Source: Bacteroidota bacterium
Lineage (GTDB): Bacteria; Bacteroidota; Bacteroidia; JAADEI01
Direction of reading: 5' to 3'
DNA: 64,000 nt
NCBI GenBank assembly: GCA_026992635.1
Contig: JALWYU010000040.1
Span: 1,920 to 65,919 of the forward strand
A model generated the notes under the pieces. It had not been told where the DNA came from, did no database searches, and saw only the letters and a list, made by a program, of their open reading frames with translations. Below, one piece after another: positions 1-64,000 of the stretch (positions are counted from its first letter, which is position 1; each line of letters begins with the position of its first letter). The translations under genes and the position numbers were made by a program.

Positions 1-1567
1 CCACCTTGAACAACAAAATTCGTGTGCCATTGGGAAATTCCGCCCACCCCTCCAACGTATCCGTAAAAAACGGGTCATACCGGGCATACGCCACATCCAT
101 TGACAGCGAAACCACCCGCACCGTATCCGGAACCCACACCCACCCAAACACCAGATCCGACCACCAACCCTCCCGCACATCTTCAAAAAACGGATAAAAA
201 ACCGCAGGGCGCCAAACCGAATCCAAACCCACCAGCTGCATCAGCGGATACCACATCAACGACGAATCGCCACCCGACCACCACAAACCCTCCCAGACCC
301 AACCACGATCAACCAGCCATCCAACCGGAACCGTATCGGGCTCGCCCCCCAACCAGTACAACACCAGCCAATTATCCGCCAGCTCCGGATCAGAACCGCC
401 AACCGGATGTACCTCTACGTGCAACCAGCCAGACAACCCGTCAAGCCCACTTAAGGGCACAACCACCCACACCGAATCCACACCACACGAATTCAAAAAC
501 ACCGGCAACCGAACCGTATCACCCGCAAGCACATTCTCCGGCGAATCCAGATCCGCAACCACTTTCCACCCCACCTCTACACTGTCCAGCACATCACACA
601 GCACATTCAAATACCGAACCAGTAAATGCAACGCCGGCGGATCCTCCCTGAGCCACCAGGCTTGCACAGAGACATTACCCGGTGCAGGAACCGACCACCA
701 ACGCACACCCACCATATCCCGATAACGCAAATAAATCGTAGTCAGTGCCTGACCAACCTGATCCACAGACCAGTACCCACGACAGGTATCCCCAATCCGA
801 AAACCCAGCATGTAATTATGCATGGGATCAGGCAGGTCCGGCAACTCCAAACAGGAATTCCGAACCGTATCACACGGAAAACCTCCACCCCCCAACACCT
901 CACCCAAATCACATACACCCCGACGAAACGCACACGTCAATGAATCCGTCTGCATACACGAGGACACAACCGGCATACCCACACCCAACCACTCACCCAG
1001 CAAATACAAAAAAGCACGAACCGAATCCAGATACCGGTAATCCAGAACAATTCCCTGCACCCCCTCTGACAAATCCACAACCCCACCCCATAACGGCGAA
1101 TCCAATGCAGTAACCCAAACATTAAGGATATACCGCGCAAAATACGGATCACTACCACCCGACGACGAACGCGTAACCTCCTCCAACACCGAAAACGACG
1201 AACGACCCGTCACCCGATACTGAAACCACGAAACAGGCACCTGCGCATCTCCCACAAACTGCAGTGGCTTCAGTTCTATCGGCAATGGACACGCCACACG
1301 CCGCTCATGCTCAGGCAACAAACCAAAATGCGAAGTATCCACCACCCATCTATTCACCTGATCCAGCCAATCAGTCAGAGCGGACGGACTCACCGTCCAC
1401 GAACCATCACCCACCACATGAACATACACCGCCAGCGGAACACGTCCTCCCACAAATGGAACAGGCGCACGCGGACAACCACGTTCCTTCCCCAAAACCC
1501 CAACCCCCACACCTTGCCAGATCAGCCACCCCACCAGAGCCACACGCCACCAGCCTCCTAAACCCAT
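1..1567 (-). CDS. hypothetical membrane-anchored protein; 5' end complete, runs off the left edge (at least 522 codons); absent from the supplied ORF track
   Basis: Hand translation of the minus strand from the ATG at 1567-1565 stays open down to position 1. The N-terminus is hydrophobic (MGLGGWWRVALVGWLIWQGVGVG...) and the sequence continues ...FFEDVREGWWSDLVFGWVWVPDTVRVVSLSMDVAYARYDPFF... The other two minus frames are broken (only 63- and 73-aa ORFs). The start overlaps the upstream stop (TGATG). Confidence 0.55.
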   Translation of the reverse strand, partial: MGLGGWWRVALVGWLIWQGVGVGVLGKERGCPRAPVPFVGGRVPLAVYVHVVGDGSWTVSPSALTDWLDQVNRWVVDTSHFGLLPEHERRVACPLPIELKPLQFVGDAQVPVSWFQYRVTGRSSFSVLEEVTRSSSGGSDPYFARYILNVWVTALDSPLWGGVVDLSEGVQGIVLDYRYLDSVRAFLYLLGEWLGVGMPVVSSCMQTDSLTCAFRRGVCDLGEVLGGGGFPCDTVRNSCLELPDLPDPMHNYMLGFRIGDTCRGYWSVDQVGQALTTIYLRYRDMVGVRWWSVPAPGNVSVQAWWLREDPPALHLLVRYLNVLCDVLDSVEVGWKVVADLDSPENVLAGDTVRLPVFLNSCGVDSVWVVVPLSGLDGLSGWLHVEVHPVGGSDPELADNWLVLYWLGGEPDTVPVGWLVDRGWVWEGLWWSGGDSSLMWYPLMQLVGLDSVWRPAVFYPFFEDVREGWWSDLVFGWVWVPDTVRVVSLSMDVAYARYDPFFTDTLEGWAEFPNGTRILLFKV

Positions 1568-2709
1568 CACTCCACAACCTTCTTCCGCTTCTTCGGAAAC
1601 AAATACAACACCTGAATACCTGGCGTGCCCCAGGTACTGCTCAAGTCCATCTGCCACCGCCTCGGCGTAAACCGCAACCGATGAACACCCGCCATCACAC
1701 GAAACAAAACCCGACGAACCATCACCGTCACATGCAAAGACAAACTCCCCATCCCAAACAACAACACATCCAGGTTGTGCCGCTGGCGCGTCCGATCACG
1801 AATGCTCTCCAGCAGCAAAGAAGGACCTACACGCAAGCCCAGCCCCATCGCAATTCGTATATCCTCCGACCGATTCAACGCACGCGGCACCCAGTTGAAA
1901 AAATAACCCGTAAACGGCGAAAGATACACCGCACCAAACTCACGAAAATCCAGCAACATCGTATCCGACACATTCCGCAAACTGTATATGCCCATCTGAG
2001 CACCAATCAAAAACGAACCGCCACTCCTCTTTTGCCACTCGCCTAAACTCCATGCCGACCGCCAGCTGTACTTCCCCGGATTCAAAAAACCCGTAGTACG
2101 CAAAGTGATTTGACCCGCTTCAAAACCACGCAACACCACCGTGCGCCCACCCTGATAAGCATAAAACCCCTTCATCGTCGCCAGATCCACCTCTACCAGC
2201 ACAGCACGCAAAATCAACACCGGCAAATACAAACGAAAGCGCTGGCTCTCCGTACCACTGGACACACTTAACGTGAATTGAATCGCTGGTAGCCCACCCC
2301 ACTTCACCCACAAACCCAGCTGCGTCACGCGCCCATCCAGCAAAATTTCCCGATTCTGATCATTCCGAAACGAAAACACAAACTGATGCTCTAAGGTGTT
2401 GGACACCAAACCAACCGCACGACGCGGCGTCTCCACATAATTCAACTCTGACCCAGACCACGCCTTCAACCTCAACGAAAAACCATACAACAACCCACCA
2501 ACCAGCACAATACCACAGAGGAACTTTCTTGCTTGCCCCGCTATTTTACTCTGTAAAGAGCAAAGGATCCGAAAAAACCAACGATCAATGACCGCACCAC
2601 AAGAAGCCACCACTACGCCCCCCTCAGAAAATGCCTCCGTCAAACTCTCTGTATCCGTTGCCCAGCTCAAAGACATCCTTGCACCCGCCGAAAAAGTCAT
2701 TGCTCGCAC
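1567..2709 (-). CDS. Omp85/BamA-superfamily outer-membrane beta-barrel without a recognisable POTRA region; true start probably downstream of 2587
   Basis: YQGGRTVVLRGFEAG resembles the conserved Omp85 loop-6 RG(F/Y) motif. The sequence has a beta-strand-like alternating pattern and a hydrophobic segment KFLCGIVLVGGLLYGF. The first ~40 codons of the ORF are antisense to dnaN and are likely an artefactual extension. Confidence 0.55.
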   Translation of the reverse strand: MRAMTFSAGARMSLSWATDTESLTEAFSEGGVVVASCGAVIDRWFFRILCSLQSKIAGQARKFLCGIVLVGGLLYGFSLRLKAWSGSELNYVETPRRAVGLVSNTLEHQFVFSFRNDQNREILLDGRVTQLGLWVKWGGLPAIQFTLSVSSGTESQRFRLYLPVLILRAVLVEVDLATMKGFYAYQGGRTVVLRGFEAGQITLRTTGFLNPGKYSWRSAWSLGEWQKRSGGSFLIGAQMGIYSLRNVSDTMLLDFREFGAVYLSPFTGYFFNWVPRALNRSEDIRIAMGLGLRVGPSLLLESIRDRTRQRHNLDVLLFGMGSLSLHVTVMVRRVLFRVMAGVHRLRFTPRRWQMDLSSTWGTPGIQVLYLFPKKRKKVVE

Positions 2710-3820
2710 CGTTTTTATGCCCGTGATCCGCTGCTTCCTCTTTCGGAGTCAAAACCACACCCTGGAAGTGTTAACGACAAACATTGACCAATCTGTACGT
2801 GCAAAACTGGAATTGCCGCAACCTATTGAAAACCTGCAAATTGCCGTTCCCGCCAAAACCCTCATGGACCTCATCAAAACCCTGCAGGACGACCTCACCA
2901 TAGACCTGGAATTCCAGCAAAACCCACCTTCACTGACCGTCCACGCCCCCTCCGGACAATACCAGATCGGCGGAGAAGACCCCTATGAATTCCCCCAACT
3001 ACCCACACCACCCTCTGACACCCTCTATACAATCCCCGCTTCCGTCCTGCGCCTCGCCCTGGAAAGCACACTCTACGCCGCCTTCCGCGAAGAAGACAAC
3101 GTCCAGTTCCGACCACTCACAGGCGTCCTCTTCGAAAGCCACCCCGAAGAAGGCGTACGAATCGTCGCGTCCGATGTCCGACGACTCGTCATCTTCCCCA
3201 TACCCGAAGCCACACCCACCGAACAAAAGGAAATCATCATCCCACGTAAAGCCATCCAGATCCTCAAAAGCATTCTTCCTGCCAGCGATACACCCGTCTC
3301 TATCGCCGTAGACGAGAAAAACGCCTACTTCCAGATGGAACACCTCACTTTCATCACACACACAATCACCGAACCCTACCCCAACTACCGTGTCGTCCAG
3401 GAAGAATCACCCTTCCCCAACCAGATGCGCGCCTCCTTAGAAGACCTGGATCGCATCCTCAAACGACTCACACTCTTCGCCGGCAGTACAGGCATCGTGG
3501 AATTCCACCTTTCACCCCACCAGGTCATATTCAGCGCCGAAGACCCCGAACAAAATAACCGCGCCGAAGAACGACCTCCCGTAACCTACGAAGGCGAAGA
3601 ACTCACTCTCCGATTTGATATCAAATTCCTCAGCGAAGTCCTCAACAACTTCCCCGAAGACGACGTCATCATCGCCTTTGGCGGCATCGCACGACCCGTA
3701 GAAATCTATCCGGCAGACCCACAAGCACGACCCGTCAAAGCTTACACAATGCCCATCAAAGAAGAAGAACCCGTCGCCACCACACAACCCCAGCAAGAAT
3801 CCTCAGAGGACCAGACCTGA
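2588..3820 (+). CDS. dnaN: DNA polymerase III beta subunit (sliding clamp)
   Basis: 410 aa. VKLSVSVAQLKDILAPAEKVI matches the typical DnaN N-terminus. The three-domain length and ...LRFDIKFLSEVLNNF...IAFGGIARPVEI also fit DnaN. Confidence 0.9.
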   Translation: MTAPQEATTTPPSENASVKLSVSVAQLKDILAPAEKVIARTVFMPVIRCFLFRSQNHTLEVLTTNIDQSVRAKLELPQPIENLQIAVPAKTLMDLIKTLQDDLTIDLEFQQNPPSLTVHAPSGQYQIGGEDPYEFPQLPTPPSDTLYTIPASVLRLALESTLYAAFREEDNVQFRPLTGVLFESHPEEGVRIVASDVRRLVIFPIPEATPTEQKEIIIPRKAIQILKSILPASDTPVSIAVDEKNAYFQMEHLTFITHTITEPYPNYRVVQEESPFPNQMRASLEDLDRILKRLTLFAGSTGIVEFHLSPHQVIFSAEDPEQNNRAEERPPVTYEGEELTLRFDIKFLSEVLNNFPEDDVIIAFGGIARPVEIYPADPQARPVKAYTMPIKEEEPVATTQPQQESSEDQT

Positions 3821-3854
3821 TTCCCTCCTCCACCCCTCCTGGATTACACACTTC

Positions 3855-4940
3855 ATGTGGGCACTCCTGGAAGTACTCCGGAAAGTCTTCGCACCCACCT
3901 ATCGCAAGCACTGGCAACCCGCAATTGAACAGGCTCAACGCGAAAACCCCTGGTATATCCCACGACACATCCACATAGCCCTTAACGCATGGTATGAAGC
4001 CCTGGAACCCGAAAAAGTCCACCAGTGGCTCGCCGCCTACCCCTCCCTCCCTAACACACCCCCTGCAGAAAAGCCATTACCCACACTGGCAATTATCCCC
4101 GCCGCCAACATCCCCTTAGTCGGACTCCACGATATGCTTTGTGGCTTGGTTGCCGGCTACCAGATCCGCATCCGCTACTCAGAGCGAGACCGTACCCTCT
4201 ACCGATTCCTGTGGACAACCTGCTTTCAACACTTACCTTGGCTCCAAACACGCATCCACGAAGTAGAACGCCTTAAAAAAGGCGAATACCACACAGTGAT
4301 CGCTACAGGCACCTCACACACCGCCTCCCTATTCCAGAAATACTTCGCACATGTCCCTGCACTGATTCGCGGCACACGAACCAGCTGCGCAATCTTGTGG
4401 GGCGACGAATCCGACGACCACCTCCACAACCTGTGCGCCGACCTCTTCCTCCACTTCGGACTGGGATGCCGCAACGTCTCCTGCCTCATCGTCCTCAACG
4501 AACACACCCTGACACGACTCACACCCCACTTCCAAACCTACACCTACGTCCGACACCACGAACTCTACTTCACCAACTGGGAATACTGGTACGCCGCCGC
4601 ACTCGTAGAACGCCAACCCCACATCTACACACCCGAACTCATCCTCCGAAAAGATACCAACCCCTTTTCACCTATCGGTGTCGTCCACTTCTGGCAACCC
4701 GCCAACAACGAAGAACTACTCACCTGGCTCCACCAACACGCCACACACCTCCAGTGCATCGTCAGCATCCGACCCCTCAATGCAAACCTGCCCATACCTA
4801 TCGTCCCTCCGGGCAAAACCCAGTTCCCCAACCTCTGGGACTACCCCGACAACACCGATACACTCCAGTTCCTCCTGAACGTCCGAGAACAACTACTCCA
4901 GCAACCCACTGCACAACCCACAAACCTTCCCAACCCATGA
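3855..4940 (+). CDS. LuxC-family acyl-CoA reductase-like protein
   Basis: Motifs ANIPLVGLHD, VIATGTSHTASLFQKYF, GLGCRNVSCLIV, LQCIVS and GKTQFPNLWDYPDNTDTLQFLL match the Bacteroidota acyl-CoA reductase (LuxC-like) family as I remember it. Confidence 0.75.
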   Translation: MWALLEVLRKVFAPTYRKHWQPAIEQAQRENPWYIPRHIHIALNAWYEALEPEKVHQWLAAYPSLPNTPPAEKPLPTLAIIPAANIPLVGLHDMLCGLVAGYQIRIRYSERDRTLYRFLWTTCFQHLPWLQTRIHEVERLKKGEYHTVIATGTSHTASLFQKYFAHVPALIRGTRTSCAILWGDESDDHLHNLCADLFLHFGLGCRNVSCLIVLNEHTLTRLTPHFQTYTYVRHHELYFTNWEYWYAAALVERQPHIYTPELILRKDTNPFSPIGVVHFWQPANNEELLTWLHQHATHLQCIVSIRPLNANLPIPIVPPGKTQFPNLWDYPDNTDTLQFLLNVREQLLQQPTAQPTNLPNP

Positions 4941-6721
4941 CCACTTCTCGCAACCGCGAACTCGCCAAACTTCTTGCACGCATCGCCGATATGTATGAAT
5001 TTCTGGGTGGAGACACCAACCGATTCCGCGCACTTGCCTACCGTAAAGCCGCACAGGTTATTGAAAACCTCCCCGAAGACATCGCCTCCTACATAGAAAA
5101 ACACGACCTCCAGAAAGTCCACGGAATCGGCCAAAAAACCATTGAAAAAATCCGCGAATTCCTCAAAACTGGCACCATCAAAAAATACGAAGAACTGCGT
5201 AAACAGGTCCCCGAAGCCCTGATCCCCCTCATGGACGTACCCGGACTGGGACCAAAAACCCTGCGCCAGCTCTACGAAGCCTTCCACATCCAGACCGAAG
5301 ACGACCTCATACACATACTCAAGTCCGGCAAAGTCTACCAGCTCAAAGGATTCGGACCCAAAAAAGTCCAGAAAATCCTCCATGGACTGGAACTGCGCGC
5401 AACCCTCACCCAGCGTATGCTCTACTGGGAAGCACTCACCTTAGCACGCACACTCCTCCAAACCCTCCAAGACCGCATCGGTACACTGATCCAGAAAAGC
5501 GCTTATGCCGGCAGCCTGCGCCGGGGCAAAGAAACCATCGGCGATATTGACCTTCTGATCAGTGCCAGCCCCCAGCACCACACCACCATCATCCAAGCAT
5601 TCACACAACTTCCCGACGTAAAAGAAGTCCTCGCCGCCGGCGAAACCAAAGCCAGCGTTCTCGTCGGCGACAACCGCCGACAAGTGGACCTCCGACTGAT
5701 CCAGCCCCACCAGTGGGGCGCCGCACTCATGTACTTCACCGGATCCAAAAACCACAACGTCCGACTCCGGGAACTCGCCCGAGCCCACGGATGGAAACTC
5801 AACGAATACGGACTCTTTGATGAAGCCTCTAACAAACGCCTGGCAGGCACCACCGAAGAAGAAGTATTCGCACAACTCAACATGCAATGGATCCCTCCCG
5901 AAATGCGTGAAGACCAGGGCGAAATTGAACTTGCACTCAACCACCAGATCCCAAAACTCGTCTCCATCCAGGACATCCGCGGCGATATGCAATCCCACTC
6001 AACCTGGAGCGACGGCTCTCTCTCCATCCTGGAAATGGCAGACTACGTCCTCAAACATTTCCCCCACTACGAATACCTCGTTTTAACCGACCACTCCCAA
6101 GCCGTACGCATCGCCGGCGGACTCTCCCCAGAACAATTCCGACAGCAAAAAGAAGAAATCCAGAAAGTCAACGCCGAACTGGGTAGAGACTTCGTCAAAG
6201 CCGGGGCAGAAGTGGACATCCTCCCCAACGGACAACTGGACCTGCCCAACGAACTCCTCAAAGAACTGGACTTCGTCATCGCCTCCATCCACTCCCACTT
6301 CCAGCGCGACAACACCGACCGAATCATCCAGGCTTGCCTCAACCCCTACGTCCACGCTATTGGACACCCCACAGGCAGACTGCTCGGTACACGCGAACCC
6401 TACCCACTCAATATGGAACAGATCATAGAAGTCTGCGCCCAAACCGGAACCGCACTGGAAATCAACGGACAACCCGACAGAATGGACCTCAACGACCAGT
6501 ACGCACGCTGGGCACGAGAAGCTGGCGTTCCACTCATACTCAGCACCGACGCCCACTACTCCTCCAACTTCCACTACATGGAAATCGCCGTGGTCATCGC
6601 ACGACGAGCATGGTGCACACCACAGCACATCCTCAATACACGACCCTGGCAAGAAATCACCCTATGGAAACAGGAAAAAGCCAGCAAAACACAAACATAC
6701 AAAACCAAACGCCACTTCTGA
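4937..6721 (+). CDS. polX: family X DNA polymerase with C-terminal PHP domain (PolX)
   Basis: The N-terminus NRELAKLLARIADMYEFLGGDTNRFRALAYRKAA is Pol-beta-like 8-kDa/HhH. GSLRRGKETIGDIDLLI is the nucleotidyltransferase motif. The PHP histidines are present (HSTWSDG, LTDHS, SIHS, GHPTGR, STDAH). The ATG at 4937 overlaps the upstream stop (ATGA). The 180-codon extension from 4397 is Pro/Thr/His-rich and was rejected. Confidence 0.88.
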   Translation: MTTSRNRELAKLLARIADMYEFLGGDTNRFRALAYRKAAQVIENLPEDIASYIEKHDLQKVHGIGQKTIEKIREFLKTGTIKKYEELRKQVPEALIPLMDVPGLGPKTLRQLYEAFHIQTEDDLIHILKSGKVYQLKGFGPKKVQKILHGLELRATLTQRMLYWEALTLARTLLQTLQDRIGTLIQKSAYAGSLRRGKETIGDIDLLISASPQHHTTIIQAFTQLPDVKEVLAAGETKASVLVGDNRRQVDLRLIQPHQWGAALMYFTGSKNHNVRLRELARAHGWKLNEYGLFDEASNKRLAGTTEEEVFAQLNMQWIPPEMREDQGEIELALNHQIPKLVSIQDIRGDMQSHSTWSDGSLSILEMADYVLKHFPHYEYLVLTDHSQAVRIAGGLSPEQFRQQKEEIQKVNAELGRDFVKAGAEVDILPNGQLDLPNELLKELDFVIASIHSHFQRDNTDRIIQACLNPYVHAIGHPTGRLLGTREPYPLNMEQIIEVCAQTGTALEINGQPDRMDLNDQYARWAREAGVPLILSTDAHYSSNFHYMEIAVVIARRAWCTPQHILNTRPWQEITLWKQEKASKTQTYKTKRHF

Positions 6722-6728
6722 CATCACC

Positions 6729-7319
6729 ATGCCCAACAACAACGAGATAGAAACGCTTGTCCGACGCGTCCAGCAGGGCGATAAACGCGCATTCGCACTC
6801 CTCGTAGAACGCTTCCAGCAAAGCGTCTACTACTTCGTCGCACGCATCGTGCAAAACCCACAAGACGCCGAAGAAATCACCATGGAAATCTTCCTCCGCG
6901 TCCTGAAAGGAATCCACACCTACAGTGGACAATCCCCCTTTCGCAACTGGCTATTCCGAATCGCCGCCAACACCACCATAGACTTCCTACGACAACGTCA
7001 GCGCAAGCAACCACCACGAACCCTCTCCCTAGAAAGCCCCGCCGACCAATCCCGAACCCTCGGAGACATCCTCCCTGCCCACACCGACCCACCCGACGAA
7101 CAGGTCGTCCAGAAAGAACTCTATAACCTGATCCGGCAAATCCTCAAAGAACTCCCACCCATCTACCGCGACGTCCTCTACCTCTTCCACTTTGAAGGGC
7201 TCACCTACCAGGAAATCGCCAACCACCTGGGCATACCCTCGGGCACCGTCAAAGCCCGACTCATCCGCGCACGTCGCCTGCTACTGGCACGCATCCGACG
7301 ACTACTCCGTATGTACTGA
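6729..7319 (+). CDS. ECF-type RNA polymerase sigma-70 family factor
   Basis: Region 2 (FALLVERFQQSVYYFVARIV...DAEEITMEIFLRV...FRNWLFRIAANTTIDFLR) and region 4 (YRDVLYLFHFEGLTYQEIANHLGIPSGTVKARLIRAR) are both present. Confidence 0.88.
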   Translation: MPNNNEIETLVRRVQQGDKRAFALLVERFQQSVYYFVARIVQNPQDAEEITMEIFLRVLKGIHTYSGQSPFRNWLFRIAANTTIDFLRQRQRKQPPRTLSLESPADQSRTLGDILPAHTDPPDEQVVQKELYNLIRQILKELPPIYRDVLYLFHFEGLTYQEIANHLGIPSGTVKARLIRARRLLLARIRRLLRMY

Positions 7320-7342
7320 AACCACTCCACCACACACCACCC

Positions 7343-8053
7343 ATGACCACACACAAACCCCAACCCATTACCCGACAGTTTCAATCCTGGCTTACCCACC
7401 TCGCCCAACAAGCCAACCTGCCAATCCCCAACCACCTCATCAACGCACTCACACAGTTCGCCCACCTCCTCACCCAATGGAATCAACGTATCAACCTGAT
7501 CGCCCGCCAACCCCCAGAACAACTCCTCCATTTGCTGTGGCACGTCCACTTCCCCCATAGCCTCGCTCTACTGCCTTTCATCCCTGAAACCAGTGTTTTC
7601 CTCGTAGACGTCGGTACAGGCGCCGGACTCCCCGGCATACCCTTAGCTTGCACCCTCCCCCAAAAGCACTTCCTCCTGATTGACGCCCGCAAAAAGAAAG
7701 TGCGCTTCCTCCACCATGCTATCTACCAGCTCAAACTCGCCAACACCTGCCTGCAATGGGCACGAATAGAACACCTCCCTCCGCTAAATTGCGATGTACT
7801 CCTGGCGCGAGCCGTAGCCCCGCTCTCCCGGCTCCTCACCTGGGCAAACCACCATCTGCGTCCCGGCGGACATCTCCTCGCACTCAAAGGACCAGAAGAC
7901 ATCCCCTACGCACGCCATCTCAAAATCCAGACCCACTCCTTAGAAACAACCCTGCAACCCATCGCCGGAAACACCGCCACCGGTAAATACCTCTACATCT
8001 GGCAGAAACCTCAAACCGCCACACCACCCCCTCCCCTACACCACACCACCTGA
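7343..8053 (+). CDS. rsmG: 16S rRNA (guanine527-N7)-methyltransferase
   Basis: LLTQWNQRINLI..., the SAM motif VDVGTGAGLPGIPLA, and LLARAVAPLSRLL...LRPGGHLLALKG identify RsmG. Confidence 0.85.
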   Translation: MTTHKPQPITRQFQSWLTHLAQQANLPIPNHLINALTQFAHLLTQWNQRINLIARQPPEQLLHLLWHVHFPHSLALLPFIPETSVFLVDVGTGAGLPGIPLACTLPQKHFLLIDARKKKVRFLHHAIYQLKLANTCLQWARIEHLPPLNCDVLLARAVAPLSRLLTWANHHLRPGGHLLALKGPEDIPYARHLKIQTHSLETTLQPIAGNTATGKYLYIWQKPQTATPPPPLHHTT

Positions 8054-8069
8054 AACCACCAAACCCCTA

Positions 8070-8348
8070 TCAATCCTCCGCCTGAAAAACCAGTGCCTGC
8101 ACCCGATTATGCAACACATGAACAAACCCTTCACGAATACCCAGACGCCTCTCTACACCCCCTGCCTCCACAATCCGAATCTCCCCAGCCTCTAAAGCAC
8201 TGATAATCGGCGCATGCCCCGGCAACACCGTAAACCGACCCGCCACACCCGGAAACGTAACCCTCAACGCTCGCCCCTCAAAAAGCACACCCTCAGGCGT
8301 CAACACCTCCACACTTAACTGCGCTTTCCCTGAAGCACCAGCCATCAT
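8070..8348 (-). CDS. atpC: F0F1 ATP synthase epsilon subunit
   Basis: LSVEVLTPEGVLFEG...VTFPGVAGRFTVLPGHAPIISALEAGEIRI. It lies immediately downstream of atpD. Confidence 0.85.
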   Translation of the reverse strand: MMAGASGKAQLSVEVLTPEGVLFEGRALRVTFPGVAGRFTVLPGHAPIISALEAGEIRIVEAGGVERRLGIREGFVHVLHNRVQALVFQAED

Positions 8349-8367
8349 TCAACACTTTCCCACCAGA

Positions 8368-9888
<1,521 letters not shown>

Positions 9889-10000
9889 CTACCTATTTCT
9901 CCTCTTTCCCCTTTCTCTCAAAGTAGGGCACCCCAAAAATGCAAAGTGAACCTTTTTAGCCTTTTCCCATGCCCTACCCGTCCAGCAACCAAAACGCCAG

Positions 10001-10085
10001 TGCCCGGGGCGGGACTCGAACCCGCACGGGCTCATCGCCCACCGGATTTTAAGTCCGACGCGTCTGCCTGTTCCGCCACCCGGGC
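10001..10085 (-). tRNA. tRNA-Leu (anticodon UAA), long variable arm, no encoded CCA
   Basis: Manual cloverleaf. Acceptor stem GCCCGGG/CCCGGGC. Anticodon arm TCGGA-CTTAAAA-TCCGG. Variable arm TGGGCGATGAGCCCGT. T-arm GCGGG-TTCGAGT-CCCGC. Confidence 0.85.
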
Positions 10086-10184
10086 ATCCACCACCAAAAC
10101 CACAACTACACTACCAACAAAACACTTTCCACCCACACCAAAGTTCCACTCAGCCTACACCGCCCACCGCAAATCCCCAACCTA

Positions 10185-11270
10185 TCACGACGCCTTCTCC
10201 TGCTTCTTAGACTGAGAAGGTACGCTGGCTTCCGAAGATGACGCAACCACCTCAGGTAACGCCTTCTTACGAATCGCACGCTCAATCGCCTCAGCAACCT
10301 CCGGATGCGCACGCAAAAACTCACGCGCACGCTCCCGTCCCTGTCCCAACTTCGTATTCTGAAAACTGTACCACGCCCCACTCTTCTCCACCACCTCATA
10401 CTGAACACCCAGATCCAGCAATTCACCCAACCGAGAAATCCCCTCCCGAAACAGAATATCAAACTCAGCACTCCGAAATGGCGGCGCCACCTTGTTCTTC
10501 ACCACACGCGCACGAACACGTATACCACGAACTTCTTCCCCCTCCTTAATCTGACCTACCTTCCGAATGTCAATCCGAACCGAAGCATAAAAAGCCAGCG
10601 CACGTCCTCCCGTCGTCGTCTCCGACTGACCATACACCACCCCAATCTTTTCCCGCAACTGATTGATGAAAATGCACACACACTGCGTCTGACCAATCGT
10701 ACTCACCAGCTTGCGCAACGCCTGAGACATCAACCGCGCCTGCAACCCCACCTGCGCCTCACCCATCCCCCCATCCAGCTCCGCCTTCGGAACCAGCGCC
10801 GCCACCGAATCAATCACCACCAGATCCACCGCACCAGACTGAATCATCGTATCCGCAATCTCTAAGGCTTCCTCTCCATACCCGGGCTGCGCAACCAGCA
10901 ACTCCTCCTCCTGAATACCCAGACGACGCGCATACACCGGATCAAACGCATGCTCCGCATCAATGAACAACGCCACACCACCCGACTTCTGAACCTCAGC
11001 AATCGCATGCAGCGCCAGCGTCGTCTTCCCCGACGACTCCGGACCAAAAATCTCTACAACCCGTCCACGAGGATAACCACCAATACCCAGCGCAATATCC
11101 AGACCCAAACTGCCCGTGGGAATCACAGCAATCCGATCCCGTGGCCGATCACCCATACGCAACACCGCACCCTTACCAAACCGACGCTCAACACGCGCAA
11201 GCGCCTGCTTCAACGCATCCTGCCGATCACGAATGTTCCCCGACACGCCTCCACTCTTTACCGTCGCCAT
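10185..11270 (-). CDS. recA: recombinase RecA
   Basis: 361 aa. Walker [33 protein letters not shown] and [16 protein letters not shown] are present. Confidence 0.97.
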
Positions 11271-11430
11271 GAACCCACTTTCTACTCACCTGACCCCAAT
11301 CCACCAATTCGTCGTCTTCACCCCTGCCTCTCACTGCATATAAACCCGAAATCCATACAAAAGAGTTCCCTGTAGCCCCATCTTCCTTTACCACACTGCT
11401 TTCCTCTTCATCAACGAGTGAATGCACACC

Positions 11431-11570
11431 AGGAGAGAAACAAAGGAGAAGGTGGTGGGAGGGGGGGAGGCGGCGAGGGCTACGCCACAAACCTTACCCC
11501 CGCCGCCCATGAACGAAGAGGAGGGATTGAGGAGGGTTTGAGGGGAGGAATAGAAAAGATGGAGGAAACC
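11431..11570 (+). other. polypurine / G-run tracts in the recA upstream intergenic region
   Basis: aggagagaaacaaaggagaaggtggtgggagggggggaggcggcgaggg (11431-11479) and gaagaggagggattgaggagggtttgaggggaggaatagaaaagatggaggaaacc (11511-11570). These are G-rich on a strand that is otherwise strongly G-depleted. Confidence 0.9.
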
Positions 11571-11598
11571 GAACAGACAACAAACCTTTTCCACAGAA

Positions 11599-12693
11599 TC
11601 AGAAACGTGGACTCCGCGACTGATACCGATCCTGCGCACCCAGAACGTACGAAAGCATCACCTCTAAGCCTCCACGAAACTTATTCACCTGACGCAACGG
11701 CGAAAGCGTAATATCATAAGAAACCGACAACACAAAATCCTGAATTTCATAGCGAATCACTGGATACAGCGCATCGCCAAACCGATAACCCACTCCTCCT
11801 CCTATGCTATGCCGCAAGCCCGATCCCCCACGCGGCTCCGAAAGCATATACCGAACCAGTGCCGACGCCACCATCTCCATATGCGGACCCTGCATCCAGA
11901 ACCACAAGCCCGGCAACACCGAAAACCGATCCGACAGCGAGTAACCCAGCTGACCATGAAAACCCCAGCGATACCACAATTTATCCCTTGCCACCTCCTG
12001 CTCAACTACAGAAATGTCCGGACGAAACGGGTGAAACACCGACAACCCCACCATATATCGCAATTGATCCGAAGGCGTGCCCATAAACGCCACACCAATC
12101 CCCATATCCACATACTGCGCACGACTGAACGTCTCATTAATCGGAAGATTCTCATCGTAACGAACACCATTCCACTGATCCGGAACACGCGCATCCTCCG
12201 CACGTAACCCACGAAACGTATACGCAAGCGCAATGCCCGCAGAAATCCGAGAACTCATACCCAGCGCCTTACTGTAACCACCCATCAACCGGATCTCCGT
12301 AGTTTGAAAGCCCAAATTCGTCTTGCCCGCCATATCATAGTAAACCAGCAAACCTGCCCCCGCATAATCCCCACGGCCAAACCGATCCTGCAAAAAGGGC
12401 ATATCCGCCGCAAAGGCAAATGTACTATAGGGCGCAGGAATCGCCCGCCACTGATCCTTATACGAAAGCGTAAACCGCGCCTTCCCGGGATGCGCACCCA
12501 CCACCGCTGGATTCACATAAATCGGCGCATCAAAGTACTGGGAAAAGTGCACGTCCTGACCACGAACCACCACTCCCCAGCCCATCCCCACCAACACCAC
12601 TGCCACACCAGAGGAAATGCCTCTCCGCAAACCACATGCAACCCGATTAACGCCCGCCATGATTCTTTGATTTGAACAGTTTTTGAAACCCAA
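11599..12693 (-). CDS. type IX secretion system membrane protein, PorP/SprF family
   Basis: A signal-like N-terminus is followed by GQDVHFSQYFDAPIYVNPA and KDQWRAIPAPYSTFAFAAD, characteristic of PorP/SprF. It lies directly downstream of a T9SS type-B cargo gene. The start may be the internal Met at 12660. Confidence 0.8.
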   Translation of the reverse strand: MGFKNCSNQRIMAGVNRVACGLRRGISSGVAVVLVGMGWGVVVRGQDVHFSQYFDAPIYVNPAVVGAHPGKARFTLSYKDQWRAIPAPYSTFAFAADMPFLQDRFGRGDYAGAGLLVYYDMAGKTNLGFQTTEIRLMGGYSKALGMSSRISAGIALAYTFRGLRAEDARVPDQWNGVRYDENLPINETFSRAQYVDMGIGVAFMGTPSDQLRYMVGLSVFHPFRPDISVVEQEVARDKLWYRWGFHGQLGYSLSDRFSVLPGLWFWMQGPHMEMVASALVRYMLSEPRGGSGLRHSIGGGVGYRFGDALYPVIRYEIQDFVLSVSYDITLSPLRQVNKFRGGLEVMLSYVLGAQDRYQSRSPRF

Positions 12694-12741
12694 CTGCTAC
12701 GCCCATTTATTCAACCGCCACAACCATTCAATTCTTTTCTT

Positions 12742-14097
12742 TTACCGCGTCAACACCAGATAACCCTGTGCAGTACCCTCCGTCCCATCCGTCAACTTGT
12801 ACCGAATATAGTAAGCATAGATGCCCGAATTGACCGGCTTGCCCTTATACGTGCCATCCCACTGCTGCTGCGCATCCGTTGTTTCAAAGATCTTGTTGCC
12901 CCACCGATCGTAAATAATGATGTGGATTTCCTCAATGGGACCAAACACCATCCAGTAGTCATTGTGCCCATCACCATTGGGCGAAAACAGATTCGGGATA
13001 TACAGCTCGGTGGGAATCTCCTTGGGAATCTGCGTATGCGCAATGGCAAACACATCCGTGCCCGGCGACGTATACCGAAATTGAAACACATTCTCTATGG
13101 ATGCCAGCAAGCCCGCTCCATAATACATGGGATCCAGCGAATCCGAGGCAAAGCTGCGGGTAGTCCAAGCAGGGGGCTGACCATCCACTAAGGCATTCCG
13201 GTCTAAACGCCAGTGCACAATCCCCGTCGGCGAAAACTCCGTAGAATCAAAAAAGACACGAAGAACGTCTTCACGATCCCCGCCAATCGCTCCCTTCGCA
13301 CGAATATACCAGCCATCAAACACCTGGCGAACCGTAGAATCCTGCCTGCCCCGATCATAACCATCCGTCGTGGGATCTACATCCACCAGCCGAACAAAAA
13401 ACGTATCCTGATTGGCGCCACCCGGCAAAGATTGCACTTCCACCTCTACAGGGCGGAACAAATCCTGATTATTCCCCACATCCGCCGCAGTAGACGCACC
13501 CACCGGAAACAAATACGTCTGACCCGGCGTAACCACCCGTGCAAAATACCCCTTCTTCGTATTGGCAGACGACGCCGCAACCAGACCCTCATTCACTGCA
13601 CCCGTGTATGGCGCACTCGTCGCACCCACACGCATCAACGACGCCGGATCACTGTTCAGCAAATAGAACACATGCGTGTCCACATAAAGAATCTCGTCAT
13701 TGAGATTCAGCGTGTTCGCTACATACGCATCTACACCCTTCAAAGCTTTCACCGTATTGCCATTGCCATCTAACACCAAATCGTAAAACGTCGTCGGAAA
13801 CTGCCCCGTAATAAACTGCGTATTATCCGCAGACAGATACACCACACCCGTTCCCGTTAATGCCGTCGGACTGGCATCATTAATCCAGTCTTCCGTACCC
13901 GCTCCCGAGTGCGTCGTTACATACAGCTGACCATCATTGTTGATGGTCCCCCCATTCTTGATCCACACACCTCCCTTCACGTAAAACACAGCCCCCTGCG
14001 TAATCTCAATGTGCGTGCCATTATTGGTCACCATGACCTGTGCGTACACACCACTGGCAAGGGATGCCACAACCCCCGCAATGACTACCCGCTTCAT
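12742..14097 (-). CDS. secreted protein with T9SS type-B (gliding-motility-associated, CHU_C) C-terminal sorting domain
   Basis: Signal peptide MKRVVIAGVVASLASGVYAQ. C-terminus IPNLFSPNGDGHNDYWMVFG...IYDRWGNKIFET...WDGTYKGKPVNSGIYAYYI. Confidence 0.8.
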   Translation of the reverse strand: MKRVVIAGVVASLASGVYAQVMVTNNGTHIEITQGAVFYVKGGVWIKNGGTINNDGQLYVTTHSGAGTEDWINDASPTALTGTGVVYLSADNTQFITGQFPTTFYDLVLDGNGNTVKALKGVDAYVANTLNLNDEILYVDTHVFYLLNSDPASLMRVGATSAPYTGAVNEGLVAASSANTKKGYFARVVTPGQTYLFPVGASTAADVGNNQDLFRPVEVEVQSLPGGANQDTFFVRLVDVDPTTDGYDRGRQDSTVRQVFDGWYIRAKGAIGGDREDVLRVFFDSTEFSPTGIVHWRLDRNALVDGQPPAWTTRSFASDSLDPMYYGAGLLASIENVFQFRYTSPGTDVFAIAHTQIPKEIPTELYIPNLFSPNGDGHNDYWMVFGPIEEIHIIIYDRWGNKIFETTDAQQQWDGTYKGKPVNSGIYAYYIRYKLTDGTEGTAQGYLVLTR

Positions 14098-14373
14098 GGC
14101 TCACGCGTTTTTCAAGTTTGCCCGCTCACTTTGTTTCCCTGACAACCTCAGCTTTACAACCAATTCAACAACCTGCCACCTCCCACGGCAGTTTTTGTTA
14201 TATAAGATAGGGTAGCCCGGAAAAACAAAATGCAAATTTTTGACACCCCCTCTCCACACAAATTTTTGACCATCCCGTCCCCAATTGAACGACAACCGCC
14301 TCCAAAACAGCACATTGCACCACCTCCAAAAATTTCTACTTCGCCTGCAAAGCGGAAAGTTTACACTACCCAC

Positions 14374-14841
14374 CTACCAGCCCTCCGTACGTTGCCTCGC
14401 CGAATAATTCACCTTTAACGCATTGGCTTTGCGCAACTCCTGCTTCACATCCGTAACAATCCCCATCCGCACACCCGTATCCACACGCAACGAAACCGTC
14501 ATATACGGACGCAACTTCTCAGGCAACTGACTGCGCTCATTCTCTACAAACAATCCTACATCCTCCACCGTAGCAATCACATCGTTGAGCTGAATCCTCG
14601 GCGCCGTGCCAAACTTCGCCTGGTACTGCGGCAACGGCGGACCAATATAAATGTAACTCACCAGCGACTTCTTCTCCAGCTTTTGCAATTCCGTCGCCTG
14701 AGGCACCACCACCTTCACCTTCAAGTCCGTCTCTCGCAACACCGTCGCCACCATAAAGAAAAACAACAGCATGAAAATAATGTCCGGCAACGACGCCGTG
14801 GAAATCTTCGGCACCTCCCGCTTCCTCTTCTTCCGAAGCAT
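14374..14841 (-). CDS. exbD: biopolymer transport protein ExbD/TolR
   Basis: 155 aa. N-terminal TM LPDIIFMLLFFFMVATVL followed by a periplasmic domain. Confidence 0.85.
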   Translation of the reverse strand: MLRKKRKREVPKISTASLPDIIFMLLFFFMVATVLRETDLKVKVVVPQATELQKLEKKSLVSYIYIGPPLPQYQAKFGTAPRIQLNDVIATVEDVGLFVENERSQLPEKLRPYMTVSLRVDTGVRMGIVTDVKQELRKANALKVNYSARQRTEGW

Positions 14842-14851
14842 CCCTGCAGAT

Positions 14852-15433
14852 TTACCGCGTTAAGCGTTCGCCCACCGCCTCCGGCTCCGCCTCCGAAATC
14901 CGAATCGGGTACATCTTCCGAATCTCCTTCTGCTGCTCAGGCGTTAATTCCGCAAACGGCTTGCCAAACCGCTCACGCGCCGCCTCATCCCGCAACTCAT
15001 TATACGCACGGCGCAACTCATTGTACACCGTGATATACGTCTGATAATTGGTGCCCCGATCCGTCTTCAACGAAATCACCGCCTTCTGCGGAGACTCCGC
15101 TAAATCCTTCCGACCATGCGGATTGGCAATAAACTCCTTCGCAATATCCTTCAACTGACGCACATCCGTCCGCTCACCCTCAACCAGCAACTCATTCTTC
15201 GCATTGACCAGAACCGTCAGCACATTCCGATCCTCCACCTTCACATCAATAATCTGCTCCGGCGAATCTGGCCACGGCGGCAACTTCACCAAAATCCCCT
15301 TGTCTATGTTCATGGTCGTCACAAGCAAAAAGAAGATAAGCAACAAAAACGCAATATCCGCCATAGACGCCGCATTGATCTCCGGCATAGGACGCTCACG
15401 CTTGACCAGCGGCATGACACACACCCTTTTCAC
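14852..15433 (-). CDS. exbD: biopolymer transport protein ExbD/TolR (second copy)
   Basis: INAASMADIAFLLLIFFLLVTTM followed by a periplasmic domain. The start may be the Met at 15415. Confidence 0.85.
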   Translation of the reverse strand: MKRVCVMPLVKRERPMPEINAASMADIAFLLLIFFLLVTTMNIDKGILVKLPPWPDSPEQIIDVKVEDRNVLTVLVNAKNELLVEGERTDVRQLKDIAKEFIANPHGRKDLAESPQKAVISLKTDRGTNYQTYITVYNELRRAYNELRDEAARERFGKPFAELTPEQQKEIRKMYPIRISEAEPEAVGERLTR

Positions 15434-15765
15434 CGAATAAGCCGATACACCTCACTACCCACAACCGCCAAAACCGTCAAACCGCCAAGAATATACGTCG
15501 TGCGGAGCAATGCACCTGCCCACCGAACAACCTCTACATTCCCCCCAACCTGATCAACCAGATAAGCAGGCTGCGTAGAGGGCTCCAGCAAATACCCAAG
15601 CCCAACCAGCAAACCCAGCACAGCAACCCCTCCAACCTTATACAGAAACTGCCGATAATCGCGTATCGCTTCCATCACCAGCGAAAACACAATACTGGCA
15701 ATGCCCAGCAACAACAATACCTCCGCAATCCGAATCAGAACATCCGCAACTTTCTTCGTGTCCAT
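15430..15765 (-). CDS. small integral membrane protein (3 predicted TM) between exbB and exbD
   Basis: 111 aa with three hydrophobic segments. It is tightly packed in the exbB-exbD operon. Confidence 0.5.
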   Translation of the reverse strand: MDTKKVADVLIRIAEVLLLLGIASIVFSLVMEAIRDYRQFLYKVGGVAVLGLLVGLGYLLEPSTQPAYLVDQVGGNVEVVRWAGALLRTTYILGGLTVLAVVGSEVYRLIR

Positions 15766-15787
15766 GACATCCGTTTTTTAAAAAAGG

Positions 15788-16600
15788 TCACTCGCCAGAC
15801 TTGCCCAGCCGATAACGAATCACCATATCCATCACGCCCGTCGCGGCACTCTCCATCGCACTGACCAGCTCGTCAATCCGGGACAAAATGTAGTTGTAAA
15901 AGACCTGCAAAATAATTGCAATAATCAAACCCAGCAATGTCGTGAGTAGCGCAACCTTAATCCCACCCGCAACCAGTGCCGGCGAAATATCCCCCGCCTT
16001 CTGAATCGCATCAAACGCCTGAATCATACCAATGACCGTACCCATAAATCCCAGCATCGGCGCAATCGCAATAAACAGCGAAATCCACGGAAGATTCCGC
16101 TCTAAGCGCGTAACCGCCACCGACGCCTGCGCATGCAAAGTCTTCTCCACAATATCCGCACCCTCGTGAATGCGTTTCAACGCCTCCCGAACAATCCGTG
16201 CCACCAAACCCGGAATCCGCTCACACGCCTCTATCGCACCTTCTACATCCCGCTCCGCCAAGTACCCATCAATCGTAACCAGCAACTTGCGAACGTTCCC
16301 CGTGGCAAACGACAACGTAATAATCCGCTCAATCGCAAACGCCAACCCAAAAATCAACGTCAGCAACGTAATACCCATAAAGGTTGCACCCCCCTCCAGA
16401 AAATACCGCTTCAGCAACTCATGAAAGCCTTCTTCACCTCCAGATTGCCCCTCCCCTCCAGGCACCTGCGCCCACAACAAACCATCTACGCCCAGCACCA
16501 AATACCCCACCACAACCACAAAAAACAACCCACACAGCCGACTTACAGAACCACCAGCCCAAAAACACCGCACACAACCCAATCTACCACTCACCTGCAT
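15788..16600 (-). CDS. exbB: MotA/TolQ/ExbB proton-channel protein
   Basis: FMGITLLTLIFGLAFAIERI and LFIAIAPMLGFMGTVIGMIQAF...ALLTTLLGLIIAI are present. The ATG at 16600 was chosen; the ORF extension to 16924 lacks family features. Confidence 0.85.
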   Translation of the reverse strand: MQVSGRLGCVRCFWAGGSVSRLCGLFFVVVVGYLVLGVDGLLWAQVPGGEGQSGGEEGFHELLKRYFLEGGATFMGITLLTLIFGLAFAIERIITLSFATGNVRKLLVTIDGYLAERDVEGAIEACERIPGLVARIVREALKRIHEGADIVEKTLHAQASVAVTRLERNLPWISLFIAIAPMLGFMGTVIGMIQAFDAIQKAGDISPALVAGGIKVALLTTLLGLIIAIILQVFYNYILSRIDELVSAMESAATGVMDMVIRYRLGKSGE

Positions 16601-16802
16601 TTCTGTACCTTTTTCTTTTTCCACAAGGAAAACCCCTTTGCCCCCAAAAGAGTTCCCAAACCAATTTCCTGATTCAACAGAGGAACGCTTCCCAATCATC
16701 AAGGTATCGCATCCCGACGATACATTATTAGCAAAAATGGGTGGGCACCGTACACCGCTCAACCCCTCAGCACACAAACAACCACACCCCCCTGAATCCC
16801 CT

Positions 16803-19800
16803 ATGACCACACACCCATTATGGTTACTGGCAATCACTATCCTTATCCCTGGACTTGCTCTGTCCACCGCCTTTTCCCAAACCGCACACTCACCATGCTG
16901 GAACCCACTTCGCCCACCCAACACCTACCGATCGCCATGCAACCCCCACTACTGGAAAAACCGAAAACCCTACCCCAGCTACTGGCAACAGGACGTCTAC
17001 TACCAGATTGACGCAACACTGAACACAGACAGCCACTGGATCAACGGGCATCTCACACTCATCTACTGGAACAACTCGCCCGACACCCTCCACTTCGTCT
17101 ACTTCCACCTCTATCAAAACGCTTTTCAGCCCGAATCCTACTACTCAGACCTGGTCCGCGCACAGCGCATTCCCCACCAGTTCGGAAAGTACGAAAAACG
17201 AAAACTGGGAACTACCGTCAGCAACCTGCACGTCAACGGCAAAAAACCCCCTCGCATCACCATAGACAACACCATCATGCGTGTAGACCTGCCCCACCCA
17301 CTCTACCCCGGCGACTCCGCAACCTTCACCATGCACTTCCGAACCTACTTTGACGACGGCGGATCACTCCGTCGCCGAATGAAAATGTACGACATCTGGA
17401 TGCGAAAACCCTCCGGCGAACTGTACAAAGTCAAACACTACAACGGAGTGCACTGGTACCCGCGCATCAGCGTCTATGACCGACGCTTCGGATGGACCAC
17501 AGACCAGCACCTGGACAAAGAATTCTATGGCGACTTCGGTACCTTCAACGTACGACTTACACTCCCCGCCTGCTACATCGTAGAAGCGACCGGCTACCTC
17601 CTCAACAGAAACGAAGTCCTCCCCGACTCACTGTTCCAGAAACTGCGCTTAGAACGATTCCGAAACAAACCCTGGGGAGAACCCAACACAGAAATCATAC
17701 CCTGCAACCGGCAAACCAAAACCTGGTGGTTCTACGCAGAAAACGTCCACGACTTCTCCTGGACCGCAAGCCCCGCCTACCGAATTGACACCACATCCTG
17801 GAACGGAATCCAGTGTATCGCCTTAGCAGAAGAAAGCCATGCTCGCGGCTGGCAAAACGTCGCAGAGTTCACCTGCCGCGTCGTACAAACCTACGTCCAG
17901 GACTTCGGACCCTACATCTGGCACAAGATCGTGGTTGCCGACGCCCGAGACGGCATGGAATACCCCATGATCACACTCTGCACAGGCGCTGAACCCGGCA
18001 ACTACGGACTCATCGCACACGAAGTCGGACACATGTGGTTTTTCGGACACATCGGCAACAACGAAACCTACCGCGCATTCTTAGACGAAGGCTTCACCCA
18101 ATTCCTCACAGCCTGGGCACTGGAAAAAAATGGCTACCGAATCCAGGCGTGGGGCACCCCCTTCCAGCGACGATTCCGGACACCACTCTATGCCCGAGAC
18201 CTCCGCATCTACTTAGGCTACTTACGCGACGCACAGTGGGGACGAGACGTGCCCATCGCTCAGCATTCCACCTACTTCCATAACGCCTACCGACACGGCG
18301 GCGGCTACCGACACGTATACTACAAAACCGCCGCAATGCTCAGCCACCTCCGATACATCCTTGGCGACTCACTCTTCCTCCGCGCTATCCAGCACTACTA
18401 CCGGAAATGGTACCTGTGCCACCCCTACGAAGAAGATTTCCGATACGCACTCCGTGAAGCCACACACATGGACCTCAACCTCCTCCTGGACGCCTACCTC
18501 CACAGCACACAATGGCTGGATTACAGGATCACCGCAATCCGACAACGCCCACTTCCCAATGGCCAGTACGCAGTCCAGATCCGGTTGAAACGCCACGGCA
18601 CAATGTCCTCACCCCTCCACCTCTACCTGTTCAGCAAAGACAGCCTGATCCGACACTGGTACATCCCTGACCACTGGGGCTCAGCCCAAACCAGCCTCAC
18701 TGCCCAAATCGCCAAACCCTGGTACGGATGGGGCGAATGGTTCCGACGACACTATACACTGACCGATACACTGCCCACACGCATCACACGCGCTACCTTA
18801 GACACAGGCTACTGGATGCCAGACGTGTACTTCCCCGATAACCACCTGCCCCGAGCACGACACCTCACCTGGGATATCGGCGTCTCGCCCCTCCCCACAT
18901 GGCGCCACCAGACAATACTCATCCGACCCGCACTCTGGCTGAACGCCACCGATGGCTGGCAAACCGGCATCGCACTCCACTCCACCTACATGGGCTATCG
19001 CAACGAATGGATACTGCGCGTACGATTTGCCTGGCGATGGGCTCTCCCCGCCATCCTGCCCGCAACCCCCTTCCGAAACCAACCCGCCACAACCGAACAA
19101 CCCTTTCCACCCCGACCAGCCTTACCCATCAATGGCTGGTTCCAGTGGCAATACCCCTTAGAACGAATCCTCCCCGAAAGTCGCCTACGACTGATCCTCA
19201 TTGCCCAGCACGGCGCACTCGCAACCCGACTAAGCTATCGCTTCCGACTCAAACACGCCTACGTCCGGGACCACCACTGGATTGAAATAGCGCTCCTCAA
19301 CTGGTACTTCCACGACACGAAACCCTACCGGTGGCAACCCTGGCTCTGGTCCCTGCCCGAAAGACTATGGCAGGTCTTAGCAGGCGCCTCCTGGGCCGCA
19401 CGCTGGCGAATCCCCGTACGCGGACAATCCGCCTCTTCACACCTCCAGATCTACTCCAGCCTGTGGACACAACCCTACGCCTACACACGCCTGTGGATGG
19501 TCCACCAGTGGCGCTGGTCCTTGCCTCAAGTGCTGATGGAGGCATACTGGCGAACTGGCTGGCTATGGGGGGTCCGACCCCTCCCATTCTTTGCGTTTGG
19601 TGCAACCGGCGGACCCTGGCGCTGGTGGCGCGACCCCCTCGGCGGCGCACCCGGCTGGCTGCCTCACCCCGCCTCCGACCCAAGACCCTCTCCCAAACTG
19701 GCAGGGTATCGGGTTCCCGGGGACTTCAATTTCTTCAGCCTGTCCACCGACGGACCACGCCTCCTCACAGGAGCAACCACAGGTTCCATCCAGATTGAAT

Positions 19801-20093
19801 TATTCCGGTGGACACGCCGCTGGCTGCCCCGATGGCGTGCCGGCAGACTCCGGCTCTTCGCCTACGCACAGGGTGGCTGGATTCACGAATACGGCACACC
19901 TCCAGGATATTTAACAGGAGCTTGGGAAACTGGACTGGGTATGCAAGTACAAATATGGCGGATTGGTGCCCTCAATGGAATCGCTCCAGTTAAGTTGAAT
20001 ACCTGGCTGGCAATAGCCGGTTCAGAAGTCCATCCGCGTACACCAGCATTATTCTGGTCCCTTCAATTTACCCGGTTACCCGAACTCTGGTAG
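16803..20093 (+). CDS. M1-family zinc metallopeptidase fused to a long Trp/Arg-rich C-terminal region with an Omp85-like terminal motif
   Basis: Signal peptide MTTHPLWLLAITILIPGLALSTAFSQ (ATG at 16803). Gluzincin motif HEVGHMWFFGHIGNNETYRAFLDEGF (HEXXH-X18-E). C-terminus RLFAYAQGGW...ETGLGMQVQIWRIG...VKLNTWLAIAG...LFWSLQFTRLPELW. Confidence 0.75.
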   Translation: MTTHPLWLLAITILIPGLALSTAFSQTAHSPCWNPLRPPNTYRSPCNPHYWKNRKPYPSYWQQDVYYQIDATLNTDSHWINGHLTLIYWNNSPDTLHFVYFHLYQNAFQPESYYSDLVRAQRIPHQFGKYEKRKLGTTVSNLHVNGKKPPRITIDNTIMRVDLPHPLYPGDSATFTMHFRTYFDDGGSLRRRMKMYDIWMRKPSGELYKVKHYNGVHWYPRISVYDRRFGWTTDQHLDKEFYGDFGTFNVRLTLPACYIVEATGYLLNRNEVLPDSLFQKLRLERFRNKPWGEPNTEIIPCNRQTKTWWFYAENVHDFSWTASPAYRIDTTSWNGIQCIALAEESHARGWQNVAEFTCRVVQTYVQDFGPYIWHKIVVADARDGMEYPMITLCTGAEPGNYGLIAHEVGHMWFFGHIGNNETYRAFLDEGFTQFLTAWALEKNGYRIQAWGTPFQRRFRTPLYARDLRIYLGYLRDAQWGRDVPIAQHSTYFHNAYRHGGGYRHVYYKTAAMLSHLRYILGDSLFLRAIQHYYRKWYLCHPYEEDFRYALREATHMDLNLLLDAYLHSTQWLDYRITAIRQRPLPNGQYAVQIRLKRHGTMSSPLHLYLFSKDSLIRHWYIPDHWGSAQTSLTAQIAKPWYGWGEWFRRHYTLTDTLPTRITRATLDTGYWMPDVYFPDNHLPRARHLTWDIGVSPLPTWRHQTILIRPALWLNATDGWQTGIALHSTYMGYRNEWILRVRFAWRWALPAILPATPFRNQPATTEQPFPPRPALPINGWFQWQYPLERILPESRLRLILIAQHGALATRLSYRFRLKHAYVRDHHWIEIALLNWYFHDTKPYRWQPWLWSLPERLWQVLAGASWAARWRIPVRGQSASSHLQIYSSLWTQPYAYTRLWMVHQWRWSLPQVLMEAYWRTGWLWGVRPLPFFAFGATGGPWRWWRDPLGGAPGWLPHPASDPRPSPKLAGYRVPGDFNFFSLSTDGPRLLTGATTGSIQIELFRWTRRWLPRWRAGRLRLFAYAQGGWIHEYGTPPGYLTGAWETGLGMQVQIWRIGALNGIAPVKLNTWLAIAGSEVHPRTPALFWSLQFTRLPELW

Positions 20094-20116
20094 TCTTCCA
20101 ATCCTCAGCCACATAG

Positions 20117-20473
20117 ATGCTGGGACAGGACCGAAACCGAATCCTGCACTTCAAGCGCTTACTGGACACCGCCCATCAACAATGGACCGCAACGCGTGAG
20201 CAGATCCAGCAACTGATCATTCAGTATCAGGCAATGCGCCGACAAATCGCAGAGATGCGTTCCTGGCTCCAGGAAATGGTCGTCCATCAGCGGATCCCTG
20301 AAGCGGAGCGGCAAGCACTTCACCAATCTATTCTTCAGGCAATCCAGTATATCCAGGAGATTCGCCGTACACTTATGAACTGGCTGGAAATCAACGCAAT
20401 TCTGGAGAACGACCGACCAGAAACGAACACAAACCCCACTCAGCAGGATAAGGATACCGCTTCCAATTCGTAA
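20117..20473 (+). CDS. hypothetical helical/coiled-coil protein
   Basis: 118 aa. The sequence is heptad-like and Gln/Glu/Arg-rich. It is the first gene of a tightly packed set ending in recQ. Confidence 0.45.
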   Translation: MLGQDRNRILHFKRLLDTAHQQWTATREQIQQLIIQYQAMRRQIAEMRSWLQEMVVHQRIPEAERQALHQSILQAIQYIQEIRRTLMNWLEINAILENDRPETNTNPTQQDKDTASNS

Positions 20474-20484
20474 GTGCACTGCAC

Positions 20485-20967
20485 TTGGCACAAGCCCTCA
20501 ACCCTGCTCCACCCGGAAAAGGGAACCTTCGCCAGCCCCCCCTCCCGTTCATTACCAGAAAAATCCTCCTGTTCATGGTGGACAAACCCAACGTATTCCG
20601 CGCAACCGTGGGCAACATACTCCTGGAAGCACAAATCCCGGAAGCCAAAGCACGCCTCATCTGGGAACAAGCGTATTATCAACTGCGAGAATACATCCGG
20701 CAAGTCCAGGCACAATATCCCCATCTGGATGCCGAACAGGCACTGTTATACGTGGCACTTTTGCTCACGGAAGAAGTGAATCAATGGCGTCAACTCAGTG
20801 AAACAATGGAACAATATGTGCAACAATGGCAGGAAGAATGGCAAGCCCTACAACAAGCCTGCCGCAACGCACTGATTCCAGACAAGGAACCAGACCTGCC
20901 CAACACAGCCCCAGCCCAAACATCTCAAAAATACCCAACAAAAGCAAAGCGCAGGACTAAACACTGA
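20485..20967 (+). CDS. hypothetical helical protein (start TTG at 20485 or ATG at 20575)
   Basis: 160 aa. Its stop overlaps the recQ start (TGATG at 20965-20969). Confidence 0.45.
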   Translation: MAQALNPAPPGKGNLRQPPLPFITRKILLFMVDKPNVFRATVGNILLEAQIPEAKARLIWEQAYYQLREYIRQVQAQYPHLDAEQALLYVALLLTEEVNQWRQLSETMEQYVQQWQEEWQALQQACRNALIPDKEPDLPNTAPAQTSQKYPTKAKRRTKH

Positions 20968-22889
20968 TGGCAACACCCGAAGCCATCCTCCGCCGATACT
21001 GGAATTACCCCAACTTCCGACCAGGACAGCGCGAAGTCATAGAAGCAATCCTGGCAGGCAAAGACGTCCTGGCAATTTTCCCAACAGGCTATGGCAAGTC
21101 GCTCTGCTACCAGATACCAGGCTTACTACAGCCCGGCATCGTACTGGTCATCTCACCATTAATTGCCCTGATGGACGACCAGGTTCGCCGCCTGACTACT
21201 AAGCAAATCCCAGCCGTCGCCATCCACCAGGGAGTTCCGCGCAGGCGCCAGCACCTACTCTGGCAGGAAATCCTTCAGGGTAAGTACCGTTTCGTGTTTC
21301 TTTCACCAGAGCGCTTACTCCTGCCCAGAACCCAAACACTGCTACAACAGCTCAAGCCTTCCTTCCTGGTCATCGACGAAGCACACTGCATTGTGGAGTG
21401 GGGCGAATCCTTCCGTCCTTCATATCGGGCAATCGGGGCTTTGCGTACAAATTGGTTCTGGCGCAACATACCTTTCCTGGCATTGACGGCAACAGCAACC
21501 CGCGAAGTAGAACGACACATTATTGAGAACCTCCACTTTCGCCCGGGCTATCAGGTGATTCGCCTGCCCGTCCGCCGAAATAACCTCATCTTAGACGTAC
21601 AGATTCACGCACGGTGGCGCGAACGCGTCCTGTCCGTCTTAGACTGGAGCCAAGCCCGTGGCGTGGCAATCGTATACGTTCGGCGACGACGACACGCTGA
21701 AACTTTTGCACGATGGCTCTCAAGAATGAAGTTGCCTGCCTTGGCGTATCATGCAGGATTGCCTGTGGCTGTCCGCCGCGAACGCGAGCAGCGCTGGTTC
21801 CAGGAAGATGTACGCATCTTAGTGGCAACCACTGCATTCGGAATGGGCATTGACAAGCCCAACGTCCGTGCCGTCGTGCACATTGACTTGCCCGAGTCCC
21901 TGGATGAATACGTTCAGGAAGTAGGACGCGCCGGTAGAGATGGACAGCTTTCCTGGGGAGTCCTGGCACTCGCCCCCGACGAATTCAAAGCCCAGGTCCA
22001 ACAGTGGCAAGCCAGCTTCCCCGACACCGTACAACTGCAGGAAGTACTGAAGCATCTTTACATGCAGGCAGGCATTCCCTATGGATCAGGCGCCGGACGA
22101 ACCCTCATCCTTGCTCCAGAACAACTTGAACGACTACCACTGCAAGGCGTGCGGTTACTGCGTGCCCTGAACATCCTGCAAAGTCTGGGATGGCTCACCT
22201 GCGACTGGGATGTCCATCAGCCAGGCGAACTGGCTGTGAACACATCGCCCCAGGCACTCTATCGCTTCCGCGTAGAACACCCCGAATGGGACCGCTTCCT
22301 CCATCAACTGTTGCGCGTGGTACCCGAAATCCTGGAAGGACCTCAGCCCATCCGCGAAGCCTCACTCAGCACACTCCTGGGAACCAATACAGAAGACCTG
22401 AGCCGACGCTTGCAAGCCCTTGCACGCCTGGGTATCCTCCAATATCGGAAGAGCCAATCCGGCGTACTCATCCAGTTCCTGCGCGACCGACCCGACCAGG
22501 ACCGCTACCTCCTGCCTATCCACGAAATCCAGCAACGCTACGCATTTTTACACCGGCGTTTTCAGGGAGTCTTACGCTATCTGGCTAGTGGACGCGTTTC
22601 CCCCGCCTGCCGAATCCAGCGCATTGAAGAATACTTTGGCGAGCAAAGCAAACCCTGTGGACAATGCGACCTGTGTCGCCAGCGCAAGCACTTAGCACAA
22701 AGTGCGCTCCGGTTGAAACCACGTATCCAGGCACTACTACAGCAACGTCCGCAAACCGCAGTGGAACTCGCCAGCCAACTCCGCATCGCCAACTTATCCT
22801 ATCTGATTGGCATTCTTCGTTACCTTGCCAGTAAAGGCTACCTGCAGCAAAAGGAGGAGCAATGGCACTGGGTGCATACCACCACCTGA
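20967..22889 (+). CDS. recQ: RecQ-family ATP-dependent DNA helicase
   Basis: FRPGQREVIEAIL, FPTGYGKSLCYQIP, VIDEAHCIVEWGESFRPSY (DEAH), ALTATAT, VATTAFGMGIDKPNVR and QEVGRAGRDG are present, followed by the C-terminal zinc motif CGQCDLC. Confidence 0.9.
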   Translation: MATPEAILRRYWNYPNFRPGQREVIEAILAGKDVLAIFPTGYGKSLCYQIPGLLQPGIVLVISPLIALMDDQVRRLTTKQIPAVAIHQGVPRRRQHLLWQEILQGKYRFVFLSPERLLLPRTQTLLQQLKPSFLVIDEAHCIVEWGESFRPSYRAIGALRTNWFWRNIPFLALTATATREVERHIIENLHFRPGYQVIRLPVRRNNLILDVQIHARWRERVLSVLDWSQARGVAIVYVRRRRHAETFARWLSRMKLPALAYHAGLPVAVRREREQRWFQEDVRILVATTAFGMGIDKPNVRAVVHIDLPESLDEYVQEVGRAGRDGQLSWGVLALAPDEFKAQVQQWQASFPDTVQLQEVLKHLYMQAGIPYGSGAGRTLILAPEQLERLPLQGVRLLRALNILQSLGWLTCDWDVHQPGELAVNTSPQALYRFRVEHPEWDRFLHQLLRVVPEILEGPQPIREASLSTLLGTNTEDLSRRLQALARLGILQYRKSQSGVLIQFLRDRPDQDRYLLPIHEIQQRYAFLHRRFQGVLRYLASGRVSPACRIQRIEEYFGEQSKPCGQCDLCRQRKHLAQSALRLKPRIQALLQQRPQTAVELASQLRIANLSYLIGILRYLASKGYLQQKEEQWHWVHTTT

Positions 22890-24676
22890 AATACTCCTGC
22901 ACCCAACCCTGTACTCCAGATGCCCAAACCCAAAGCATAAGCAGAGCACGCCCACCCGCCTGGCAAACTCTATTCCTGCTTCTGGCGAGTATCCCAATCC
23001 TGCTGAGCCAACCCGTAAGACGCGTCGGACCTATCGCCGGAGCCGTAACCGATACAAGCCTCACATTACTGTGGATGGGTCCACCCACAGACACCTACCA
23101 AATTCGCTATGCCACCCTCGGCAATCCCTTGCAAACGCAATGGGTAGTGGCAGATACCTGGGGCGTCGCACGAATCACCCTGACTGGCTTCCCACCACGC
23201 TCCCACGTCTTCTACCAGATTTTCTTCCGCGATACATTGTGGGTTCAGGACACTGTCCGAACCTTCCCGCCAGATGGCACACCCACCTACGTACGCCTTG
23301 CCTTCGGCTCATGCCTCGCACTCCATGACTCAGCCTTCCTCCAGCTGATCACGACACGCTTCCGACCCGACCTCTTCGTGTTCCTCGGCGACTGGACCTA
23401 CCCCGATAACCGATTCGGCGCACTCCCCGACTCCTCTTTCTTCGCCGATTCCCCAGCCCTGATCCGACAGGTCTACGAATACCGATACTGGTTCCCACTT
23501 CCACCCGACTCCGGGAAAACCTACCGGCACTTCCTCCGAAAAATCCCCATCGCCTACATCTGGGACGACCACGACTACATCGCAACGGACGCCACCAACC
23601 GTTGGGCAATCCACTACAACTACCAGCAGGAAACCGCTACACCTATACCCATCCCACTCCACGTCCAGCGCCAGGCACTCTGGGGATACCAGCACTTCTT
23701 CCCACACTATCCCATGCCCATTGACACTTGCATCTATCAGAAAATCAGCATAGGTCCCGTAGACCTCTTCCTCTTGGACACACGCGCATGCCGCACCTCC
23801 ACACACCTGGCATTCTACCAGGACACCCTCACCGGACTCTGGCAATTCCAGGAACCCCCATTCCATACACTCTTGGGCTCCGAACAGCGCGCACGCTTCT
23901 TCCAGGACTTGCTCACCTCCTCAGCACCATGGAAAATCATCGCTTCCTCTATCGTATTTGCCCCACGCATCCACAACTTGATCCTGTCCGCACTCAACTG
24001 GCAGGTACTCCTCGGCGATTCCGCCTACCTCTTAGCACTGGGTATGGCAGACTCCTGGGGAGGATACCCATCAGAAACTCAGCTCTTCCTGGATTTCCTC
24101 ACACAGGCAAACATCCAGAACGTCATCATGGTGACCGGCGACATCCACACCGGCGTAATGGACACCGCACAATACGCACCTATCCCCGAGCTGGTCGCCA
24201 GCCCCCTCGGCCAGTTCCCCTCTTCCCTGGGCACTTTAGCAGACTCCCTGGGCGTACCTCTCTGGAGCCTCGGACAGGGTATCACCTTCCCCGACGACTC
24301 CTCCTCCAACTTCGGCTGGATAGAAGTATTTGGCAACGACTCCCTGCGCATGTGCCTCTTTACAGTGCGCGGCATAGAAATCGCCTGCTGGACAATGCGC
24401 AACCAATTGACACCAGCAACCACGAAACCCAACCTGCAAACCCCCCAATCCTCCTGTCAGATTCTCTATTCGTCGCACTCAGGCACACCCCTCCTGATAT
24501 GCCCAACCCCCACTCACTACGAACTCTGGACCATTGAAGGCAAACGAATCACAACCGGGAACTGTACAGGGTGGTGTCCACTCGCCACACCACCCCACGC
24601 CCCACCCCACTCAGGAATCTATCTTCTTCACCTGCCTAACACCAGCCAGTGGATGAAAATCGTTGCGCCACACTGA
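22862..24676 (+). CDS. PhoD-like phosphatase (metallophosphatase) with probable T9SS type-A C-terminal domain
   Basis: GPIAGAVTDTSLTLLW is PhoD_N-like. FGSCL, FVFLGDWTYPDN and IWDDHDY are present. The C-terminus ...YELWTIEGKRI...SGIYLLHLPNTSQWMKIV is CTD-like. Confidence 0.72.
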   Translation: MALGAYHHLKYSCTQPCTPDAQTQSISRARPPAWQTLFLLLASIPILLSQPVRRVGPIAGAVTDTSLTLLWMGPPTDTYQIRYATLGNPLQTQWVVADTWGVARITLTGFPPRSHVFYQIFFRDTLWVQDTVRTFPPDGTPTYVRLAFGSCLALHDSAFLQLITTRFRPDLFVFLGDWTYPDNRFGALPDSSFFADSPALIRQVYEYRYWFPLPPDSGKTYRHFLRKIPIAYIWDDHDYIATDATNRWAIHYNYQQETATPIPIPLHVQRQALWGYQHFFPHYPMPIDTCIYQKISIGPVDLFLLDTRACRTSTHLAFYQDTLTGLWQFQEPPFHTLLGSEQRARFFQDLLTSSAPWKIIASSIVFAPRIHNLILSALNWQVLLGDSAYLLALGMADSWGGYPSETQLFLDFLTQANIQNVIMVTGDIHTGVMDTAQYAPIPELVASPLGQFPSSLGTLADSLGVPLWSLGQGITFPDDSSSNFGWIEVFGNDSLRMCLFTVRGIEIACWTMRNQLTPATTKPNLQTPQSSCQILYSSHSGTPLLICPTPTHYELWTIEGKRITTGNCTGWCPLATPPHAPPHSGIYLLHLPNTSQWMKIVAPH

Positions 24677-24677
24677 A

Positions 24678-26171
24678 ATGGGCAAGGCATCACCGACAAT
24701 CCCCCACACCCTGCACACACGCTGGCAAAAATTATTTGACAATTCCACGGAATTTGAGGCGTTCCTCCATGCACTGAATGCAAAACCCTACGTCGCCATC
24801 CGACTACACCCCTGGAAAGCATCCGCCGCCCACCTGACTCCTGAACAAATTGCAAAGAAGGGCTTCACACAACCGGTACCCTGGCACCCCCGCGCACATC
24901 TCCTGACACCCACTGCCAGCCCACCCGAATTCTGGCAGGACCCACTCTGGTTCGCCGGCGCTTACCACGTCCAGGAACCCGCCGGATTAATCCTCACATG
25001 GGTCATCCACCACCTCCTGAATCAACACACCACCATACACAAGCCACTGTTGCTCTGCGACCTGTGCGCTTCACCCGGTGGAAAAACCCTCCAGCTGGCG
25101 GACTTCCTCCTCGGCAGAGAAGGTGCAATCCTATCAATAGAATGGTCGGGCAAACGAATCCGTGCACTCCAGGAAAACCTGCTCCGGTGGAGCACACCCG
25201 ACGTCATCGCACTCCACCTGCCCGGCGAAAAAGTTACCTGCCTCCCCCCAGTATTTGACCTGGTCATCGTAGACGCACCCTGCTCCGGCGAAGGCTACCT
25301 GCGCAAATCACGAGAACCCCTCCGCAGCTGGTCCCCAAAACGAATCACCTACTTCCAGCGAATCCAGCAACGCCTCATCCACGCCGCCATCCAGATCCTC
25401 CGACCCGGCGGGTACCTCATCTACTCCACATGCACCTGGACACCCGAAGAAAACGAACTCAACCTCCAGTGGGCACACAACACCTTTCCAGATCTGGAAC
25501 CCATCACACTGCCGCTCCCACAAAACTGGCACTGGACACACGGACCCACCACCTGGAACAATCAACCCCTCACCATCCATACCTACCGGTGCTACCCGCA
25601 CCAGTGTAAAGGCGAAGGCTTCGTATTTGGCGTATTGCGCAAGCGCCCATCACCAGCCAAAGCCAGACAAACCACTTCCCCAAACGTACGCACACACGAA
25701 TCACCACCGCCTTCTTTCCCAAAAAGCCTGCTCCCCTACTTGGAACAGCATCTCTGCCTCTGGGGGAAAGCCACACCGGGCACCTGGCTCTTACACGCTC
25801 ACACCCACTGGTTCGTCTCACAACCCGCTGCACACCTCTACGAATGGATTCACGCCTGTGGATGGGACGCACAAATTGTCTGGGCTGGCATACCCGTGTG
25901 GGAATACGACAAGCGCCTGCACCCGGGCTTCGCACTCGCCTGCCTCTGGCACGGCGCCCTAACACTCACCTCTACCCGGGATGCCCTTACCTTCCTGCGC
26001 AACGCCTGGCAGGGCAAACCCACACAACCCTGGATTACCATAGGCACCAGCCAGTGGCAACCCGTCGTCTACCAGAACCTGGGACTGGGATGGGTGCGTA
26101 CCAACCCCTCCGGACAAACAAAAACCTACGTCTCACCACTGATCCGACTGCGACGAACCACAAAACTGTAG
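24678..26171 (+). CDS. RsmB/RsmF (NOL1/NOP2/Sun) family RNA cytosine-C5 methyltransferase
   Basis: DLCASPGGKT, VDAPCSGEG and LIYSTCTWTPEENE are present. The ATG at 24678 lies just after the upstream stop. Confidence 0.85.
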   Translation: MGKASPTIPHTLHTRWQKLFDNSTEFEAFLHALNAKPYVAIRLHPWKASAAHLTPEQIAKKGFTQPVPWHPRAHLLTPTASPPEFWQDPLWFAGAYHVQEPAGLILTWVIHHLLNQHTTIHKPLLLCDLCASPGGKTLQLADFLLGREGAILSIEWSGKRIRALQENLLRWSTPDVIALHLPGEKVTCLPPVFDLVIVDAPCSGEGYLRKSREPLRSWSPKRITYFQRIQQRLIHAAIQILRPGGYLIYSTCTWTPEENELNLQWAHNTFPDLEPITLPLPQNWHWTHGPTTWNNQPLTIHTYRCYPHQCKGEGFVFGVLRKRPSPAKARQTTSPNVRTHESPPPSFPKSLLPYLEQHLCLWGKATPGTWLLHAHTHWFVSQPAAHLYEWIHACGWDAQIVWAGIPVWEYDKRLHPGFALACLWHGALTLTSTRDALTFLRNAWQGKPTQPWITIGTSQWQPVVYQNLGLGWVRTNPSGQTKTYVSPLIRLRRTTKL

Positions 26172-26417
26172 TTCAAACTCCAGTATCCTTCAGGCTGACA
26201 GAATAATACGCATGCCACACAAATCATTACGGCGGTGATCAAAAACAACTTTGCCTTCACACATATCAATGGAATACAATGCCTTTTGTGCTCTACCCGT
26301 TCGCTACGCCAGAAAATTTTCCGGAGACATCTTGACATTCCCGAAACTGCATAACTTGTCTACAAAGGCTCTACCAGATCAACAGCAGGCAAGCCAACAT
26401 CCTAAACGGCAATCAAC

Positions 26418-28250
26418 ATGAAGACAGACAGTTGTGAACAAGCGCACCCAGGCACTGAACATTTAACCAGCAATGCACGCTCCCGATGGTCCCCTCTCCT
26501 CACCTGCTGCCTCCTGACACTGACCCTACCAATCCTCGCACAAAACGTCGGCATCGGAACCACAAACCCCGAACCCACAGCTCGCTTAGACATCTGGGAC
26601 ACCACCCGAGGACTCCTCATTCCCCGTCTCACCACACAGCAACGCGATGCGATCCAGAACCCCGCCCACACACTCATCATCTTCAACATTGACTCTTTTT
26701 GCTTAGAAGTCTACGACACGCTCACTCAGCAATGGTACACCATCTCCTGCCCAAGACTGTGCCAGCCACCCTCCTGCACGCCCACCATCTCCGGACCCTC
26801 CTTCGCCTGCACCAGCGACACCACCACCTACATCGCTTCCGGCTGCCCAAACACCACCTACCAGTGGACAGTCCCACCCAACTGGACCATCCTCTCCGGA
26901 CAGGGCTCTGACACCCTGCGCGTCATTCCCGACACCACCGATGGAATTGTCTCCGCCAAACCCTGCAACCAGTGCGGATGCGCCAACGCCACCTCTATCT
27001 CCGTCTCCGCCGACTCATGCAACGCTTTTTGCCTCGCCATCGGCGGAGCGAATACCGATTGGGGCAGGTCAATCATCCAGACTGCAGATGGTGGCTTTGC
27101 CATCACTGGGTACACCAACTCCTTCGGCGCAGGTGGTTGGGACATCTACGTAATAAAACTGGACGCGCAGGGCAACCTGCAATGGACCAAAACAATCGGG
27201 GGACCAAATGACGAATACGGTTACTCCATCATTCAGACCACGGATGGCGGATATGCCATCGCTGGATTTACCAACTCCTTCGGCGCAGGCAACTTCGATG
27301 TCTACGTGGTGAAACTGGATGCTCAGGGCAATCTCCAGTGGACCAGAACTATCGGCGGAGCAAGTAGTGATGGCGGGTGGGACATCATCCAGACCAGCGA
27401 TGGAGGCTATGCCATCACTGGGTATAATTCTTTTGACGCATATGTGGTAAAACTGGATGCTCAGGGCAACCTCCAGTGGACCAGAACCATCGGTGGAGCA
27501 AGTGCCGAGAGAGGCAGGTCTATCATTCAAACCAGCGACGGAGGTTACGCCATCACGGGATATACCGGATCCTTCGGAGCAGGCGTTTATGATGTCTACG
27601 TGGTGAAACTGGACGCCAACGGCAACCTCCAGTGGACCAGAACCATCGGCGGAACCAGTAGCGATTATGGTATTTCCATCATTCAGACCACCGATGGTGG
27701 CTATGCCATCGCCGGATATACTCAATCATTTGGGGCTGGCAACAATGACGTCTATGTAATCAAACTGAATTCCTCAGGCAACGTGCAGTGGACCAAAACT
27801 ATCGGCGGAACAAACCTGGACGACGGCTACTCCATCCTTCAAACCACTGATGGTGGCTATATCATCGCTGGCTCTACTGTTTCCTTTGGCGCGGGCAACG
27901 GAGATATCTACGTGGTCAAACTGGACGCTCAAGGCAATCTCCAGTGGACCAAAACCATCGGCGGAACGAATAGCGAGCGGGGCGCTTCTATTACCCAGAC
28001 CACAGATGGAGGATATGCCATCACGGGATATACCCTCTCTTTTGGTGTTGGCGGTAGCGACGTCTACGTAGTCAAACTGGACGCCCAGGGCAACCTGATC
28101 AATTGCCCCAGCGGATGCCAAATCGGATCCGGCGGAACCGTCAACACAGGCGGATTCGCCAGCTCAGGCGGAACCACCAGCTCAGGCGGAACCATCGGAT
28201 CCGGCGGAACCACCAGCTCCGGCGGAACGCTGACCAACATCTGCCCCTAA
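26418..28250 (+). CDS. secreted repeat protein: N-terminal QNVGIGTTNP module, Cys-rich PKD-like segment, 7 beta-propeller-type repeats, Gly/Ser tail
   Basis: Signal peptide ...LLTLTLPILAQ. Repeat consensus IGGxxxDxGxSIIQTxDGGYAIxGYTxSFGAGxxDVYVVKLDAQGNLQWTxT occurs 7 times. The tail is SGGTTSSGGTIGSGGTTSSGGT. Confidence 0.8.
   Translation: MKTDSCEQAHPGTEHLTSNARSRWSPLLTCCLLTLTLPILAQNVGIGTTNPEPTARLDIWDTTRGLLIPRLTTQQRDAIQNPAHTLIIFNIDSFCLEVYDTLTQQWYTISCPRLCQPPSCTPTISGPSFACTSDTTTYIASGCPNTTYQWTVPPNWTILSGQGSDTLRVIPDTTDGIVSAKPCNQCGCANATSISVSADSCNAFCLAIGGANTDWGRSIIQTADGGFAITGYTNSFGAGGWDIYVIKLDAQGNLQWTKTIGGPNDEYGYSIIQTTDGGYAIAGFTNSFGAGNFDVYVVKLDAQGNLQWTRTIGGASSDGGWDIIQTSDGGYAITGYNSFDAYVVKLDAQGNLQWTRTIGGASAERGRSIIQTSDGGYAITGYTGSFGAGVYDVYVVKLDANGNLQWTRTIGGTSSDYGISIIQTTDGGYAIAGYTQSFGAGNNDVYVIKLNSSGNVQWTKTIGGTNLDDGYSILQTTDGGYIIAGSTVSFGAGNGDIYVVKLDAQGNLQWTKTIGGTNSERGASITQTTDGGYAITGYTLSFGVGGSDVYVVKLDAQGNLINCPSGCQIGSGGTVNTGGFASSGGTTSSGGTIGSGGTTSSGGTLTNICP
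27039..28103 (+). repeat. seven tandem intragenic repeats of about 141-156 bp (46-52 aa each)
   Basis: The repeats are nearly identical at the protein level. The block VKLDAQGNLQWT(K/R)TIGG recurs at regular spacing. Confidence 0.9.
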
Positions 28251-28780
28251 CCACCCCAAAACCACCAGCCCCACAACCTCAGAACAAACAATATGGCAAA
28301 TTCACCGCACACCCCTTCCAAACAGAAGTAATATGGCTCATTGACAGGTTCAAAGCCAGCCGACTGGCTCCTGCCATCCCTCATCCTATTAAGCCCCAAA
28401 GAACAACGCAGCAACCATCAGACCAGACGAGCAAACCTTCGCCTCCGTGGAAAAAGCCCTACCGCTAAAGAACGAAAAAACACCCTCGTCCAGAAACTTT
28501 GCAACCCGATCCTCCAGCCAGGAAAAAAACGCAACAACACCGCACCAGAAAAGAATAAAGAACGGGCTTCCACTCCAAACTGGCGACCTCCCCCCCCATC
28601 CAGAAAGCAACTCTCCCCTGCAAAGCACATTCCTTACCCAGCCAACAACCCAATCTCCCTACCAGACGTGCATCTTTCCCCAATGGATTCACCAACCCTC
28701 TCCACCCCAATGGCAAGCTCACCCCCAAATGCCCAATTGCCCCACACCTTATCCCAAGCCAACTCACACCCCCCCTGCCC

Positions 28781-30283
28781 TCACGGAGCCGACGCAAAGC
28801 TCGCCACCAGCTCCCGGAAAAAACTATCATGATCCGCACGAATCCCTCCATGCTGCTGCCGGCTGAACAACCGCTCCAGCTGCACACACGCATGAACCAC
28901 ATGCTGACGACGATGACCACCTTCCGCCTCCGACAAAACACGCAAAATGGACTGGCATTCGTCTACAAACAACAACGGCTCCTTCTTCTGATGGAAAAGA
29001 TGAAACAGGCGCTCCTGATAACTGCGCGCCTGAACACCCAAACCCAGATACCACGACACCAAAATCCCCGTGATACACGTCATCACCACCTGATTGTACG
29101 TCAAATACTGTAAATACGGCTTGATTCGCTCAATATAGTGAATCGCCTCTTCCCACCGGTGATGCTTCACAGCCAGAATCATCCGCCAGCAAAGCAAATT
29201 CCCAAGCATCTGCTGGACAGACGTATCCCCCACCTCCCCACTGAGCCGACGATACAAAACCCTGTACAGGGCACGGGCACGTCCCTCCTCACCCAGCAAC
29301 ACATAAAGAATGAATTCCAGAATCGCAAAATGCAGCGCATATTCACTGAACTTGCTCGTAGTCATAATGCGCTGGGCTTCCTGAATCGTCTTCTGGGCAC
29401 GCACCAGGTCCTTCATCCGAAAGTAAATGTTCGTCTGATCCGCCAAAGTCACCAACCACGCCCGTATCCACAAATTCCGAGTCTGCTTAAAATCACTGTA
29501 GGCAAACCGACTGCGTACAAACTGCAACTTTTCTTCAATGAGCTGCAACGCCTCTTCATATTGCCGCTTCACATACAGCCAGCGTACACGTAGCGTCATC
29601 AAGCGCAAATACAACCAGGGCACCTCCCGACCTACACACACCGCATCCACACGTCCATAATCCGCAAACAAACGCGTGCACAAATCAAGCCAGACACGCC
29701 AAACCTCACAACTGCGCGGCGTCCAGGGAAAACCCCAACGATCCAGCAAAAAAAGAAACAACCGGTGCGCAAGATTCTGACCACTGTGCAACTTACCATA
29801 GAGCATCCACCGATCTATCGCCCCTTCTTCTAAGAACAGGTCATCCGGATACGAACTGGTAGACTCCCAGTAATACAACCACAGAAACGGATCACCCACC
29901 TCACTGAGAAACCGCTCCGACTTGGACACACGAATCAACGTCGCATCCTGAAAACCCATTCGGCGCAACCCAATGATCGTCAGCAACTTCCACAAAAGAA
30001 AACCCCATTCATTTTCTCTCGCTTCCCACGCAATAAAATCCAACAGCGCATTCTTCAATCGGTGCAACGCCACGGGATCCGAAACACCACGACCCCTGCC
30101 CGACGACCGTCGCACCTGCCTGACCAGCACATTTAACTTATGATGACGACCCTGATACCGACGAACAAACACCGAAAACTTACGCAACCAGCCCGAACTC
30201 ACCTTCCGAACAATCCGACCAACAATGTACGCATTGATGGCTGCCCGACCCATCCTCGCCAGTTTCCCAACCCAAACCACCAC
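28781..30283 (-). CDS. hypothetical all-helical (TPR-like) protein
   Basis: 500-codon ORF with helical-repeat-like sequence. No catalytic motif was recognised. Start is GTG at 30283 or ATG at 30253. Confidence 0.55.
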   Translation of the reverse strand: MVVWVGKLARMGRAAINAYIVGRIVRKVSSGWLRKFSVFVRRYQGRHHKLNVLVRQVRRSSGRGRGVSDPVALHRLKNALLDFIAWEARENEWGFLLWKLLTIIGLRRMGFQDATLIRVSKSERFLSEVGDPFLWLYYWESTSSYPDDLFLEEGAIDRWMLYGKLHSGQNLAHRLFLFLLDRWGFPWTPRSCEVWRVWLDLCTRLFADYGRVDAVCVGREVPWLYLRLMTLRVRWLYVKRQYEEALQLIEEKLQFVRSRFAYSDFKQTRNLWIRAWLVTLADQTNIYFRMKDLVRAQKTIQEAQRIMTTSKFSEYALHFAILEFILYVLLGEEGRARALYRVLYRRLSGEVGDTSVQQMLGNLLCWRMILAVKHHRWEEAIHYIERIKPYLQYLTYNQVVMTCITGILVSWYLGLGVQARSYQERLFHLFHQKKEPLLFVDECQSILRVLSEAEGGHRRQHVVHACVQLERLFSRQQHGGIRADHDSFFRELVASFASAP

Positions 30284-30859
30284 TTCCCCACAGCCCCCAC
30301 ATAGAATCTACAGCGCTTTTGCCCAAACACCCAAACTACCTCCTAAACCCCACACAGCCATATAAACGGCTTGAAAACTGAAAAATATGCAAACCCACAC
30401 ATCCCTGAACATCCTCCCGCTCCAACACAAAATCAGAAATTAATCCGACAGTCAAACAAAGTTCAAACCTGCCAATACTGCCAAAATCCACACTCCAAAC
30501 AAGAAAAATTTTCCTTGCCATAGTGCTCAGCCGCTCTATTGGCAGTATACGCCTCTCTCCAATTTTGTGAATGCTTACGCTTGATTGTCATTCATTCGTT
30601 CCTCCACTCCGCCACCCTTTCGCGAGCCACAGCCGCCACACAACAATGCCATCTCCAAAAACTGATAAGCCTGTGACACACTGCGCAATCCAAAAATATA
30701 CTCACCACCTTCGCCTACGAACTCAACCTCGGACAACTCCGTCGCGACATCGGAACAACCGGCGCCTGGGAAACCTTCCTAGAAGGCGGATACCCACCTT
30801 CAACAACCGTACATAAAGCGTCTACACCCTGCCCCCGATTCTAAAACGATTCGCCCCCT

Positions 30860-32656
30860 TCACTGCAACACATACCCATTCCGCTCTAAAAAGTGACGCG
30901 CAATCTGCCGGCGCAACTGAAAAGTAGGTACCGCCGATAGACGCGTCCACCGACGTACCGCACCCTGCAACAACCGCAACTCATCCCCCTCAGCAATGTT
31001 CATCACAATCTCCTGAGCACGGTGCGCAACGACACCCAGTGCCTCCCGCGTCAACACCTGCACCAGCGGCACCATCAAAGGATACGAACCTCCGTGCTTC
31101 TGTGCACGCAACCAAGCCGACTCCGCCACCGCCACCTGAATCATCATGTCCGCCAATCCCATAATAATCTCCTGCTGCTCTTCCAGCCGATCCATGTACT
31201 TCTGAAACGCCGCACCTGCTAATAAATGAATCAACCGCTTCGCATTCTGAATTTGCCTGCCTTCCTCGGAAAGAGGCGCTCCCCCAGGCTCCGGCACCGT
31301 AATCTCCGTCAATGCCTGCTGCGCTTCATTGATTGCCCGCATCAGGTCCAGCTCGCCTTTCATGGCTTTGCGCGCCACCATAGACACCATCAACAGCCGA
31401 TTGATCTCATTCGTCCCTTCAAAGATCCGATTAATCCGGCTATCCCGATACATACGCGCCGCCGGATACTCCTCAATGTACCCATACCCTCCATAAATCT
31501 GCAACGTCTCATCCACAACAAAATCCAGAACCTCCGAACCCGCAACCTTCGTAATCGCCGTCTCTATCGCATACTCACGCGAGGCAAGCATGCTCGCCTC
31601 CGCCATCTTCCCCGACTGGCGTAACCCCTCCTCATAACGCTGAATCCACGTCGCCACCCGATAAATCAACGATTCCAGACCAAAAATCAACACACCCATC
31701 TGACTGATCTTCCACTGAATCGCTCCAAACTCCGCGATAGGCTTGCCAAACTGCACGCGCTCCTTCGCATACTGCGCCGCATACGCCAATGCACGCTTCG
31801 CAGAACCCAAACACGCCGCACCCAGCTTAAACCGACCCACATTCAATATGCCAAACGCAATATGATGACCTTTCCCAATCTCTCCCAGCACATTTTCCTT
31901 AGGAACCGGCACATCCTCCAGAAACACCGGACACGTAGACGCTCCCTTAATTCCCATCTTCTTCTCCTCAGGACCAATCGTAATCCCGCCAAAATCCTTC
32001 TCCACAATGAACGCAGTAAAATGCTCACCATCCACCTTCGCAAACACAATGAACAAATCGGCAAAACCCGCATTGGTGATGAACATCTTCTGCCCGTTCA
32101 AAATGTAATGCGTGCCAGCATCGTTCAACCGTGCCGACGTCCGAATTGACAGGGCATCCGAACCGGCATTGGGCTCCGTCAAACAATACGCCGATTTGCG
32201 CTTACCACTCGCTAAGTCCGGCAAATACTTCCTGCGCTGCGCATCCGTACCAAAATACTGAATAGGGAGCGTGCCAATCCCCGTATGCGCAAAAAACGAC
32301 ACGGCAAAGGAATGACCCGGACCCAGCGCCTCCGCCAAAATCGCACCCGCCTGAAAATCCGCACCACTCCCCCCATATTCTTCTGGCACCGTAAATCCCA
32401 GCAAGCCCAGCTCACCCGCTTTATCCAGCAGCTGGGGCATCAACCCCTCTTTGTGCGCATCCAGATCATCCAGCACCGGATACACCTCCTTCTCCAGGAA
32501 ATCCCGCGCCGTCTGATAAACCAGACGATGCTCCTCCGTCCAGTCCTCCGGAGTAAACAACGTTTGCGCATCTTCCTGACGCAACAAAAACTCACCACCA
32601 CGCAACCCCTGTACCTGAACCTCCGCCATCTCCCACAGGATTTCTTCTTCGTACAC
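30860..32656 (-). CDS. long-form acyl-CoA dehydrogenase
   Basis: 598 aa. The sequence includes LTEPNAGSDA, FITNAGFADLFIVFAKV and QIYGGYGYIEEYPAARMYRDSRINRIFEGTNEI. Confidence 0.9.
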   Translation of the reverse strand: MYEEEILWEMAEVQVQGLRGGEFLLRQEDAQTLFTPEDWTEEHRLVYQTARDFLEKEVYPVLDDLDAHKEGLMPQLLDKAGELGLLGFTVPEEYGGSGADFQAGAILAEALGPGHSFAVSFFAHTGIGTLPIQYFGTDAQRRKYLPDLASGKRKSAYCLTEPNAGSDALSIRTSARLNDAGTHYILNGQKMFITNAGFADLFIVFAKVDGEHFTAFIVEKDFGGITIGPEEKKMGIKGASTCPVFLEDVPVPKENVLGEIGKGHHIAFGILNVGRFKLGAACLGSAKRALAYAAQYAKERVQFGKPIAEFGAIQWKISQMGVLIFGLESLIYRVATWIQRYEEGLRQSGKMAEASMLASREYAIETAITKVAGSEVLDFVVDETLQIYGGYGYIEEYPAARMYRDSRINRIFEGTNEINRLLMVSMVARKAMKGELDLMRAINEAQQALTEITVPEPGGAPLSEEGRQIQNAKRLIHLLAGAAFQKYMDRLEEQQEIIMGLADMMIQVAVAESAWLRAQKHGGSYPLMVPLVQVLTREALGVVAHRAQEIVMNIAEGDELRLLQGAVRRWTRLSAVPTFQLRRQIARHFLERNGYVLQ

Positions 32657-32725
32657 AACACGCTTTTCTACCGCCCTTACTTACAATGTAGGCGGCCGCC
32701 AGAAAAGAATCACCCCCACCTCCAA

Positions 32726-32758
32726 TTTGGGGAACTTTCCATCACCCTTTTACTTTTG
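32726..32758 (+). promoter_or_regulatory. Bacteroidota-type promoter candidate (-33 TTTG, 21-nt spacer, -7 TACTTTTG) upstream of tRNA-Arg
   Basis: TTTG at 32726-32729 and TACTTTTG at 32751-32758 fit the TTTG-N19-21-TAnnTTTG consensus. The tRNA starts 50 nt downstream. Confidence 0.4.
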
Positions 32759-32807
32759 TTCCTCTTGCAGGGAGACACAAGCAAATTTCGTGCCAGCCCT
32801 CTGTCAC

Positions 32808-32880
32808 GCCCCCGTAGCTCAGCGGATAGAGCAGTGGCCTTCTAAGCCACGGGTCGCAGGTTCGAATCCTGCCGGGGGCA
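32808..32880 (+). tRNA. tRNA-Arg (anticodon UCU), no encoded CCA
   Basis: Manual cloverleaf. Acceptor stem GCCCCCG/CGGGGGC. D-arm GCTC-AGCGGATA-GAGC. Anticodon arm GTGGC-CTTCTAA-GCCAC. T-arm GCAGG-TTCGAAT-CCTGC. Confidence 0.9.
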
Positions 32881-33067
32881 CACGCACATCCCCCTTCCAA
32901 TACTCCCTGGGTGCAACGCCCATCCTCCGAACCCGTGTGCCGCATTCTCTATTATTATTTTCAGCACCCGTATGAGTGCGTCCAGCCAGGCACACCACCC
33001 ACTACCCCGAAAATTGCGCGAAAAATTTCCGGGGAGCACTTGCATAATTTCCTGCCGTGCCTTACTT

Positions 33068-33075
33068 TATATTTG
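33068..33075 (+). promoter_or_regulatory. candidate -7 element TATATTTG upstream of the tail-fibre-like gene
   Basis: It matches TAnnTTTG and lies 68 nt upstream of the ATG at 33143. No clean -33 TTTG is present at the canonical spacing. Confidence 0.3.
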
Positions 33076-33142
33076 AGTTTTGCAGAAGCGGTCAACCGCA
33101 CACGTCAGGGAAGCGTATCCCCCATGCAAAATCCCCACAGAA

Positions 33143-34678
33143 ATGGCAACTTCAACACGTAAGTGCTACTGGCTCTTCACAGCGCTTTCGCCTCTCTGGC
33201 TGAACGCACAAAATGTAGGCATAGGAACCACCAGCCCCTCCGCACGTCTACACATCCTTGCCCCCAACACCTTCAACCAGGACCTGCTCCGCATAGAAAA
33301 AACCGGGGCAAACGCACCCTTCCTGATTCTCACCCCAGATGGTAAAGTGGGCGTCCACACCGCTTCACCCCAGGCACCACTCCACGTCAGTGGCAACACA
33401 CGCATAGACGACACCCTCTTCGTGGGCAGAGGCATCTGGTTCAACCAGGAACTGGCACCCGCCGGACAGCCCGGGCAACCCGGCTATATCCTGATGAGCC
33501 AGGGTGCCGGACAACCACCTATCTGGATTGACACCGCCTCACTCCTGTCAGGCGCCGGCGACAACTGGGGATCGCAAGTTGCCATCACCCAATCACCCAT
33601 CATCGGCTCCGGACTTGCCGCCAATCCGATCCGCCTCCAAAACGGAACCACCGCCGGACAAATCCTCTACTGGAACGGAGCCACCTGGCAAATCACCAGT
33701 TTATCCACCGTAGAAGCCGATCCCAACGCCTGGCACCTCACCGGTAACGCCATCAACCCCTCTCAATTCCTGGGCACCACCAACAACCAGCCACTCATCT
33801 TCAAAACCAACAACACCGAACGGATGCGTATTACACAGAGTGGCACCGTCGGAATCGGACTGACAACACCCCAGGCACGACTGCACGTCCACTCCACTGC
33901 CCTCCCCTTCATCGCACAAATTGCTTCTTCTGCCAACGTCAACATCGCCGAATTCCGGCACAACGACGCCTGGTGGCTCTTCCACGTAGACGGCGCCAAC
34001 CACCCCGAACTGGGGATCTACAACCCCGCCACCAACACCACCCAGTGGAACGTACTGGACTTCGACCGAAACACAGGACACGTGGGTATGGGTACCAATG
34101 CCGTCTCCACCGCCCGACTCAAAATCTGGGGCAACTTGGAACTCTCTGGCGGCGACTTCCGACCCAATAACAATCCCGGTACAAGTGGTCAGGTCCTGAT
34201 GAGCCAGGGCGCCGGAACACCACCCATCTGGGCTTGGGCACTCACCAAAAACCACGTCTACGTCGCCTACTCCAGCTACAACCCGCCTTTGCAACTTTCA
34301 GGCAACGTATGGAAAACCATCGCAGGACCCATCACCGTCTGGCTGCCCGCCGGCGCCAAAGTCCTTGCCTACGCCACCGGCGGCGCAATGACTACAGGCG
34401 TGTGCTACGCCTCAGCTGACATCCGGATCTCCGTCAACGGAAACAACTTCCCCAACGGCGCCTACACCAAAGAAACCGTAGACTACAACGTTGCCTGGGA
34501 CCTCTTTGACGTCTACACCGTCATGGGGGTGTACACCGTACCCGCCAGCGGCAACTACACCTTCCGCTTAGAAGGTTGGGGACCCGCCGCACCCAGCGAA
34601 GCCAACTGCTATCTCCAGGTGGGCGGCGACAACTCATCCGTCCTCCAGGCAACTCTGATGATCGTCGTCCTCAAATAA
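33143..34678 (+). CDS. secreted tail-fibre-like / cell-surface protein with repeated VGIGTxxPxARLHV modules
   Basis: Signal peptide MATSTRKCYWLFTALSPLWLNAQ. NVGIGTTSPSARLHI, GTVGIGLTTPQARLHVH and GHVGMGTNAVSTARLKIW are present. G(Y/Q)(I/V)LMSQGAGxPPIW occurs twice. The C-terminus is beta-rich. Confidence 0.7.
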   Translation: MATSTRKCYWLFTALSPLWLNAQNVGIGTTSPSARLHILAPNTFNQDLLRIEKTGANAPFLILTPDGKVGVHTASPQAPLHVSGNTRIDDTLFVGRGIWFNQELAPAGQPGQPGYILMSQGAGQPPIWIDTASLLSGAGDNWGSQVAITQSPIIGSGLAANPIRLQNGTTAGQILYWNGATWQITSLSTVEADPNAWHLTGNAINPSQFLGTTNNQPLIFKTNNTERMRITQSGTVGIGLTTPQARLHVHSTALPFIAQIASSANVNIAEFRHNDAWWLFHVDGANHPELGIYNPATNTTQWNVLDFDRNTGHVGMGTNAVSTARLKIWGNLELSGGDFRPNNNPGTSGQVLMSQGAGTPPIWAWALTKNHVYVAYSSYNPPLQLSGNVWKTIAGPITVWLPAGAKVLAYATGGAMTTGVCYASADIRISVNGNNFPNGAYTKETVDYNVAWDLFDVYTVMGVYTVPASGNYTFRLEGWGPAAPSEANCYLQVGGDNSSVLQATLMIVVLK

Positions 34679-34770
34679 CCAAACACTCCGCCCCAACCTT
34701 CCTCCGCCTCGCCAAACCAAAACACACACAACAAGGGAGGGGAGGGGGAACCTCTCTCTCAAAGACCACC

Positions 34771-35182
34771 CTACGAAACCACTTCAAACACGCAATCTAC
34801 AAGCCGGTTCGCATTGCAAAACGCCACCTGCGCCTTGAATCTAAGCTCTACACCTAACTTTTTCAGGTTCCTTTGCCAGCGAGGGATTTGCATAGCAGGC
34901 ACTTTCCCCATATTGCCCACCACAATTGCAAACTTGTGAAATTGTGCCCATTCCTTCCCGAAATGAGCTCTCATTCTCTTTATCGTGCTCTCCAGTTGCT
35001 GATAAGCCACACCAATATGGTTGTCTCTCTGCAGGATCATACCACCAGATACCCAACCTTTTGCCCTCTACTTCATAAATTTTCTTTCCTGCGGACTCTT
35101 GAATAAACCTTAACGAACCTTTCAGCCCAAATTTCTTTCTGTTCTCTTCGTAGATAACAATAACTTTTTGTGAGCCCATCAA
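34771..35182 (-). pseudogene. small ORF split over two overlapping frames (112 aa from the ATG at 35179; 89 aa from 35040); either a frameshifted gene or two overlapping small genes
   Basis: Frame A reads MGSQKVIVIYEENRKKFGLKGSLRFIQESAGKKIYEVEGKRLGIWWYDPAE... Frame B opens 9 codons before its ATG and reads MILQRDNHIGVAYQQLESTIKRMRAHFGKEW... The frames overlap across about 200 nt, including an agagaga run near 35025. The ORF starts 12 nt after the ATPase stop. Confidence 0.4.
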
Positions 35183-35193
35183 AATTGCCTGGC

Positions 35194-36483
35194 TTATCGG
35201 CCATTAGATAACGCCAGAATCTTATTAATCTCGTCAGAAATATCCTCCATCACTGCATCAATCGTGTTTGCCTCTATCAAGCCATCTTCCCCCATAAGAT
35301 TCCTCACACTCCCAGATTTCAGCTCATACACCGCCACGCTCTGAGGTTCAAGCCAAATATCCCCATAGGATTCTTTCAACTGCTCAGACTTTGACTGCTC
35401 ATATTCCTGCCTTGCCAGCAAAAGATTGTTCACAGCACTGAGAATGTAAGGACTGTGCGTGGTGACAAAAAAACGCGCCCCCACCATATTCTGAACAAAC
35501 GCCAACAGATAAATCAAATCAACCTGACGAGCAGGAAACAAATGCGCCTCCGGTTCCTCTATGATGAAACTGACAGACTCCTCGCGTTTCATTAACGCCT
35601 TCCTCAAAGATAACAAAATGGGCAACAACTCCTGTTGACCTGAAGAAAGAAAATCCGGTGTTCTTGCCCCTGTACGCGCTGATTCCACAACAACCGGCAC
35701 ATGACGTTCATCGCCAGCTTCAATACGCCCTCTGAGTAACCTGAACTCACGCCTTAAATAAGCACGATACAAATCCTCATCCATCCTGCGACGACCAAAC
35801 TGCAATACAACCTCTTTGGCTATCACGCTCAGCTCACGAATGAAATGACGCAAAAACGGATCGGCAACCACACGATCCGGAACCAAAGTCAACGCCTCCG
35901 AATACAAATACAAAGCCCGACTATGGGGAATGTAGACAGAGTGCGACCCAAGCCTGCCTATCACCGTACCCTCCAAACTCGTAAGCAAGGCACGTACAAA
36001 TCTTTTCATTGTTTCTTCCGAAGACATTGCCTCAGCTTCCACGATCTTGTGAAGCGTATCTTTCAGGAGTCCAATGATTGCCTGGCTCTCCCCAAGATGC
36101 TCCCCGAATATCGCCACCAGGTTGTTCTCATGAACCTGAATCCCATCAATATCATGCTCTCCCAAAACGATTTCCAGCACAGGCTTTTGACCAAAAAAAT
36201 ACCGAATAGTGCCTCTCCCCAAAGTCGTATAGGGCACAGCAAATGCCTCCTGCCACCACCTCCGAATCTTCAATAGAATTTCCTCACGGTAAACCTCAGC
36301 CAATTGCTCGTCACCAAATAATGGATATGCCAGCAAGTACAGGAGCGCCTCCCTCAATAGAAACAAAACCTTTGCGAGCACACTCTTGCCCTCCGCATTA
36401 TCGCCAATCAAAACCGTAAACGGCTTCACCTCAAGATCAACGCGCCGAACAACCAGAAAGTTCTCAACGAGCACCCTTTCCAT
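35194..36483 (-). CDS. ABC-type AAA family ATPase (AAA_15/AAA_21-like, SMC/OLD-class)
   Basis: ATG at 36483. The N-terminus is MERVLVENFLVVRRVDLEVKPFTVLIGDNAEGKSVL (Walker A). The ABC signature LSSGQQ, the Walker B FIIEEPEAHLFP and the H-loop FVTTHSPYIL are present. Confidence 0.85.
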   Translation of the reverse strand: MERVLVENFLVVRRVDLEVKPFTVLIGDNAEGKSVLAKVLFLLREALLYLLAYPLFGDEQLAEVYREEILLKIRRWWQEAFAVPYTTLGRGTIRYFFGQKPVLEIVLGEHDIDGIQVHENNLVAIFGEHLGESQAIIGLLKDTLHKIVEAEAMSSEETMKRFVRALLTSLEGTVIGRLGSHSVYIPHSRALYLYSEALTLVPDRVVADPFLRHFIRELSVIAKEVVLQFGRRRMDEDLYRAYLRREFRLLRGRIEAGDERHVPVVVESARTGARTPDFLSSGQQELLPILLSLRKALMKREESVSFIIEEPEAHLFPARQVDLIYLLAFVQNMVGARFFVTTHSPYILSAVNNLLLARQEYEQSKSEQLKESYGDIWLEPQSVAVYELKSGSVRNLMGEDGLIEANTIDAVMEDISDEINKILALSNGR

Positions 36484-36529
36484 CTCTACTGTGTTCAGCA
36501 GACGACCTTGCTCAGCCCAGCTCCACGCT

Positions 36530-36955
36530 TCAACCCTGCCAGAACATGAAAACACTGTAAACCAGCAACAAAACCAGCACCGCTCCATAAAACCACCCCA
36601 GCGTAAGGGAAAACATAATTCTAACTGGCGACTGCTCCTCGCCCCTAAAACGATAAGCATTCAAATCAAATAGGTATTCGTCGGTTTTCAGTCTATTGCG
36701 AATGACCCAATTATAGAGCCGACGATACAGCCTCTCCTGCCACAAAAAATAAGCATCCAGAAACCAAAAGGCAAGCAACAGAATACCACCAGCCAGCCCC
36801 AGCACACCCGCTCCCCCCAGCAAAACCACAACCGACACCAAAACCGCAAATCCCTTAATCAAAAAAGAATTCATCGCCATCCGCCTGATCACACCCTGAA
36901 TCAACTCAACCTCCTTAAGCAAAAACGCCTTTAACTCTTCGCGCGTGTACCCCAT
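36530..36955 (-). CDS. small integral membrane protein (N-terminal amphipathic helix plus 3 predicted TM)
   Basis: 141 aa. Hydrophobic segments are FAVLVSVVVLLGGAGVLGLAGGILLLAFWFL and LTLGWFYGAVLVLLLVYSVFMFW. A basic loop WQERLYRRLYNWVIRNR lies between them. The gene is 46 bp upstream of the ATPase. Confidence 0.65.
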   Translation of the reverse strand: MGYTREELKAFLLKEVELIQGVIRRMAMNSFLIKGFAVLVSVVVLLGGAGVLGLAGGILLLAFWFLDAYFLWQERLYRRLYNWVIRNRLKTDEYLFDLNAYRFRGEEQSPVRIMFSLTLGWFYGAVLVLLLVYSVFMFWQG

Positions 36956-37093
36956 CCGATTGCCTGCCCAATTTTACCTCTCAGGGTCTTCATTCCTGGG
37001 AACGTCCCTTACGCACTGCAAGTTCCCAAAGTGCATACACGCTATCCGCTGGACAGCAGCAAATTTCCACCCCCTCACCACTACCAACCGCCA

Positions 37094-37762
37094 CTACTCC
37101 TCAGACCACGGCACACCAAACCGACTCCGAAACGCAATCGCACGCAACGGTAAACGATCTCGCTCCGCACGCTCCGACTCCGCCAAATCCCCGGGCAACT
37201 GATCCGGATCACCCAGATACCCCACAGCTATTGCCGTCACCGGGTCAAACGTCTCCGGAACACCAAACACCCGACGAACACACTCCCCATCAAACCCGCC
37301 CATCACATGCACGTACAAACCATACGCACGCGCCTGCAAAATCAACTGTGCCGTCGCTAAGCCCACATCATGCCAGGCATGCGCATTCTTCACGTCCAGC
37401 CGATCCCAAAGATGCTTCTTGGCAAGCGCAATCATCAGAACCGGTACCGTCTTCGTCCACTGCCGATTGAACTCCACCAAACACCGATAGATCCGCTCCC
37501 AGGTCACCGGATCCCGATACCGATCCCCAACAATAAACCGCCACGGCTGGTCATTGTACGAAGAGGGCGCCCACCGAGCCGCCTCCAGCATTCCACGAAT
37601 ATACGCCTCAGGTACCGGCTTGTCCAAAAACGCACGCGGACTCCACCGCGTCTGAATCAAAGGATGAACAGGAACACTGGTTCGCGCCAACTTCTTTTCC
37701 AGCCAATCCTGCCAATCCTTCTCCAAACGCGAATCCATCCCCGACACATTTTGCTTTGACAA
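37094..37762 (-). CDS. nitroreductase family protein
   Basis: IQTRWSPRAFLDKPV...MLEAARWAPSSYNDQPWRF. Confidence 0.85.
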   Translation of the reverse strand: MSKQNVSGMDSRLEKDWQDWLEKKLARTSVPVHPLIQTRWSPRAFLDKPVPEAYIRGMLEAARWAPSSYNDQPWRFIVGDRYRDPVTWERIYRCLVEFNRQWTKTVPVLMIALAKKHLWDRLDVKNAHAWHDVGLATAQLILQARAYGLYVHVMGGFDGECVRRVFGVPETFDPVTAIAVGYLGDPDQLPGDLAESERAERDRLPLRAIAFRSRFGVPWSEE

Positions 37763-37790
37763 AGCACCACACCCAACCCCTACCCTACAT

Positions 37791-39056
37791 TCAACTTACA
37801 GCGCTTTCCCGTTTGTGTGGATACAGTTCTAAAGCCCGGGCAAGTACTTCAAGCGCTTCGCGCAACCGATCCACACCCACCACAAACGCAATTCGCACCT
37901 GGTCGCAACCCCTGCCCCCCGACACGTAAAACCCCGCACCCGGCGCAAGCAACACCGTCGTATCCACCCCGCCTACCTCCAGAAAATCCGTCAGCAACCA
38001 CCGGCAAAACACTTCCGAATCCTCAACCGGTAACTCCGCAAACACATAAAACGCACCTTGCGGAACCGGAGCTCGCACACCCGGCAGACCCCGTACCGCC
38101 TCCAGAAACACCTGACGGCGCCTGCCAAACTCCTCCACCACCCTATCTATCCACCAGGAAAACTCTTCCAGAATCAGTTGCACCAGATACTGTCCCAGGA
38201 GTGGCGGACTTAACCGCGCCTGACCCATCCGCAACAACACATCATACAGTTGACGATTCCGCGTGACCAACAGTCCCGTCCGAACCCCACATAAACTCAT
38301 CCGCTTGGAAAACGAATCAATCACCACCACATGATCCTCCACCCCTTCAAACGTCAGCAAACTCCGCGTCTTGACACCCCCATAAAGGAACTCCCGGTAA
38401 ACCTCATCGGCAACCAGCCACAGATTCTTCTCCCGCGCAAACGCCACCAAATCCGCAAGCATCTCCGACGAATACACCGTACCCGTCGGATTGTTCGGAT
38501 TGCAAATCAGAATGGCTTTCACTTCGGGGGTCCACCGCGAAAGGAACGCCTCAATATCGGGCAAGGCAAAATTCTGGGCGATCGTCGTGGGAACCGGCAC
38601 GACACGCCCACCCACCATCCTGACAATCCCCACATAATTGGCATACAATGGCTCAGGAATCATCACCGCATCCCCCGCATCCAGTAGCGCACGCAAGACA
38701 AACCACAATGCCTCCGAAGCACCCGCCGTAATCAAAATCTCCGACTCCGGATCCACCTCTATACCTAACCCCCTGTAATAGCGAGCAATGGACTGGCGAA
38801 CACCTGCCAGACCCGCCGAGTGCGAATACGCCAGCAACGATGGAACCCGACCACGAAACGCATCCAGAATCTGATCCGGCAAGGGAATATCCGGCTGACC
38901 AATGTTCAGATAAATCACCTGCTTGCCACGACGTTCCGCACCCTCCGCCAGAGGAATCAACTTCCGAATAGGAGATGGCGGCAACTGCCCCGCCACACCC
39001 GATAACCGCGGACCACCACCCAAACCAGACCCTTCAATCTTGCGACCCTCAAGCAT
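37791..39056 (-). CDS. PLP-dependent aminotransferase (class I, aspartate/aromatic type)
   Basis: SPIRKL, YLNIGQPD, NPNNPTG and SFSKRMSLCGVRTG (PLP lysine) are present. The ATG at 39056 is preferred over 39080. Confidence 0.85.
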   Translation of the reverse strand: MLEGRKIEGSGLGGGPRLSGVAGQLPPSPIRKLIPLAEGAERRGKQVIYLNIGQPDIPLPDQILDAFRGRVPSLLAYSHSAGLAGVRQSIARYYRGLGIEVDPESEILITAGASEALWFVLRALLDAGDAVMIPEPLYANYVGIVRMVGGRVVPVPTTIAQNFALPDIEAFLSRWTPEVKAILICNPNNPTGTVYSSEMLADLVAFAREKNLWLVADEVYREFLYGGVKTRSLLTFEGVEDHVVVIDSFSKRMSLCGVRTGLLVTRNRQLYDVLLRMGQARLSPPLLGQYLVQLILEEFSWWIDRVVEEFGRRRQVFLEAVRGLPGVRAPVPQGAFYVFAELPVEDSEVFCRWLLTDFLEVGGVDTTVLLAPGAGFYVSGGRGCDQVRIAFVVGVDRLREALEVLARALELYPHKRESAVS

Positions 39057-41532
39057 GCCTCCCACCTTTTTGTTTCGCACCCAAAGAAGAAGAAGCCGAC
39101 GATCCCGCTCGCATCACCGAACCTTGCCCGTATGAACCGCGCAAGCCACTGCCCCCAGAACCCAACCCCGACGAACGCGAACCCACCGAGTAATAGTACG
39201 ACGAGTACGAATACCCATAATACCGATACAACACCCGCGAAACCCCATTCAGAATGAACCCCTCCAGCTGTCCACCTACCTCCACCAACTCCTCCACATC
39301 ATGATACAACTGCGCAAACGAACTTTTTCCAGTGCGAACCACATAAATAAACCGCGTCCACGGATGAATCCACGTCTTGCAATCGCCACCCACACTCCAT
39401 GGCGGCAAATCCACTACAACCCATTGATACAGGCGACTCCACACACCTAACAACCGCAAATGCACCTTCTGATGAAGCAATTCCAGTGCCCGAGCACTGG
39501 TTTCCCCACCCACCAGCAGCGCATCCAGAAAAACCGACTGACTGCCAGGAACACGCAACCGATGAACCGCACGCCCTATCCGATCCGTCCACTCGTCCCC
39601 ATCTACCGCATCCCCTCCTTCCTGAACTTGCTCCATCAACCGATACCACGGATACACAACCTCCGAAATACCCAACCGCTCATGAAACGCCGACCGACGC
39701 AAATCCCCTTCTACGAGCAGAACCGACTGACCCGCTCGCGCTAACCCATACGCCAGATTCAACGCAATAAACGTTTTGCCTTCACCTGGCTGCGACGACG
39801 TAACAAGCAAAATGCGCGCAGGCTCTACACTCCGCAACCGATGCACAAACGTCATTGCCAGATTGTCAAAAATGTCCTTTTGCAACAATGAAGCGCGCCA
39901 GCTCCGCATAGAAAGGTACGGAACCACACCCAGTACCGGCTGAAAACCATGACTGCGCAAATCCTCCACCGTATACACCCTGTCACTGAAAAAGTACAGG
40001 AAAAGCAAATGGCACAACGCCAGTAACAACGCCACACCCAGAGCAAACGCATACGCCTCACGCACCCGAGGATACACCGGCAAAAACGAACTGGTGGGCT
40101 GAGCAACCACTTCAAAGGGTGCGGGCAAACTCACACGCGCAATCTCTATTTCCGTCAGCCGACGCAACAACTCATGATACTGCTCCTGCAAAAACTGGAG
40201 ATCGCCCGCCATGAGAAATGTATCCGGCAGGGCACGCACACGCGTGCCCGACACCCCCTCTAACGCACGAACCAGCACCTGACGCTCCTCACGAACCTGC
40301 CGCCGTAAACTTTCCAAAAGCCGAATTAACATCTGGCGAACCAGCCGAACCTCCTCCCGTAACTGACGAACTAACGGATGATCCGAACGATACCGCATCT
40401 GCTCCAGCCGCTCTATCTCCCGAACCTTCTGCCACCACTGATCCACCAGCACACGCACCTCCCTGTCCTCCGGTAAATACGGATAGATTTCCAGCGGCAA
40501 AAGATTGGTATCGGTCGCCAACCACTCCAGCACCATGGTTAACGTCGCCTCCTGCATCTGAAGACGACGAATGCGACGCGCCAAAAACACGGGATGGGCA
40601 CTCGTATCTATAGGCATCGGCGCTGACCCTTGCTGGCGCAAGCGCTCACGCTGAACATACGGGAGCAACGCCTCTATCTCTTCTCGCAACACCGACAGCC
40701 GACCGCGCAAATACTCTTCTGCGCGCTTCAACTGACTTTGCTGATGATGACGGGCATACGCATCCAGCGCATGAATGAAAACCTCCAGGTGCCGGCGCGC
40801 ACGCAACGCATTGGTGCTCTTCAAACGCAACGTGAATAAACCAGGAAATGCCGGATCCGACTCAATCTCCACATTGTCCAGCAACCACCGGGCATACTCC
40901 CCCGGCGGATACACCTCCAGCTGATATCCATGCTGAGCCAGCGTACGACACGCACCACGCAAACTATCTATCACCACCTCCAGACAACTCTCACGCAAGG
41001 TATCCCCCCAGACCACGCGCACAACTTTACTGATCACCCGACTCTGAATCAGAACCTCCACTTCCCCACAATGCCCGCCCTCCTGAATCGTAAGCACCAC
41101 AGGTACCTGACACGTAAAAACCGAAAACGAAACACGCATCGGTACATTGTGCACTTCCGTACGCCCCAAAAAACCCTTTGTATACAGCAAAACGGTGGGC
41201 GAATCCAGACGCTTCCGTAAAAAGTGAATCAGCTCCGACGAACGAAACCGACGCTGAACCTGACGCAACCACTGTGCCGTCAACTGCTCACGCAACGCCG
41301 GTACCGACGCCAATAAGTCCTCCTCAGAAAACGTATTGACACTCAGTAAAATCTGTGCCCTCGCCTCATAAATGGGCGGCGTGTACCGCAACCACAAAAA
41401 CGCAGACAACAACGACAACACCAACAACGCACCATACACGTACCAGTTCTTGCGAAACAGGTCATACAGAATCTCCCAGCGAAACCACCGTCCCCGATTG
41501 TCCAACCCCGATAAGCGGACACCCGCCGCCAT
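39049..41532 (-). CDS. polysaccharide chain-length determinant / tyrosine autokinase (Wzc/GumC-like)
   Basis: An N-terminal Wzz-like TM plus coiled region is followed by the kinase Walker A SSQPGEGKTFIALNLA and VLLVEGDLRR. The C-terminal tyrosine cluster is YRYYGYSYSSYYYS. Confidence 0.85.
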   Translation of the reverse strand: MAAGVRLSGLDNRGRWFRWEILYDLFRKNWYVYGALLVLSLLSAFLWLRYTPPIYEARAQILLSVNTFSEEDLLASVPALREQLTAQWLRQVQRRFRSSELIHFLRKRLDSPTVLLYTKGFLGRTEVHNVPMRVSFSVFTCQVPVVLTIQEGGHCGEVEVLIQSRVISKVVRVVWGDTLRESCLEVVIDSLRGACRTLAQHGYQLEVYPPGEYARWLLDNVEIESDPAFPGLFTLRLKSTNALRARRHLEVFIHALDAYARHHQQSQLKRAEEYLRGRLSVLREEIEALLPYVQRERLRQQGSAPMPIDTSAHPVFLARRIRRLQMQEATLTMVLEWLATDTNLLPLEIYPYLPEDREVRVLVDQWWQKVREIERLEQMRYRSDHPLVRQLREEVRLVRQMLIRLLESLRRQVREERQVLVRALEGVSGTRVRALPDTFLMAGDLQFLQEQYHELLRRLTEIEIARVSLPAPFEVVAQPTSSFLPVYPRVREAYAFALGVALLLALCHLLFLYFFSDRVYTVEDLRSHGFQPVLGVVPYLSMRSWRASLLQKDIFDNLAMTFVHRLRSVEPARILLVTSSQPGEGKTFIALNLAYGLARAGQSVLLVEGDLRRSAFHERLGISEVVYPWYRLMEQVQEGGDAVDGDEWTDRIGRAVHRLRVPGSQSVFLDALLVGGETSARALELLHQKVHLRLLGVWSRLYQWVVVDLPPWSVGGDCKTWIHPWTRFIYVVRTGKSSFAQLYHDVEELVEVGGQLEGFILNGVSRVLYRYYGYSYSSYYYSVGSRSSGLGSGGSGLRGSYGQGSVMRAGSSASSSLGAKQKGGRHA

Positions 41533-41567
41533 CCCACGCCACCTTTCACCGCTTCACCACTGCCACA

Positions 41568-42383
41568 CTAAGGAACACCAACCGTGACCAGCAACACCAC
41601 CGTCAACAGCAACGAAGACAAACTGGAAAGCATCGTCAACACAGGATACACCTCCCGACTCAATAACCGCGAAGGACTCCACGCCGGATATACATGCACA
41701 ATGTCCCCATCATAAATGGGAATGTACGCATACATTGCCCGCTCAACCCGACGCAAATCAACCTCCTGCACATACACAACAGAGTCTATACGACGCAAAA
41801 TCCGAATCTGACGGGCACGCGTCCACGCCGGTAGCCCACCCGCCGCCACCACCACCTCAATCAACGGAACACCCTGCTTATCCAGCGAAACCACCTTCGC
41901 ACCCTCCACACCCAAAACCACATACGCCTTCCGATGCACACGCCGCACCACAACCATCGGCAACCGATAATACCGACTGTACAGCGTTTCCAGACGATGA
42001 CGCGCCGCCTCCAGCGACAAACCTGCCAACCGCACAACACCCACCAGCGGCAGCGCAACCATCCCCTCCTCCGAAACCTCATAATGCACATCCGACGAAA
42101 CTCCACTACTCCCTCCTCCCGTATTCCGCTCTATGAGGTCAATCCCCTCAGACGGATACACCTGAATCAAAAGCACGTCGCCCGGACGAATCACCTCACG
42201 CACCACTGGCAATGAGTCTGTATACCGAACCGAACCCCGGGGCGCACCCCCCGAAATCGGCGTGCCCAAAAACATCGCCTCCGGAAAAAAAGCACGACAA
42301 CCCCACAACAAACCCAAACCCATCACACCACACAAAACCAACCCACGCCAATCGGTTTCCAGAGCAGCCCCCGCCTTCACCAT
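41568..42383 (-). CDS. polysaccharide export protein (Wza-like, Poly_export plus SLBB)
   Basis: IRPGDVLLIQVYP, GMVALPLVGVVRLAGLSLEAARHRLE and VLGVEGAKVVSL...LIEVVVAAGGL are present. It lies upstream of the wzc-like gene. Confidence 0.75.
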   Translation of the reverse strand: MVKAGAALETDWRGLVLCGVMGLGLLWGCRAFFPEAMFLGTPISGGAPRGSVRYTDSLPVVREVIRPGDVLLIQVYPSEGIDLIERNTGGGSSGVSSDVHYEVSEEGMVALPLVGVVRLAGLSLEAARHRLETLYSRYYRLPMVVVRRVHRKAYVVLGVEGAKVVSLDKQGVPLIEVVVAAGGLPAWTRARQIRILRRIDSVVYVQEVDLRRVERAMYAYIPIYDGDIVHVYPAWSPSRLLSREVYPVLTMLSSLSSLLLTVVLLVTVGVP

Positions 42384-42501
42384 GCTCCTGTCTGTTCAGC
42401 AAAAAAGCAACCACAACCCAGAAGCTCCTCCGCCAACTCTACTATTGAGGGAACCGTTTTTTTGCCATTTCGGTTTCTCCTTTTTGAAAAATGCACCTTC
42501 C

Positions 42502-42999
42502 ATGTCGCCAGAACAACCTGCCCGCCAAAATCGTAAATCCCGAGCCGGCGTGCTCATCCTCATACTGGTAATTGGCATAGCCATCGCACTGGTCGCAATT
42601 CAGACCAATTTCTTAGGACGCGCCAAATCGCACAATCCCCAGCAACCACAAACCTCCAGGCAAAGCACACTGGAAAATGTCTCCGCCCAGCAATTCTACC
42701 AGCTGGTCCAGAAAAACCAGTGCATCGTCCTGGACGTCCGTACCGCACAGGAATACCAGCAGGGGCATATCCCTGGCGCGAAAAACATAGACTTTTACAG
42801 CGATTCTTTCCGCCAGGTATTAAGCCGGTTGCCCCGGGATACCGCCTATTGTGTATACTGTCGCTCGGGTAGACGAAGCACGATCACTGCTCAGCAAATG
42901 GCACGGATGGGCTTCCACCAGATCTACAACCTCCAGGGCGGAATCCTCCAGTGGCAACGACACCGCTACCCCTTGCAGAAAGGCAGTTCAACCCGTTAA
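42502..42999 (+). CDS. membrane-anchored rhodanese-domain sulfurtransferase
   Basis: ATG at 42502. TM segment GVLILILVIGIAIALVAI. VLDVRTAQEYQQGHIPGAKNI is present. The active-site loop is YCRSGRRS. Confidence 0.8.
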   Translation: MSPEQPARQNRKSRAGVLILILVIGIAIALVAIQTNFLGRAKSHNPQQPQTSRQSTLENVSAQQFYQLVQKNQCIVLDVRTAQEYQQGHIPGAKNIDFYSDSFRQVLSRLPRDTAYCVYCRSGRRSTITAQQMARMGFHQIYNLQGGILQWQRHRYPLQKGSSTR

Positions 43000-43045
43000 T
43001 CCACACCTCCTGCCAGCCCTTTGCTCTCCCTGTCAGCACAAAGCA

Positions 43046-43597
43046 ATGGAATTCTCCTCAGCAATCCCTACCGGAGAAGAAAATGAACAGGCACGCCACG
43101 AACGCTTCCTCCGATTCTGGCAAAACATCCCTTTATCCACAGGCAAGCCCTACCCCGATACAAGGCTCTGGGACCACAGCCGACAGCAATGGCGCCGATC
43201 CACGCCCGAAGAAATCATTCGCCAGCACGTGCTCTATTGCTTAGAAGCGTTCTTTGAAGTGCCCCGCCTCTACATCAGCACCGAAACTGCACTGCGCCAC
43301 TTTGCCCGAAACCGATACCCCACACGCGAACGTGCCGACGTCCTCGTCCTGGATAAAACCCTTCATCCCGCCCTCCTCGTAGAGTGCAAAGCACCGTCAA
43401 TACCCCTGAACTGGACAGTGATGCAACAGGCACTGACTTACCTGCGCCATATCCCCGTCTACCTGCTATGGCTCACCAACGGCAAGCACCACTGGATGGC
43501 ACAGCGTGTCAGTCCACGAACATGGCAACCCATCTCCTTCTTACCGGTATGGCGTACCTGGGAACCCCCCTCCTTCCTACAGAACACGACCGGCTGA
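43046..43597 (+). CDS. type I restriction enzyme HsdR N-terminal-domain-like protein (stand-alone)
   Basis: RADVLVLDKTLHPALLVECKAPSIPL is a PD-(D/E)XK-like core typical of HSDR_N_2 proteins. The ATG is at 43046. Confidence 0.6.
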   Translation: MEFSSAIPTGEENEQARHERFLRFWQNIPLSTGKPYPDTRLWDHSRQQWRRSTPEEIIRQHVLYCLEAFFEVPRLYISTETALRHFARNRYPTRERADVLVLDKTLHPALLVECKAPSIPLNWTVMQQALTYLRHIPVYLLWLTNGKHHWMAQRVSPRTWQPISFLPVWRTWEPPSFLQNTTG

Positions 43598-43634
43598 CGC
43601 ATCTCCACCCGACCACACAGAAAATCCCACGAAC

Positions 43635-44465
43635 GTGGCAAGCCCAATTGCTATTCGCCATACCCTGCGCACCTTTGCCCTGCTCATCACCTATATGGAG
43701 GAAATCCAGCGGGAACCCTTCCCTGACTACCACCCGCCCTTCCACGAACTCTTCTCCAGCTTCGCATCCATTTACTATGCTGTGGGGCGCCTGACCCTCC
43801 ACTGGTTTGACCACACACGCCCTTTGCCTGTCCCTCCCCTGCCCGGACTATCCGCCCTCCAGGAAGACCTCCAGTACATTCAGCGCCTCTCCAGTCAGAT
43901 TCCCCTTTCAACCAGCGTTGCACCCCCTGACCTGCCCCTGCCCCAACCAGCACCCACAACACCACCGCCACCCCAAAACGAAACTTCCTGGCTGACAATC
44001 GCCCAGCACCTCCTCAACTATCTGATCACCCCCGAAACCTTCCACCACTTAGAAGAACTCACGCCCTGGGCTGAACCCCTCACCCAGGAAACCCTCCACT
44101 GGCTCACACTCCGCACGACACGACATATCACCTACTCGCCCATCGCACGACTCTACACGGACAAACCCTTCCTGATGGAATTGCTCACCCAGCGCCAGCA
44201 CCACTTAGACCAGCTCCACACCTGGATCCACCAGGAAGTGGCTGCCCGCTGGGCACTGACACGACTCGCCACCATAGACCGACTGCTCATCACCTTAGCC
44301 CTCACTGAACACCTCTTGATTCGCGAGCCCACCCCCCTGCCCGTCATCCTCCGGGAATACGGCGACCTCGCCAATGAATACTCCTTAGCCGATAGCCCTC
44401 GGTTCATCCATGGCGTCCTCCATGGCATCCTGGAAACACTCAACCAATCCACCTCTACTTCATAA
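43635..44465 (+). CDS. nusB: transcription antitermination factor NusB (long Bacteroidota form)
   Basis: IAIRHTLRTFALLITY is the NusB N-terminus. DRLLITLALTEHLLIREPTPLPVILREYGDLANEYSLADSPRFIHGVLHGIL is the C-terminus. The in-frame GTG at 43635 follows the upstream stop. Confidence 0.7.
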   Translation: MASPIAIRHTLRTFALLITYMEEIQREPFPDYHPPFHELFSSFASIYYAVGRLTLHWFDHTRPLPVPPLPGLSALQEDLQYIQRLSSQIPLSTSVAPPDLPLPQPAPTTPPPPQNETSWLTIAQHLLNYLITPETFHHLEELTPWAEPLTQETLHWLTLRTTRHITYSPIARLYTDKPFLMELLTQRQHHLDQLHTWIHQEVAARWALTRLATIDRLLITLALTEHLLIREPTPLPVILREYGDLANEYSLADSPRFIHGVLHGILETLNQSTSTS

Positions 44466-44486
44466 CCCCAAACTACGCCTGCCCCC

Positions 44487-46154
44487 ATGACATCGCTCGC
44501 TACTTTCATTACCCGGGTGCGCCTGGGGCTCATCCCCGCCTTCGCACTGCCCATCCTGAGCATTGCCCAGCCCGTGCGCCCACCCTACAACCCATGCACA
44601 CTCCGCCAGTATCACCTTACAGTTGCTTTTACCGACCTCCTGAAGGGAGCCATCCACGGAACTGCCCAGATCACCTTCCAGTGCCCATCCAGACGACCAG
44701 CCCAATCCCTCACACTCTGGCTACATCCCACCTACCAGATAGACACCCTCTACGTCACAGCGCCCCAAGTACTACTCAGCACCCCCGCCACCTTCCGTCG
44801 CAAACACAACCAGATCCACATCCAGATGTCCACATCCCTGCGCAGACTTTTCCGACAATCTCCTTCTTTTTTCACTCAGCCCCTCACCATTACCGTTCAA
44901 TGGCATGGGACTTTGCCCCGATCGGAACGACCACCCTGGCAGCCCGGCGCCACCATCACGCAAGACCCCTCTGGAGCACCCTGGCTGGCTATCGCCGTCC
45001 AATCTGGCGGAGGCAACTACTGGTATCCATCCTGGGAACAACTGGCAGACCCTCCCGAAACCACCTACATCACATTCATCGTGCCCGACTCCCTTATGGC
45101 AATCAGCAACGGACAGCTCCTACAGACCACTCAGCCTACACCCCACACCCGCGCTTACACCTGGCGCGTCTCCTACCCCATCCACCACTACAACATCACC
45201 TTCTACGTGGGTAAATACGTCTGTCAGGACTCCGTCCTGCCGCCCTTGCCACCGCACAACACATCACCCACTCACCACTACCAGCAACGACCACCACTGC
45301 AGGTCACACTCTGCCTCTTGCAAAGTACCTGGAAGAGTACGCCCGACTCCATCCTGCAAACCTTCTTCCACAAAGACATACCCCATACCCTCTATGCCCT
45401 GGAACGCCTGTGGGGCCCCTACCCCTTCGTGCGCGATGGGTTCAAACTCGTAGAAGCCCCCTACTGGGGCATGGAACATCAAAGCGCCATTGCCTATGGC
45501 AACCACTTCCAGAAAAATGGCGCACCCAGCACCTGCCCCTTTGACTTTATCCTCCTCCACGAAAGCGCCCACGAATGGTGGGGCAATGCCTTAGGTGGGG
45601 CAACTCCTCGCGACCTCTGGCTGCACGAATCCCTTGCAACTTACAGCGAAGTCGCATACGTCTCACAGCAATGTGGCGACAGTGCCCGCCTCCGCTACCT
45701 GCAGGCGCTCAAACGGCGCATCCACAACGAATACAGCCTCTACAGCCCCAAGCGCAAAAAGAATCCCTTCATTGACACGGACATCTACTTCAAAGGTGCG
45801 TGGATCTGGCAAACTTTGTGGTTTGTCAGCCAGGGACGTATAGACACCATCCTGTCTGAACTCCTCTATGCGCATTTCCCGGAAAACCCCCGGATCACAA
45901 CCCGCCAGCTCCTCCAATTCATCCATCAAAACCTGGGCAAAGAATACAGCTCAGTTTTGCGTGGTTACCTCCGTGCACGTAGCCTGCCACACATCCATGT
46001 GTCCAGGAAACGCGAGGCGTGGCGTATTCGGGTCCGCCGCCTGGGCTGGCTTGGGAACCGTGCTCTGGCAACCCTCCTTGAACAGCGCGCACGCTCATCG
46101 CCTCTTCCCCCTGCCTTAGACCAGTACATCCTGGGGGTGATCCACGAACATTAA
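44487..46154 (+). CDS. M1-family zinc metallopeptidase
   Basis: The signal-like N-terminus is followed by the GMEHQ exopeptidase-like motif. The zinc-binding motif is LLHESAHEWWGNALGGATPRDLWLHESLATY (HEXXH-X18-E). Confidence 0.8.
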   Translation: MTSLATFITRVRLGLIPAFALPILSIAQPVRPPYNPCTLRQYHLTVAFTDLLKGAIHGTAQITFQCPSRRPAQSLTLWLHPTYQIDTLYVTAPQVLLSTPATFRRKHNQIHIQMSTSLRRLFRQSPSFFTQPLTITVQWHGTLPRSERPPWQPGATITQDPSGAPWLAIAVQSGGGNYWYPSWEQLADPPETTYITFIVPDSLMAISNGQLLQTTQPTPHTRAYTWRVSYPIHHYNITFYVGKYVCQDSVLPPLPPHNTSPTHHYQQRPPLQVTLCLLQSTWKSTPDSILQTFFHKDIPHTLYALERLWGPYPFVRDGFKLVEAPYWGMEHQSAIAYGNHFQKNGAPSTCPFDFILLHESAHEWWGNALGGATPRDLWLHESLATYSEVAYVSQQCGDSARLRYLQALKRRIHNEYSLYSPKRKKNPFIDTDIYFKGAWIWQTLWFVSQGRIDTILSELLYAHFPENPRITTRQLLQFIHQNLGKEYSSVLRGYLRARSLPHIHVSRKREAWRIRVRRLGWLGNRALATLLEQRARSSPLPPALDQYILGVIHEH

Positions 46155-46160
46155 GCCCTG

Positions 46161-47282
46161 TCACGAGTTCTTCCGTTTTGACAGCCCACCCGTTCGCAAC
46201 CGTTCCAGTAACCACGAAAAGAATCTCTCTTCGTCCCGAATGACAAAATCCAGAGGATGCACCCAGATATGGTCAGCCAGTCCAGACCGCCACAGCCACT
46301 CCCGCCAGACATACAGGCGAACCGCATCTTTTTCAGTGCACAGGATCAGGCTCTTCTCATCTGCTATCCACTGGCGCCACCTCCGTAAATCCCGCTCGCC
46401 AAACCAGTGATGATCCCGATAGCGGAACACCGTCAGCGTGCACCCCTGTCGCCCACACCATTCCCGCCAGAACGCAATCCACGACGCCGGATCCGCAATG
46501 CCCGCAACCAGTAAAATGCGCTGAACCCTTTTCTGGACTTCCCGCCAGCTGTACAATTCCCCGGTGGACCCGCCTGCTCCTCCTTCCCGAAAATAGACTG
46601 TAAGGGGCAGGGGGTCGCCCTCCCAACGCTCCGCTACCCACCAGGGAAAACGACGACGCCACCCCTCGGGCACAACCGCCAGAACCTCTTCGTGGGAAAG
46701 ACCTGGCGGAACATGCGTCATCAGGCACGCATCCACACGCTGCAGGGCATCGGAGGTGTCGCGCAGCCTGCCTGCAGGCAACAACCTGTCCCGCCACGGA
46801 AAGCACCCCCACCGAACCGCAAGAAGCATCACATCGGGCGCAACACGACGATGCTGCAATAAATCGTCGGCAACAACCACCTGAACTGAAGAACGCGCAC
46901 ACAGCAATGCGATTGCCTGGCGCCGGTCCTTCCCACTGACGGTGGGCGCGCGCGTCCGCCACCACAGCAAGAAAGCCTCATCGCCCACGTCCCGTGGGTC
47001 GCTGTCCGCCTCCACATAGTGGACACCGCGCCGGCGCTTCCGATACCCATGGCTGAGTACACCCGGAACAACACCTCTGTTTTGCAACCCCCTGACTATG
47101 GCAATCGTCAATGGGGTTTTGCCACTGCCCCCTACGGATAGGTTGCCCACGCCTACTACAGGCAAGGGCGAACGCCACACCGGAAGCCACCCATGGTCAT
47201 ACAGCCAGTGGCGCACCCGAACACCCCACCCATATAACCAGGCAACCGGCAACAACAACCCGCGAAACCACCTTCCCGCCAT
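46161..47282 (-). CDS. lpxK: tetraacyldisaccharide 4'-kinase
   Basis: VVGVGNLSVGGSGKTP is the P-loop, followed by ...LSHGYRKR. The ATG at 47282 (MAGRWFRGLLLPVAWLYGW) is preferred over 47339. Confidence 0.85.
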   Translation of the reverse strand: MAGRWFRGLLLPVAWLYGWGVRVRHWLYDHGWLPVWRSPLPVVGVGNLSVGGSGKTPLTIAIVRGLQNRGVVPGVLSHGYRKRRRGVHYVEADSDPRDVGDEAFLLWWRTRAPTVSGKDRRQAIALLCARSSVQVVVADDLLQHRRVAPDVMLLAVRWGCFPWRDRLLPAGRLRDTSDALQRVDACLMTHVPPGLSHEEVLAVVPEGWRRRFPWWVAERWEGDPLPLTVYFREGGAGGSTGELYSWREVQKRVQRILLVAGIADPASWIAFWREWCGRQGCTLTVFRYRDHHWFGERDLRRWRQWIADEKSLILCTEKDAVRLYVWREWLWRSGLADHIWVHPLDFVIRDEERFFSWLLERLRTGGLSKRKNS

Positions 47283-47399
47283 TGCATCCTGATTCAAAAC
47301 TTGCCAAACCCCGCACATAATCCTCCGAGCATTCTCCAAAAGTTTTGGCTTTTGGGATAAGTTATTCTATGAGCGTACGCTGAAAATCGGTGAAGCGTC

Positions 47400-47630
47400 A
47401 TGTGCAGGCAAGCAATGCGGTTGTTGGGAAGTGCACTGTTTGCTTTGAGCCTGTTGCTGGTGTTCGCCCAGTGCAAGAACCAGGGTAGCGGTCAGGGTGA
47501 GGCAACGAATAGCCAGCCCACCGAAGCCGTCCAGACGCAGGAAGGGGGTGAGGGTACGGACGCCCAGGGCGGCGCGATGAAATGTGCGCCGGGCAAGTGC
47601 CAGGCAGGAAAGTGTGGCGGCGGCAAATAA
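47400..47630 (+). CDS. small secreted/lipoprotein-like peptide with C-terminal KC-x2-GKC-x2-GKC-GGGK motif
   Basis: The signal peptide is MRLLGSALFALSLLLVFAQC. A Gly/Gln/Glu-rich linker leads to the C-terminus AMKCAPGKCQAGKCGGGK. The gene is G-rich within a C-rich neighbourhood. Confidence 0.55.
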   Translation: MCRQAMRLLGSALFALSLLLVFAQCKNQGSGQGEATNSQPTEAVQTQEGGEGTDAQGGAMKCAPGKCQAGKCGGGK

Positions 47631-47647
47631 GCACCGCCCCGGTGAGC

Positions 47648-48259
47648 ATGGCGGTTTCCAGACACACAGACCTGAAGCGGCGACGCTTCCTCCTCACGGC
47701 ATTCTGGAGCTGGGTGGCTACCCCCTTCCTGTGGCAACAAACTGCCTGTCTCAACAGAAAGTCCAGACCTTCTTCGGGGCAGACGGATGGGGGCGCCACA
47801 CCCTGCGCCAATTCCCAATCCTGTCTGCCCAAACCTGAAACCGTCTATGCCGTGTACGAAACGCTGTGGCCACCCAGCTCCTCCATTCCCTCAGTGGACG
47901 AGATTGGCGTCGTCCACCACTTCTTCTGGACAGTTCAGGATGAGCAGTTTGACCCCGATATCCGCCAGTGGCTCCTCACCGGCTTCCACAAACTACCTGC
48001 CGCCTTCGCAAAGTGGAACCTTTCTTTGCGCACGCGCATCATCCAGCGAATCGCCCAAACTGGAGAGGGGCACCGCTGGCTCGTCCACCTCACCACCCTC
48101 CTCATTGAAGCCCTCCTTACCCACCCCATCTATGGCGTGAACAAACAGCGGTGTGGCTGGAACTGGCTGGACATCTACCCGGGAATACCCCCTCCCGACG
48201 AACAAACCCGATACCCCGACCTGCTCGCCCATGCCGCCAACCCCTCCACCACCACTTAA
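47648..48259 (+). CDS. gluconate 2-dehydrogenase subunit-3-family protein with twin-arginine signal
   Basis: The ATG is at 47648. The Tat motif is MAVSRHTDLKRRRFLLTAF. The C-terminus LLTHPIYGVNKQRCGWNWLDIYPG is typical of the family. Confidence 0.72.
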   Translation: MAVSRHTDLKRRRFLLTAFWSWVATPFLWQQTACLNRKSRPSSGQTDGGATPCANSQSCLPKPETVYAVYETLWPPSSSIPSVDEIGVVHHFFWTVQDEQFDPDIRQWLLTGFHKLPAAFAKWNLSLRTRIIQRIAQTGEGHRWLVHLTTLLIEALLTHPIYGVNKQRCGWNWLDIYPGIPPPDEQTRYPDLLAHAANPSTTT

Positions 48260-48345
48260 AGTGCCTCCACTGACACTGGCATATGCTTCAAATGGCACGA
48301 TAAGGGTCCTTTGCCAGCACTGACAGGTGCCTCCCACAGCACCTC

Positions 48346-48367
48346 AAAGTGCCTGCTCAGGCACTTT
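48346..48367. promoter_or_regulatory. isolated perfect palindrome AAAGTGCC-TGCTCA-GGCACTTT (same half-sites as the downstream array)
   Basis: Read directly from the sequence: 8-bp arms and a 6-bp spacer. Confidence 0.9.
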
Positions 48368-48456
48368 GCCTGCGATTCCTGACACGCGACCCTGCCTCTG
48401 ATGGCACTATTAAGTGGCACCATTAGCTCTGGTAAGTGCCCCTACCCACACCCTGT

Positions 48457-48808
48457 AGTGCCTCCCACGGCACCCTCTAGTGCCTCCCACGGCACCCTCT
48501 AGTGCCTCCCATGGCACCCCTCAGTGCCTCTCATGGCACCCTCTAGTGCCTCCCACGGCACCCTCTAGTGCCTCTCATGGCACCCCTCAGTGCCTCTCAT
48601 GGCACCCCTCAGTGCCTCCCACGGCACCCCTCAATGCCTCTCATGGCACCCTCTAGTGCCTCTCATGGCACCCTCTAGTGCCTCTCACGGCACCCCTCAG
48701 TGCCTCTCATGGCACCCTCTAGTGCCTCTCACGGCACCCCTCAGTGCCTCTCATGGCACCCTCTAGTGCCTCCCACGGCACCCCTCAGTGCCTCTCACGG
48801 CACCCTCT
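48457..48808. repeat. tandem array of sixteen 22-bp units (AGTGCC-TCYCAY-GGCAC-CCTCT/CCCTC); degenerate copies extend to 48258 and 48830
   Basis: All 16 units were aligned by hand with no length variation. Only four positions vary. Stop codons occur in all frames. Confidence 0.97.
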
Positions 48809-48906
48809 AGTGCCCCTCACAGCACTGAGCAGCATGCCCGCGGCACTCCACCCTGCCTCAACACACCCTGTACAGCCCCTCTTCACACTATCGTGTGGGC
48901 AGTGCT

Positions 48907-49416
48907 TCAAGTTGTAGAAGTGCCACCCGCACTTTCTGTGGGGGGTGCCGTCTGCCTGCTGCCGCCGCCCCTTACTGCCCGGTCAAAATGCGCGCTGAGC
49001 TCCGCGATAAGCGTATCCACGCCGGGCACCCCCGCCTGCGCCGACTGCTTCAACGCCCCGTAAATCAACAGTGCCGTTGAGTAGGCATCGGCACCCGCAC
49101 CCATGCGCGTGTCTTCCAGTGCCTCCAGCAGAGAAGAGATTTCTCTGATCAGCACCCCCAAGTTCTTCCACAACTCAAAGTCGCGCTCCATCTCCTCTAA
49201 GTCTATGTAGGAAGGCATGAGCTGGGGGCGCTCCCTGGCAATCTGAAGCGCCCGCTCAACAAATGCCATCGCTCTATCACCCATTTTGAGTCCACCTATC
49301 CGCTCGGAAGGCGTCAACTGGATCAGGAAAGGAAGACACTCCCTGATCTCGCGCAATTTCCTCACCAGCTGTTCGGTTTCCTCCTGGGTCAGGCGACCAC
49401 TCACCTTTCCTCCCAT
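48907..49416 (-). CDS. conserved hypothetical helical protein
   Basis: 169 aa from the ATG at 49416. LTPSERIGGLKMGDRAMAFVERALQIA...DTRMGAGADAYSTALLIYGALK resembles a widespread Bacteroidota hypothetical family as I remember it. Function is unknown. Confidence 0.6.
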   Translation of the reverse strand: MGGKVSGRLTQEETEQLVRKLREIRECLPFLIQLTPSERIGGLKMGDRAMAFVERALQIARERPQLMPSYIDLEEMERDFELWKNLGVLIREISSLLEALEDTRMGAGADAYSTALLIYGALKQSAQAGVPGVDTLIAELSAHFDRAVRGGGSRQTAPPTESAGGTSTT

Positions 49417-49570
49417 GTTTCCTTTGTTTTTCGGACAGACGCTCGTGAAACCACCAATTGCCCACACAGGATTTCCATAAATAAATTAACCACAACACAG
49501 AAAATGAAATTGCTTCCCAAAAACTTCTCCGGGAATTGCACGTAGCGTACACTCTGGTGAGCCGATCAAG

Positions 49571-49954
49571 TCAGGGTTTCTGCCCGGTCTTCTTCGTTTG
49601 GCGGCGCTCGCGGGGGTCCACCTCCGACATCGTAATCACATACCGGAGAATCAGTTCCTGCTCCTGAGGGGTGAGGCGCGCTTCATCTGCATACTCCGCA
49701 ATGTTCTTCCTCCATTGTTCGGGCGTGAACCGATGCGGCGGATACAGATAATGGCAACCAGAACATTTCTGCATGTAAAGCTTTCTTCCTGTTGCCAGCT
49801 GGAGGCTGTCCACATCCTGCCACCAGCGACGCGCACGCATCACATCTTCCTGAGTGGGTTCAACCAGTGCAGGCGCACACATGCGCAGTACACCCAGCCA
49901 CACACCAAGAAACACAAGCTTGCCCATCGCGCCTGTCCACCTGACGCCCCTCAT
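49571..49954 (-). CDS. small periplasmic c-type cytochrome-like protein (single CXXCH)
   Basis: The signal-like N-terminus is MGKLVFLGVWLGVLRMCAPA. The haem-binding motif is KCSGCH. It is the last gene of a four-gene operon. Confidence 0.6.
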   Translation of the reverse strand: MRGVRWTGAMGKLVFLGVWLGVLRMCAPALVEPTQEDVMRARRWWQDVDSLQLATGRKLYMQKCSGCHYLYPPHRFTPEQWRKNIAEYADEARLTPQEQELILRYVITMSEVDPRERRQTKKTGQKP

Positions 49955-50394
49955 CCAAATCGGATTAACCAGCCCAAAACCAGAAACCCAACACCCAGCA
50001 CCGTCACCATCCCAATGTGGATAGCAAGGTCTATTCGCCAGCGCCTGCTTTCTGGCTTAGGACAACGCAACAGGCGCAGGCGCGCATCCACCGCCAAACC
50101 CACAGTAACCAGCAGAAACAGCAACTTCAGGCTCACGGGCAAACACCCCCCACTGAAAGATAGCCACCTGACAGGCAGGCAGTGCACATGCGCCATTGCC
50201 AACCCCGTGAGCACCGCCACCACCAGCGCACCCATCCCCCACACATGATACTTCTTCTCAAAGGCAAAGAGACTCTCCACATCCCTGCCGCGAACGAAAG
50301 CAGGCAGGTAGGCAAGCGCCAGAACCAGATGACCGCCTATCCAGACCGTCGCTGCCAAAACATGCAGAAACTGCATGATGGCGTAGATGCTCAT
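49951..50394 (-). CDS. CopD/HemJ-like 4-TM membrane protein
   Basis: MSIYAIMQFLHVLAATVWIGGHLVLAL carries the LH...W.GG motif shared by CopD-like proteins. Four hydrophobic segments are present. The ATG at 50394 was chosen. Confidence 0.55.
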   Translation of the reverse strand: MSIYAIMQFLHVLAATVWIGGHLVLALAYLPAFVRGRDVESLFAFEKKYHVWGMGALVVAVLTGLAMAHVHCLPVRWLSFSGGCLPVSLKLLFLLVTVGLAVDARLRLLRCPKPESRRWRIDLAIHIGMVTVLGVGFLVLGWLIRFG

Positions 50395-50524
50395 CGCTCC
50401 AGGGTTGAACTTACCGGCTCTCGTGAACTCACCAAAAAACTCTGTCCGTGTGTGCCGTGGTTCTGCGCCGGCATTGCGCAAATAGCTATTGCAGTCAACC
50501 CAGAACAGGACACAGGATGCCCCA

Positions 50525-51586
50525 TCAGTCCAGCACTTTCTCCACCTGATTTTCTATCCACTCAGTGATGAGCGGGTGTGGCAGGAGCATCTGCTCACTG
50601 CGCCGATACGGCAAGCCTTCCAGCCGTTTCCAGATGCCTTCTTCCACTCCGCCCGGGGCAAGCAGGAGCGGCACCACCAGCACCTCACCCTCTCGGGAAG
50701 CCTGACGCACCAGCGCCCGCAAATGTTCCTTCGCCTGATTGTAGATGAGTGGAGGGGCATCGTCGCGCACCGTAACGCAAAAAATGCCTTTAAAGCGCGT
50801 GCCCTGCTCCTTTTGCGCCAGCGCCTGTATCTGGCTGGCAAGGCTCTCCATGCTCTTGAGCCACTTCACATTGTGCTCTTCCTCGTTGGGTCCGTGCGCC
50901 ACCAGAATGACAAACTCACGGGCTGGGTCCCGACTGATGGCTTTTATCCGTTCGTAGAGGATGCGTGCCACCAGCGGGTGGTCATCTAAGGCGGGCGTAA
51001 GCTTAACCGGTACACTCACCTCAAGGGGTTTAAGCTGACTGAGGCGCTCTTCGTACAGCTGTCGGTAAAACGCATAAAGCTCTGCGAGCTGCTGGACTTT
51101 TTGAGCGTCAAAGTGCTGGCTGATAATTCGGCGAAACTCGTCTGGCGAGGGCTTGAGCAGGTGTATGCCCGTGGCGACTTCGGGAGGCAGCTCCCGCAGA
51201 GCCCGAAAGAGGGGTGCCAGGCGCCTGTCCATGACCATCACCATCGGCGTGGAGGGAAAAGTATCAGTGAGTCCCAGCAAATAGCGATTTTGCTCAACAA
51301 TAGGGCTGTGGGAGGAAATAAACAGCTGTACCGCCACAATCTGTTTGACGCCTTGCTGTTCCAGTGCGGTTATGGCTCTCTGCATCTTGACAGGATTTGC
51401 CATACCAAAGGCAACCTCCACGATGTAGCGCCTGCGCAACGGCTTGACCGCCTCCAGCACTAAGGAATCCCAGCGGGGCGACCCTCCATGCGCCAGGATG
51501 AGCACCCCCGTGTGCTGGTCGCCCGTGCCAGCCCGCACTGCCTGTCCCAGCATGACAGGTATGAGCACCAGAATAAGCCAGCGCAT
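50525..51586 (-). CDS. signal-peptide-bearing CbiX/SirB-like (class II chelatase fold) protein, two-domain
   Basis: The signal peptide is MRWLILVLIPVMLGQAVRA. GVLILAHGGS and FVILVAHGPNEEEHN are the two CbiX-like halves. VLVVPLLLAPG is also present. Confidence 0.65.
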   Translation of the reverse strand: MRWLILVLIPVMLGQAVRAGTGDQHTGVLILAHGGSPRWDSLVLEAVKPLRRRYIVEVAFGMANPVKMQRAITALEQQGVKQIVAVQLFISSHSPIVEQNRYLLGLTDTFPSTPMVMVMDRRLAPLFRALRELPPEVATGIHLLKPSPDEFRRIISQHFDAQKVQQLAELYAFYRQLYEERLSQLKPLEVSVPVKLTPALDDHPLVARILYERIKAISRDPAREFVILVAHGPNEEEHNVKWLKSMESLASQIQALAQKEQGTRFKGIFCVTVRDDAPPLIYNQAKEHLRALVRQASREGEVLVVPLLLAPGGVEEGIWKRLEGLPYRRSEQMLLPHPLITEWIENQVEKVLD

Positions 51587-51598
51587 CGCCCCGCAGAT

Positions 51599-52477
51599 TT
51601 AGAAGGTTATGCCCAGTATGAAGCGCATCATGAACTGCTGATGTCCCTCGTAAACCTGCGTGAGCTGGGGTGAGAGGTTGCCTATCAGGAAGAAGCCCGC
51701 CTTATCGGTGGAGCGTGCAATCAGGAAGGTGGGTCCAGCATACCAGGCACTGTGCAGGCGCCTGCCCTCTTTAAAGTCCTGATGGTTGTAGGCTTCGGCA
51801 CCCAGCCCCACTACAGGCTTTGCCCGTCTGACCATGTACATATAGCCAAAAGTGGGATTGAAAATGAACTTGTGTTCTTTAGCCACTTCTCGCTTCATCG
51901 TGCCGTTGACCATCTCCTCTTCCAGCTCATACTCCAGCTCGTATTCGCCTGTGATGTTGACCAGGAAAATATGCCTTTCCAGCCACTTGTCTATGATGAG
52001 CTTGCCTTCCAGCTCGGTCTCGTGCGGGTAGAGGTAATACTCAATGTACATACCCAGACCCACGGGGTGCACCGACGGATTCAGGAAAGCAAACTTGATA
52101 GCCTGACTGAATGAAAACGAGGTGGAGGGCTGGAGGGCTATTGTGTTGCCGAGGCTGTCCTTCTTCTCTATGAGTTTGGAATTGAGATTGAGGTAAAAGG
52201 ATGTCTGCAGCCAGCGGAAGATACCCAGCTCAAACTCCAGTCGCTGTTCGTAGATGCGCTGGAGGCGGTCTCCGCCACCCCATTTGAAGGTTATCCACGG
52301 CTCTATGTCCACGCCGCCTGCTGGCAGGTTGGGGCTATCGTAGCTGTAGACGAAGTGGCGATCCTGGGCATGACACACGTCAGAGCCACCACAGATGCGC
52401 AAAATGAGGAAAATAGTGAACACCAGGGAGGCGTGCGGTGGCCGGACCCTTAGACGATAGACCTCTGACATGTGCAC
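51599..52477 (-). CDS. outer-membrane beta-barrel protein (family unassigned)
   Basis: The N-terminus is signal-like. The sequence shows alternating amphipathic strands. The C-terminus MRFILGITF ends in an aromatic residue. Confidence 0.55.
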   Translation of the reverse strand: MHMSEVYRLRVRPPHASLVFTIFLILRICGGSDVCHAQDRHFVYSYDSPNLPAGGVDIEPWITFKWGGGDRLQRIYEQRLEFELGIFRWLQTSFYLNLNSKLIEKKDSLGNTIALQPSTSFSFSQAIKFAFLNPSVHPVGLGMYIEYYLYPHETELEGKLIIDKWLERHIFLVNITGEYELEYELEEEMVNGTMKREVAKEHKFIFNPTFGYMYMVRRAKPVVGLGAEAYNHQDFKEGRRLHSAWYAGPTFLIARSTDKAGFFLIGNLSPQLTQVYEGHQQFMMRFILGITF

Positions 52478-52620
52478 CGGATTTCATTAAGCAAGGTAAG
52501 GCACAAAGCCCACTCCAATTTGCACTGCAAACGATTGCTTCAAACAACACAAAGAGTCCAAGGCAATTGGCGCAATGAACAACGACGACGCCGACGAAAA
52601 AGAAGACGATGATGATGACC

Positions 52621-53034
52621 TTACAGGCGACGGGTCCACCACCAGTACAACCCCTGGGCACTGACCACACCCACCGTATTGGCTAGAAAATCCAGGAGGG
52701 AAGGCGACCTGCCCGGCACAACCCACTGTACCCCCTCCAGAACCGCACCCAGCAAACTGCTGATCACCACAGCGAGTACCATCCACCGAATAGGCGTACC
52801 TGGAATGTCCGGATGCCGATGCAAAGCAATCACCAGCATCAGGGCAAAGGAAAAAAACAGAAGCGCATGAACGATTTTGTCCAGGAACAGCTGACTGGGG
52901 GCAGTGAGCTGCCACCTGGGTAACGGGACAACCAGCAAAAACACGAGGAAGAGACCCCAGGCATACACACCCACCAGATACCGGTTACCCGGACCATAGA
53001 CCGTCCACCACGTCCGTAACCAACCACCAATCAC
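52621..53034 (-). CDS. VanZ-family membrane protein
   Basis: DKIVHALLFFSFALML and LEGVQWVVPGRSPSLLDFLANTVGV are present. Confidence 0.75.
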   Translation of the reverse strand: MIGGWLRTWWTVYGPGNRYLVGVYAWGLFLVFLLVVPLPRWQLTAPSQLFLDKIVHALLFFSFALMLVIALHRHPDIPGTPIRWMVLAVVISSLLGAVLEGVQWVVPGRSPSLLDFLANTVGVVSAQGLYWWWTRRL

Positions 53035-53052
53035 ACGAATGCATCGCTGGAT

Positions 53053-53505
53053 TTACTGGTGTGGGGCGTCCTCACCCGCAATCAATGTACGGTATTCGCT
53101 GGCTTGAAGCAGCTCACCTGCCCGAACCAGATCCTGCACTTCCTCGGGATTATCCAGCTGGATGCGGGCGATCCACCCCTCACCATAAGGATCCTCATTG
53201 ACTTTCTGAGGTGCCTGTTGCAGGGTTTCGTTCCAGGCGAGGACCGTCCCGCTAATGGGTGCAAACACGTCGGCAGTGGTCTTGACCGCTTCAATCGTGC
53301 CGAGCACCTCACCCTTCATGACGTGCTCACCCACCGTATGAACCTCCACATAGACGATGTCCCCCAGCTGATGCTGGGCATAATCGGTGATGCCCACATA
53401 GCCAATGGTTCCGTTTTCGGTTTCTTCTATGCGCAGCCATTCGTGCTCACGCGTGTAGTAGCAGTCGTCTGGAATCTGGTACTGCGTCCCTGCTTCCTCC
53501 GTCAT
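53053..53505 (-). CDS. gcvH: glycine cleavage system protein H
   Basis: YTREHEWLRIE...ITDYAQHQLGDIVYVE...LGTIEAVKTTADVFAPISG carries the lipoyl-lysine motif. Confidence 0.9.
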   Translation of the reverse strand: MTEEAGTQYQIPDDCYYTREHEWLRIEETENGTIGYVGITDYAQHQLGDIVYVEVHTVGEHVMKGEVLGTIEAVKTTADVFAPISGTVLAWNETLQQAPQKVNEDPYGEGWIARIQLDNPEEVQDLVRAGELLQASEYRTLIAGEDAPHQ

Positions 53506-53622
53506 GGTCCCTCTTTTTTTCCTGCCTCATCAACAACTTACACACCCGATTTGGTATGGGAACGAAAAAAGGGCAGAAATGATTATTCCCTTCCAAAGGT
53601 GGAAGAAAAACCATGGGATGCA

Positions 53623-54942
53623 ATGAGTGCGGTTGTGCAGGCGGGTGTCCAGCCCAAAGGGACAGACACAGGTCAGCAAGTGGTGGGCGTAGCCGATTTG
53701 TTTGAACGCGTGCGCGCACGCCAGGGCCCCTTAGGACAGTATTACCAGCAATTGCACGGATACTATGCTTTTCCCCAGCTGGAAGGACCCATTGGCAACC
53801 GAATGTACTTTCGCGGGAAGGAAGTCATCGTATGGAGCATCAACAACTATTTAGGGCTTGCCAACCATCCTGAGGTGCGTGCGGCGGATGCGGAGGCTGC
53901 CCGCCAGTGGGGTCTGGCTTACCCGATGGGCTCGCGTATGCTCACCGGCGAAACACGCTACCACTTAGAACTGGAAACCCAATTAGCACAGTTTGTCCGG
54001 CGACCCGCCGCCTTCCTGATGAACTATGGCTACCAGGGTATGTTCTCGGTGTTGGCGGCTCTGGTGGATCGGCGCGACGTCATCATTTACGATAACGAAT
54101 CGCATGCCTGTATCGTGGACGGCGTCCACCTCCATAAGGGCAGGCGCTTCACCTATCCACACAACGATATTGATGCGCTGGAACGGGTTTTAGCCCGTGC
54201 CGTCCAGGTAGCAAAGCGTACGGGTGGCGGGATCCTCGTGGTGACAGAAGGCGTTTTCGGAATGAACGGGCATCAGGGCGCACTGAAAGAAATCGTTGCC
54301 CTCAAAGAAAAATACCCATTTCGGTTGATCGTGGACGACGCCCATGGATTTGGCGTGATGGGTCCTACGGGCGCGGGGACCGACGAAGCACAGGGTGTCC
54401 AGGAAGGCGTAGACCTCTACTTTGGCACGTTTGCCAAAGCCATGGCGAGTATCGGGGCATTCGTTGCGGGGGACGAAGCCATCATTCGCTACCTGAAATA
54501 CAATGTTCGCTCTCAGATTTTTGCTAAAAGCCTGCCCCTCCCCATCGTGTTGGGCAACCTCAAGCGGTTAGAGCTCATCCGGAAACATCCTGAGCTGCGT
54601 GAGCGGCTCTGGCGAATCACACGACTGCTCCAGGAAGGATTACGCCAGCGAGGCTTTGACATTGGCAACACCACCACGCCAGTAACGCCTGTCTACCTCA
54701 AAGGGACAAAAGCCGAGGCGGCATCCTTAGTGGCGGACCTCCGCGAAAACTACCACATTTTCTGTTCGGGCGTCATTTATCCTGTCATTCCTAAGGGGAA
54801 AATCATCCTGCGGCTCATCCCCACGGCAGTGCACACTGAAGAAGATGTCCAGCAGACTTTGGATGCTTTTGAAGCCGTGCGCGAGAAACTGGTCAGCGGG
54901 TATTATCGGCGCCATCCCGTCGTGCGTTTCCCCGATGAGTAG
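53623..54942 (+). CDS. alpha-oxoamine synthase family PLP enzyme (Kbl / 8-amino-7-oxononanoate synthase / serine-palmitoyltransferase-like)
   Basis: NNYLGLANHPEV, DNESHACIVDG, DDAHGFGVMG and GTFAKAMASIGAF (PLP lysine) are present. The start is the ATG at 53623 or the GTG at 53598. The upstream part of the ORF is antisense to gcvH. Confidence 0.85.
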   Translation: MSAVVQAGVQPKGTDTGQQVVGVADLFERVRARQGPLGQYYQQLHGYYAFPQLEGPIGNRMYFRGKEVIVWSINNYLGLANHPEVRAADAEAARQWGLAYPMGSRMLTGETRYHLELETQLAQFVRRPAAFLMNYGYQGMFSVLAALVDRRDVIIYDNESHACIVDGVHLHKGRRFTYPHNDIDALERVLARAVQVAKRTGGGILVVTEGVFGMNGHQGALKEIVALKEKYPFRLIVDDAHGFGVMGPTGAGTDEAQGVQEGVDLYFGTFAKAMASIGAFVAGDEAIIRYLKYNVRSQIFAKSLPLPIVLGNLKRLELIRKHPELRERLWRITRLLQEGLRQRGFDIGNTTTPVTPVYLKGTKAEAASLVADLRENYHIFCSGVIYPVIPKGKIILRLIPTAVHTEEDVQQTLDAFEAVREKLVSGYYRRHPVVRFPDE

Positions 54943-55002
54943 CAGACCGGGCGGCAGGCATACTCAACCGCCACCACCTCCCTCCAAGATTTCGCAGGGA
55001 AC

Positions 55003-56619
55003 ATGACGGAGCAACCAGTCGGAAAGGCAAACGACCATATCCGCCGGCTGATCCTGATCATCCTGGATGGATGGGGTTGTTCGCCCGACCCGGCACGCTC
55101 GGCAATTGCCCGCGCCCACACGCCTATGATGGACAGCCTGTGGCAACGCTATCCCCATTGCCGATTAACTACCCATGGCGAATCCGTGGGCTTGCCCCCC
55201 GGACAAATGGGCAACTCCGAAGTGGGACATATGAACATTGGAGCGGGACGCATCGTCTGGCAGGACATCATGCGCATCTACCGAATGATAGAATCCGGAG
55301 AGCTGGCACGCCACCCCCTTATTGACCACATCTGCCAGTATTTGCAGGTTACGGGTCGGGCACTCCACCTGTGCGGACTGACTTCTACGGGAGGCGTCCA
55401 TTCGCATGTAGACCACCTGCGCGCACTCATAGACATCTTTGCACAGCGGGGCGTCCGCCCTATCTACGTGCATGCTTTTACAGATGGACGCGATACAGAC
55501 ATTCATCAGGCTGGAACACTGCTTCCTCAGCTGGTCAGGGAATGGAATGGACGTGCACATCTGGTGTCTGTAATTGGGCGCTACTATGCGATGGACCGGG
55601 ACCGGCGCTGGGAACGAACACTGTACGCCTATCGGCTCCTCACATCGGGTACGGGCATCCCGGTTCGGAACAACGAATGGCACGCCGCCATCCACAAGCA
55701 GTACCAGGAAGGGATCACCGACGAGTTTTTACTGCCCATGGTTGCAGTGGATGAGCTGGGCGTACCCATTGGACGGATTCTGCCGGGTGACGTCCTCTTC
55801 TGCTTCAATTTTCGGAAGGACCGTTGCCGCCAGCTCATGACTGTACTCACGCAGCGGGCGCCCGACGGCTGGCACGACATGCAACCTCTGCCACTCTTCG
55901 CAGTAACCATGACGGAATACGATCCCACCTGGCAAGGCATTCACGTCCTCCTGCCCGACCAGGAACTGCACAATACCTGGGGGGAGTGGCTCGCACAGCA
56001 TGGACTGCGCCAGCTGCGCATTGCCGAAACGGAAAAATACCCACACGTGACCTACTTTTTCTCGGGGGGACGTGAAGAACCTTTTCCGGGCGAAGAACGC
56101 ATCTTGGTGCCATCCCCTCGGGAGGTTCCCACCTACGATCACAAACCCGAAATGAGTGCATACGAGGTGGTGGACGCCCTCCTTGCCCGCCTTAAAAAAT
56201 CCCCTTTGCCGGACTTCATCTGCCTGAACTTTGCCAATCCCGATATGGTAGGGCACACCGGTAAGATGGATGCGGTGATTCGGGCAGTAGAAGCCGTAGA
56301 TGACTGCCTCAAAAAAGTGCTGGATGCCGTTCTCCCACTGGGTTATCGGGCAATTGTCACGGCGGACCATGGGAATGCCGACGAGGTGCTCCAGGAGGAT
56401 GGTTCACCTCATACAGCACATACGACCAATCCAGTCCCCTGTATCTTTATTGCCCCGGAAGTGGAGTGCGTTGCCCAAGAGCAGGGTATCTTAGCGGATC
56501 TGGCACCCACTGGTTTGACACTCATGGGCTTACCCATTCCACCGGAAATGACCGGCAATGTTCTTGTCCGCCTAAGGCAGGGGGTGGCAACCCAACCTGA
56601 CAAATACCCGGTGCGGTGA
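55003..56619 (+). CDS. gpmI: 2,3-bisphosphoglycerate-independent phosphoglycerate mutase
   Basis: LIILDGWG, GNSEVGHMNIGAGRIV, GGVHSH, FTDGRD and TADHGNA are present. Confidence 0.95.
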   Translation: MTEQPVGKANDHIRRLILIILDGWGCSPDPARSAIARAHTPMMDSLWQRYPHCRLTTHGESVGLPPGQMGNSEVGHMNIGAGRIVWQDIMRIYRMIESGELARHPLIDHICQYLQVTGRALHLCGLTSTGGVHSHVDHLRALIDIFAQRGVRPIYVHAFTDGRDTDIHQAGTLLPQLVREWNGRAHLVSVIGRYYAMDRDRRWERTLYAYRLLTSGTGIPVRNNEWHAAIHKQYQEGITDEFLLPMVAVDELGVPIGRILPGDVLFCFNFRKDRCRQLMTVLTQRAPDGWHDMQPLPLFAVTMTEYDPTWQGIHVLLPDQELHNTWGEWLAQHGLRQLRIAETEKYPHVTYFFSGGREEPFPGEERILVPSPREVPTYDHKPEMSAYEVVDALLARLKKSPLPDFICLNFANPDMVGHTGKMDAVIRAVEAVDDCLKKVLDAVLPLGYRAIVTADHGNADEVLQEDGSPHTAHTTNPVPCIFIAPEVECVAQEQGILADLAPTGLTLMGLPIPPEMTGNVLVRLRQGVATQPDKYPVR

Positions 56620-59441
56620 GCCCGCGAAAAAAACTTCCAGACTGGTTGAAAGATCATTACTCGGGACAGCGCACATCGTCTGGAACACCGGAACGCGTGG
56701 CTTCCCGGGGGTCGGTGTCCGGTGAGCCCGGCTTAACGCCGCTAATGCGCCAGTACCTGGAAATCAAAAAGCAATACCCCGATGCGATTCTGCTTTTTCG
56801 CGTAGGCGATTTCTACGAAACCTTTTACGAAGATGCTGAACGCGTCTCCCAGACTCTGGGACTGACGCTCACACGGCGCAATACAGGGAGTGCCAGTGAA
56901 GTGCCCTTAGCGGGTTTTCCTTACCATGCTTTGGATACATATTTGCCCCGGCTGGTTCGTGCCGGCTTTCGCGTTGCCATTTGCGAGCAGCTGGAAGAGC
57001 CTTCGCCGTCCAAGCGTGTTGTTCGCCGTGGTGTGGTTGAGGTGATTTCACCGGGCACTGCCTATGGTGATCTGGCAGAGGCGCGTGAGCCTGTCTATGT
57101 GGCTGCCCTCTTTCCGAAGGGGAATCAGGAAGACGCTCCTGGCGGACTAGCGTACGTAGACATATCCAGTGGAGAGTTTCGCGTTCTTTCAGATACGCTG
57201 CGCGTGCTTGTGCAGGTCATCGGCAATACAGGCATTCGGGAAGTGCTCTGTCCACGGAGTCTATATCCACGCCTCCAAAAGCAATTTCAGGGACGCCTGC
57301 CACTCTATGCGATTGACGACTGGCGCTACGATGAGGAAGGGGCCCGCGACCTTCTCAAAGACCTGTTCGGTGTAGAAAGCCTGCAGGGTTTGGCTCTGGA
57401 CCGGTATCCGGAGGTGGTTCGGGCAGTAGGTGCACTGCTCAGTTATTTGCGCGACACGGGTCATGTGCCGCAACACCTGCAATTGCCTTCTTTTTTGCAC
57501 CTGAAACAATACATGTGGCTGGACCCCTTTACGATTCGCAATCTGGAAGTGATTGAACCCTTAGTACCGGAAGGTAAGTCGCTCTTTCAGGTGATTGACC
57601 GGTGTCGCACGCCGATGGGTTCACGGCGTTTACGCCAGTGGCTGGTCTTCCCGTTGATTGACCTGGAAGCCATTCAGCGGCGCCAGCGTATCATCCAGTA
57701 CTTTCTAACGCATCCTGAGGTTCGCACTGCGATCCAGGAATCGCTGAAGGATGTTGGCGATATAGAACGGTTGCTGGGCAGAATTGGCTTGAATCGTGCG
57801 CACCCCCGATTGTTTGTTCAGGTTGCCCGGGCATTTCGTCGCGTAGAGCAGATCCTGCACTGTTTGGTGGAAAACAAAGTCCTTCCGATTCCGGGTGAGT
57901 GGCTGGCGGTGGTTCAACGGTTTCACCGGCGTACCCTCCAGTTCTTTGTAGAGGATCCGCCGGCGGATACGACGCAGCCCGGGTACATCGCCTCTGGCGT
58001 GGACGCCCAGCTGGACGCCTATCGCCGGGTTCTGGAAGGGGCACGCGACCGGTTGCTTCGTCTTCAGGAAGAGGAAGCCCGCCGTACGGGTTTGCCGGTC
58101 AAGCTGGGTTACAACCAGGTGTTTGGCTACTATCTGGAAGTCTCACGCACGTACAGTGATCGGGTGCCGGACACCTGGATTCGTAAGCAAACGCTCCGCC
58201 ATGTAGAGCGATTCATCACCCCGGAACTCAAACAACTGGAAGAACAGATTCAGGAAGCCGAAATCAACAGTTTGCAACGTGAAAAGGAGTTGTACGAGGC
58301 GTTTGTCCAGGAGGTGAACACGAAGTTTCTGCCTGTTATCCAGGAGGTTGCACGCGCAGTTGCGGACGTGGATGTGCTCAGTTCACTGGCATCCTTAGCC
58401 TTAGAACGGAAATGGTGCTTACCGCGTTTCGTTCAGGAAAAGGGCATCACAATTCGCGGAGGCAGACATCCCGTCTTAGAAGTTACGCTTCCGGCTGATC
58501 GCCCCTTTGTACCCAATGACCTGCATCTGGATAGCAAACGTGCCCAAATCTGGCTGATTACAGGTCCCAATATGGCGGGCAAATCGGTTTTTCTCCGGCA
58601 AACCGCGTTGATTGTGTTGCTGGCACAGGTGGGTGCGCCGGTTCCTGCCGATGAGGTGCGCCTCAGCCTATTTGACCGGATCTTCTGTCGGGTCGGTGCT
58701 TCCGACAACATTGCCGCGGGGGCATCCACCTTTATGGTGGAAATGGCTGAAACTGCGGTCATCCTTAACAATCTGACCGAACGCGCACTTGTCCTCCTGG
58801 ACGAAATTGGCAGAGGCACCAGTACGTACGATGGCTTAGCCATTGCCTGGGCACTCGTAGAGTATTTGCACGATCACCGGACTCGTCCCTTAGTCCTCTT
58901 TGCTACACATTATCACGAAATCACGGAGCTGGGCAGGAAGCTCCCGCGCTGTCGCAATTACACGACAGAAGTGGAAGAAGCCGATGGCCGCCTCGTATTC
59001 CTTTATCGGATTGTGCCGGGCACGGCTTCGCGCAGCTTTGGCATTGAAGTGGCGGGTATGGCGGGTGTCCCACGTGCCGTTCTGGAACGTGCCCGGCAGC
59101 TCCTGGAATTCTTAGAGCGGAGGAAACGTCCGGGCGATGCCCTGCCGACACGCCGCCTCTATCAACTCCAGCTCTTTGCTGTGCAGGATCCAGCGACAGA
59201 AGCGATTCTCCGCGAGCTCCGAACGCTTAACCTGGACACGCTCCGCCCCATTGAAGCACTCATCAAACTTTACGAATGGAAAACACGGCTGGAGGGGAAC
59301 CTTTCCGCTCCCAAACCTTCTTATGATGTACTGAAAGCGGAGGGGCAAACTGGTGTATCGCGTGGGGATACGAATTCGTCTACTCCACCCGTTTCTTCAT
59401 CGGCATCTTCTTCGGAATCGCCGGAAAAATCCACGGCTTAA
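56616..59441 (+). CDS. mutS: DNA mismatch repair protein MutS
   Basis: TPLMRQYLEIKKQYPDAILLFRVGDFYETF, the Walker A ITGPNMAGKS, LLDEIGRGTSTYDG and FATHYHE are present. The GTG start overlaps the gpmI stop (GTGA). Confidence 0.95.
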   Translation: MSPRKKLPDWLKDHYSGQRTSSGTPERVASRGSVSGEPGLTPLMRQYLEIKKQYPDAILLFRVGDFYETFYEDAERVSQTLGLTLTRRNTGSASEVPLAGFPYHALDTYLPRLVRAGFRVAICEQLEEPSPSKRVVRRGVVEVISPGTAYGDLAEAREPVYVAALFPKGNQEDAPGGLAYVDISSGEFRVLSDTLRVLVQVIGNTGIREVLCPRSLYPRLQKQFQGRLPLYAIDDWRYDEEGARDLLKDLFGVESLQGLALDRYPEVVRAVGALLSYLRDTGHVPQHLQLPSFLHLKQYMWLDPFTIRNLEVIEPLVPEGKSLFQVIDRCRTPMGSRRLRQWLVFPLIDLEAIQRRQRIIQYFLTHPEVRTAIQESLKDVGDIERLLGRIGLNRAHPRLFVQVARAFRRVEQILHCLVENKVLPIPGEWLAVVQRFHRRTLQFFVEDPPADTTQPGYIASGVDAQLDAYRRVLEGARDRLLRLQEEEARRTGLPVKLGYNQVFGYYLEVSRTYSDRVPDTWIRKQTLRHVERFITPELKQLEEQIQEAEINSLQREKELYEAFVQEVNTKFLPVIQEVARAVADVDVLSSLASLALERKWCLPRFVQEKGITIRGGRHPVLEVTLPADRPFVPNDLHLDSKRAQIWLITGPNMAGKSVFLRQTALIVLLAQVGAPVPADEVRLSLFDRIFCRVGASDNIAAGASTFMVEMAETAVILNNLTERALVLLDEIGRGTSTYDGLAIAWALVEYLHDHRTRPLVLFATHYHEITELGRKLPRCRNYTTEVEEADGRLVFLYRIVPGTASRSFGIEVAGMAGVPRAVLERARQLLEFLERRKRPGDALPTRRLYQLQLFAVQDPATEAILRELRTLNLDTLRPIEALIKLYEWKTRLEGNLSAPKPSYDVLKAEGQTGVSRGDTNSSTPPVSSSASSSESPEKSTA

Positions 59442-59491
59442 TTGCAAAACTAAAGGGGAAGTGCATTTGCCAGCCTAAAAAATCTCCATTC

Positions 59492-60022
59492 ATGCAAGGG
59501 CACAGGATTAGAAAGCGACTGCGAGTTAGTGGAGTTTGGCTTTTGATGGCGGGTACACTGGGCTTGTGTGCGGGTATTCTGATAGGGGGGTGTCAGAATT
59601 CGCGTTCGGCACAGGACAGCAGTCAGATACCCTCTTCTGAGGAAGCCGGTTCTTCGGTGCGGGCTCCTTTGACCTCGCTCTCTTCATCCAGGAAAGATAC
59701 TTTGCCGTTGACGAATGTGGAATTTGATCAATATGTCGTGGATTTTGGCACGCTGACCTCTGGAGAGGAATTCACCTATACGTTTCATTTTCGGAATACG
59801 GGCGAAGCCCCCTTGGTAATTCAGGAGGTGCGCACTTCCTGTGGATGTACCGTTCCGGTTTGGCCGCGCAAACCCATTTTGCCGGGTGAGACTGGCGAGC
59901 TGACCGTCGTGTATAACAGTACGGGTCATCAGGGACATATCGTCCGGAAGGTTCTTGTGTATGCGAACGTTCCCAACAGTCCAATTGTATTGCAGTTGCG
60001 TGGCAACGTCAGTGCGCGCTAA
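59492..60022 (+). CDS. DUF1573-domain lipoprotein
   Basis: FDFGTLTSGEEFTYTFHFRNTGEAPLVIQEVRTSCGCTVPVWPRKPILPGETGEL. Confidence 0.8.
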   Translation: MQGHRIRKRLRVSGVWLLMAGTLGLCAGILIGGCQNSRSAQDSSQIPSSEEAGSSVRAPLTSLSSSRKDTLPLTNVEFDQYVVDFGTLTSGEEFTYTFHFRNTGEAPLVIQEVRTSCGCTVPVWPRKPILPGETGELTVVYNSTGHQGHIVRKVLVYANVPNSPIVLQLRGNVSAR

Positions 60023-60072
60023 AGGCTGAATTGGCATCATTTTACACGAATTTCATGCAGAAGGGTGGGTCC

Positions 60073-60531
60073 ATGGGTCGGATCCTCGCCTTAGATGTGG
60101 GGACACGCCGGACAGGCATCGCTGTGACCGATCCAGATGGACGCATTGCCCAGCCCTTCTACACAATTCCAACTGACCGTTTGCTTACCTGGCTCCAGGA
60201 GTTCTGTACTCGCGAACCCGTAGAAACGATTGTACTGGGAAAACCCTTAGATGCTCTGACGGGCGTGCCCACCCCCCTCTGGGAGCATGTTCAGAAGCTG
60301 GGCCAATGGATTGAGCGCACACTGAAGATTCCCGTCGTATACTGGGATGAACGGTTTTCCTCACGATGGGCAAAAGCCCAGATGCGCTATTACGGGCATG
60401 ACGGAGGGCAACGCAAAGGGCATGCCAAAAAGCGGTTGGGGCGCCCAACCAGAGACCCGTACAGTCTGAAAGATCAGCTGGCAGCATGGAACCTTTTAGA
60501 AACCTACCTGCAATGGAAACGGAGTGGCTGA
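60073..60531 (+). CDS. ruvX: Holliday junction resolvase-like RuvX (YqgF)
   Basis: MGRILALDVGTRRTGIAVTD...IVLGKP...DERFSS. Confidence 0.85.
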   Translation: MGRILALDVGTRRTGIAVTDPDGRIAQPFYTIPTDRLLTWLQEFCTREPVETIVLGKPLDALTGVPTPLWEHVQKLGQWIERTLKIPVVYWDERFSSRWAKAQMRYYGHDGGQRKGHAKKRLGRPTRDPYSLKDQLAAWNLLETYLQWKRSG

Positions 60532-61160
60532 CCACGGCAGCGGCGGAAGTACTGCCCATTGTGTTGTATGGTCATCCGGTACTCCGGCAAAAAGCCCGTC
60601 CAATTTCGCGGATTACACCGGCTATCCATCGGCTCATTGCGGCAATGGAAGAGACGTTGAGGCGAGCCGGTGGAATTGGCTTGGCGGCGCCACAGGTGGG
60701 CGTTCCCCTGCGCCTCTTCATCGTGAATACTGTGCCGGCAGGCAACCGAGTGGCGTTACCCAATGACCCGCCCCTCCATCAGGTTGTACTCAATCCTGAA
60801 ATTGTATGGCGCAGTCCAGAAACCAATGAATATGAGGAAGGCTGTCTGAGCATACCCGAAGTGTATGGTGTGGTCCGTCGTCCTGCCCGCGTGCGCCTGC
60901 GTTACTGGACGCCACGGGGCGAAATGCGCGAAGAGGAGTTTACGGGTTTGCCCGCACGCGTCATCCAGCACGAGTATGACCACTTAGAAGGAAAACTGTT
61001 CATAGACTATTTGCCTTCGCTGGTGCGCGTACGCCTGCGAAAAACACTCAAAGCCATTCAGAAGGGTCAGGTTTCGGTTGCGTATGCGGTGAGCCGGTCG
61101 GTACGCCTGCCTGTGTGGGCACAGGATCTGCTCGCTGAAAATCAGTCAAATAATCGTTGA
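60513..61160 (+). CDS. def: peptide deformylase
   Basis: GIGLAAPQVG, EGCLSIP and QHEYDHLEG are the three Def motifs. Confidence 0.9.
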   Translation: METEWLTTAAAEVLPIVLYGHPVLRQKARPISRITPAIHRLIAAMEETLRRAGGIGLAAPQVGVPLRLFIVNTVPAGNRVALPNDPPLHQVVLNPEIVWRSPETNEYEEGCLSIPEVYGVVRRPARVRLRYWTPRGEMREEEFTGLPARVIQHEYDHLEGKLFIDYLPSLVRVRLRKTLKAIQKGQVSVAYAVSRSVRLPVWAQDLLAENQSNNR

Positions 61161-61197
61161 CGGTAAAAAAGACAGCAATTCAATTCTGGCATTCTCC

Positions 61198-61980
61198 ATG
61201 GGGAACACCTTACAGGATGCGCCTCTGGATGTGAAACCTCAACTCTACCTGATTCCCACGCCGGTGGGCAACCTCTCCGACTGGACCTTTCGGGCGGTCC
61301 AGGTCATCCGTGAACAGATCACCATTCTCTTAGCGGAGGACACACGTCGGGCACGCATCCTCTTGCAGCGTTACGACTTAAAGGTTCCGCCAGGTGGCAT
61401 CTATTCCTTTTATCGCGAGAATGAGCATCGGCGCCTTCGCCAGGTCCGCCAATGGCTTCAACAGGGGGAAATTCTGGGGTACATCACCGATGCCGGCATG
61501 CCCGGATTTGCCGATCCGGGCTTTACGCTGATTCGCCTGTGCCTTCAGAAGGGGATTCCCTACACGGTTTTGCCTGGACCCTCTGTGATCTTGCCGGCAT
61601 TGCTTCTTTCGGGCTTTCCGACGGACCACTTTGCCTTTGGCGGATATTTTCCCCGGCGTCATCGCCAGCGTACCATAGCCTGGCTAAAGCAATTTCCGTA
61701 TACGGTGGTGTTTTTTGAAGCGCCCACACGGTTAGCCCGTACCCTGCTCTATCTGTATGAAATGCTGGGGGACCGATGGGTTGCTGTCGTGCGTGAACTG
61801 TCCAAGGTGCACGAAGAGGTTCGTCGGGGCAGGCTCAGTCAATTAGCCAAATACTATCTGGAGCATCCCCCGCGTGGCGAATGCACGTTTGTCCTGGCAC
61901 CGCCTGATTACCAGCCTTTCGCCAATTCGTCGTCGCAGTCCTCTGCCCGGAATGCGTTCCTGGATTCATCTCAGCCATGA
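61198..61980 (+). CDS. rsmI: 16S rRNA (cytidine1402-2'-O)-methyltransferase
   Basis: LYLIPTPVGNLSD...LLAEDTRRARILL...ITDAGMPGFADPG...FFEAPTR. Confidence 0.9.
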   Translation: MGNTLQDAPLDVKPQLYLIPTPVGNLSDWTFRAVQVIREQITILLAEDTRRARILLQRYDLKVPPGGIYSFYRENEHRRLRQVRQWLQQGEILGYITDAGMPGFADPGFTLIRLCLQKGIPYTVLPGPSVILPALLLSGFPTDHFAFGGYFPRRHRQRTIAWLKQFPYTVVFFEAPTRLARTLLYLYEMLGDRWVAVVRELSKVHEEVRRGRLSQLAKYYLEHPPRGECTFVLAPPDYQPFANSSSQSSARNAFLDSSQP

Positions 61981-63737
61981 CGCGTTACCGGTCCCCAGGA
62001 TGGAATCACCAGATTGCACCGTTTCGGTGGAAGACCTGGTACCTGTGGCTCGTAGCCATTATGGGAGGCATATTGATGGCTGTGGGCTGGGTGCCCCGCT
62101 CTGCACCCTTCCTGGTTCTTGTGGGGTTGATGGGTTTTTGGCTGCTCTGGTTCCAGAGCAAGCGTGCGCACCACTGGCTTGCCACCACTTACGTATTCTT
62201 GCTTTTGTGGAATGGGCTGACGACCTTCTGGATTTACAAAGCGACGTTGCCCGGCGCGTTATTTACTGTGGTTGCCAACGCATTGCTTTACTGGTTGGTC
62301 GTTGCTGTATGTGGCTGGTGGGTACGCCAAAACCTCTCTTTGCGTTTGGGGACGTGGTCGGTACTGGTCGGATGGCTCGCTATGGAATGGATTCACTTCC
62401 ACTGGGAATTGCACTGGCCGTGGTTAACGCTGGGCTTTGCCTTAGCACAGACGCCCTGGTTCGTCCAGTGGTATGAATGGACGGGTGTCCAGGGCGGGTC
62501 ATTGTGGCTGCTGGTGTTATCGCTGGTTGGTGTGCAAACGATTCACTGGGAACGGTCTGTGCATTTTCGTGGGCGTGCCGCCTTCTGGTTTGGGTTTTTG
62601 ATTGTGGTGCCTATTGCGATAAGCCTGTTCTTAGGATGGCGTGCGACCCATCTGTGGAAAGAAGGAGGACGTTGTCCGTTGCGCCTTGGCGCGCACATCC
62701 TGCAACCCAATGTAGATCCCTACAGTGAAAAATTTGTTACGCAGGCTGGTGTGCTGAATCGGGAGTTGCTGGCGTTAGCACGGGCATCTTTTCGGTCAGT
62801 GGAAGTGGATTCTGGTTTGCCCCAGCTGATCGTTACGCCTGAGACGGCAGTGCCTATTGGCATCTGGCTTCATAAAATTCAGCAGGATACATTGCTTTTG
62901 CCGTGGAGAGAATGGGCACGTCGCCACCCCTGTCTGCATATCATACTGGGTTTCAATGGCATGCAACGTTACACTCGTGAGACTGTCACGCCCACGGCAC
63001 GTGTCGTCCCCTTAGGTGGCGACACGCTCCGGTATGACGCTTTCAATTCAGCATTGTTGATTGCGCCGGACACCTGGTGGGTCTACCACAAAGCATTACT
63101 CGTCCCGGGCGTGGAAACCCTCCCCTGGCACAAATGGACTGCACCGCTGCTGGGTGATTTGATGCTGGATCTGGGCGGAATCTCGGGAACACTTGGTACG
63201 CCCACGGTATTTCCCCAGTTGCGTCTTAAAGTGAGGTCATGCAGTCAGTCCGGAAATTCACCTGTTCGTTCTTCGGGGCAGGGAAACGAACACGCATTGA
63301 CGATTCTGACAGTAATCTGTTACGAGTCGGTATTTCCCGAATACCTGCGTGATCGGCTGCACGACAGTACTGCACTCATTGCCATTATCACGAATGATGG
63401 CTGGTGGGGGCGAACCGACGGACATCGCCAGCACTTCCACTATGCACGGGTTCAGGCAATCACGTTTCGCAAATGGATCGTTCGCGCCGCCAACACGGGC
63501 ATTTCTGGCGTCATTGACCCACTGGGACAAATCATTGCACGGACCCAATATGACGAACAAACTTTCCTTTATCGGGAAGTACCGCTCTGTCCAGGTAAAA
63601 CCTTTTTTGCGCGTGTGGGCAATGCGATTGGTCGGACCGCCATCTTTCTCTGGGTGCTGTTGCTGGTCCTTACTGGTGTTGCACGGTTGAGTCAGCGTTT
63701 TCGGTGGCATCCCAAGGTTTGGCGCCGGCTGGATTGA
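61977..63737 (+). CDS. lnt: apolipoprotein N-acyltransferase
   Basis: A multi-TM N-terminal half is followed by a CN-hydrolase domain with ICYESVFPE and NDGWWG. The ATGA start overlaps rsmI. Confidence 0.85.
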   Translation: MTRYRSPGWNHQIAPFRWKTWYLWLVAIMGGILMAVGWVPRSAPFLVLVGLMGFWLLWFQSKRAHHWLATTYVFLLLWNGLTTFWIYKATLPGALFTVVANALLYWLVVAVCGWWVRQNLSLRLGTWSVLVGWLAMEWIHFHWELHWPWLTLGFALAQTPWFVQWYEWTGVQGGSLWLLVLSLVGVQTIHWERSVHFRGRAAFWFGFLIVVPIAISLFLGWRATHLWKEGGRCPLRLGAHILQPNVDPYSEKFVTQAGVLNRELLALARASFRSVEVDSGLPQLIVTPETAVPIGIWLHKIQQDTLLLPWREWARRHPCLHIILGFNGMQRYTRETVTPTARVVPLGGDTLRYDAFNSALLIAPDTWWVYHKALLVPGVETLPWHKWTAPLLGDLMLDLGGISGTLGTPTVFPQLRLKVRSCSQSGNSPVRSSGQGNEHALTILTVICYESVFPEYLRDRLHDSTALIAIITNDGWWGRTDGHRQHFHYARVQAITFRKWIVRAANTGISGVIDPLGQIIARTQYDEQTFLYREVPLCPGKTFFARVGNAIGRTAIFLWVLLLVLTGVARLSQRFRWHPKVWRRLD

Positions 63738-63950
63738 GGTGGCGGGGCTTGTTAAGTGTCCACTTATTTGCTTTGAGCGAGCACGTCAGAGTTGCACGAG
63801 CTGTACACCTGCTTGAAATCACTCCCCAAATTTTCGGACTGGAATTTTTTCTGGGAGATTTTGGTTAACTTATCTATGCTAACTTACCATTATCGGCGAG
63901 CAAAAGAACCTGGCAAAATCCTGGAGACATGGCAGGTTTACACTTACTTA

Positions 63951-63976
63951 CACACACACACACACACACACACACA
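63951..63976. repeat. (CA)13 dinucleotide microsatellite in an AT-rich intergenic region
   Basis: Read directly from the sequence: 26 nt of uninterrupted CA. Confidence 0.97.
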
Positions 63977-64000
63977 GCTGACAGGGAATCTGCTAATTAT

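Follow-up and report, generated by a model that had tools for sequence, protein, structure and literature searches.

An extreme strand asymmetry, independent of gene orientation, that ends rather than reverses within a Bacteroidota contig

Within a 64,000-nucleotide stretch of DNA from an uncultured Bacteroidota lineage (hereafter the window, meaning the whole stretch analysed), the + strand carries roughly twice as much C as G across at least 42 kb, regardless of gene direction, and this strand skew then ends, rather than reverses, near 42-51 kb. The source contig measures 66,182 bp and has no longer relative in the genome or metagenome collections searched. Bulk counts over 1-45 kb yield a + strand GC skew of -0.324 and an AT skew of +0.203 (~24,600 G+C bases; sampling SE ~0.006), which by our own arithmetic corresponds to ~36% C and 18% G on the left side. 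Synonymous and intergenic sites show the asymmetry most strongly, and constrained codon positions less so: on the + strand, pooled four-fold degenerate sites of the left side (G.12, C.54, A.25, T.09) have a GC skew of -0.64 and an AT skew of +0.46, and left intergenic DNA has skews of -0.40 and +0.23, respectively. An earlier note on this DNA, whose four 60-nt hand counts we reproduced exactly, had put the left GC skew at about -0.6, a value that holds at synonymous sites but not in bulk (~-0.32). The blocks and genes discussed below are collected in Table 1.

Table 1. Compositional blocks of the window and genes referred to in the text.
Feature	Coordinates	Strand	Description
Extreme-skew plateau	1..42400	.	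+ strand C/A-rich and - strand G/T-rich regardless of gene direction
Intermediate block	42400..50800	.	Synonymous-site skew halved, amino-acid-level skew still full
Low-skew core-gene block	50800..64000	.	gcvH, aminotransferase, iPGM, mutS, ruvX, def, lnt
dnaN	2588..3820	+	C/A-strand coding example; three Pfam beta-clamp domains, low scores
rsmG/gidB	7343..8053		In the window, like dnaN
recA	10185..11270	-	G/T-strand coding example; Pfam RecA 422 bits

Left genes are divided about equally between the two strands, and the bias is the same in both sets. Read on the + strand, four-fold GC skew is -0.61 in + genes and -0.66 in - genes, leaving a coding-strand term of only ~+0.02 at these sites; the description of the left + strand as C/A-rich whichever strand codes is thus borne out. 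Per-gene values in the plateau run from -0.41 to -0.89 (dnaN, -0.75; recA, -0.89), with zapA (-0.23) as the exception, and 2-kb windows across it span -0.14 to -0.42 in GC skew and +0.08 to +0.42 in AT skew. No gradient is visible along these 42 kb, a span that is short relative to any long-range gradient. Among 143 background loci from many phyla, each at least 5 kb in length, |GC skew| peaked at 0.22 and |AT skew| at 0.13, and the skew of ordinary relatives follows gene orientation (L172, L171 and L089, with L082 less clear-cut).

The asymmetry that had been noted in the window extends to other sequences. Two further assemblies of the same organism (L001, L170) agree with the window at 99.98-100% identity, and a sister species at 80-86% nucleotide identity (GCA_027048825.1, with sequence recovered from NCBI, ENA and Logan sources) carries the same bias, with a |GC skew| of 0.29-0.32 over the whole locus (L083, L084). 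Because independent assemblies and the sister species share it, the asymmetry is a heritable, mutation-type property that is independent of gene orientation, rather than a chimera or other artefact. The left side is not more diverged from the sister species than the right, the four-fold p-distances being 0.31 and 0.36, respectively. Sites with C in the window and T in the sister species outnumber the reverse on either side (left, 114 vs 69; right, 121 vs 63), and the sister species is shifted toward G/T on the + strand both left and right of the boundary.

As the earlier note had proposed, the asymmetry shapes codon usage: 73% of third bases are C or A in left + genes and 81% are G or T in left - genes, with position 3 GC skews, read on the coding strand, of -0.51 and +0.65. 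Position 1 (-0.12 and +0.24), position 2 (-0.16 and +0.02) and amino-acid usage also move oppositely in the two gene classes. Left + genes are indeed rich in Pro, Thr, His and Gln (-/+ gene ratios of 0.61, 0.56, 0.45 and 0.65); the enrichment that had been proposed for left - genes is present for Gly (8.7% vs 6.0% in + genes) and Val (9.5% vs 4.5%) but not for Trp or Phe (ratios of 0.61 and 1.10). In DnaN, P+T+H+Q amounts to 25.6% of residues, as against 12-17% in homologues outside the lineage, the nearest of which has 29-31% identity; RecA retains 68%. RecA is the extreme G/T-type outlier among 121 RecA sequences, its amino-acid G/T-minus-C/A index lying ~4.7 SD above that of RecA homologues. 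Among their respective homologues the two are outliers in opposite compositional directions, such that proteins of one genome diverge in opposite ways according to their coding strand. Because codon positions 1 and 2, amino-acid usage, RecA and DnaN all shift by coding strand, the asymmetry appears, from the sequences compared here, to be both long-term and mutational. Long phantom open frames, another expected consequence, are also present: counting frames of 150 codons or more, the left + strand has 7.1 per 10 kb, compared with 1.5-2.3 elsewhere.

Toward the right, the skew declines stepwise. A two-step model with breaks at ~42.4 and ~50.8 kb is the best overall, although it is ahead of smooth ramps by only 5-8 AIC units, and takes the four-fold keto skew from -0.62 in the plateau to -0.33 and then to +0.06, with a value of ~0 beyond 50.8 kb after removal of the small coding-strand effect. 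For G versus C at four-fold sites, the best-fitting model takes the skew from -0.66 to +0.04 (AIC 6260); a model with symmetric reversal (AIC 6286) is 26 AIC units worse and requires a scale length of ~17 kb. The T-versus-A data are described equally well by symmetric and asymmetric sigmoids. The skew thus drops in two places to ~0 instead of reversing at 46-49.5 kb, as had been proposed, and of the origin polarity that was read from that reversal, the direction of change stands, whereas neither a reversal nor oriC hallmarks were found. At codon positions 1+2, the intermediate block has a keto skew of -0.131 and the plateau one of -0.107. The sister species is likewise intermediate in composition in this region, its skew falls at the same junction between genes, and its gene order across both breaks is the same.

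Beyond the second break, four-fold composition is nearly even between G and C (G.34, C.33, A.155, T.17), and the four-fold GC skew on the + strand, at +0.03 in + genes and -0.04 in - genes, matches the coding-strand effect alone, contrary to the claim that the right side is G/T-rich whichever strand codes. Four-fold GC content is ~0.66-0.67 on left and right alike. The right arm is visible over 13 kb only, with gene orientation confounded with position, and its four-fold GC skew climbs over 54-63 kb, being -0.11 in the aminotransferase gene and +0.15 in lnt. The low-skew block is repeated in the sister species (L087, L088) and in the second same-organism assembly (L170). Keto skew at codon positions 1+2 is +0.021, and these positions lie at the midpoint between the left + and left - gene classes; since there is no lag between them and four-fold sites, the block seems to retain no memory of a skewed past. 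Right-arm skew is ~0 in both species despite 36% four-fold differences, a divergence over which left-type pressure would have shifted it by ~0.2 (F81-type estimate). Because positions 1+2 sit at the midpoint and both species have kept a skew of ~0, the right arm is, as judged from composition, probably at an equilibrium of its own.

We tentatively favor, at somewhat less than even confidence, a reading in which the boundary is origin-proximal and the right arm is only sometimes replicated rightward, owing either to a partly one-sided origin or to an inefficient origin combined with at least one other start site. The asymmetry would then be of the ordinary replication-associated kind, with a G/T-rich leading strand, here at a mitochondrion-like amplitude. 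The strand that is single-stranded during replication would likely undergo C-to-T and A-to-G type changes, which would enrich G and T jointly and leave four-fold GC content unaltered. Forks would always pass leftward through 1-42 kb, this uniform direction would stop at ~42-51 kb in a change of origin-type polarity, and DNA past 50.8 kb would behave as though copied about equally often both ways. The block at 42.4-50.8 kb looks like DNA that may have left the extreme regime fairly recently, a reading drawn from nine genes at an estimated ~2.3 SE. Fork direction would here follow solely from the general rule that the leading strand is G-rich; because left genes split about equally between the strands, gene orientation lends it no independent support. 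We know of no established bacterial precedent for a chromosome of mixed fork direction. A more far-reaching proposal, which we regard as unlikely, is that the asymmetry records fork direction at high resolution on a chromosome lacking two mirror-image arms, the bias arising, perhaps in a thermophile, as long-lived single-stranded DNA is deaminated much as in mitochondria. One arm would then always be copied one way and the adjoining DNA both ways, from a partly one-directional origin or from several inefficient start sites.

A canonical single oriC at ~46-50 kb would instead entail a true symmetric sign reversal, with a right plateau beyond the end of the window. The polarity of the change is of the origin type, the cumulative G-C minimum falls inside the window at 56.2 kb, dnaN and rsmG/gidB lie within 50 kb, the T-versus-A data accept a symmetric sigmoid equally well, and four-fold GC skew rises over 54-63 kb. 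We nonetheless consider such an origin distinctly improbable, given the poorer symmetric fit for G versus C with its long scale length, the agreement of right-arm skew with a coding-strand effect, and the outcome of a search for origin hallmarks. No DnaA-box cluster was found in 42-53 kb when up to one or two mismatches to TTATCCACA were allowed (the usual consensus, assumed to apply to this lineage), and the sole perfect box, at 43133, lies within coding sequence. Near the boundary there is no AT-rich unwinding element, the lowest-GC 100-bp stretch (49423-49522; GC 0.38) sitting in a spacer of ~100 bp; none of the proteins encoded at the boundary is initiator-like, and no dnaA gene was found in the window. 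The dnaN and rsmG genes are 40-48 kb from the skew breaks.

It also seems unlikely that there is no origin here and that the 42.4-50.8 kb block and the DNA beyond it were reoriented by rearrangement or origin relocation and are now in compositional transit. A history of this kind would suit the staircase profile with its discrete breaks, the halved synonymous skew and full amino-acid skew of the middle block, and the presence of unk292 (51599-52477), which is missing in the sister species and has a skew of opposite sign; recQ shows the converse lag between synonymous and amino-acid levels, implying that such transits occur in this genome. It sits poorly with a right block that is at ~0 at positions 1+2 and four-fold sites alike, with a MutS that shows no enrichment in C/A-type residues (Pro, Thr, His, Gln, Asn, Lys), with the ~0 skew of both species after so much four-fold divergence, and with the gene order that the sister species keeps across both breaks. 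Were the asymmetry tied to one physical strand, or added to a fork effect, as in one-directional or strand-displacement replication, the boundary would be a second-strand start site or an origin/terminus junction. Mitochondrial four-fold sites are similar in amplitude and in their joint C/A versus G/T pattern, the CPR bacterium Ch65 offers a precedent, and the G/T shift of the sister species on both sides is unlike that expected of mirror-image replichores. Yet a purely one-directional replicon should hold the sign and size of its skew, which here vanishes, the 42-kb plateau lacks a visible gradient, and two additive components would have to cancel exactly by coincidence; we judge this account improbable. 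It is scarcely credible that the pattern has an artefactual or trivial explanation, be it chimeric assembly, foreign DNA, a bias in gene orientation or selection on codon usage. The source is a MAG contig, and equal GC content on both sides would hide a join of two genomes; however, junction and skew profile are repeated in independent assemblies of other samples and in a second species, core genes lie on both sides, and the sign of the skew is the same for both gene orientations, whereas it is orientation-dependent in the ordinary relatives.

Mitochondrial asymmetry is tied to strand-displacement replication and grows with single-stranded time, forming a gradient. With the heavy and light strands of animal mitochondrial DNA the window shares a C/A versus G/T division, four-fold skews above 0.5 and an effect on protein composition, but it displays a flat 42-kb plateau followed by steps and encodes the bacterial replisome gene dnaN. 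With ordinary Lobry-type bacterial skew it shares joint G+T enrichment, orientation independence and a synonymous-site maximum; skew size is typically ~2.5% in bacteria (SkewDB; PMC8941118), whereas here GC skew is 32% in bulk and 64% at four-fold sites, opposite-strand genes differ about two-fold in their content of Val, Pro, Thr, His and Gln, and the skews to the left and right of the boundary are grossly unequal. SkewDB contains ~250 chromosomes whose two arms differ in skew three-fold or more, a phenomenon that is unexplained (PMC8941118). These likewise combine strong skew on one side with almost none on the other, but are complete chromosomes of ordinary amplitude, whereas the window is a 64-kb piece whose sides are candidate replichores. 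A similar bulk amplitude occurs in Ca. Chazhemtobacterium Ch65 (CPR), where C is 29.8% and G 15.0% on one strand, which its authors read as one-directional replication; one-strand G/C disparity is found in the CPR Microgenomates Ch65, Collierbacteria and Beckwithbacteria (PMC7143001). Ch65, too, represents an uncultured lineage with genes split about evenly between strands, but its skew extends along the whole chromosome without AT skew (PMC7143001), whereas the present asymmetry has an AT skew (+0.20 in bulk, +0.46 at four-fold sites), ends within the window at 50.8 kb and belongs to an organism of another phylum that has a free-living-type gene set.

If genome-wide, the asymmetry would be among the strongest recorded in cellular genomes outside organelles and a few CPR bacteria, and the Bacteroidota that carries it has a gene set of ordinary appearance. 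Direct tests would then be possible of what determines skew size (repair repertoire, single-strand exposure, temperature) and of whether unequal fork usage underlies unequal arms. Where one genome has both skewed and unskewed parts, binning by composition and phylogeny could go astray. Gene callers report phantom ORFs on such DNA; on the L084 scaffold of the sister species, ENA calls place ORFs opposite polX and its upstream neighbor, where NCBI calls on the same sequence put those two genes. The window also encodes PorP/SprF and CHU_C type IX secretion genes, and its IVYWREL fraction (0.44-0.46) and tRNA GC content (0.66-0.71) hint at thermophily.

The + strand is strongly enriched in C and A from position 1 to ~46 kb, where 2-kb windows give GC skews of -0.14 to -0.42 and AT skews of +0.08 to +0.42; past ~51 kb, GC skew stays between -0.04 and +0.07. 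In bulk over 1-45 kb, GC skew is -0.324 and AT skew +0.203, at a GC content of 0.546. Among 143 comparison loci of at least 5 kb each, drawn from many phyla, |GC skew| has a median of 0.05 and a maximum of 0.22, and |AT skew| reaches at most 0.13; typical bacterial GC skew in SkewDB is ~2.5% (PMC8941118). The left-hand asymmetry lies so far beyond these values that sampling noise is impossible, and the earlier note, whose four 60-nt hand counts matched our recount exactly, was right to place it far above typical bacteria. A literature search on window-related accessions and on extreme skew in Bacteroidota yielded no specific match.

The left-side bias is indifferent to which strand codes, as had been claimed. 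At four-fold degenerate sites, the left + strand carries G.12, C.54, A.25 and T.09, with a GC skew of -0.61 for + genes and -0.66 for - genes; the coding-strand term in the four-fold G-versus-C fit is only ~+0.02, and left intergenic DNA has a GC skew of -0.40 and an AT skew of +0.23. Ordinary codon usage makes four-fold skew follow gene orientation, as it does in more distant relatives (loci L172, L171 and L089, with L082 less clear-cut); since the window shows no such dependence, we reject codon usage or gene orientation as the cause. Four-fold GC content is equal on both sides (~0.66-0.67) and G and T increase jointly on one strand, so that the pattern appears to match C-to-T plus A-to-G change on one strand, judged from an unpolarised spectrum of only two lineages. 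Four-fold divergence from the sister species (GCA_027048825.1) is not raised on the left, where it is 0.31; the transition zone has 0.35 and the right side 0.36.

The window covers nearly all of its 66,182-bp source contig, and its Pfam gene set is of Bacteroidota type (PorP/SprF, a CHU_C type IX secretion domain protein, ExbB/ExbD), with dnaN, a family-X polymerase, rsmG, atpD, recA, recQ, lpxK, gcvH, iPGM, mutS, ruvX, def and lnt also found. Outside the lineage, the closest homologues are 63-68% identical for RecA (all named matches being Bacteroidota), 49% for MutS and 29-31% for DnaN. A MutS query of species-representative genomes gave no match above 44% identity, the lineage not being found there, and an Lnt query of JGI metagenomes gave none above 36%; a paralogue route to other contigs was abandoned, as the window's two M1 peptidases are unrelated in sequence. 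The organism itself occurs in two further assemblies (Logan SRR14510437 and ENA ERZ23491050) at 99.98-100% identity. The sister species, also present in ENA ERZ23495399 and Logan SRR10312489, is 73-89% identical per aligned segment (80-86% in long segments) and shares the gene order across positions 2.5-21 kb and 45.5-63.7 kb of the window. The same skew is seen in all assemblies of both that we examined, and in the sister it is lost at the identical gene junction, which excludes a chimeric join or sequencing artefact.

The asymmetry extends to codons and proteins. C or A fills 73% of third codon positions in left + genes, and G or T fills 81% in left - genes. Relative to + genes, the left - genes are rich in Val (9.5% versus 4.5%; ratio 2.08) and Gly (8.7% versus 6.0%; 1.44) and poor in Pro (4.5% versus 7.3%; 0.61), Thr (4.3% versus 7.7%; 0.56), His (1.7% versus 3.8%; 0.45) and Gln (4.0% versus 6.2%; 0.65), shifts that had been anticipated from inspection; the enrichment likewise proposed for Trp and Phe in - genes was not borne out (ratios 0.61 and 1.10). 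RecA, whose gene lies on the G/T-rich strand, is the extreme G/T-type outlier among 121 RecA sequences; DnaN, encoded on the C/A-rich strand, contains 25.6% P+T+H+Q versus 12-17% in homologues outside the lineage; and MutS, from the right side, is only mildly shifted. On the left + strand there are 7.1 gene-less open frames of 150 codons or more per 10 kb, versus 1.5-2.3 elsewhere, in line with the phantom reading frames that had been predicted. The family-X polymerase gene lies two genes downstream of dnaN, separated from it by an unannotated 356-aa ORF, an arrangement kept in the sister species; with stop codons so scarce on that strand, its open frame reaches back ~540 nt beyond the probable start. 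On the sister's ENA scaffold L084, supposedly novel genes proved to be just ORFs called on sequence identical to sister locus L083 bar one 8-base gap. At 9188-12413 of this scaffold, the ENA calls put short opposite-strand ORFs where polX and its upstream neighbour belong, a practical case of skew misleading gene calling.

Coordinates and local properties of features in the window
Feature	Position	Strand	Properties
dnaN	2588-3820	+	
Family-X DNA polymerase gene	4937-6721		pol beta-like thumb/palm, HhH domains
tRNA gene	10000-10085		GC 0.71
recA	10185-11270	-	
zapA-like and recQ genes	20485-22889		four-fold GC skew -0.23 and -0.41
PKD/DUF5122 protein gene	26418-28250		four-fold GC skew -0.63
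Internal ~156-nt repeats and run of 18-nt repeats in PKD/DUF5122 gene	within 27072-28228		
tRNA gene	32808-32881		GC 0.66
Low-GC island	34700-37000		GC ~0.47; four-fold skew -0.43
AAA_15/AAA_21 ATPase gene	35194-36660	-	
Intergenic region with tandem array	48239-48860		
Tandem array	48449-48825		17 copies of 22-bp unit with palindrome GTGCC-N6-GGCAC
ORF, 292 aa	51599-52477	-	no family match; four-fold GC skew +0.24 on + strand
Part of 292-aa ORF aligning to sister	51983-52372		73% identity
Sequence after lnt	63738-64000		AT-rich spacer, then (AC)13
(AC)13	63950-63976		

Having defined the bias, we examined how it ends. Maximum-likelihood fits to the G-versus-C change at four-fold sites, compared by AIC, favour an asymmetric change from -0.66 to +0.04 (AIC 6260) over a single step with a coding-strand term (6279) and over a symmetric-sigmoid reversal (6286), which is rejected. 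The keto-versus-amino profile over 28-64 kb is best described by a two-step model, with breaks at 42.4 and 50.8 kb and levels of -0.62, -0.33 and +0.06; its advantage is 5 AIC units over a linear ramp, 8 over a logistic ramp and 57 over a single step. Together, these fits indicate that the skew stops rather than reverses, and at breaks that fall outside the 46-49.5 kb interval to which the earlier note had assigned a reversal; the cumulative G-C minimum lies at 56.2 kb. Nor is the right side G/T-rich whichever strand codes: its four-fold composition on the + strand is G.34, C.33, A.155 and T.17, and its GC skew of +0.03 for + genes and -0.04 for - genes is a coding-strand effect and nothing beyond. 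The 292-aa ORF on this side, opposite in skew to its neighbours and mostly without a counterpart in the sister, is probably an insertion, and a right-hand hand-count sample sits inside it.

Slow sites (codon positions 1+2), set against fast, four-fold sites, distinguish these blocks further. Keto skew at slow and fast sites, respectively, is -0.107 and -0.600 in the plateau up to 42.4 kb, -0.131 and -0.334 in the middle block (42.4-50.8 kb), and +0.021 and +0.050 in the right block. The middle block thus retains its full slow-site signature while its fast-site skew is half relaxed, which suggests that its exit from the extreme regime was fairly recent. The right block has no such lag, lies midway between the two left-hand gene classes, and is near zero skew in both species despite 36% four-fold divergence, over which we estimate that left-type pressure would have shifted its skew by ~0.2; it therefore appears to be at long-term equilibrium with little or no asymmetry. 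Within the plateau, the zapA-like gene and recQ form a dip in synonymous skew that is also present in the sister (L083 1-4000). The lag in recQ is opposite to that of the middle block (-0.03 at positions 1+2, -0.39 at four-fold sites), and its near lack of amino-acid-level skew suggests a more recent arrival or an inversion. The low-GC island, only partly adapted in skew, was probably acquired horizontally, and its ATPase is possibly a defence-type gene. An apparent dip at 26-29 kb arises because the PKD/DUF5122 protein is Gly/Asp-rich; its synonymous skew is still strong.

Taken as a whole, the asymmetry is robustly lineage-wide, mutation-driven, of replication type and mitochondrion-like in size. 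Our preferred but uncertain reading is that forks run uniformly leftward through the left side as far as 42-51 kb, where this uniformity ends, and that DNA to the right is copied in both directions. A rival is a canonical origin whose right-hand skew plateau lies beyond the window. The leading strand is generally G-rich, and by this rule the polarity of the change is of origin type, as had been proposed; dnaN and rsmG also lie less than 50 kb from the boundary. The other marks of an origin were not found: a DnaA-box scan at the boundary gave no cluster, its sole perfect box being inside coding sequence, a low-GC scan nearby gave no unwinding element, and the window annotation has no dnaA. Searches of unannotated ORFs at 47-53 kb against Pfam and NCBIfam returned no initiator-like protein, the matches being a weak gluconate-dehydrogenase subunit, dihaem cytochrome c, CopD and a CbiX-like protein, and gene orientation offers no independent clue. 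The sister is shifted towards G/T on the + strand at both sides of the boundary, which fits poorly with mirror-image arms.

Two further rivals to the preferred reading are that the blocks are in compositional transit following a rearrangement, for which the half-relaxed middle block speaks and against which the lag-free right block does, and that a process tied to one physical strand is at work, as in Ch65 or mitochondria, to which the size of the skew would be suited.

The tandem array lies ~2 kb left of the 50.8-kb break. The window holds 16 exact copies of its palindrome, all of them in the array (chance expectation 0.12), and the sister counterpart (L087 2900-3190) has only a few that are degenerate and scattered. 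Either a minisatellite or a protein-binding site that has expanded could account for the array, and we do not take it as evidence of an origin. At the right end, a (CTCTT)n run follows just beyond the window. Contigs end 115 bp past lnt in the sister, ~340 bp past it in L170 (another assembly of the window's own organism) and at most ~2.4 kb past it in the 66-kb source contig; in L170, the break falls at microsatellites. Finally, the IVYWREL fraction (0.44 across the window, 0.456 in unskewed right-arm proteins), the GC content of the two tRNA genes and an unusually high Trp content (up to 3.2%) hint at thermophily.

Follow-up and report, generated by a model that had tools for sequence, protein, structure and literature searches.

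The low-G+C islet at positions 34771-36955 of the window (the whole 64,000-nucleotide stretch of DNA that was analysed) probably carries two separate anti-phage modules of known kinds that have been inherited together within one lineage, one of them lacking its partner and the other disabled. The first consists of a small membrane protein that we read as a relative of the ThsF effectors of type V Thoeris, and the second of an ABC ATPase followed by the remains of a putative nuclease gene. The original prediction had taken these genes for a single uncharacterised defence system that could not be matched to any named one. The features of the islet and its upstream region are as follows:

36956..37093, minus strand: intergenic region upstream of the membrane-protein gene, the sole sizeable non-coding stretch before the trio
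36530..36955, minus strand: membrane-protein gene, 141 aa with three helices, of the PDC-M50A / ThsF-like family, with no TIR partner here
36776..36850, minus strand: divergent patch within the membrane-protein gene, covering TM1, the outer loop and the start of TM2 (residues ~36-60)
35194..36483, minus strand: ATPase gene, 429 aa, of the OLD/PtuA-like ABC type, with all nucleotide-binding motifs intact
34771..35182, minus strand: ORF3, putative pseudogene of a small PD-(D/E)xK-type nuclease partner, PDC-M29B-like, with a 95-nt deletion

Layout, composition and history of the islet

The three co-directional ORFs of the minus strand (36955..36530, 36483..35194 and 35182..34771) are arranged as predicted, with intergenic gaps of 46 bp and then about 12 bp. 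The predicted drop in G+C content is also real: the islet, at 0.471, has the lowest value among 310 equal-sized windows (window mean 0.551, sd 0.021), and positions 35101-35160 contain 21 G+C in 60, exactly as counted. The loss of strand skew that had been described along with it was not found, the GC skew of the islet being -0.334 (window mean -0.248, sd 0.143) and its AT skew 0.136 versus a mean of 0.144; AT skew is locally negative only at 34800-35400.

Recent acquisition of the islet, as had been proposed, was not confirmed: the syntenic relative L005 has the same trio between the same flanking genes. Synonymous divergence from L005 (dS) is 0.55-0.75 in four of five islet segments, the fifth being a 54-codon N-terminal piece of ORF3 with a value of 1.3. 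The flanks give 0.47-0.60, and this similarity indicates that the islet and its flanks share a history. No convincing attachment-site repeats flank the islet.

Neither a sigma-70-like promoter on the minus strand nor any terminator-like site was found in the interval 34500-37300. Close packing of the genes, a lack of terminator-like sites and conservation of the trio in two lineages under purifying selection are features that would also be expected of a true three-gene operon. The promoter of a shared transcript would likely lie in the intergenic region at 36956..37093.

A ThsF-like membrane protein without a TIR gene in cis

The three-TM topology predicted for the 141-aa protein is supported by its AlphaFold2 model (pLDDT 95.2), with helices at residues 5-46, 51-87 and 117-140. 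The protein matches PADLOC model PDLC04686 of family PDC-M50A with an E value of 1e-36, residues 12-136 aligning with positions 5-131 of the 134 in the profile, and it matches the three further PDC-M50A models as well, so that all four recognize it at nearly full length. It also matches phrog_19896 (E 2e-23). At E <= 0.001 the family comprises 4,211 clusters (50% identity) from Bacteria and Archaea, for which Pfam offers no cover. The protein itself belongs to no Pfam family, and it had no significant match in Foldseek searches of PDB and BFVD or in a profile search of PDB sequences. A SLATT effector was considered and rejected, there being no Pfam SLATT match in the protein or 95 relatives; the one SLATT protein in BFVD that was retrieved with the model appeared only at an E value of 5.3.

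PDC-M50 is a candidate system of PADLOC, untested by experiment, in which component A is a small membrane protein and component B a ThsB-like TIR protein (Payne et al., bioRxiv 10.1101/2024.01.29.577857). A literature search by name found it in no main text, and it is listed only in a supplementary table. The TIR partners of relatives of the window protein match PDC-M50B, a ThsB-type TIR, at 1e-64 to 1e-67. A ThsB-like TIR gene lies immediately downstream in 36 of 83 membrane-protein loci, and a TIR gene is found somewhere in the locus in 41. All eight plasmid homologues inspected have an adjacent TIR gene; an AAA ATPase encoded beside the homologue on Campylobacter plasmids is not of the ABC type.

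These TIR proteins connect the family to type V Thoeris, in which a ThsB TIR protein senses infection and produces 3'cADPR, which triggers ThsF (bioRxiv 10.64898/2025.12.03.692087). ThsF has three membrane helices, is labelled 'DUF2270', and in the published model forms a ring-like oligomer that breaches the membrane and has basic pockets where protomers meet (bioRxiv 10.64898/2025.12.03.692087). When the validated type V Thoeris TIRs were used as queries, they retrieved exactly those TIRs that neighbour membrane-protein homologues, in Priestia, Terribacillus and Klebsiella, and these neighbours share 40-67% identity with validated type V ThsB proteins. In locus L181, a TIR protein with 66.7% identity to the TIR domain of the validated ThsB of Bacillus sp. 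1NLA3E is followed 3 nt downstream by a gene whose product is 38% identical to the window membrane protein (BLASTP 4e-19; hhalign 99.7%). The '3TM' category of the Thoeris preprint was not equated with this family because its listed TIRs belong to another clade (32% identity over 57 residues).

The PDC-M50A match, the TIR neighbours of its relatives and its homology (hhalign 99.7%) to a gene in the effector position of type V Thoeris are the reasons for which the window protein is read as a putative ThsF-family effector, by transitive homology and gene position. It shares with type V Thoeris the small three-helix architecture, family members encoded directly beside ThsB-type TIR genes, and homology to the effector-position gene next to a type V-like TIR. 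It differs in that no frame of the 64 kb window gave a match to an HMM built from 47 partner TIRs; the gene downstream of the membrane-protein gene encodes the ABC ATPase instead, so the two-gene candidate system PDC-M50 is incomplete here, its component B being absent.

The DUF2270 label is a second point of difference. With the Pfam model PF10028, neither the window protein nor any of three close relatives gave a hit up to an E value of 10, and the 8 plasmid homologues gave none either; among 95 diverse relatives only 3 matched, with a best E value of 1.4e-5. The top TM-score of the AlphaFold2 model in BFVD was to a DUF2270 protein (0.68), but with an E value of 4.6 (Foldseek).

A third difference is the divergent patch at 36776..36850, which includes the outer loop between TM1 and TM2. 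There the family consensus has been swapped for G/T-rich sequence, and in the protein alignment the near-invariant W36 and P59 and a charged KGxKY loop are gone. When the gene is aligned as DNA with its L005 counterpart, identity collapses nowhere but in this patch, where there is one 3-nt indel and no frameshift. The conserved residues of the cytoplasmic side (Q20, R25, N29, S30, K34, D67, E74 and R78) are all kept, and the ratio of dN to dS relative to L005 is 0.19 for the gene as a whole.

In about half of the membrane-protein loci no TIR gene is nearby, which suggests that the protein may also act alone. The same observation would fit a stand-alone toxin, an immunity protein or a housekeeping protein with no signalling role, beside which TIR genes are found only incidentally; so would the lack of a Pfam family or a structural match, and the distant homologues in giant sulfur bacteria, where the conserved context is the vicinity of a type II secretion pseudopilin gene. 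Such an incidental association is very unlikely, however, given that TIR adjacency recurs across bacterial and archaeal phyla and in both gene orders, that the pair is embedded in restriction-modification operons, and that the neighbouring TIRs are homologous to validated type V ThsB. In the explanation preferred here, the first module would be a lone ThsF-family membrane protein, under purifying selection and with no TIR gene in cis, which would either answer a TIR encoded elsewhere in the genome or be an idle remnant.

An ABC ATPase of the OLD/PtuA type

The nucleotide-binding motifs reported for the ATPase are all present and fall in invariant columns of the family: Walker A GDNAEGKS, the signature LSSGQQ, the Walker B/D-loop FIIEEPEAHLFP and TTHSP. 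Its start at 36483 is backed by homology; in the public annotation it is called as 464 aa, which makes it overlap the gene upstream. Assignment to the AAA_15/AAA_21 class agrees with Pfam (AAA_15, 1.4e-17; AAA_21, 1.1e-14), and kinship with PtuA, GajA, AriA and OLD proteins with the PADLOC and PDB matches. In PADLOC the ATPase matches NsnB, AriA, PDC-M29A (2e-17) and PD-T4-4_A, NsnB and AriA outscoring PDC-M29A, and among solved structures it is closest to an OLD-family ATPase and to PtuA. The nearest homologue outside the lineage is only 35% identical. An ABC transporter was rejected as an identity for the locus: models of transporter ATPases align with nothing beyond the Walker A region (E 0.06-0.1), and the three-helix membrane protein matches no permease family.

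Septu (PtuA/PtuB), Gabija (GajA/GajB), PARIS (AriA/AriB) and the OLD nucleases have this ABC ATPase clade in common with the window, but they differ in what accompanies the ATPase. The window locus lacks an HNH partner, a fused or separate TOPRIM domain, a UvrD-like helicase and a DUF4435 partner; no HNH, TOPRIM, UvrD or DUF4435 domain was found in ORF3, in intact relatives of ORF3 or in the ATPase.

ORF3, a putative nuclease gene with a deletion

ORF3 consists of two overlapping frames of 113 and 89 aa, which had been described as alternative forms of a small split ORF. Alignment of the DNA with the intact 166-aa gene of L005 shows instead one gene of ~166 aa broken by a frameshifting deletion of 95 nt. 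Its N-terminal part extends from ~35179 as far as a junction near 35031/35030, beyond which the C-terminal part continues in the other frame to a stop at 34771-34773.

A word-indexed homologue search with the intact protein returned only itself and the window fragment, and for this reason the family was rebuilt from the genes downstream of ATPase homologues. An ORF3-like protein of 140-170 aa is encoded directly downstream of the ATPase in 64 of the 67 related loci that have enough downstream sequence. Residues D63, E81, K83 and Q93 are invariant in the family, giving the signature D...ExK...Q, and the deletion takes out the first three of these, which are invariant in 57-66 relatives. The statement that no nuclease partner is recognizable was thus wrong for the family, the relatives of ORF3 carrying a signature that has been deleted in the window.

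The family is a candidate PD-(D/E)xK nuclease by its motif and by profile matches to Cas4 (4ic1) and EndoMS/NucS (5gke), the only ones obtained in PDB, which are aligned on the motif and weak (E ~1). A single-sequence AF2 model of a family member was poor (pLDDT 57.7), and Foldseek gave no meaningful match with it; its order of secondary structure, a strand ending in E81-x-K83 followed by a helix with Q93, is the one expected for such a nuclease.

The link of ORF3 to PDC-M29B is visible only with its intact relatives, which have E values of 1e-6 to 8e-8 for PDC-M29B and a weaker match to HEC-02B (~1e-3). The window frames, when merged across the junction, had no Pfam or PADLOC match of value, and the family HMM matches only the C-terminal remnant of the window ORF3 (3.2e-10). 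PDC-M29, a PADLOC candidate, and HEC-02 each comprise an ABC ATPase and a small NERD-like PD-(D/E)xK nuclease (10.1101/2024.01.29.577857). HEC-02 has been validated by experiment, both genes being needed (Payne et al., bioRxiv 10.1101/2024.01.29.577857). The family of the window pair resembles these systems in that an ABC ATPase is followed at once by a gene for a 140-170 aa protein with D...ExK. It differs in that its matches are weak, which indicates a divergent branch, and the nuclease gene of the window is without the catalytic core. Judged from sequence, the ATPase-ORF3 pair is of the PDC-M29/HEC-02 kind.

The second module would accordingly comprise an ABC ATPase and a small PD-(D/E)xK nuclease, and in pairs of the PDC-M29/HEC-02 kind the proposed role of the ATPase is to detect infection and then license the nuclease. 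This module is most likely dead in the window and intact in L005, because the deletion removes the D, E and K residues and shifts the frame, although the ATPase is intact. If the deletion were an assembly error or a minority variant, the pair could still be intact and active. The contig is most likely a metagenome assembly, as its relatives are MAG or metagenome contigs, and the deletion could for that reason be an assembly or population variant; moreover, both halves of ORF3 still show purifying selection relative to L005 (dN/dS 0.15-0.18), so that the loss is at most recent. Assemblers, however, rarely make internal deletions of 95 nt in unique sequence; the deletion is clean and lies inside an otherwise well-aligned gene; and the public gene call for ORF3 on the same contig is a truncated product of 112 aa (P0242). 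An intact pair is accordingly unlikely, and inactivation of the second module is the preferred reading.

One system or two

Co-conservation of the trio, which had been suggested as a check, was not observed. This ATPase was beside the membrane protein in 0 of 80 scanned membrane-protein loci, and the membrane protein was found in 0 of 80 scanned ATPase loci; the two genes pair together only in the window's own lineage (L005/L006). In locus L040 a weakly similar ATPase is encoded 2.3 kb from the membrane protein. The usual partners differ, the membrane protein being found with a TIR gene and the ATPase with the small nuclease only.

It has been supposed that the ABC ATPase senses infection and activates a pore-forming or depolarising membrane effector, the third protein being an accessory. 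Such a system would account for the shared strand, the gaps of 46 and ~12 bp with no terminator-like site between genes, the retention of the conserved cytoplasm-side residues in the membrane protein, and the occurrence of the trio at the same locus in L005 and L006, where all genes have dN/dS of 0.15-0.32. It is nevertheless unlikely, since no such pairing occurs in the loci scanned from either side, each gene has its own strongly recurrent partner, and the presence of the trio in L005 reflects no more than common descent. Co-transcription of the three genes is probable, yet they are not one system. A related but improbable speculation is that in this lineage a ThsF-type effector was captured by an ABC-ATPase module, which took the place of the TIR sensor; a Thoeris-type pore would in that case be gated directly by the ATPase, without a nucleotide signal, and the membrane protein would be the only effector left after loss of the nuclease.

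The defence-type nature of the genes was correctly predicted. Because the membrane protein is PDC-M50A, the ATPase and the ORF3 family match PDC-M29A/B (and HEC-02B more weakly), and the trio is not co-conserved elsewhere, the uncharacterised three-gene system of the original prediction is not supported, on two counts that the prediction itself had named.

Implications for annotation and for Thoeris-type defence

The annotation of the islet changes from an apparent novel three-gene system to two catalogued modules, one without its partner and one disabled. From automated defence finders such a locus would probably draw no report. More useful than the locus itself are the link between PDC-M50 and type V Thoeris and the D...ExK...Q signature. 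PDC-M50, an untested PADLOC candidate, appears to be either type V Thoeris itself or a large branch of it, and the invariant residues in the small partner of the ATPase clade are clear mutational targets. Orphan effectors under purifying selection, such as the one in this islet, make it worth asking whether a Thoeris effector can act in trans: in a milder form of the improbable capture speculation, orphan ThsF genes would be kept as listeners to cADPR signals from TIRs encoded elsewhere in the genome.

Gene order and composition of the islet

Between a nitroreductase gene and a tail-fibre-like gene lie three co-directional reading frames on the minus strand, as the original prediction had described:

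33080-34678, plus strand: tail-fibre-like gene, one flank of the islet
35182..34771, minus strand: ORF3, two overlapping frames of 113 and 89 aa
36483..35194, minus strand: ATPase gene, 429 aa
36955..36530, minus strand: membrane-protein gene, 141 aa
37094-37762, minus strand: nitroreductase gene, the other flank

The predicted drop in G+C content was confirmed: the islet (0.471, compared with 0.551 ± 0.021 for the window) is the lowest among 310 equal-sized windows, and positions 35101-35160 contain 21/60 G+C, as claimed. The accompanying claim that strand skew is lost did not hold, since GC skew averages -0.248 over the window and is -0.334 within the islet, the corresponding AT values being 0.144 and 0.136. 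A strong negative GC skew of about -0.2 to -0.5 runs throughout the plus strand (profile of positions 28000-44000), and because it also covers the plus-strand gene at 33080-34678, the asymmetry is not merely a coding-strand effect.

The tail-fibre-like gene encodes a secreted-looking protein of 532 aa that matches phage tail-fibre PHROGs (E 1.9e-13), carries direct repeats of 38 nt (89% identical, 705 nt apart) within its sequence, and also adjoins the islet in a syntenic relative of the same lineage (L005, GCA_027048825.1). A tRNA-Arg(TCT) gene (32808-32881) is located 1.9 kb away from the islet, and an imperfect 16-nt direct repeat (14/16; 32774-32789 and 37052-37067) encloses the islet together with the tRNA and the tail-fibre-like gene; this repeat may be due to chance.

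A membrane protein probably of the ThsF family

All four PDC-M50A models of PADLOC match the membrane protein of the window (best E 1e-36), as does phrog_19896; Pfam has no family for it. The structural model draws on 95 homologues, has very high confidence (pLDDT 95.2) and consists, in order, of a long N-terminal helix running into TM1, TM2 running into a basic WQERLYRRLY helix, two short helices, and TM3. Neither a fold search of PDB and BFVD nor a sequence search of PDB gave a significant match. A profile search (E <= 0.001) recovered 4,211 clusters at 50% identity, and close relatives (55-77% identical) are spread over many bacterial and archaeal phyla; these comparisons show a family of very large size and unusually strong conservation. 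A localised divergent patch across TM1, the outer loop and TM2 of the window protein lacks the near-invariant W36 and P59; the conserved polar residues on the cytoplasmic side are all retained.

PDC-M50B is a ThsB-type TIR. Such a TIR is encoded immediately downstream on the same strand in 36 of 83 membrane-protein loci, and a TIR anywhere in the locus in 41 of them; in L001, L002/L003 and several further loci the two partner genes lie amid restriction-modification genes. All eight plasmid homologues inspected (Klebsiella, Campylobacter, Priestia, Vibrio, Terribacillus, Lactiplantibacillus, Streptomyces and Haladaptatus) adjoin a TIR gene, the order of the two genes varying. In type V Thoeris, validated in a 2025 preprint, a ThsB TIR makes 3'cADPR that triggers ThsF, which has three membrane helices, is annotated as DUF2270, and has been modelled as an oligomeric ring whose inter-protomer pockets are basic (10.64898/2025.12.03.692087). 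TIR sequences from two validated type V systems, used as tblastn queries against plasmids, retrieved precisely those TIR genes next to which members of this membrane-protein family are encoded (48.6% identity in Priestia L174, 47.3% in Terribacillus L176, 39.5% in Klebsiella L172 and 66.7% in Priestia L181), and the genera of these matches parallel those of the membrane-protein matches. In L181, a gene of 135 aa begins 3 nt past the TIR gene, and its product shares 38% identity with the window protein (BLASTP 4e-19; hhalign 99.7%, E 2.7e-25). From the TIR retrieval, the matching genera and the similarity of the L181 neighbour, we place the window protein in the ThsF family, by a comparison that runs through the TIR-adjacent L181 gene; PDC-M50 would accordingly be type V Thoeris itself or overlap it to a large extent. 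A caveat to this placement is that Pfam PF10028 matched only 3 of 95 diverse relatives, and neither the window protein nor the eight plasmid homologues. Whereas the window protein resembles type V Thoeris in its homology to a gene beside a type V-like TIR, the islet differs in lacking a TIR gene, and none is present in the whole 64 kb window.

On plasmids of Streptomyces (L178, 2432-4887) and Haladaptatus (L179, 1428-2968), the membrane-protein homologue and TIR gene are beside a HIT-domain gene; because the HIT domain is reported as the type XI effector in the Thoeris preprint (10.64898/2025.12.03.692087), a single TIR may serve two effectors there. Distant homologues (45-53% identical) in Parabeggiatoa, Thioploca, Thiomargarita and other Thiotrichaceae or Gammaproteobacteria MAGs (L063, L069, L076, L080, L081 and L087) have no TIR nearby; their conserved context, adjoining a type II secretion pseudopilin gene, hints at a non-Thoeris role for the family. 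Another homologue without a TIR (L004, 4571-7867) is flanked by two AAA_14/DUF4143 genes (PADLOC PDC-S01) and adjoins a type I CRISPR-Cas operon.

The ATPase and ORF3

The ATPase had been assigned to the correct class: its Pfam matches are AAA_15 and AAA_21, the nearest PADLOC models are NsnB, AriA, PDC-M29A, PD-T4-4_A, PtuA and GajA, and among solved structures an OLD-family ATPase and PtuA come closest. In a family alignment of 15 sequences, Walker A (G27...G32-K33-S34), the signature (S280-S281-G282-Q284), the Walker B/D-loop (E309-E310-P311-E312-H314) and the H-loop (T341-T342-H343-S344-P345) all occupy invariant columns, and the enzyme looks intact. The nearest homologue beyond its own lineage is only 35% identical. 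The start at 36483 (MERVLVENF...) is consistent with N-termini across the family; homology favours it over the public gene call of 464 aa, which wrongly places 35 more codons before it (36484-36588) and runs into the end of the membrane-protein gene.

L005 has the same trio between the same nitroreductase and tail-fibre-like genes, with an intact ORF3 counterpart of 166 aa. DNA alignment with L005 reveals a clean 95-nt deletion in the window, which explains the two ORF3 frames. Among relatives of the ATPase (80 metagenomic loci and three from an exact look-up), 67 loci extend at least 450 nt past the ATPase gene, and 64 of these have an ORF3 homologue of 137-180 aa directly after it; the two genes mostly overlap by a few bases. 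The family pattern is CD-x17-(hydrophobic)-ELKG-x8-Q; across 57-66 distinct sequences, four positions in L005 numbering never vary (D63, E81, K83 and Q93), and two more, L82 and G84, are near-invariant. The family profile has only two matches in PDB, both PD-(D/E)xK nucleases with E about 1 (Cas4 SSO0001, 4ic1, and EndoMS/NucS, 5gke) that align exactly on the motif, and scattered weak Pfam matches (HSDR_N_2, PDDEXK_3, PDDEXK_9 and SfsA) belong to the same superfamily. An AlphaFold2 single-sequence model of the intact protein is of low confidence (pLDDT 57.7), with secondary structure compatible with the expected core; Foldseek found no meaningful match with this model. Intact ORF3 relatives match PADLOC PDC-M29B (1e-6 to 8e-8) and, more weakly, HEC-02B. 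HEC-02 is an ABC ATPase with a NERD-like PD-(D/E)xK nuclease, both required for its experimentally demonstrated defence, and PDC-M29 is an untested candidate with the same ATPase family (Payne et al., 10.1101/2024.01.29.577857). These descriptions, the PADLOC matches and the motif identify the ATPase and ORF3, at the sequence level, as a divergent pair of the HEC-02/PDC-M29 kind. The deletion, specific to the lineage of the window, takes out D63, E81 and K83 and puts the remainder out of frame; the nuclease of the window is therefore almost certainly inactive.

A tandem defence array in another ATPase locus (L010, 182-6498) has two successive ATPase and small-nuclease pairs (438+137 aa and 348+143 aa); after them come genes for an OLD-like TOPRIM ATPase and a helicase of the UvrD type, arranged as in Gabija.

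One system or two modules

None of 80 membrane-protein loci collected by scanning has the ATPase beside the membrane gene, a pairing confined to the lineage of the window itself (with L005 and a second syntenic relative, L006); at one locus, an ATPase of weak similarity lies at a distance of 2.3 kb. The membrane protein occurs at none of the collected ATPase loci, and clustering of all neighbours of the membrane gene recovered TIRs and methyltransferases as recurrent, and no ABC ATPase. Compared with L005, dS is 0.55-0.75 in four of five islet segments (1.3 in the short N-terminal piece of ORF3), similar to 0.47-0.60 in the flanking genes; together with dN/dS of 0.15-0.32 for the islet genes, this indicates an islet that is old relative to the L005 split and has been under purifying selection for most of the time since. 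The trio is common to the window and L005 by descent. The evidence argues that the three genes are not one system. The original reading of defence-type genes is supported, but the novel three-gene system is refuted on two counts that the original prediction had itself set: its genes fall into kinds already known, and they are not found together beyond their own lineage.

The short gaps between the three genes, with no terminator-like site found at the islet, make their co-transcription probable, yet they would not form a single system. ABC-ATPase/NERD-like nuclease pairs protect from phage with both genes needed, and the ATPase-nuclease module of the window would be inactive. In published systems, 3'cADPR from a TIR activates ThsF-type membrane effectors; the orphan ThsF-type gene may answer to a TIR encoded in another part of the genome, or may be a remnant.
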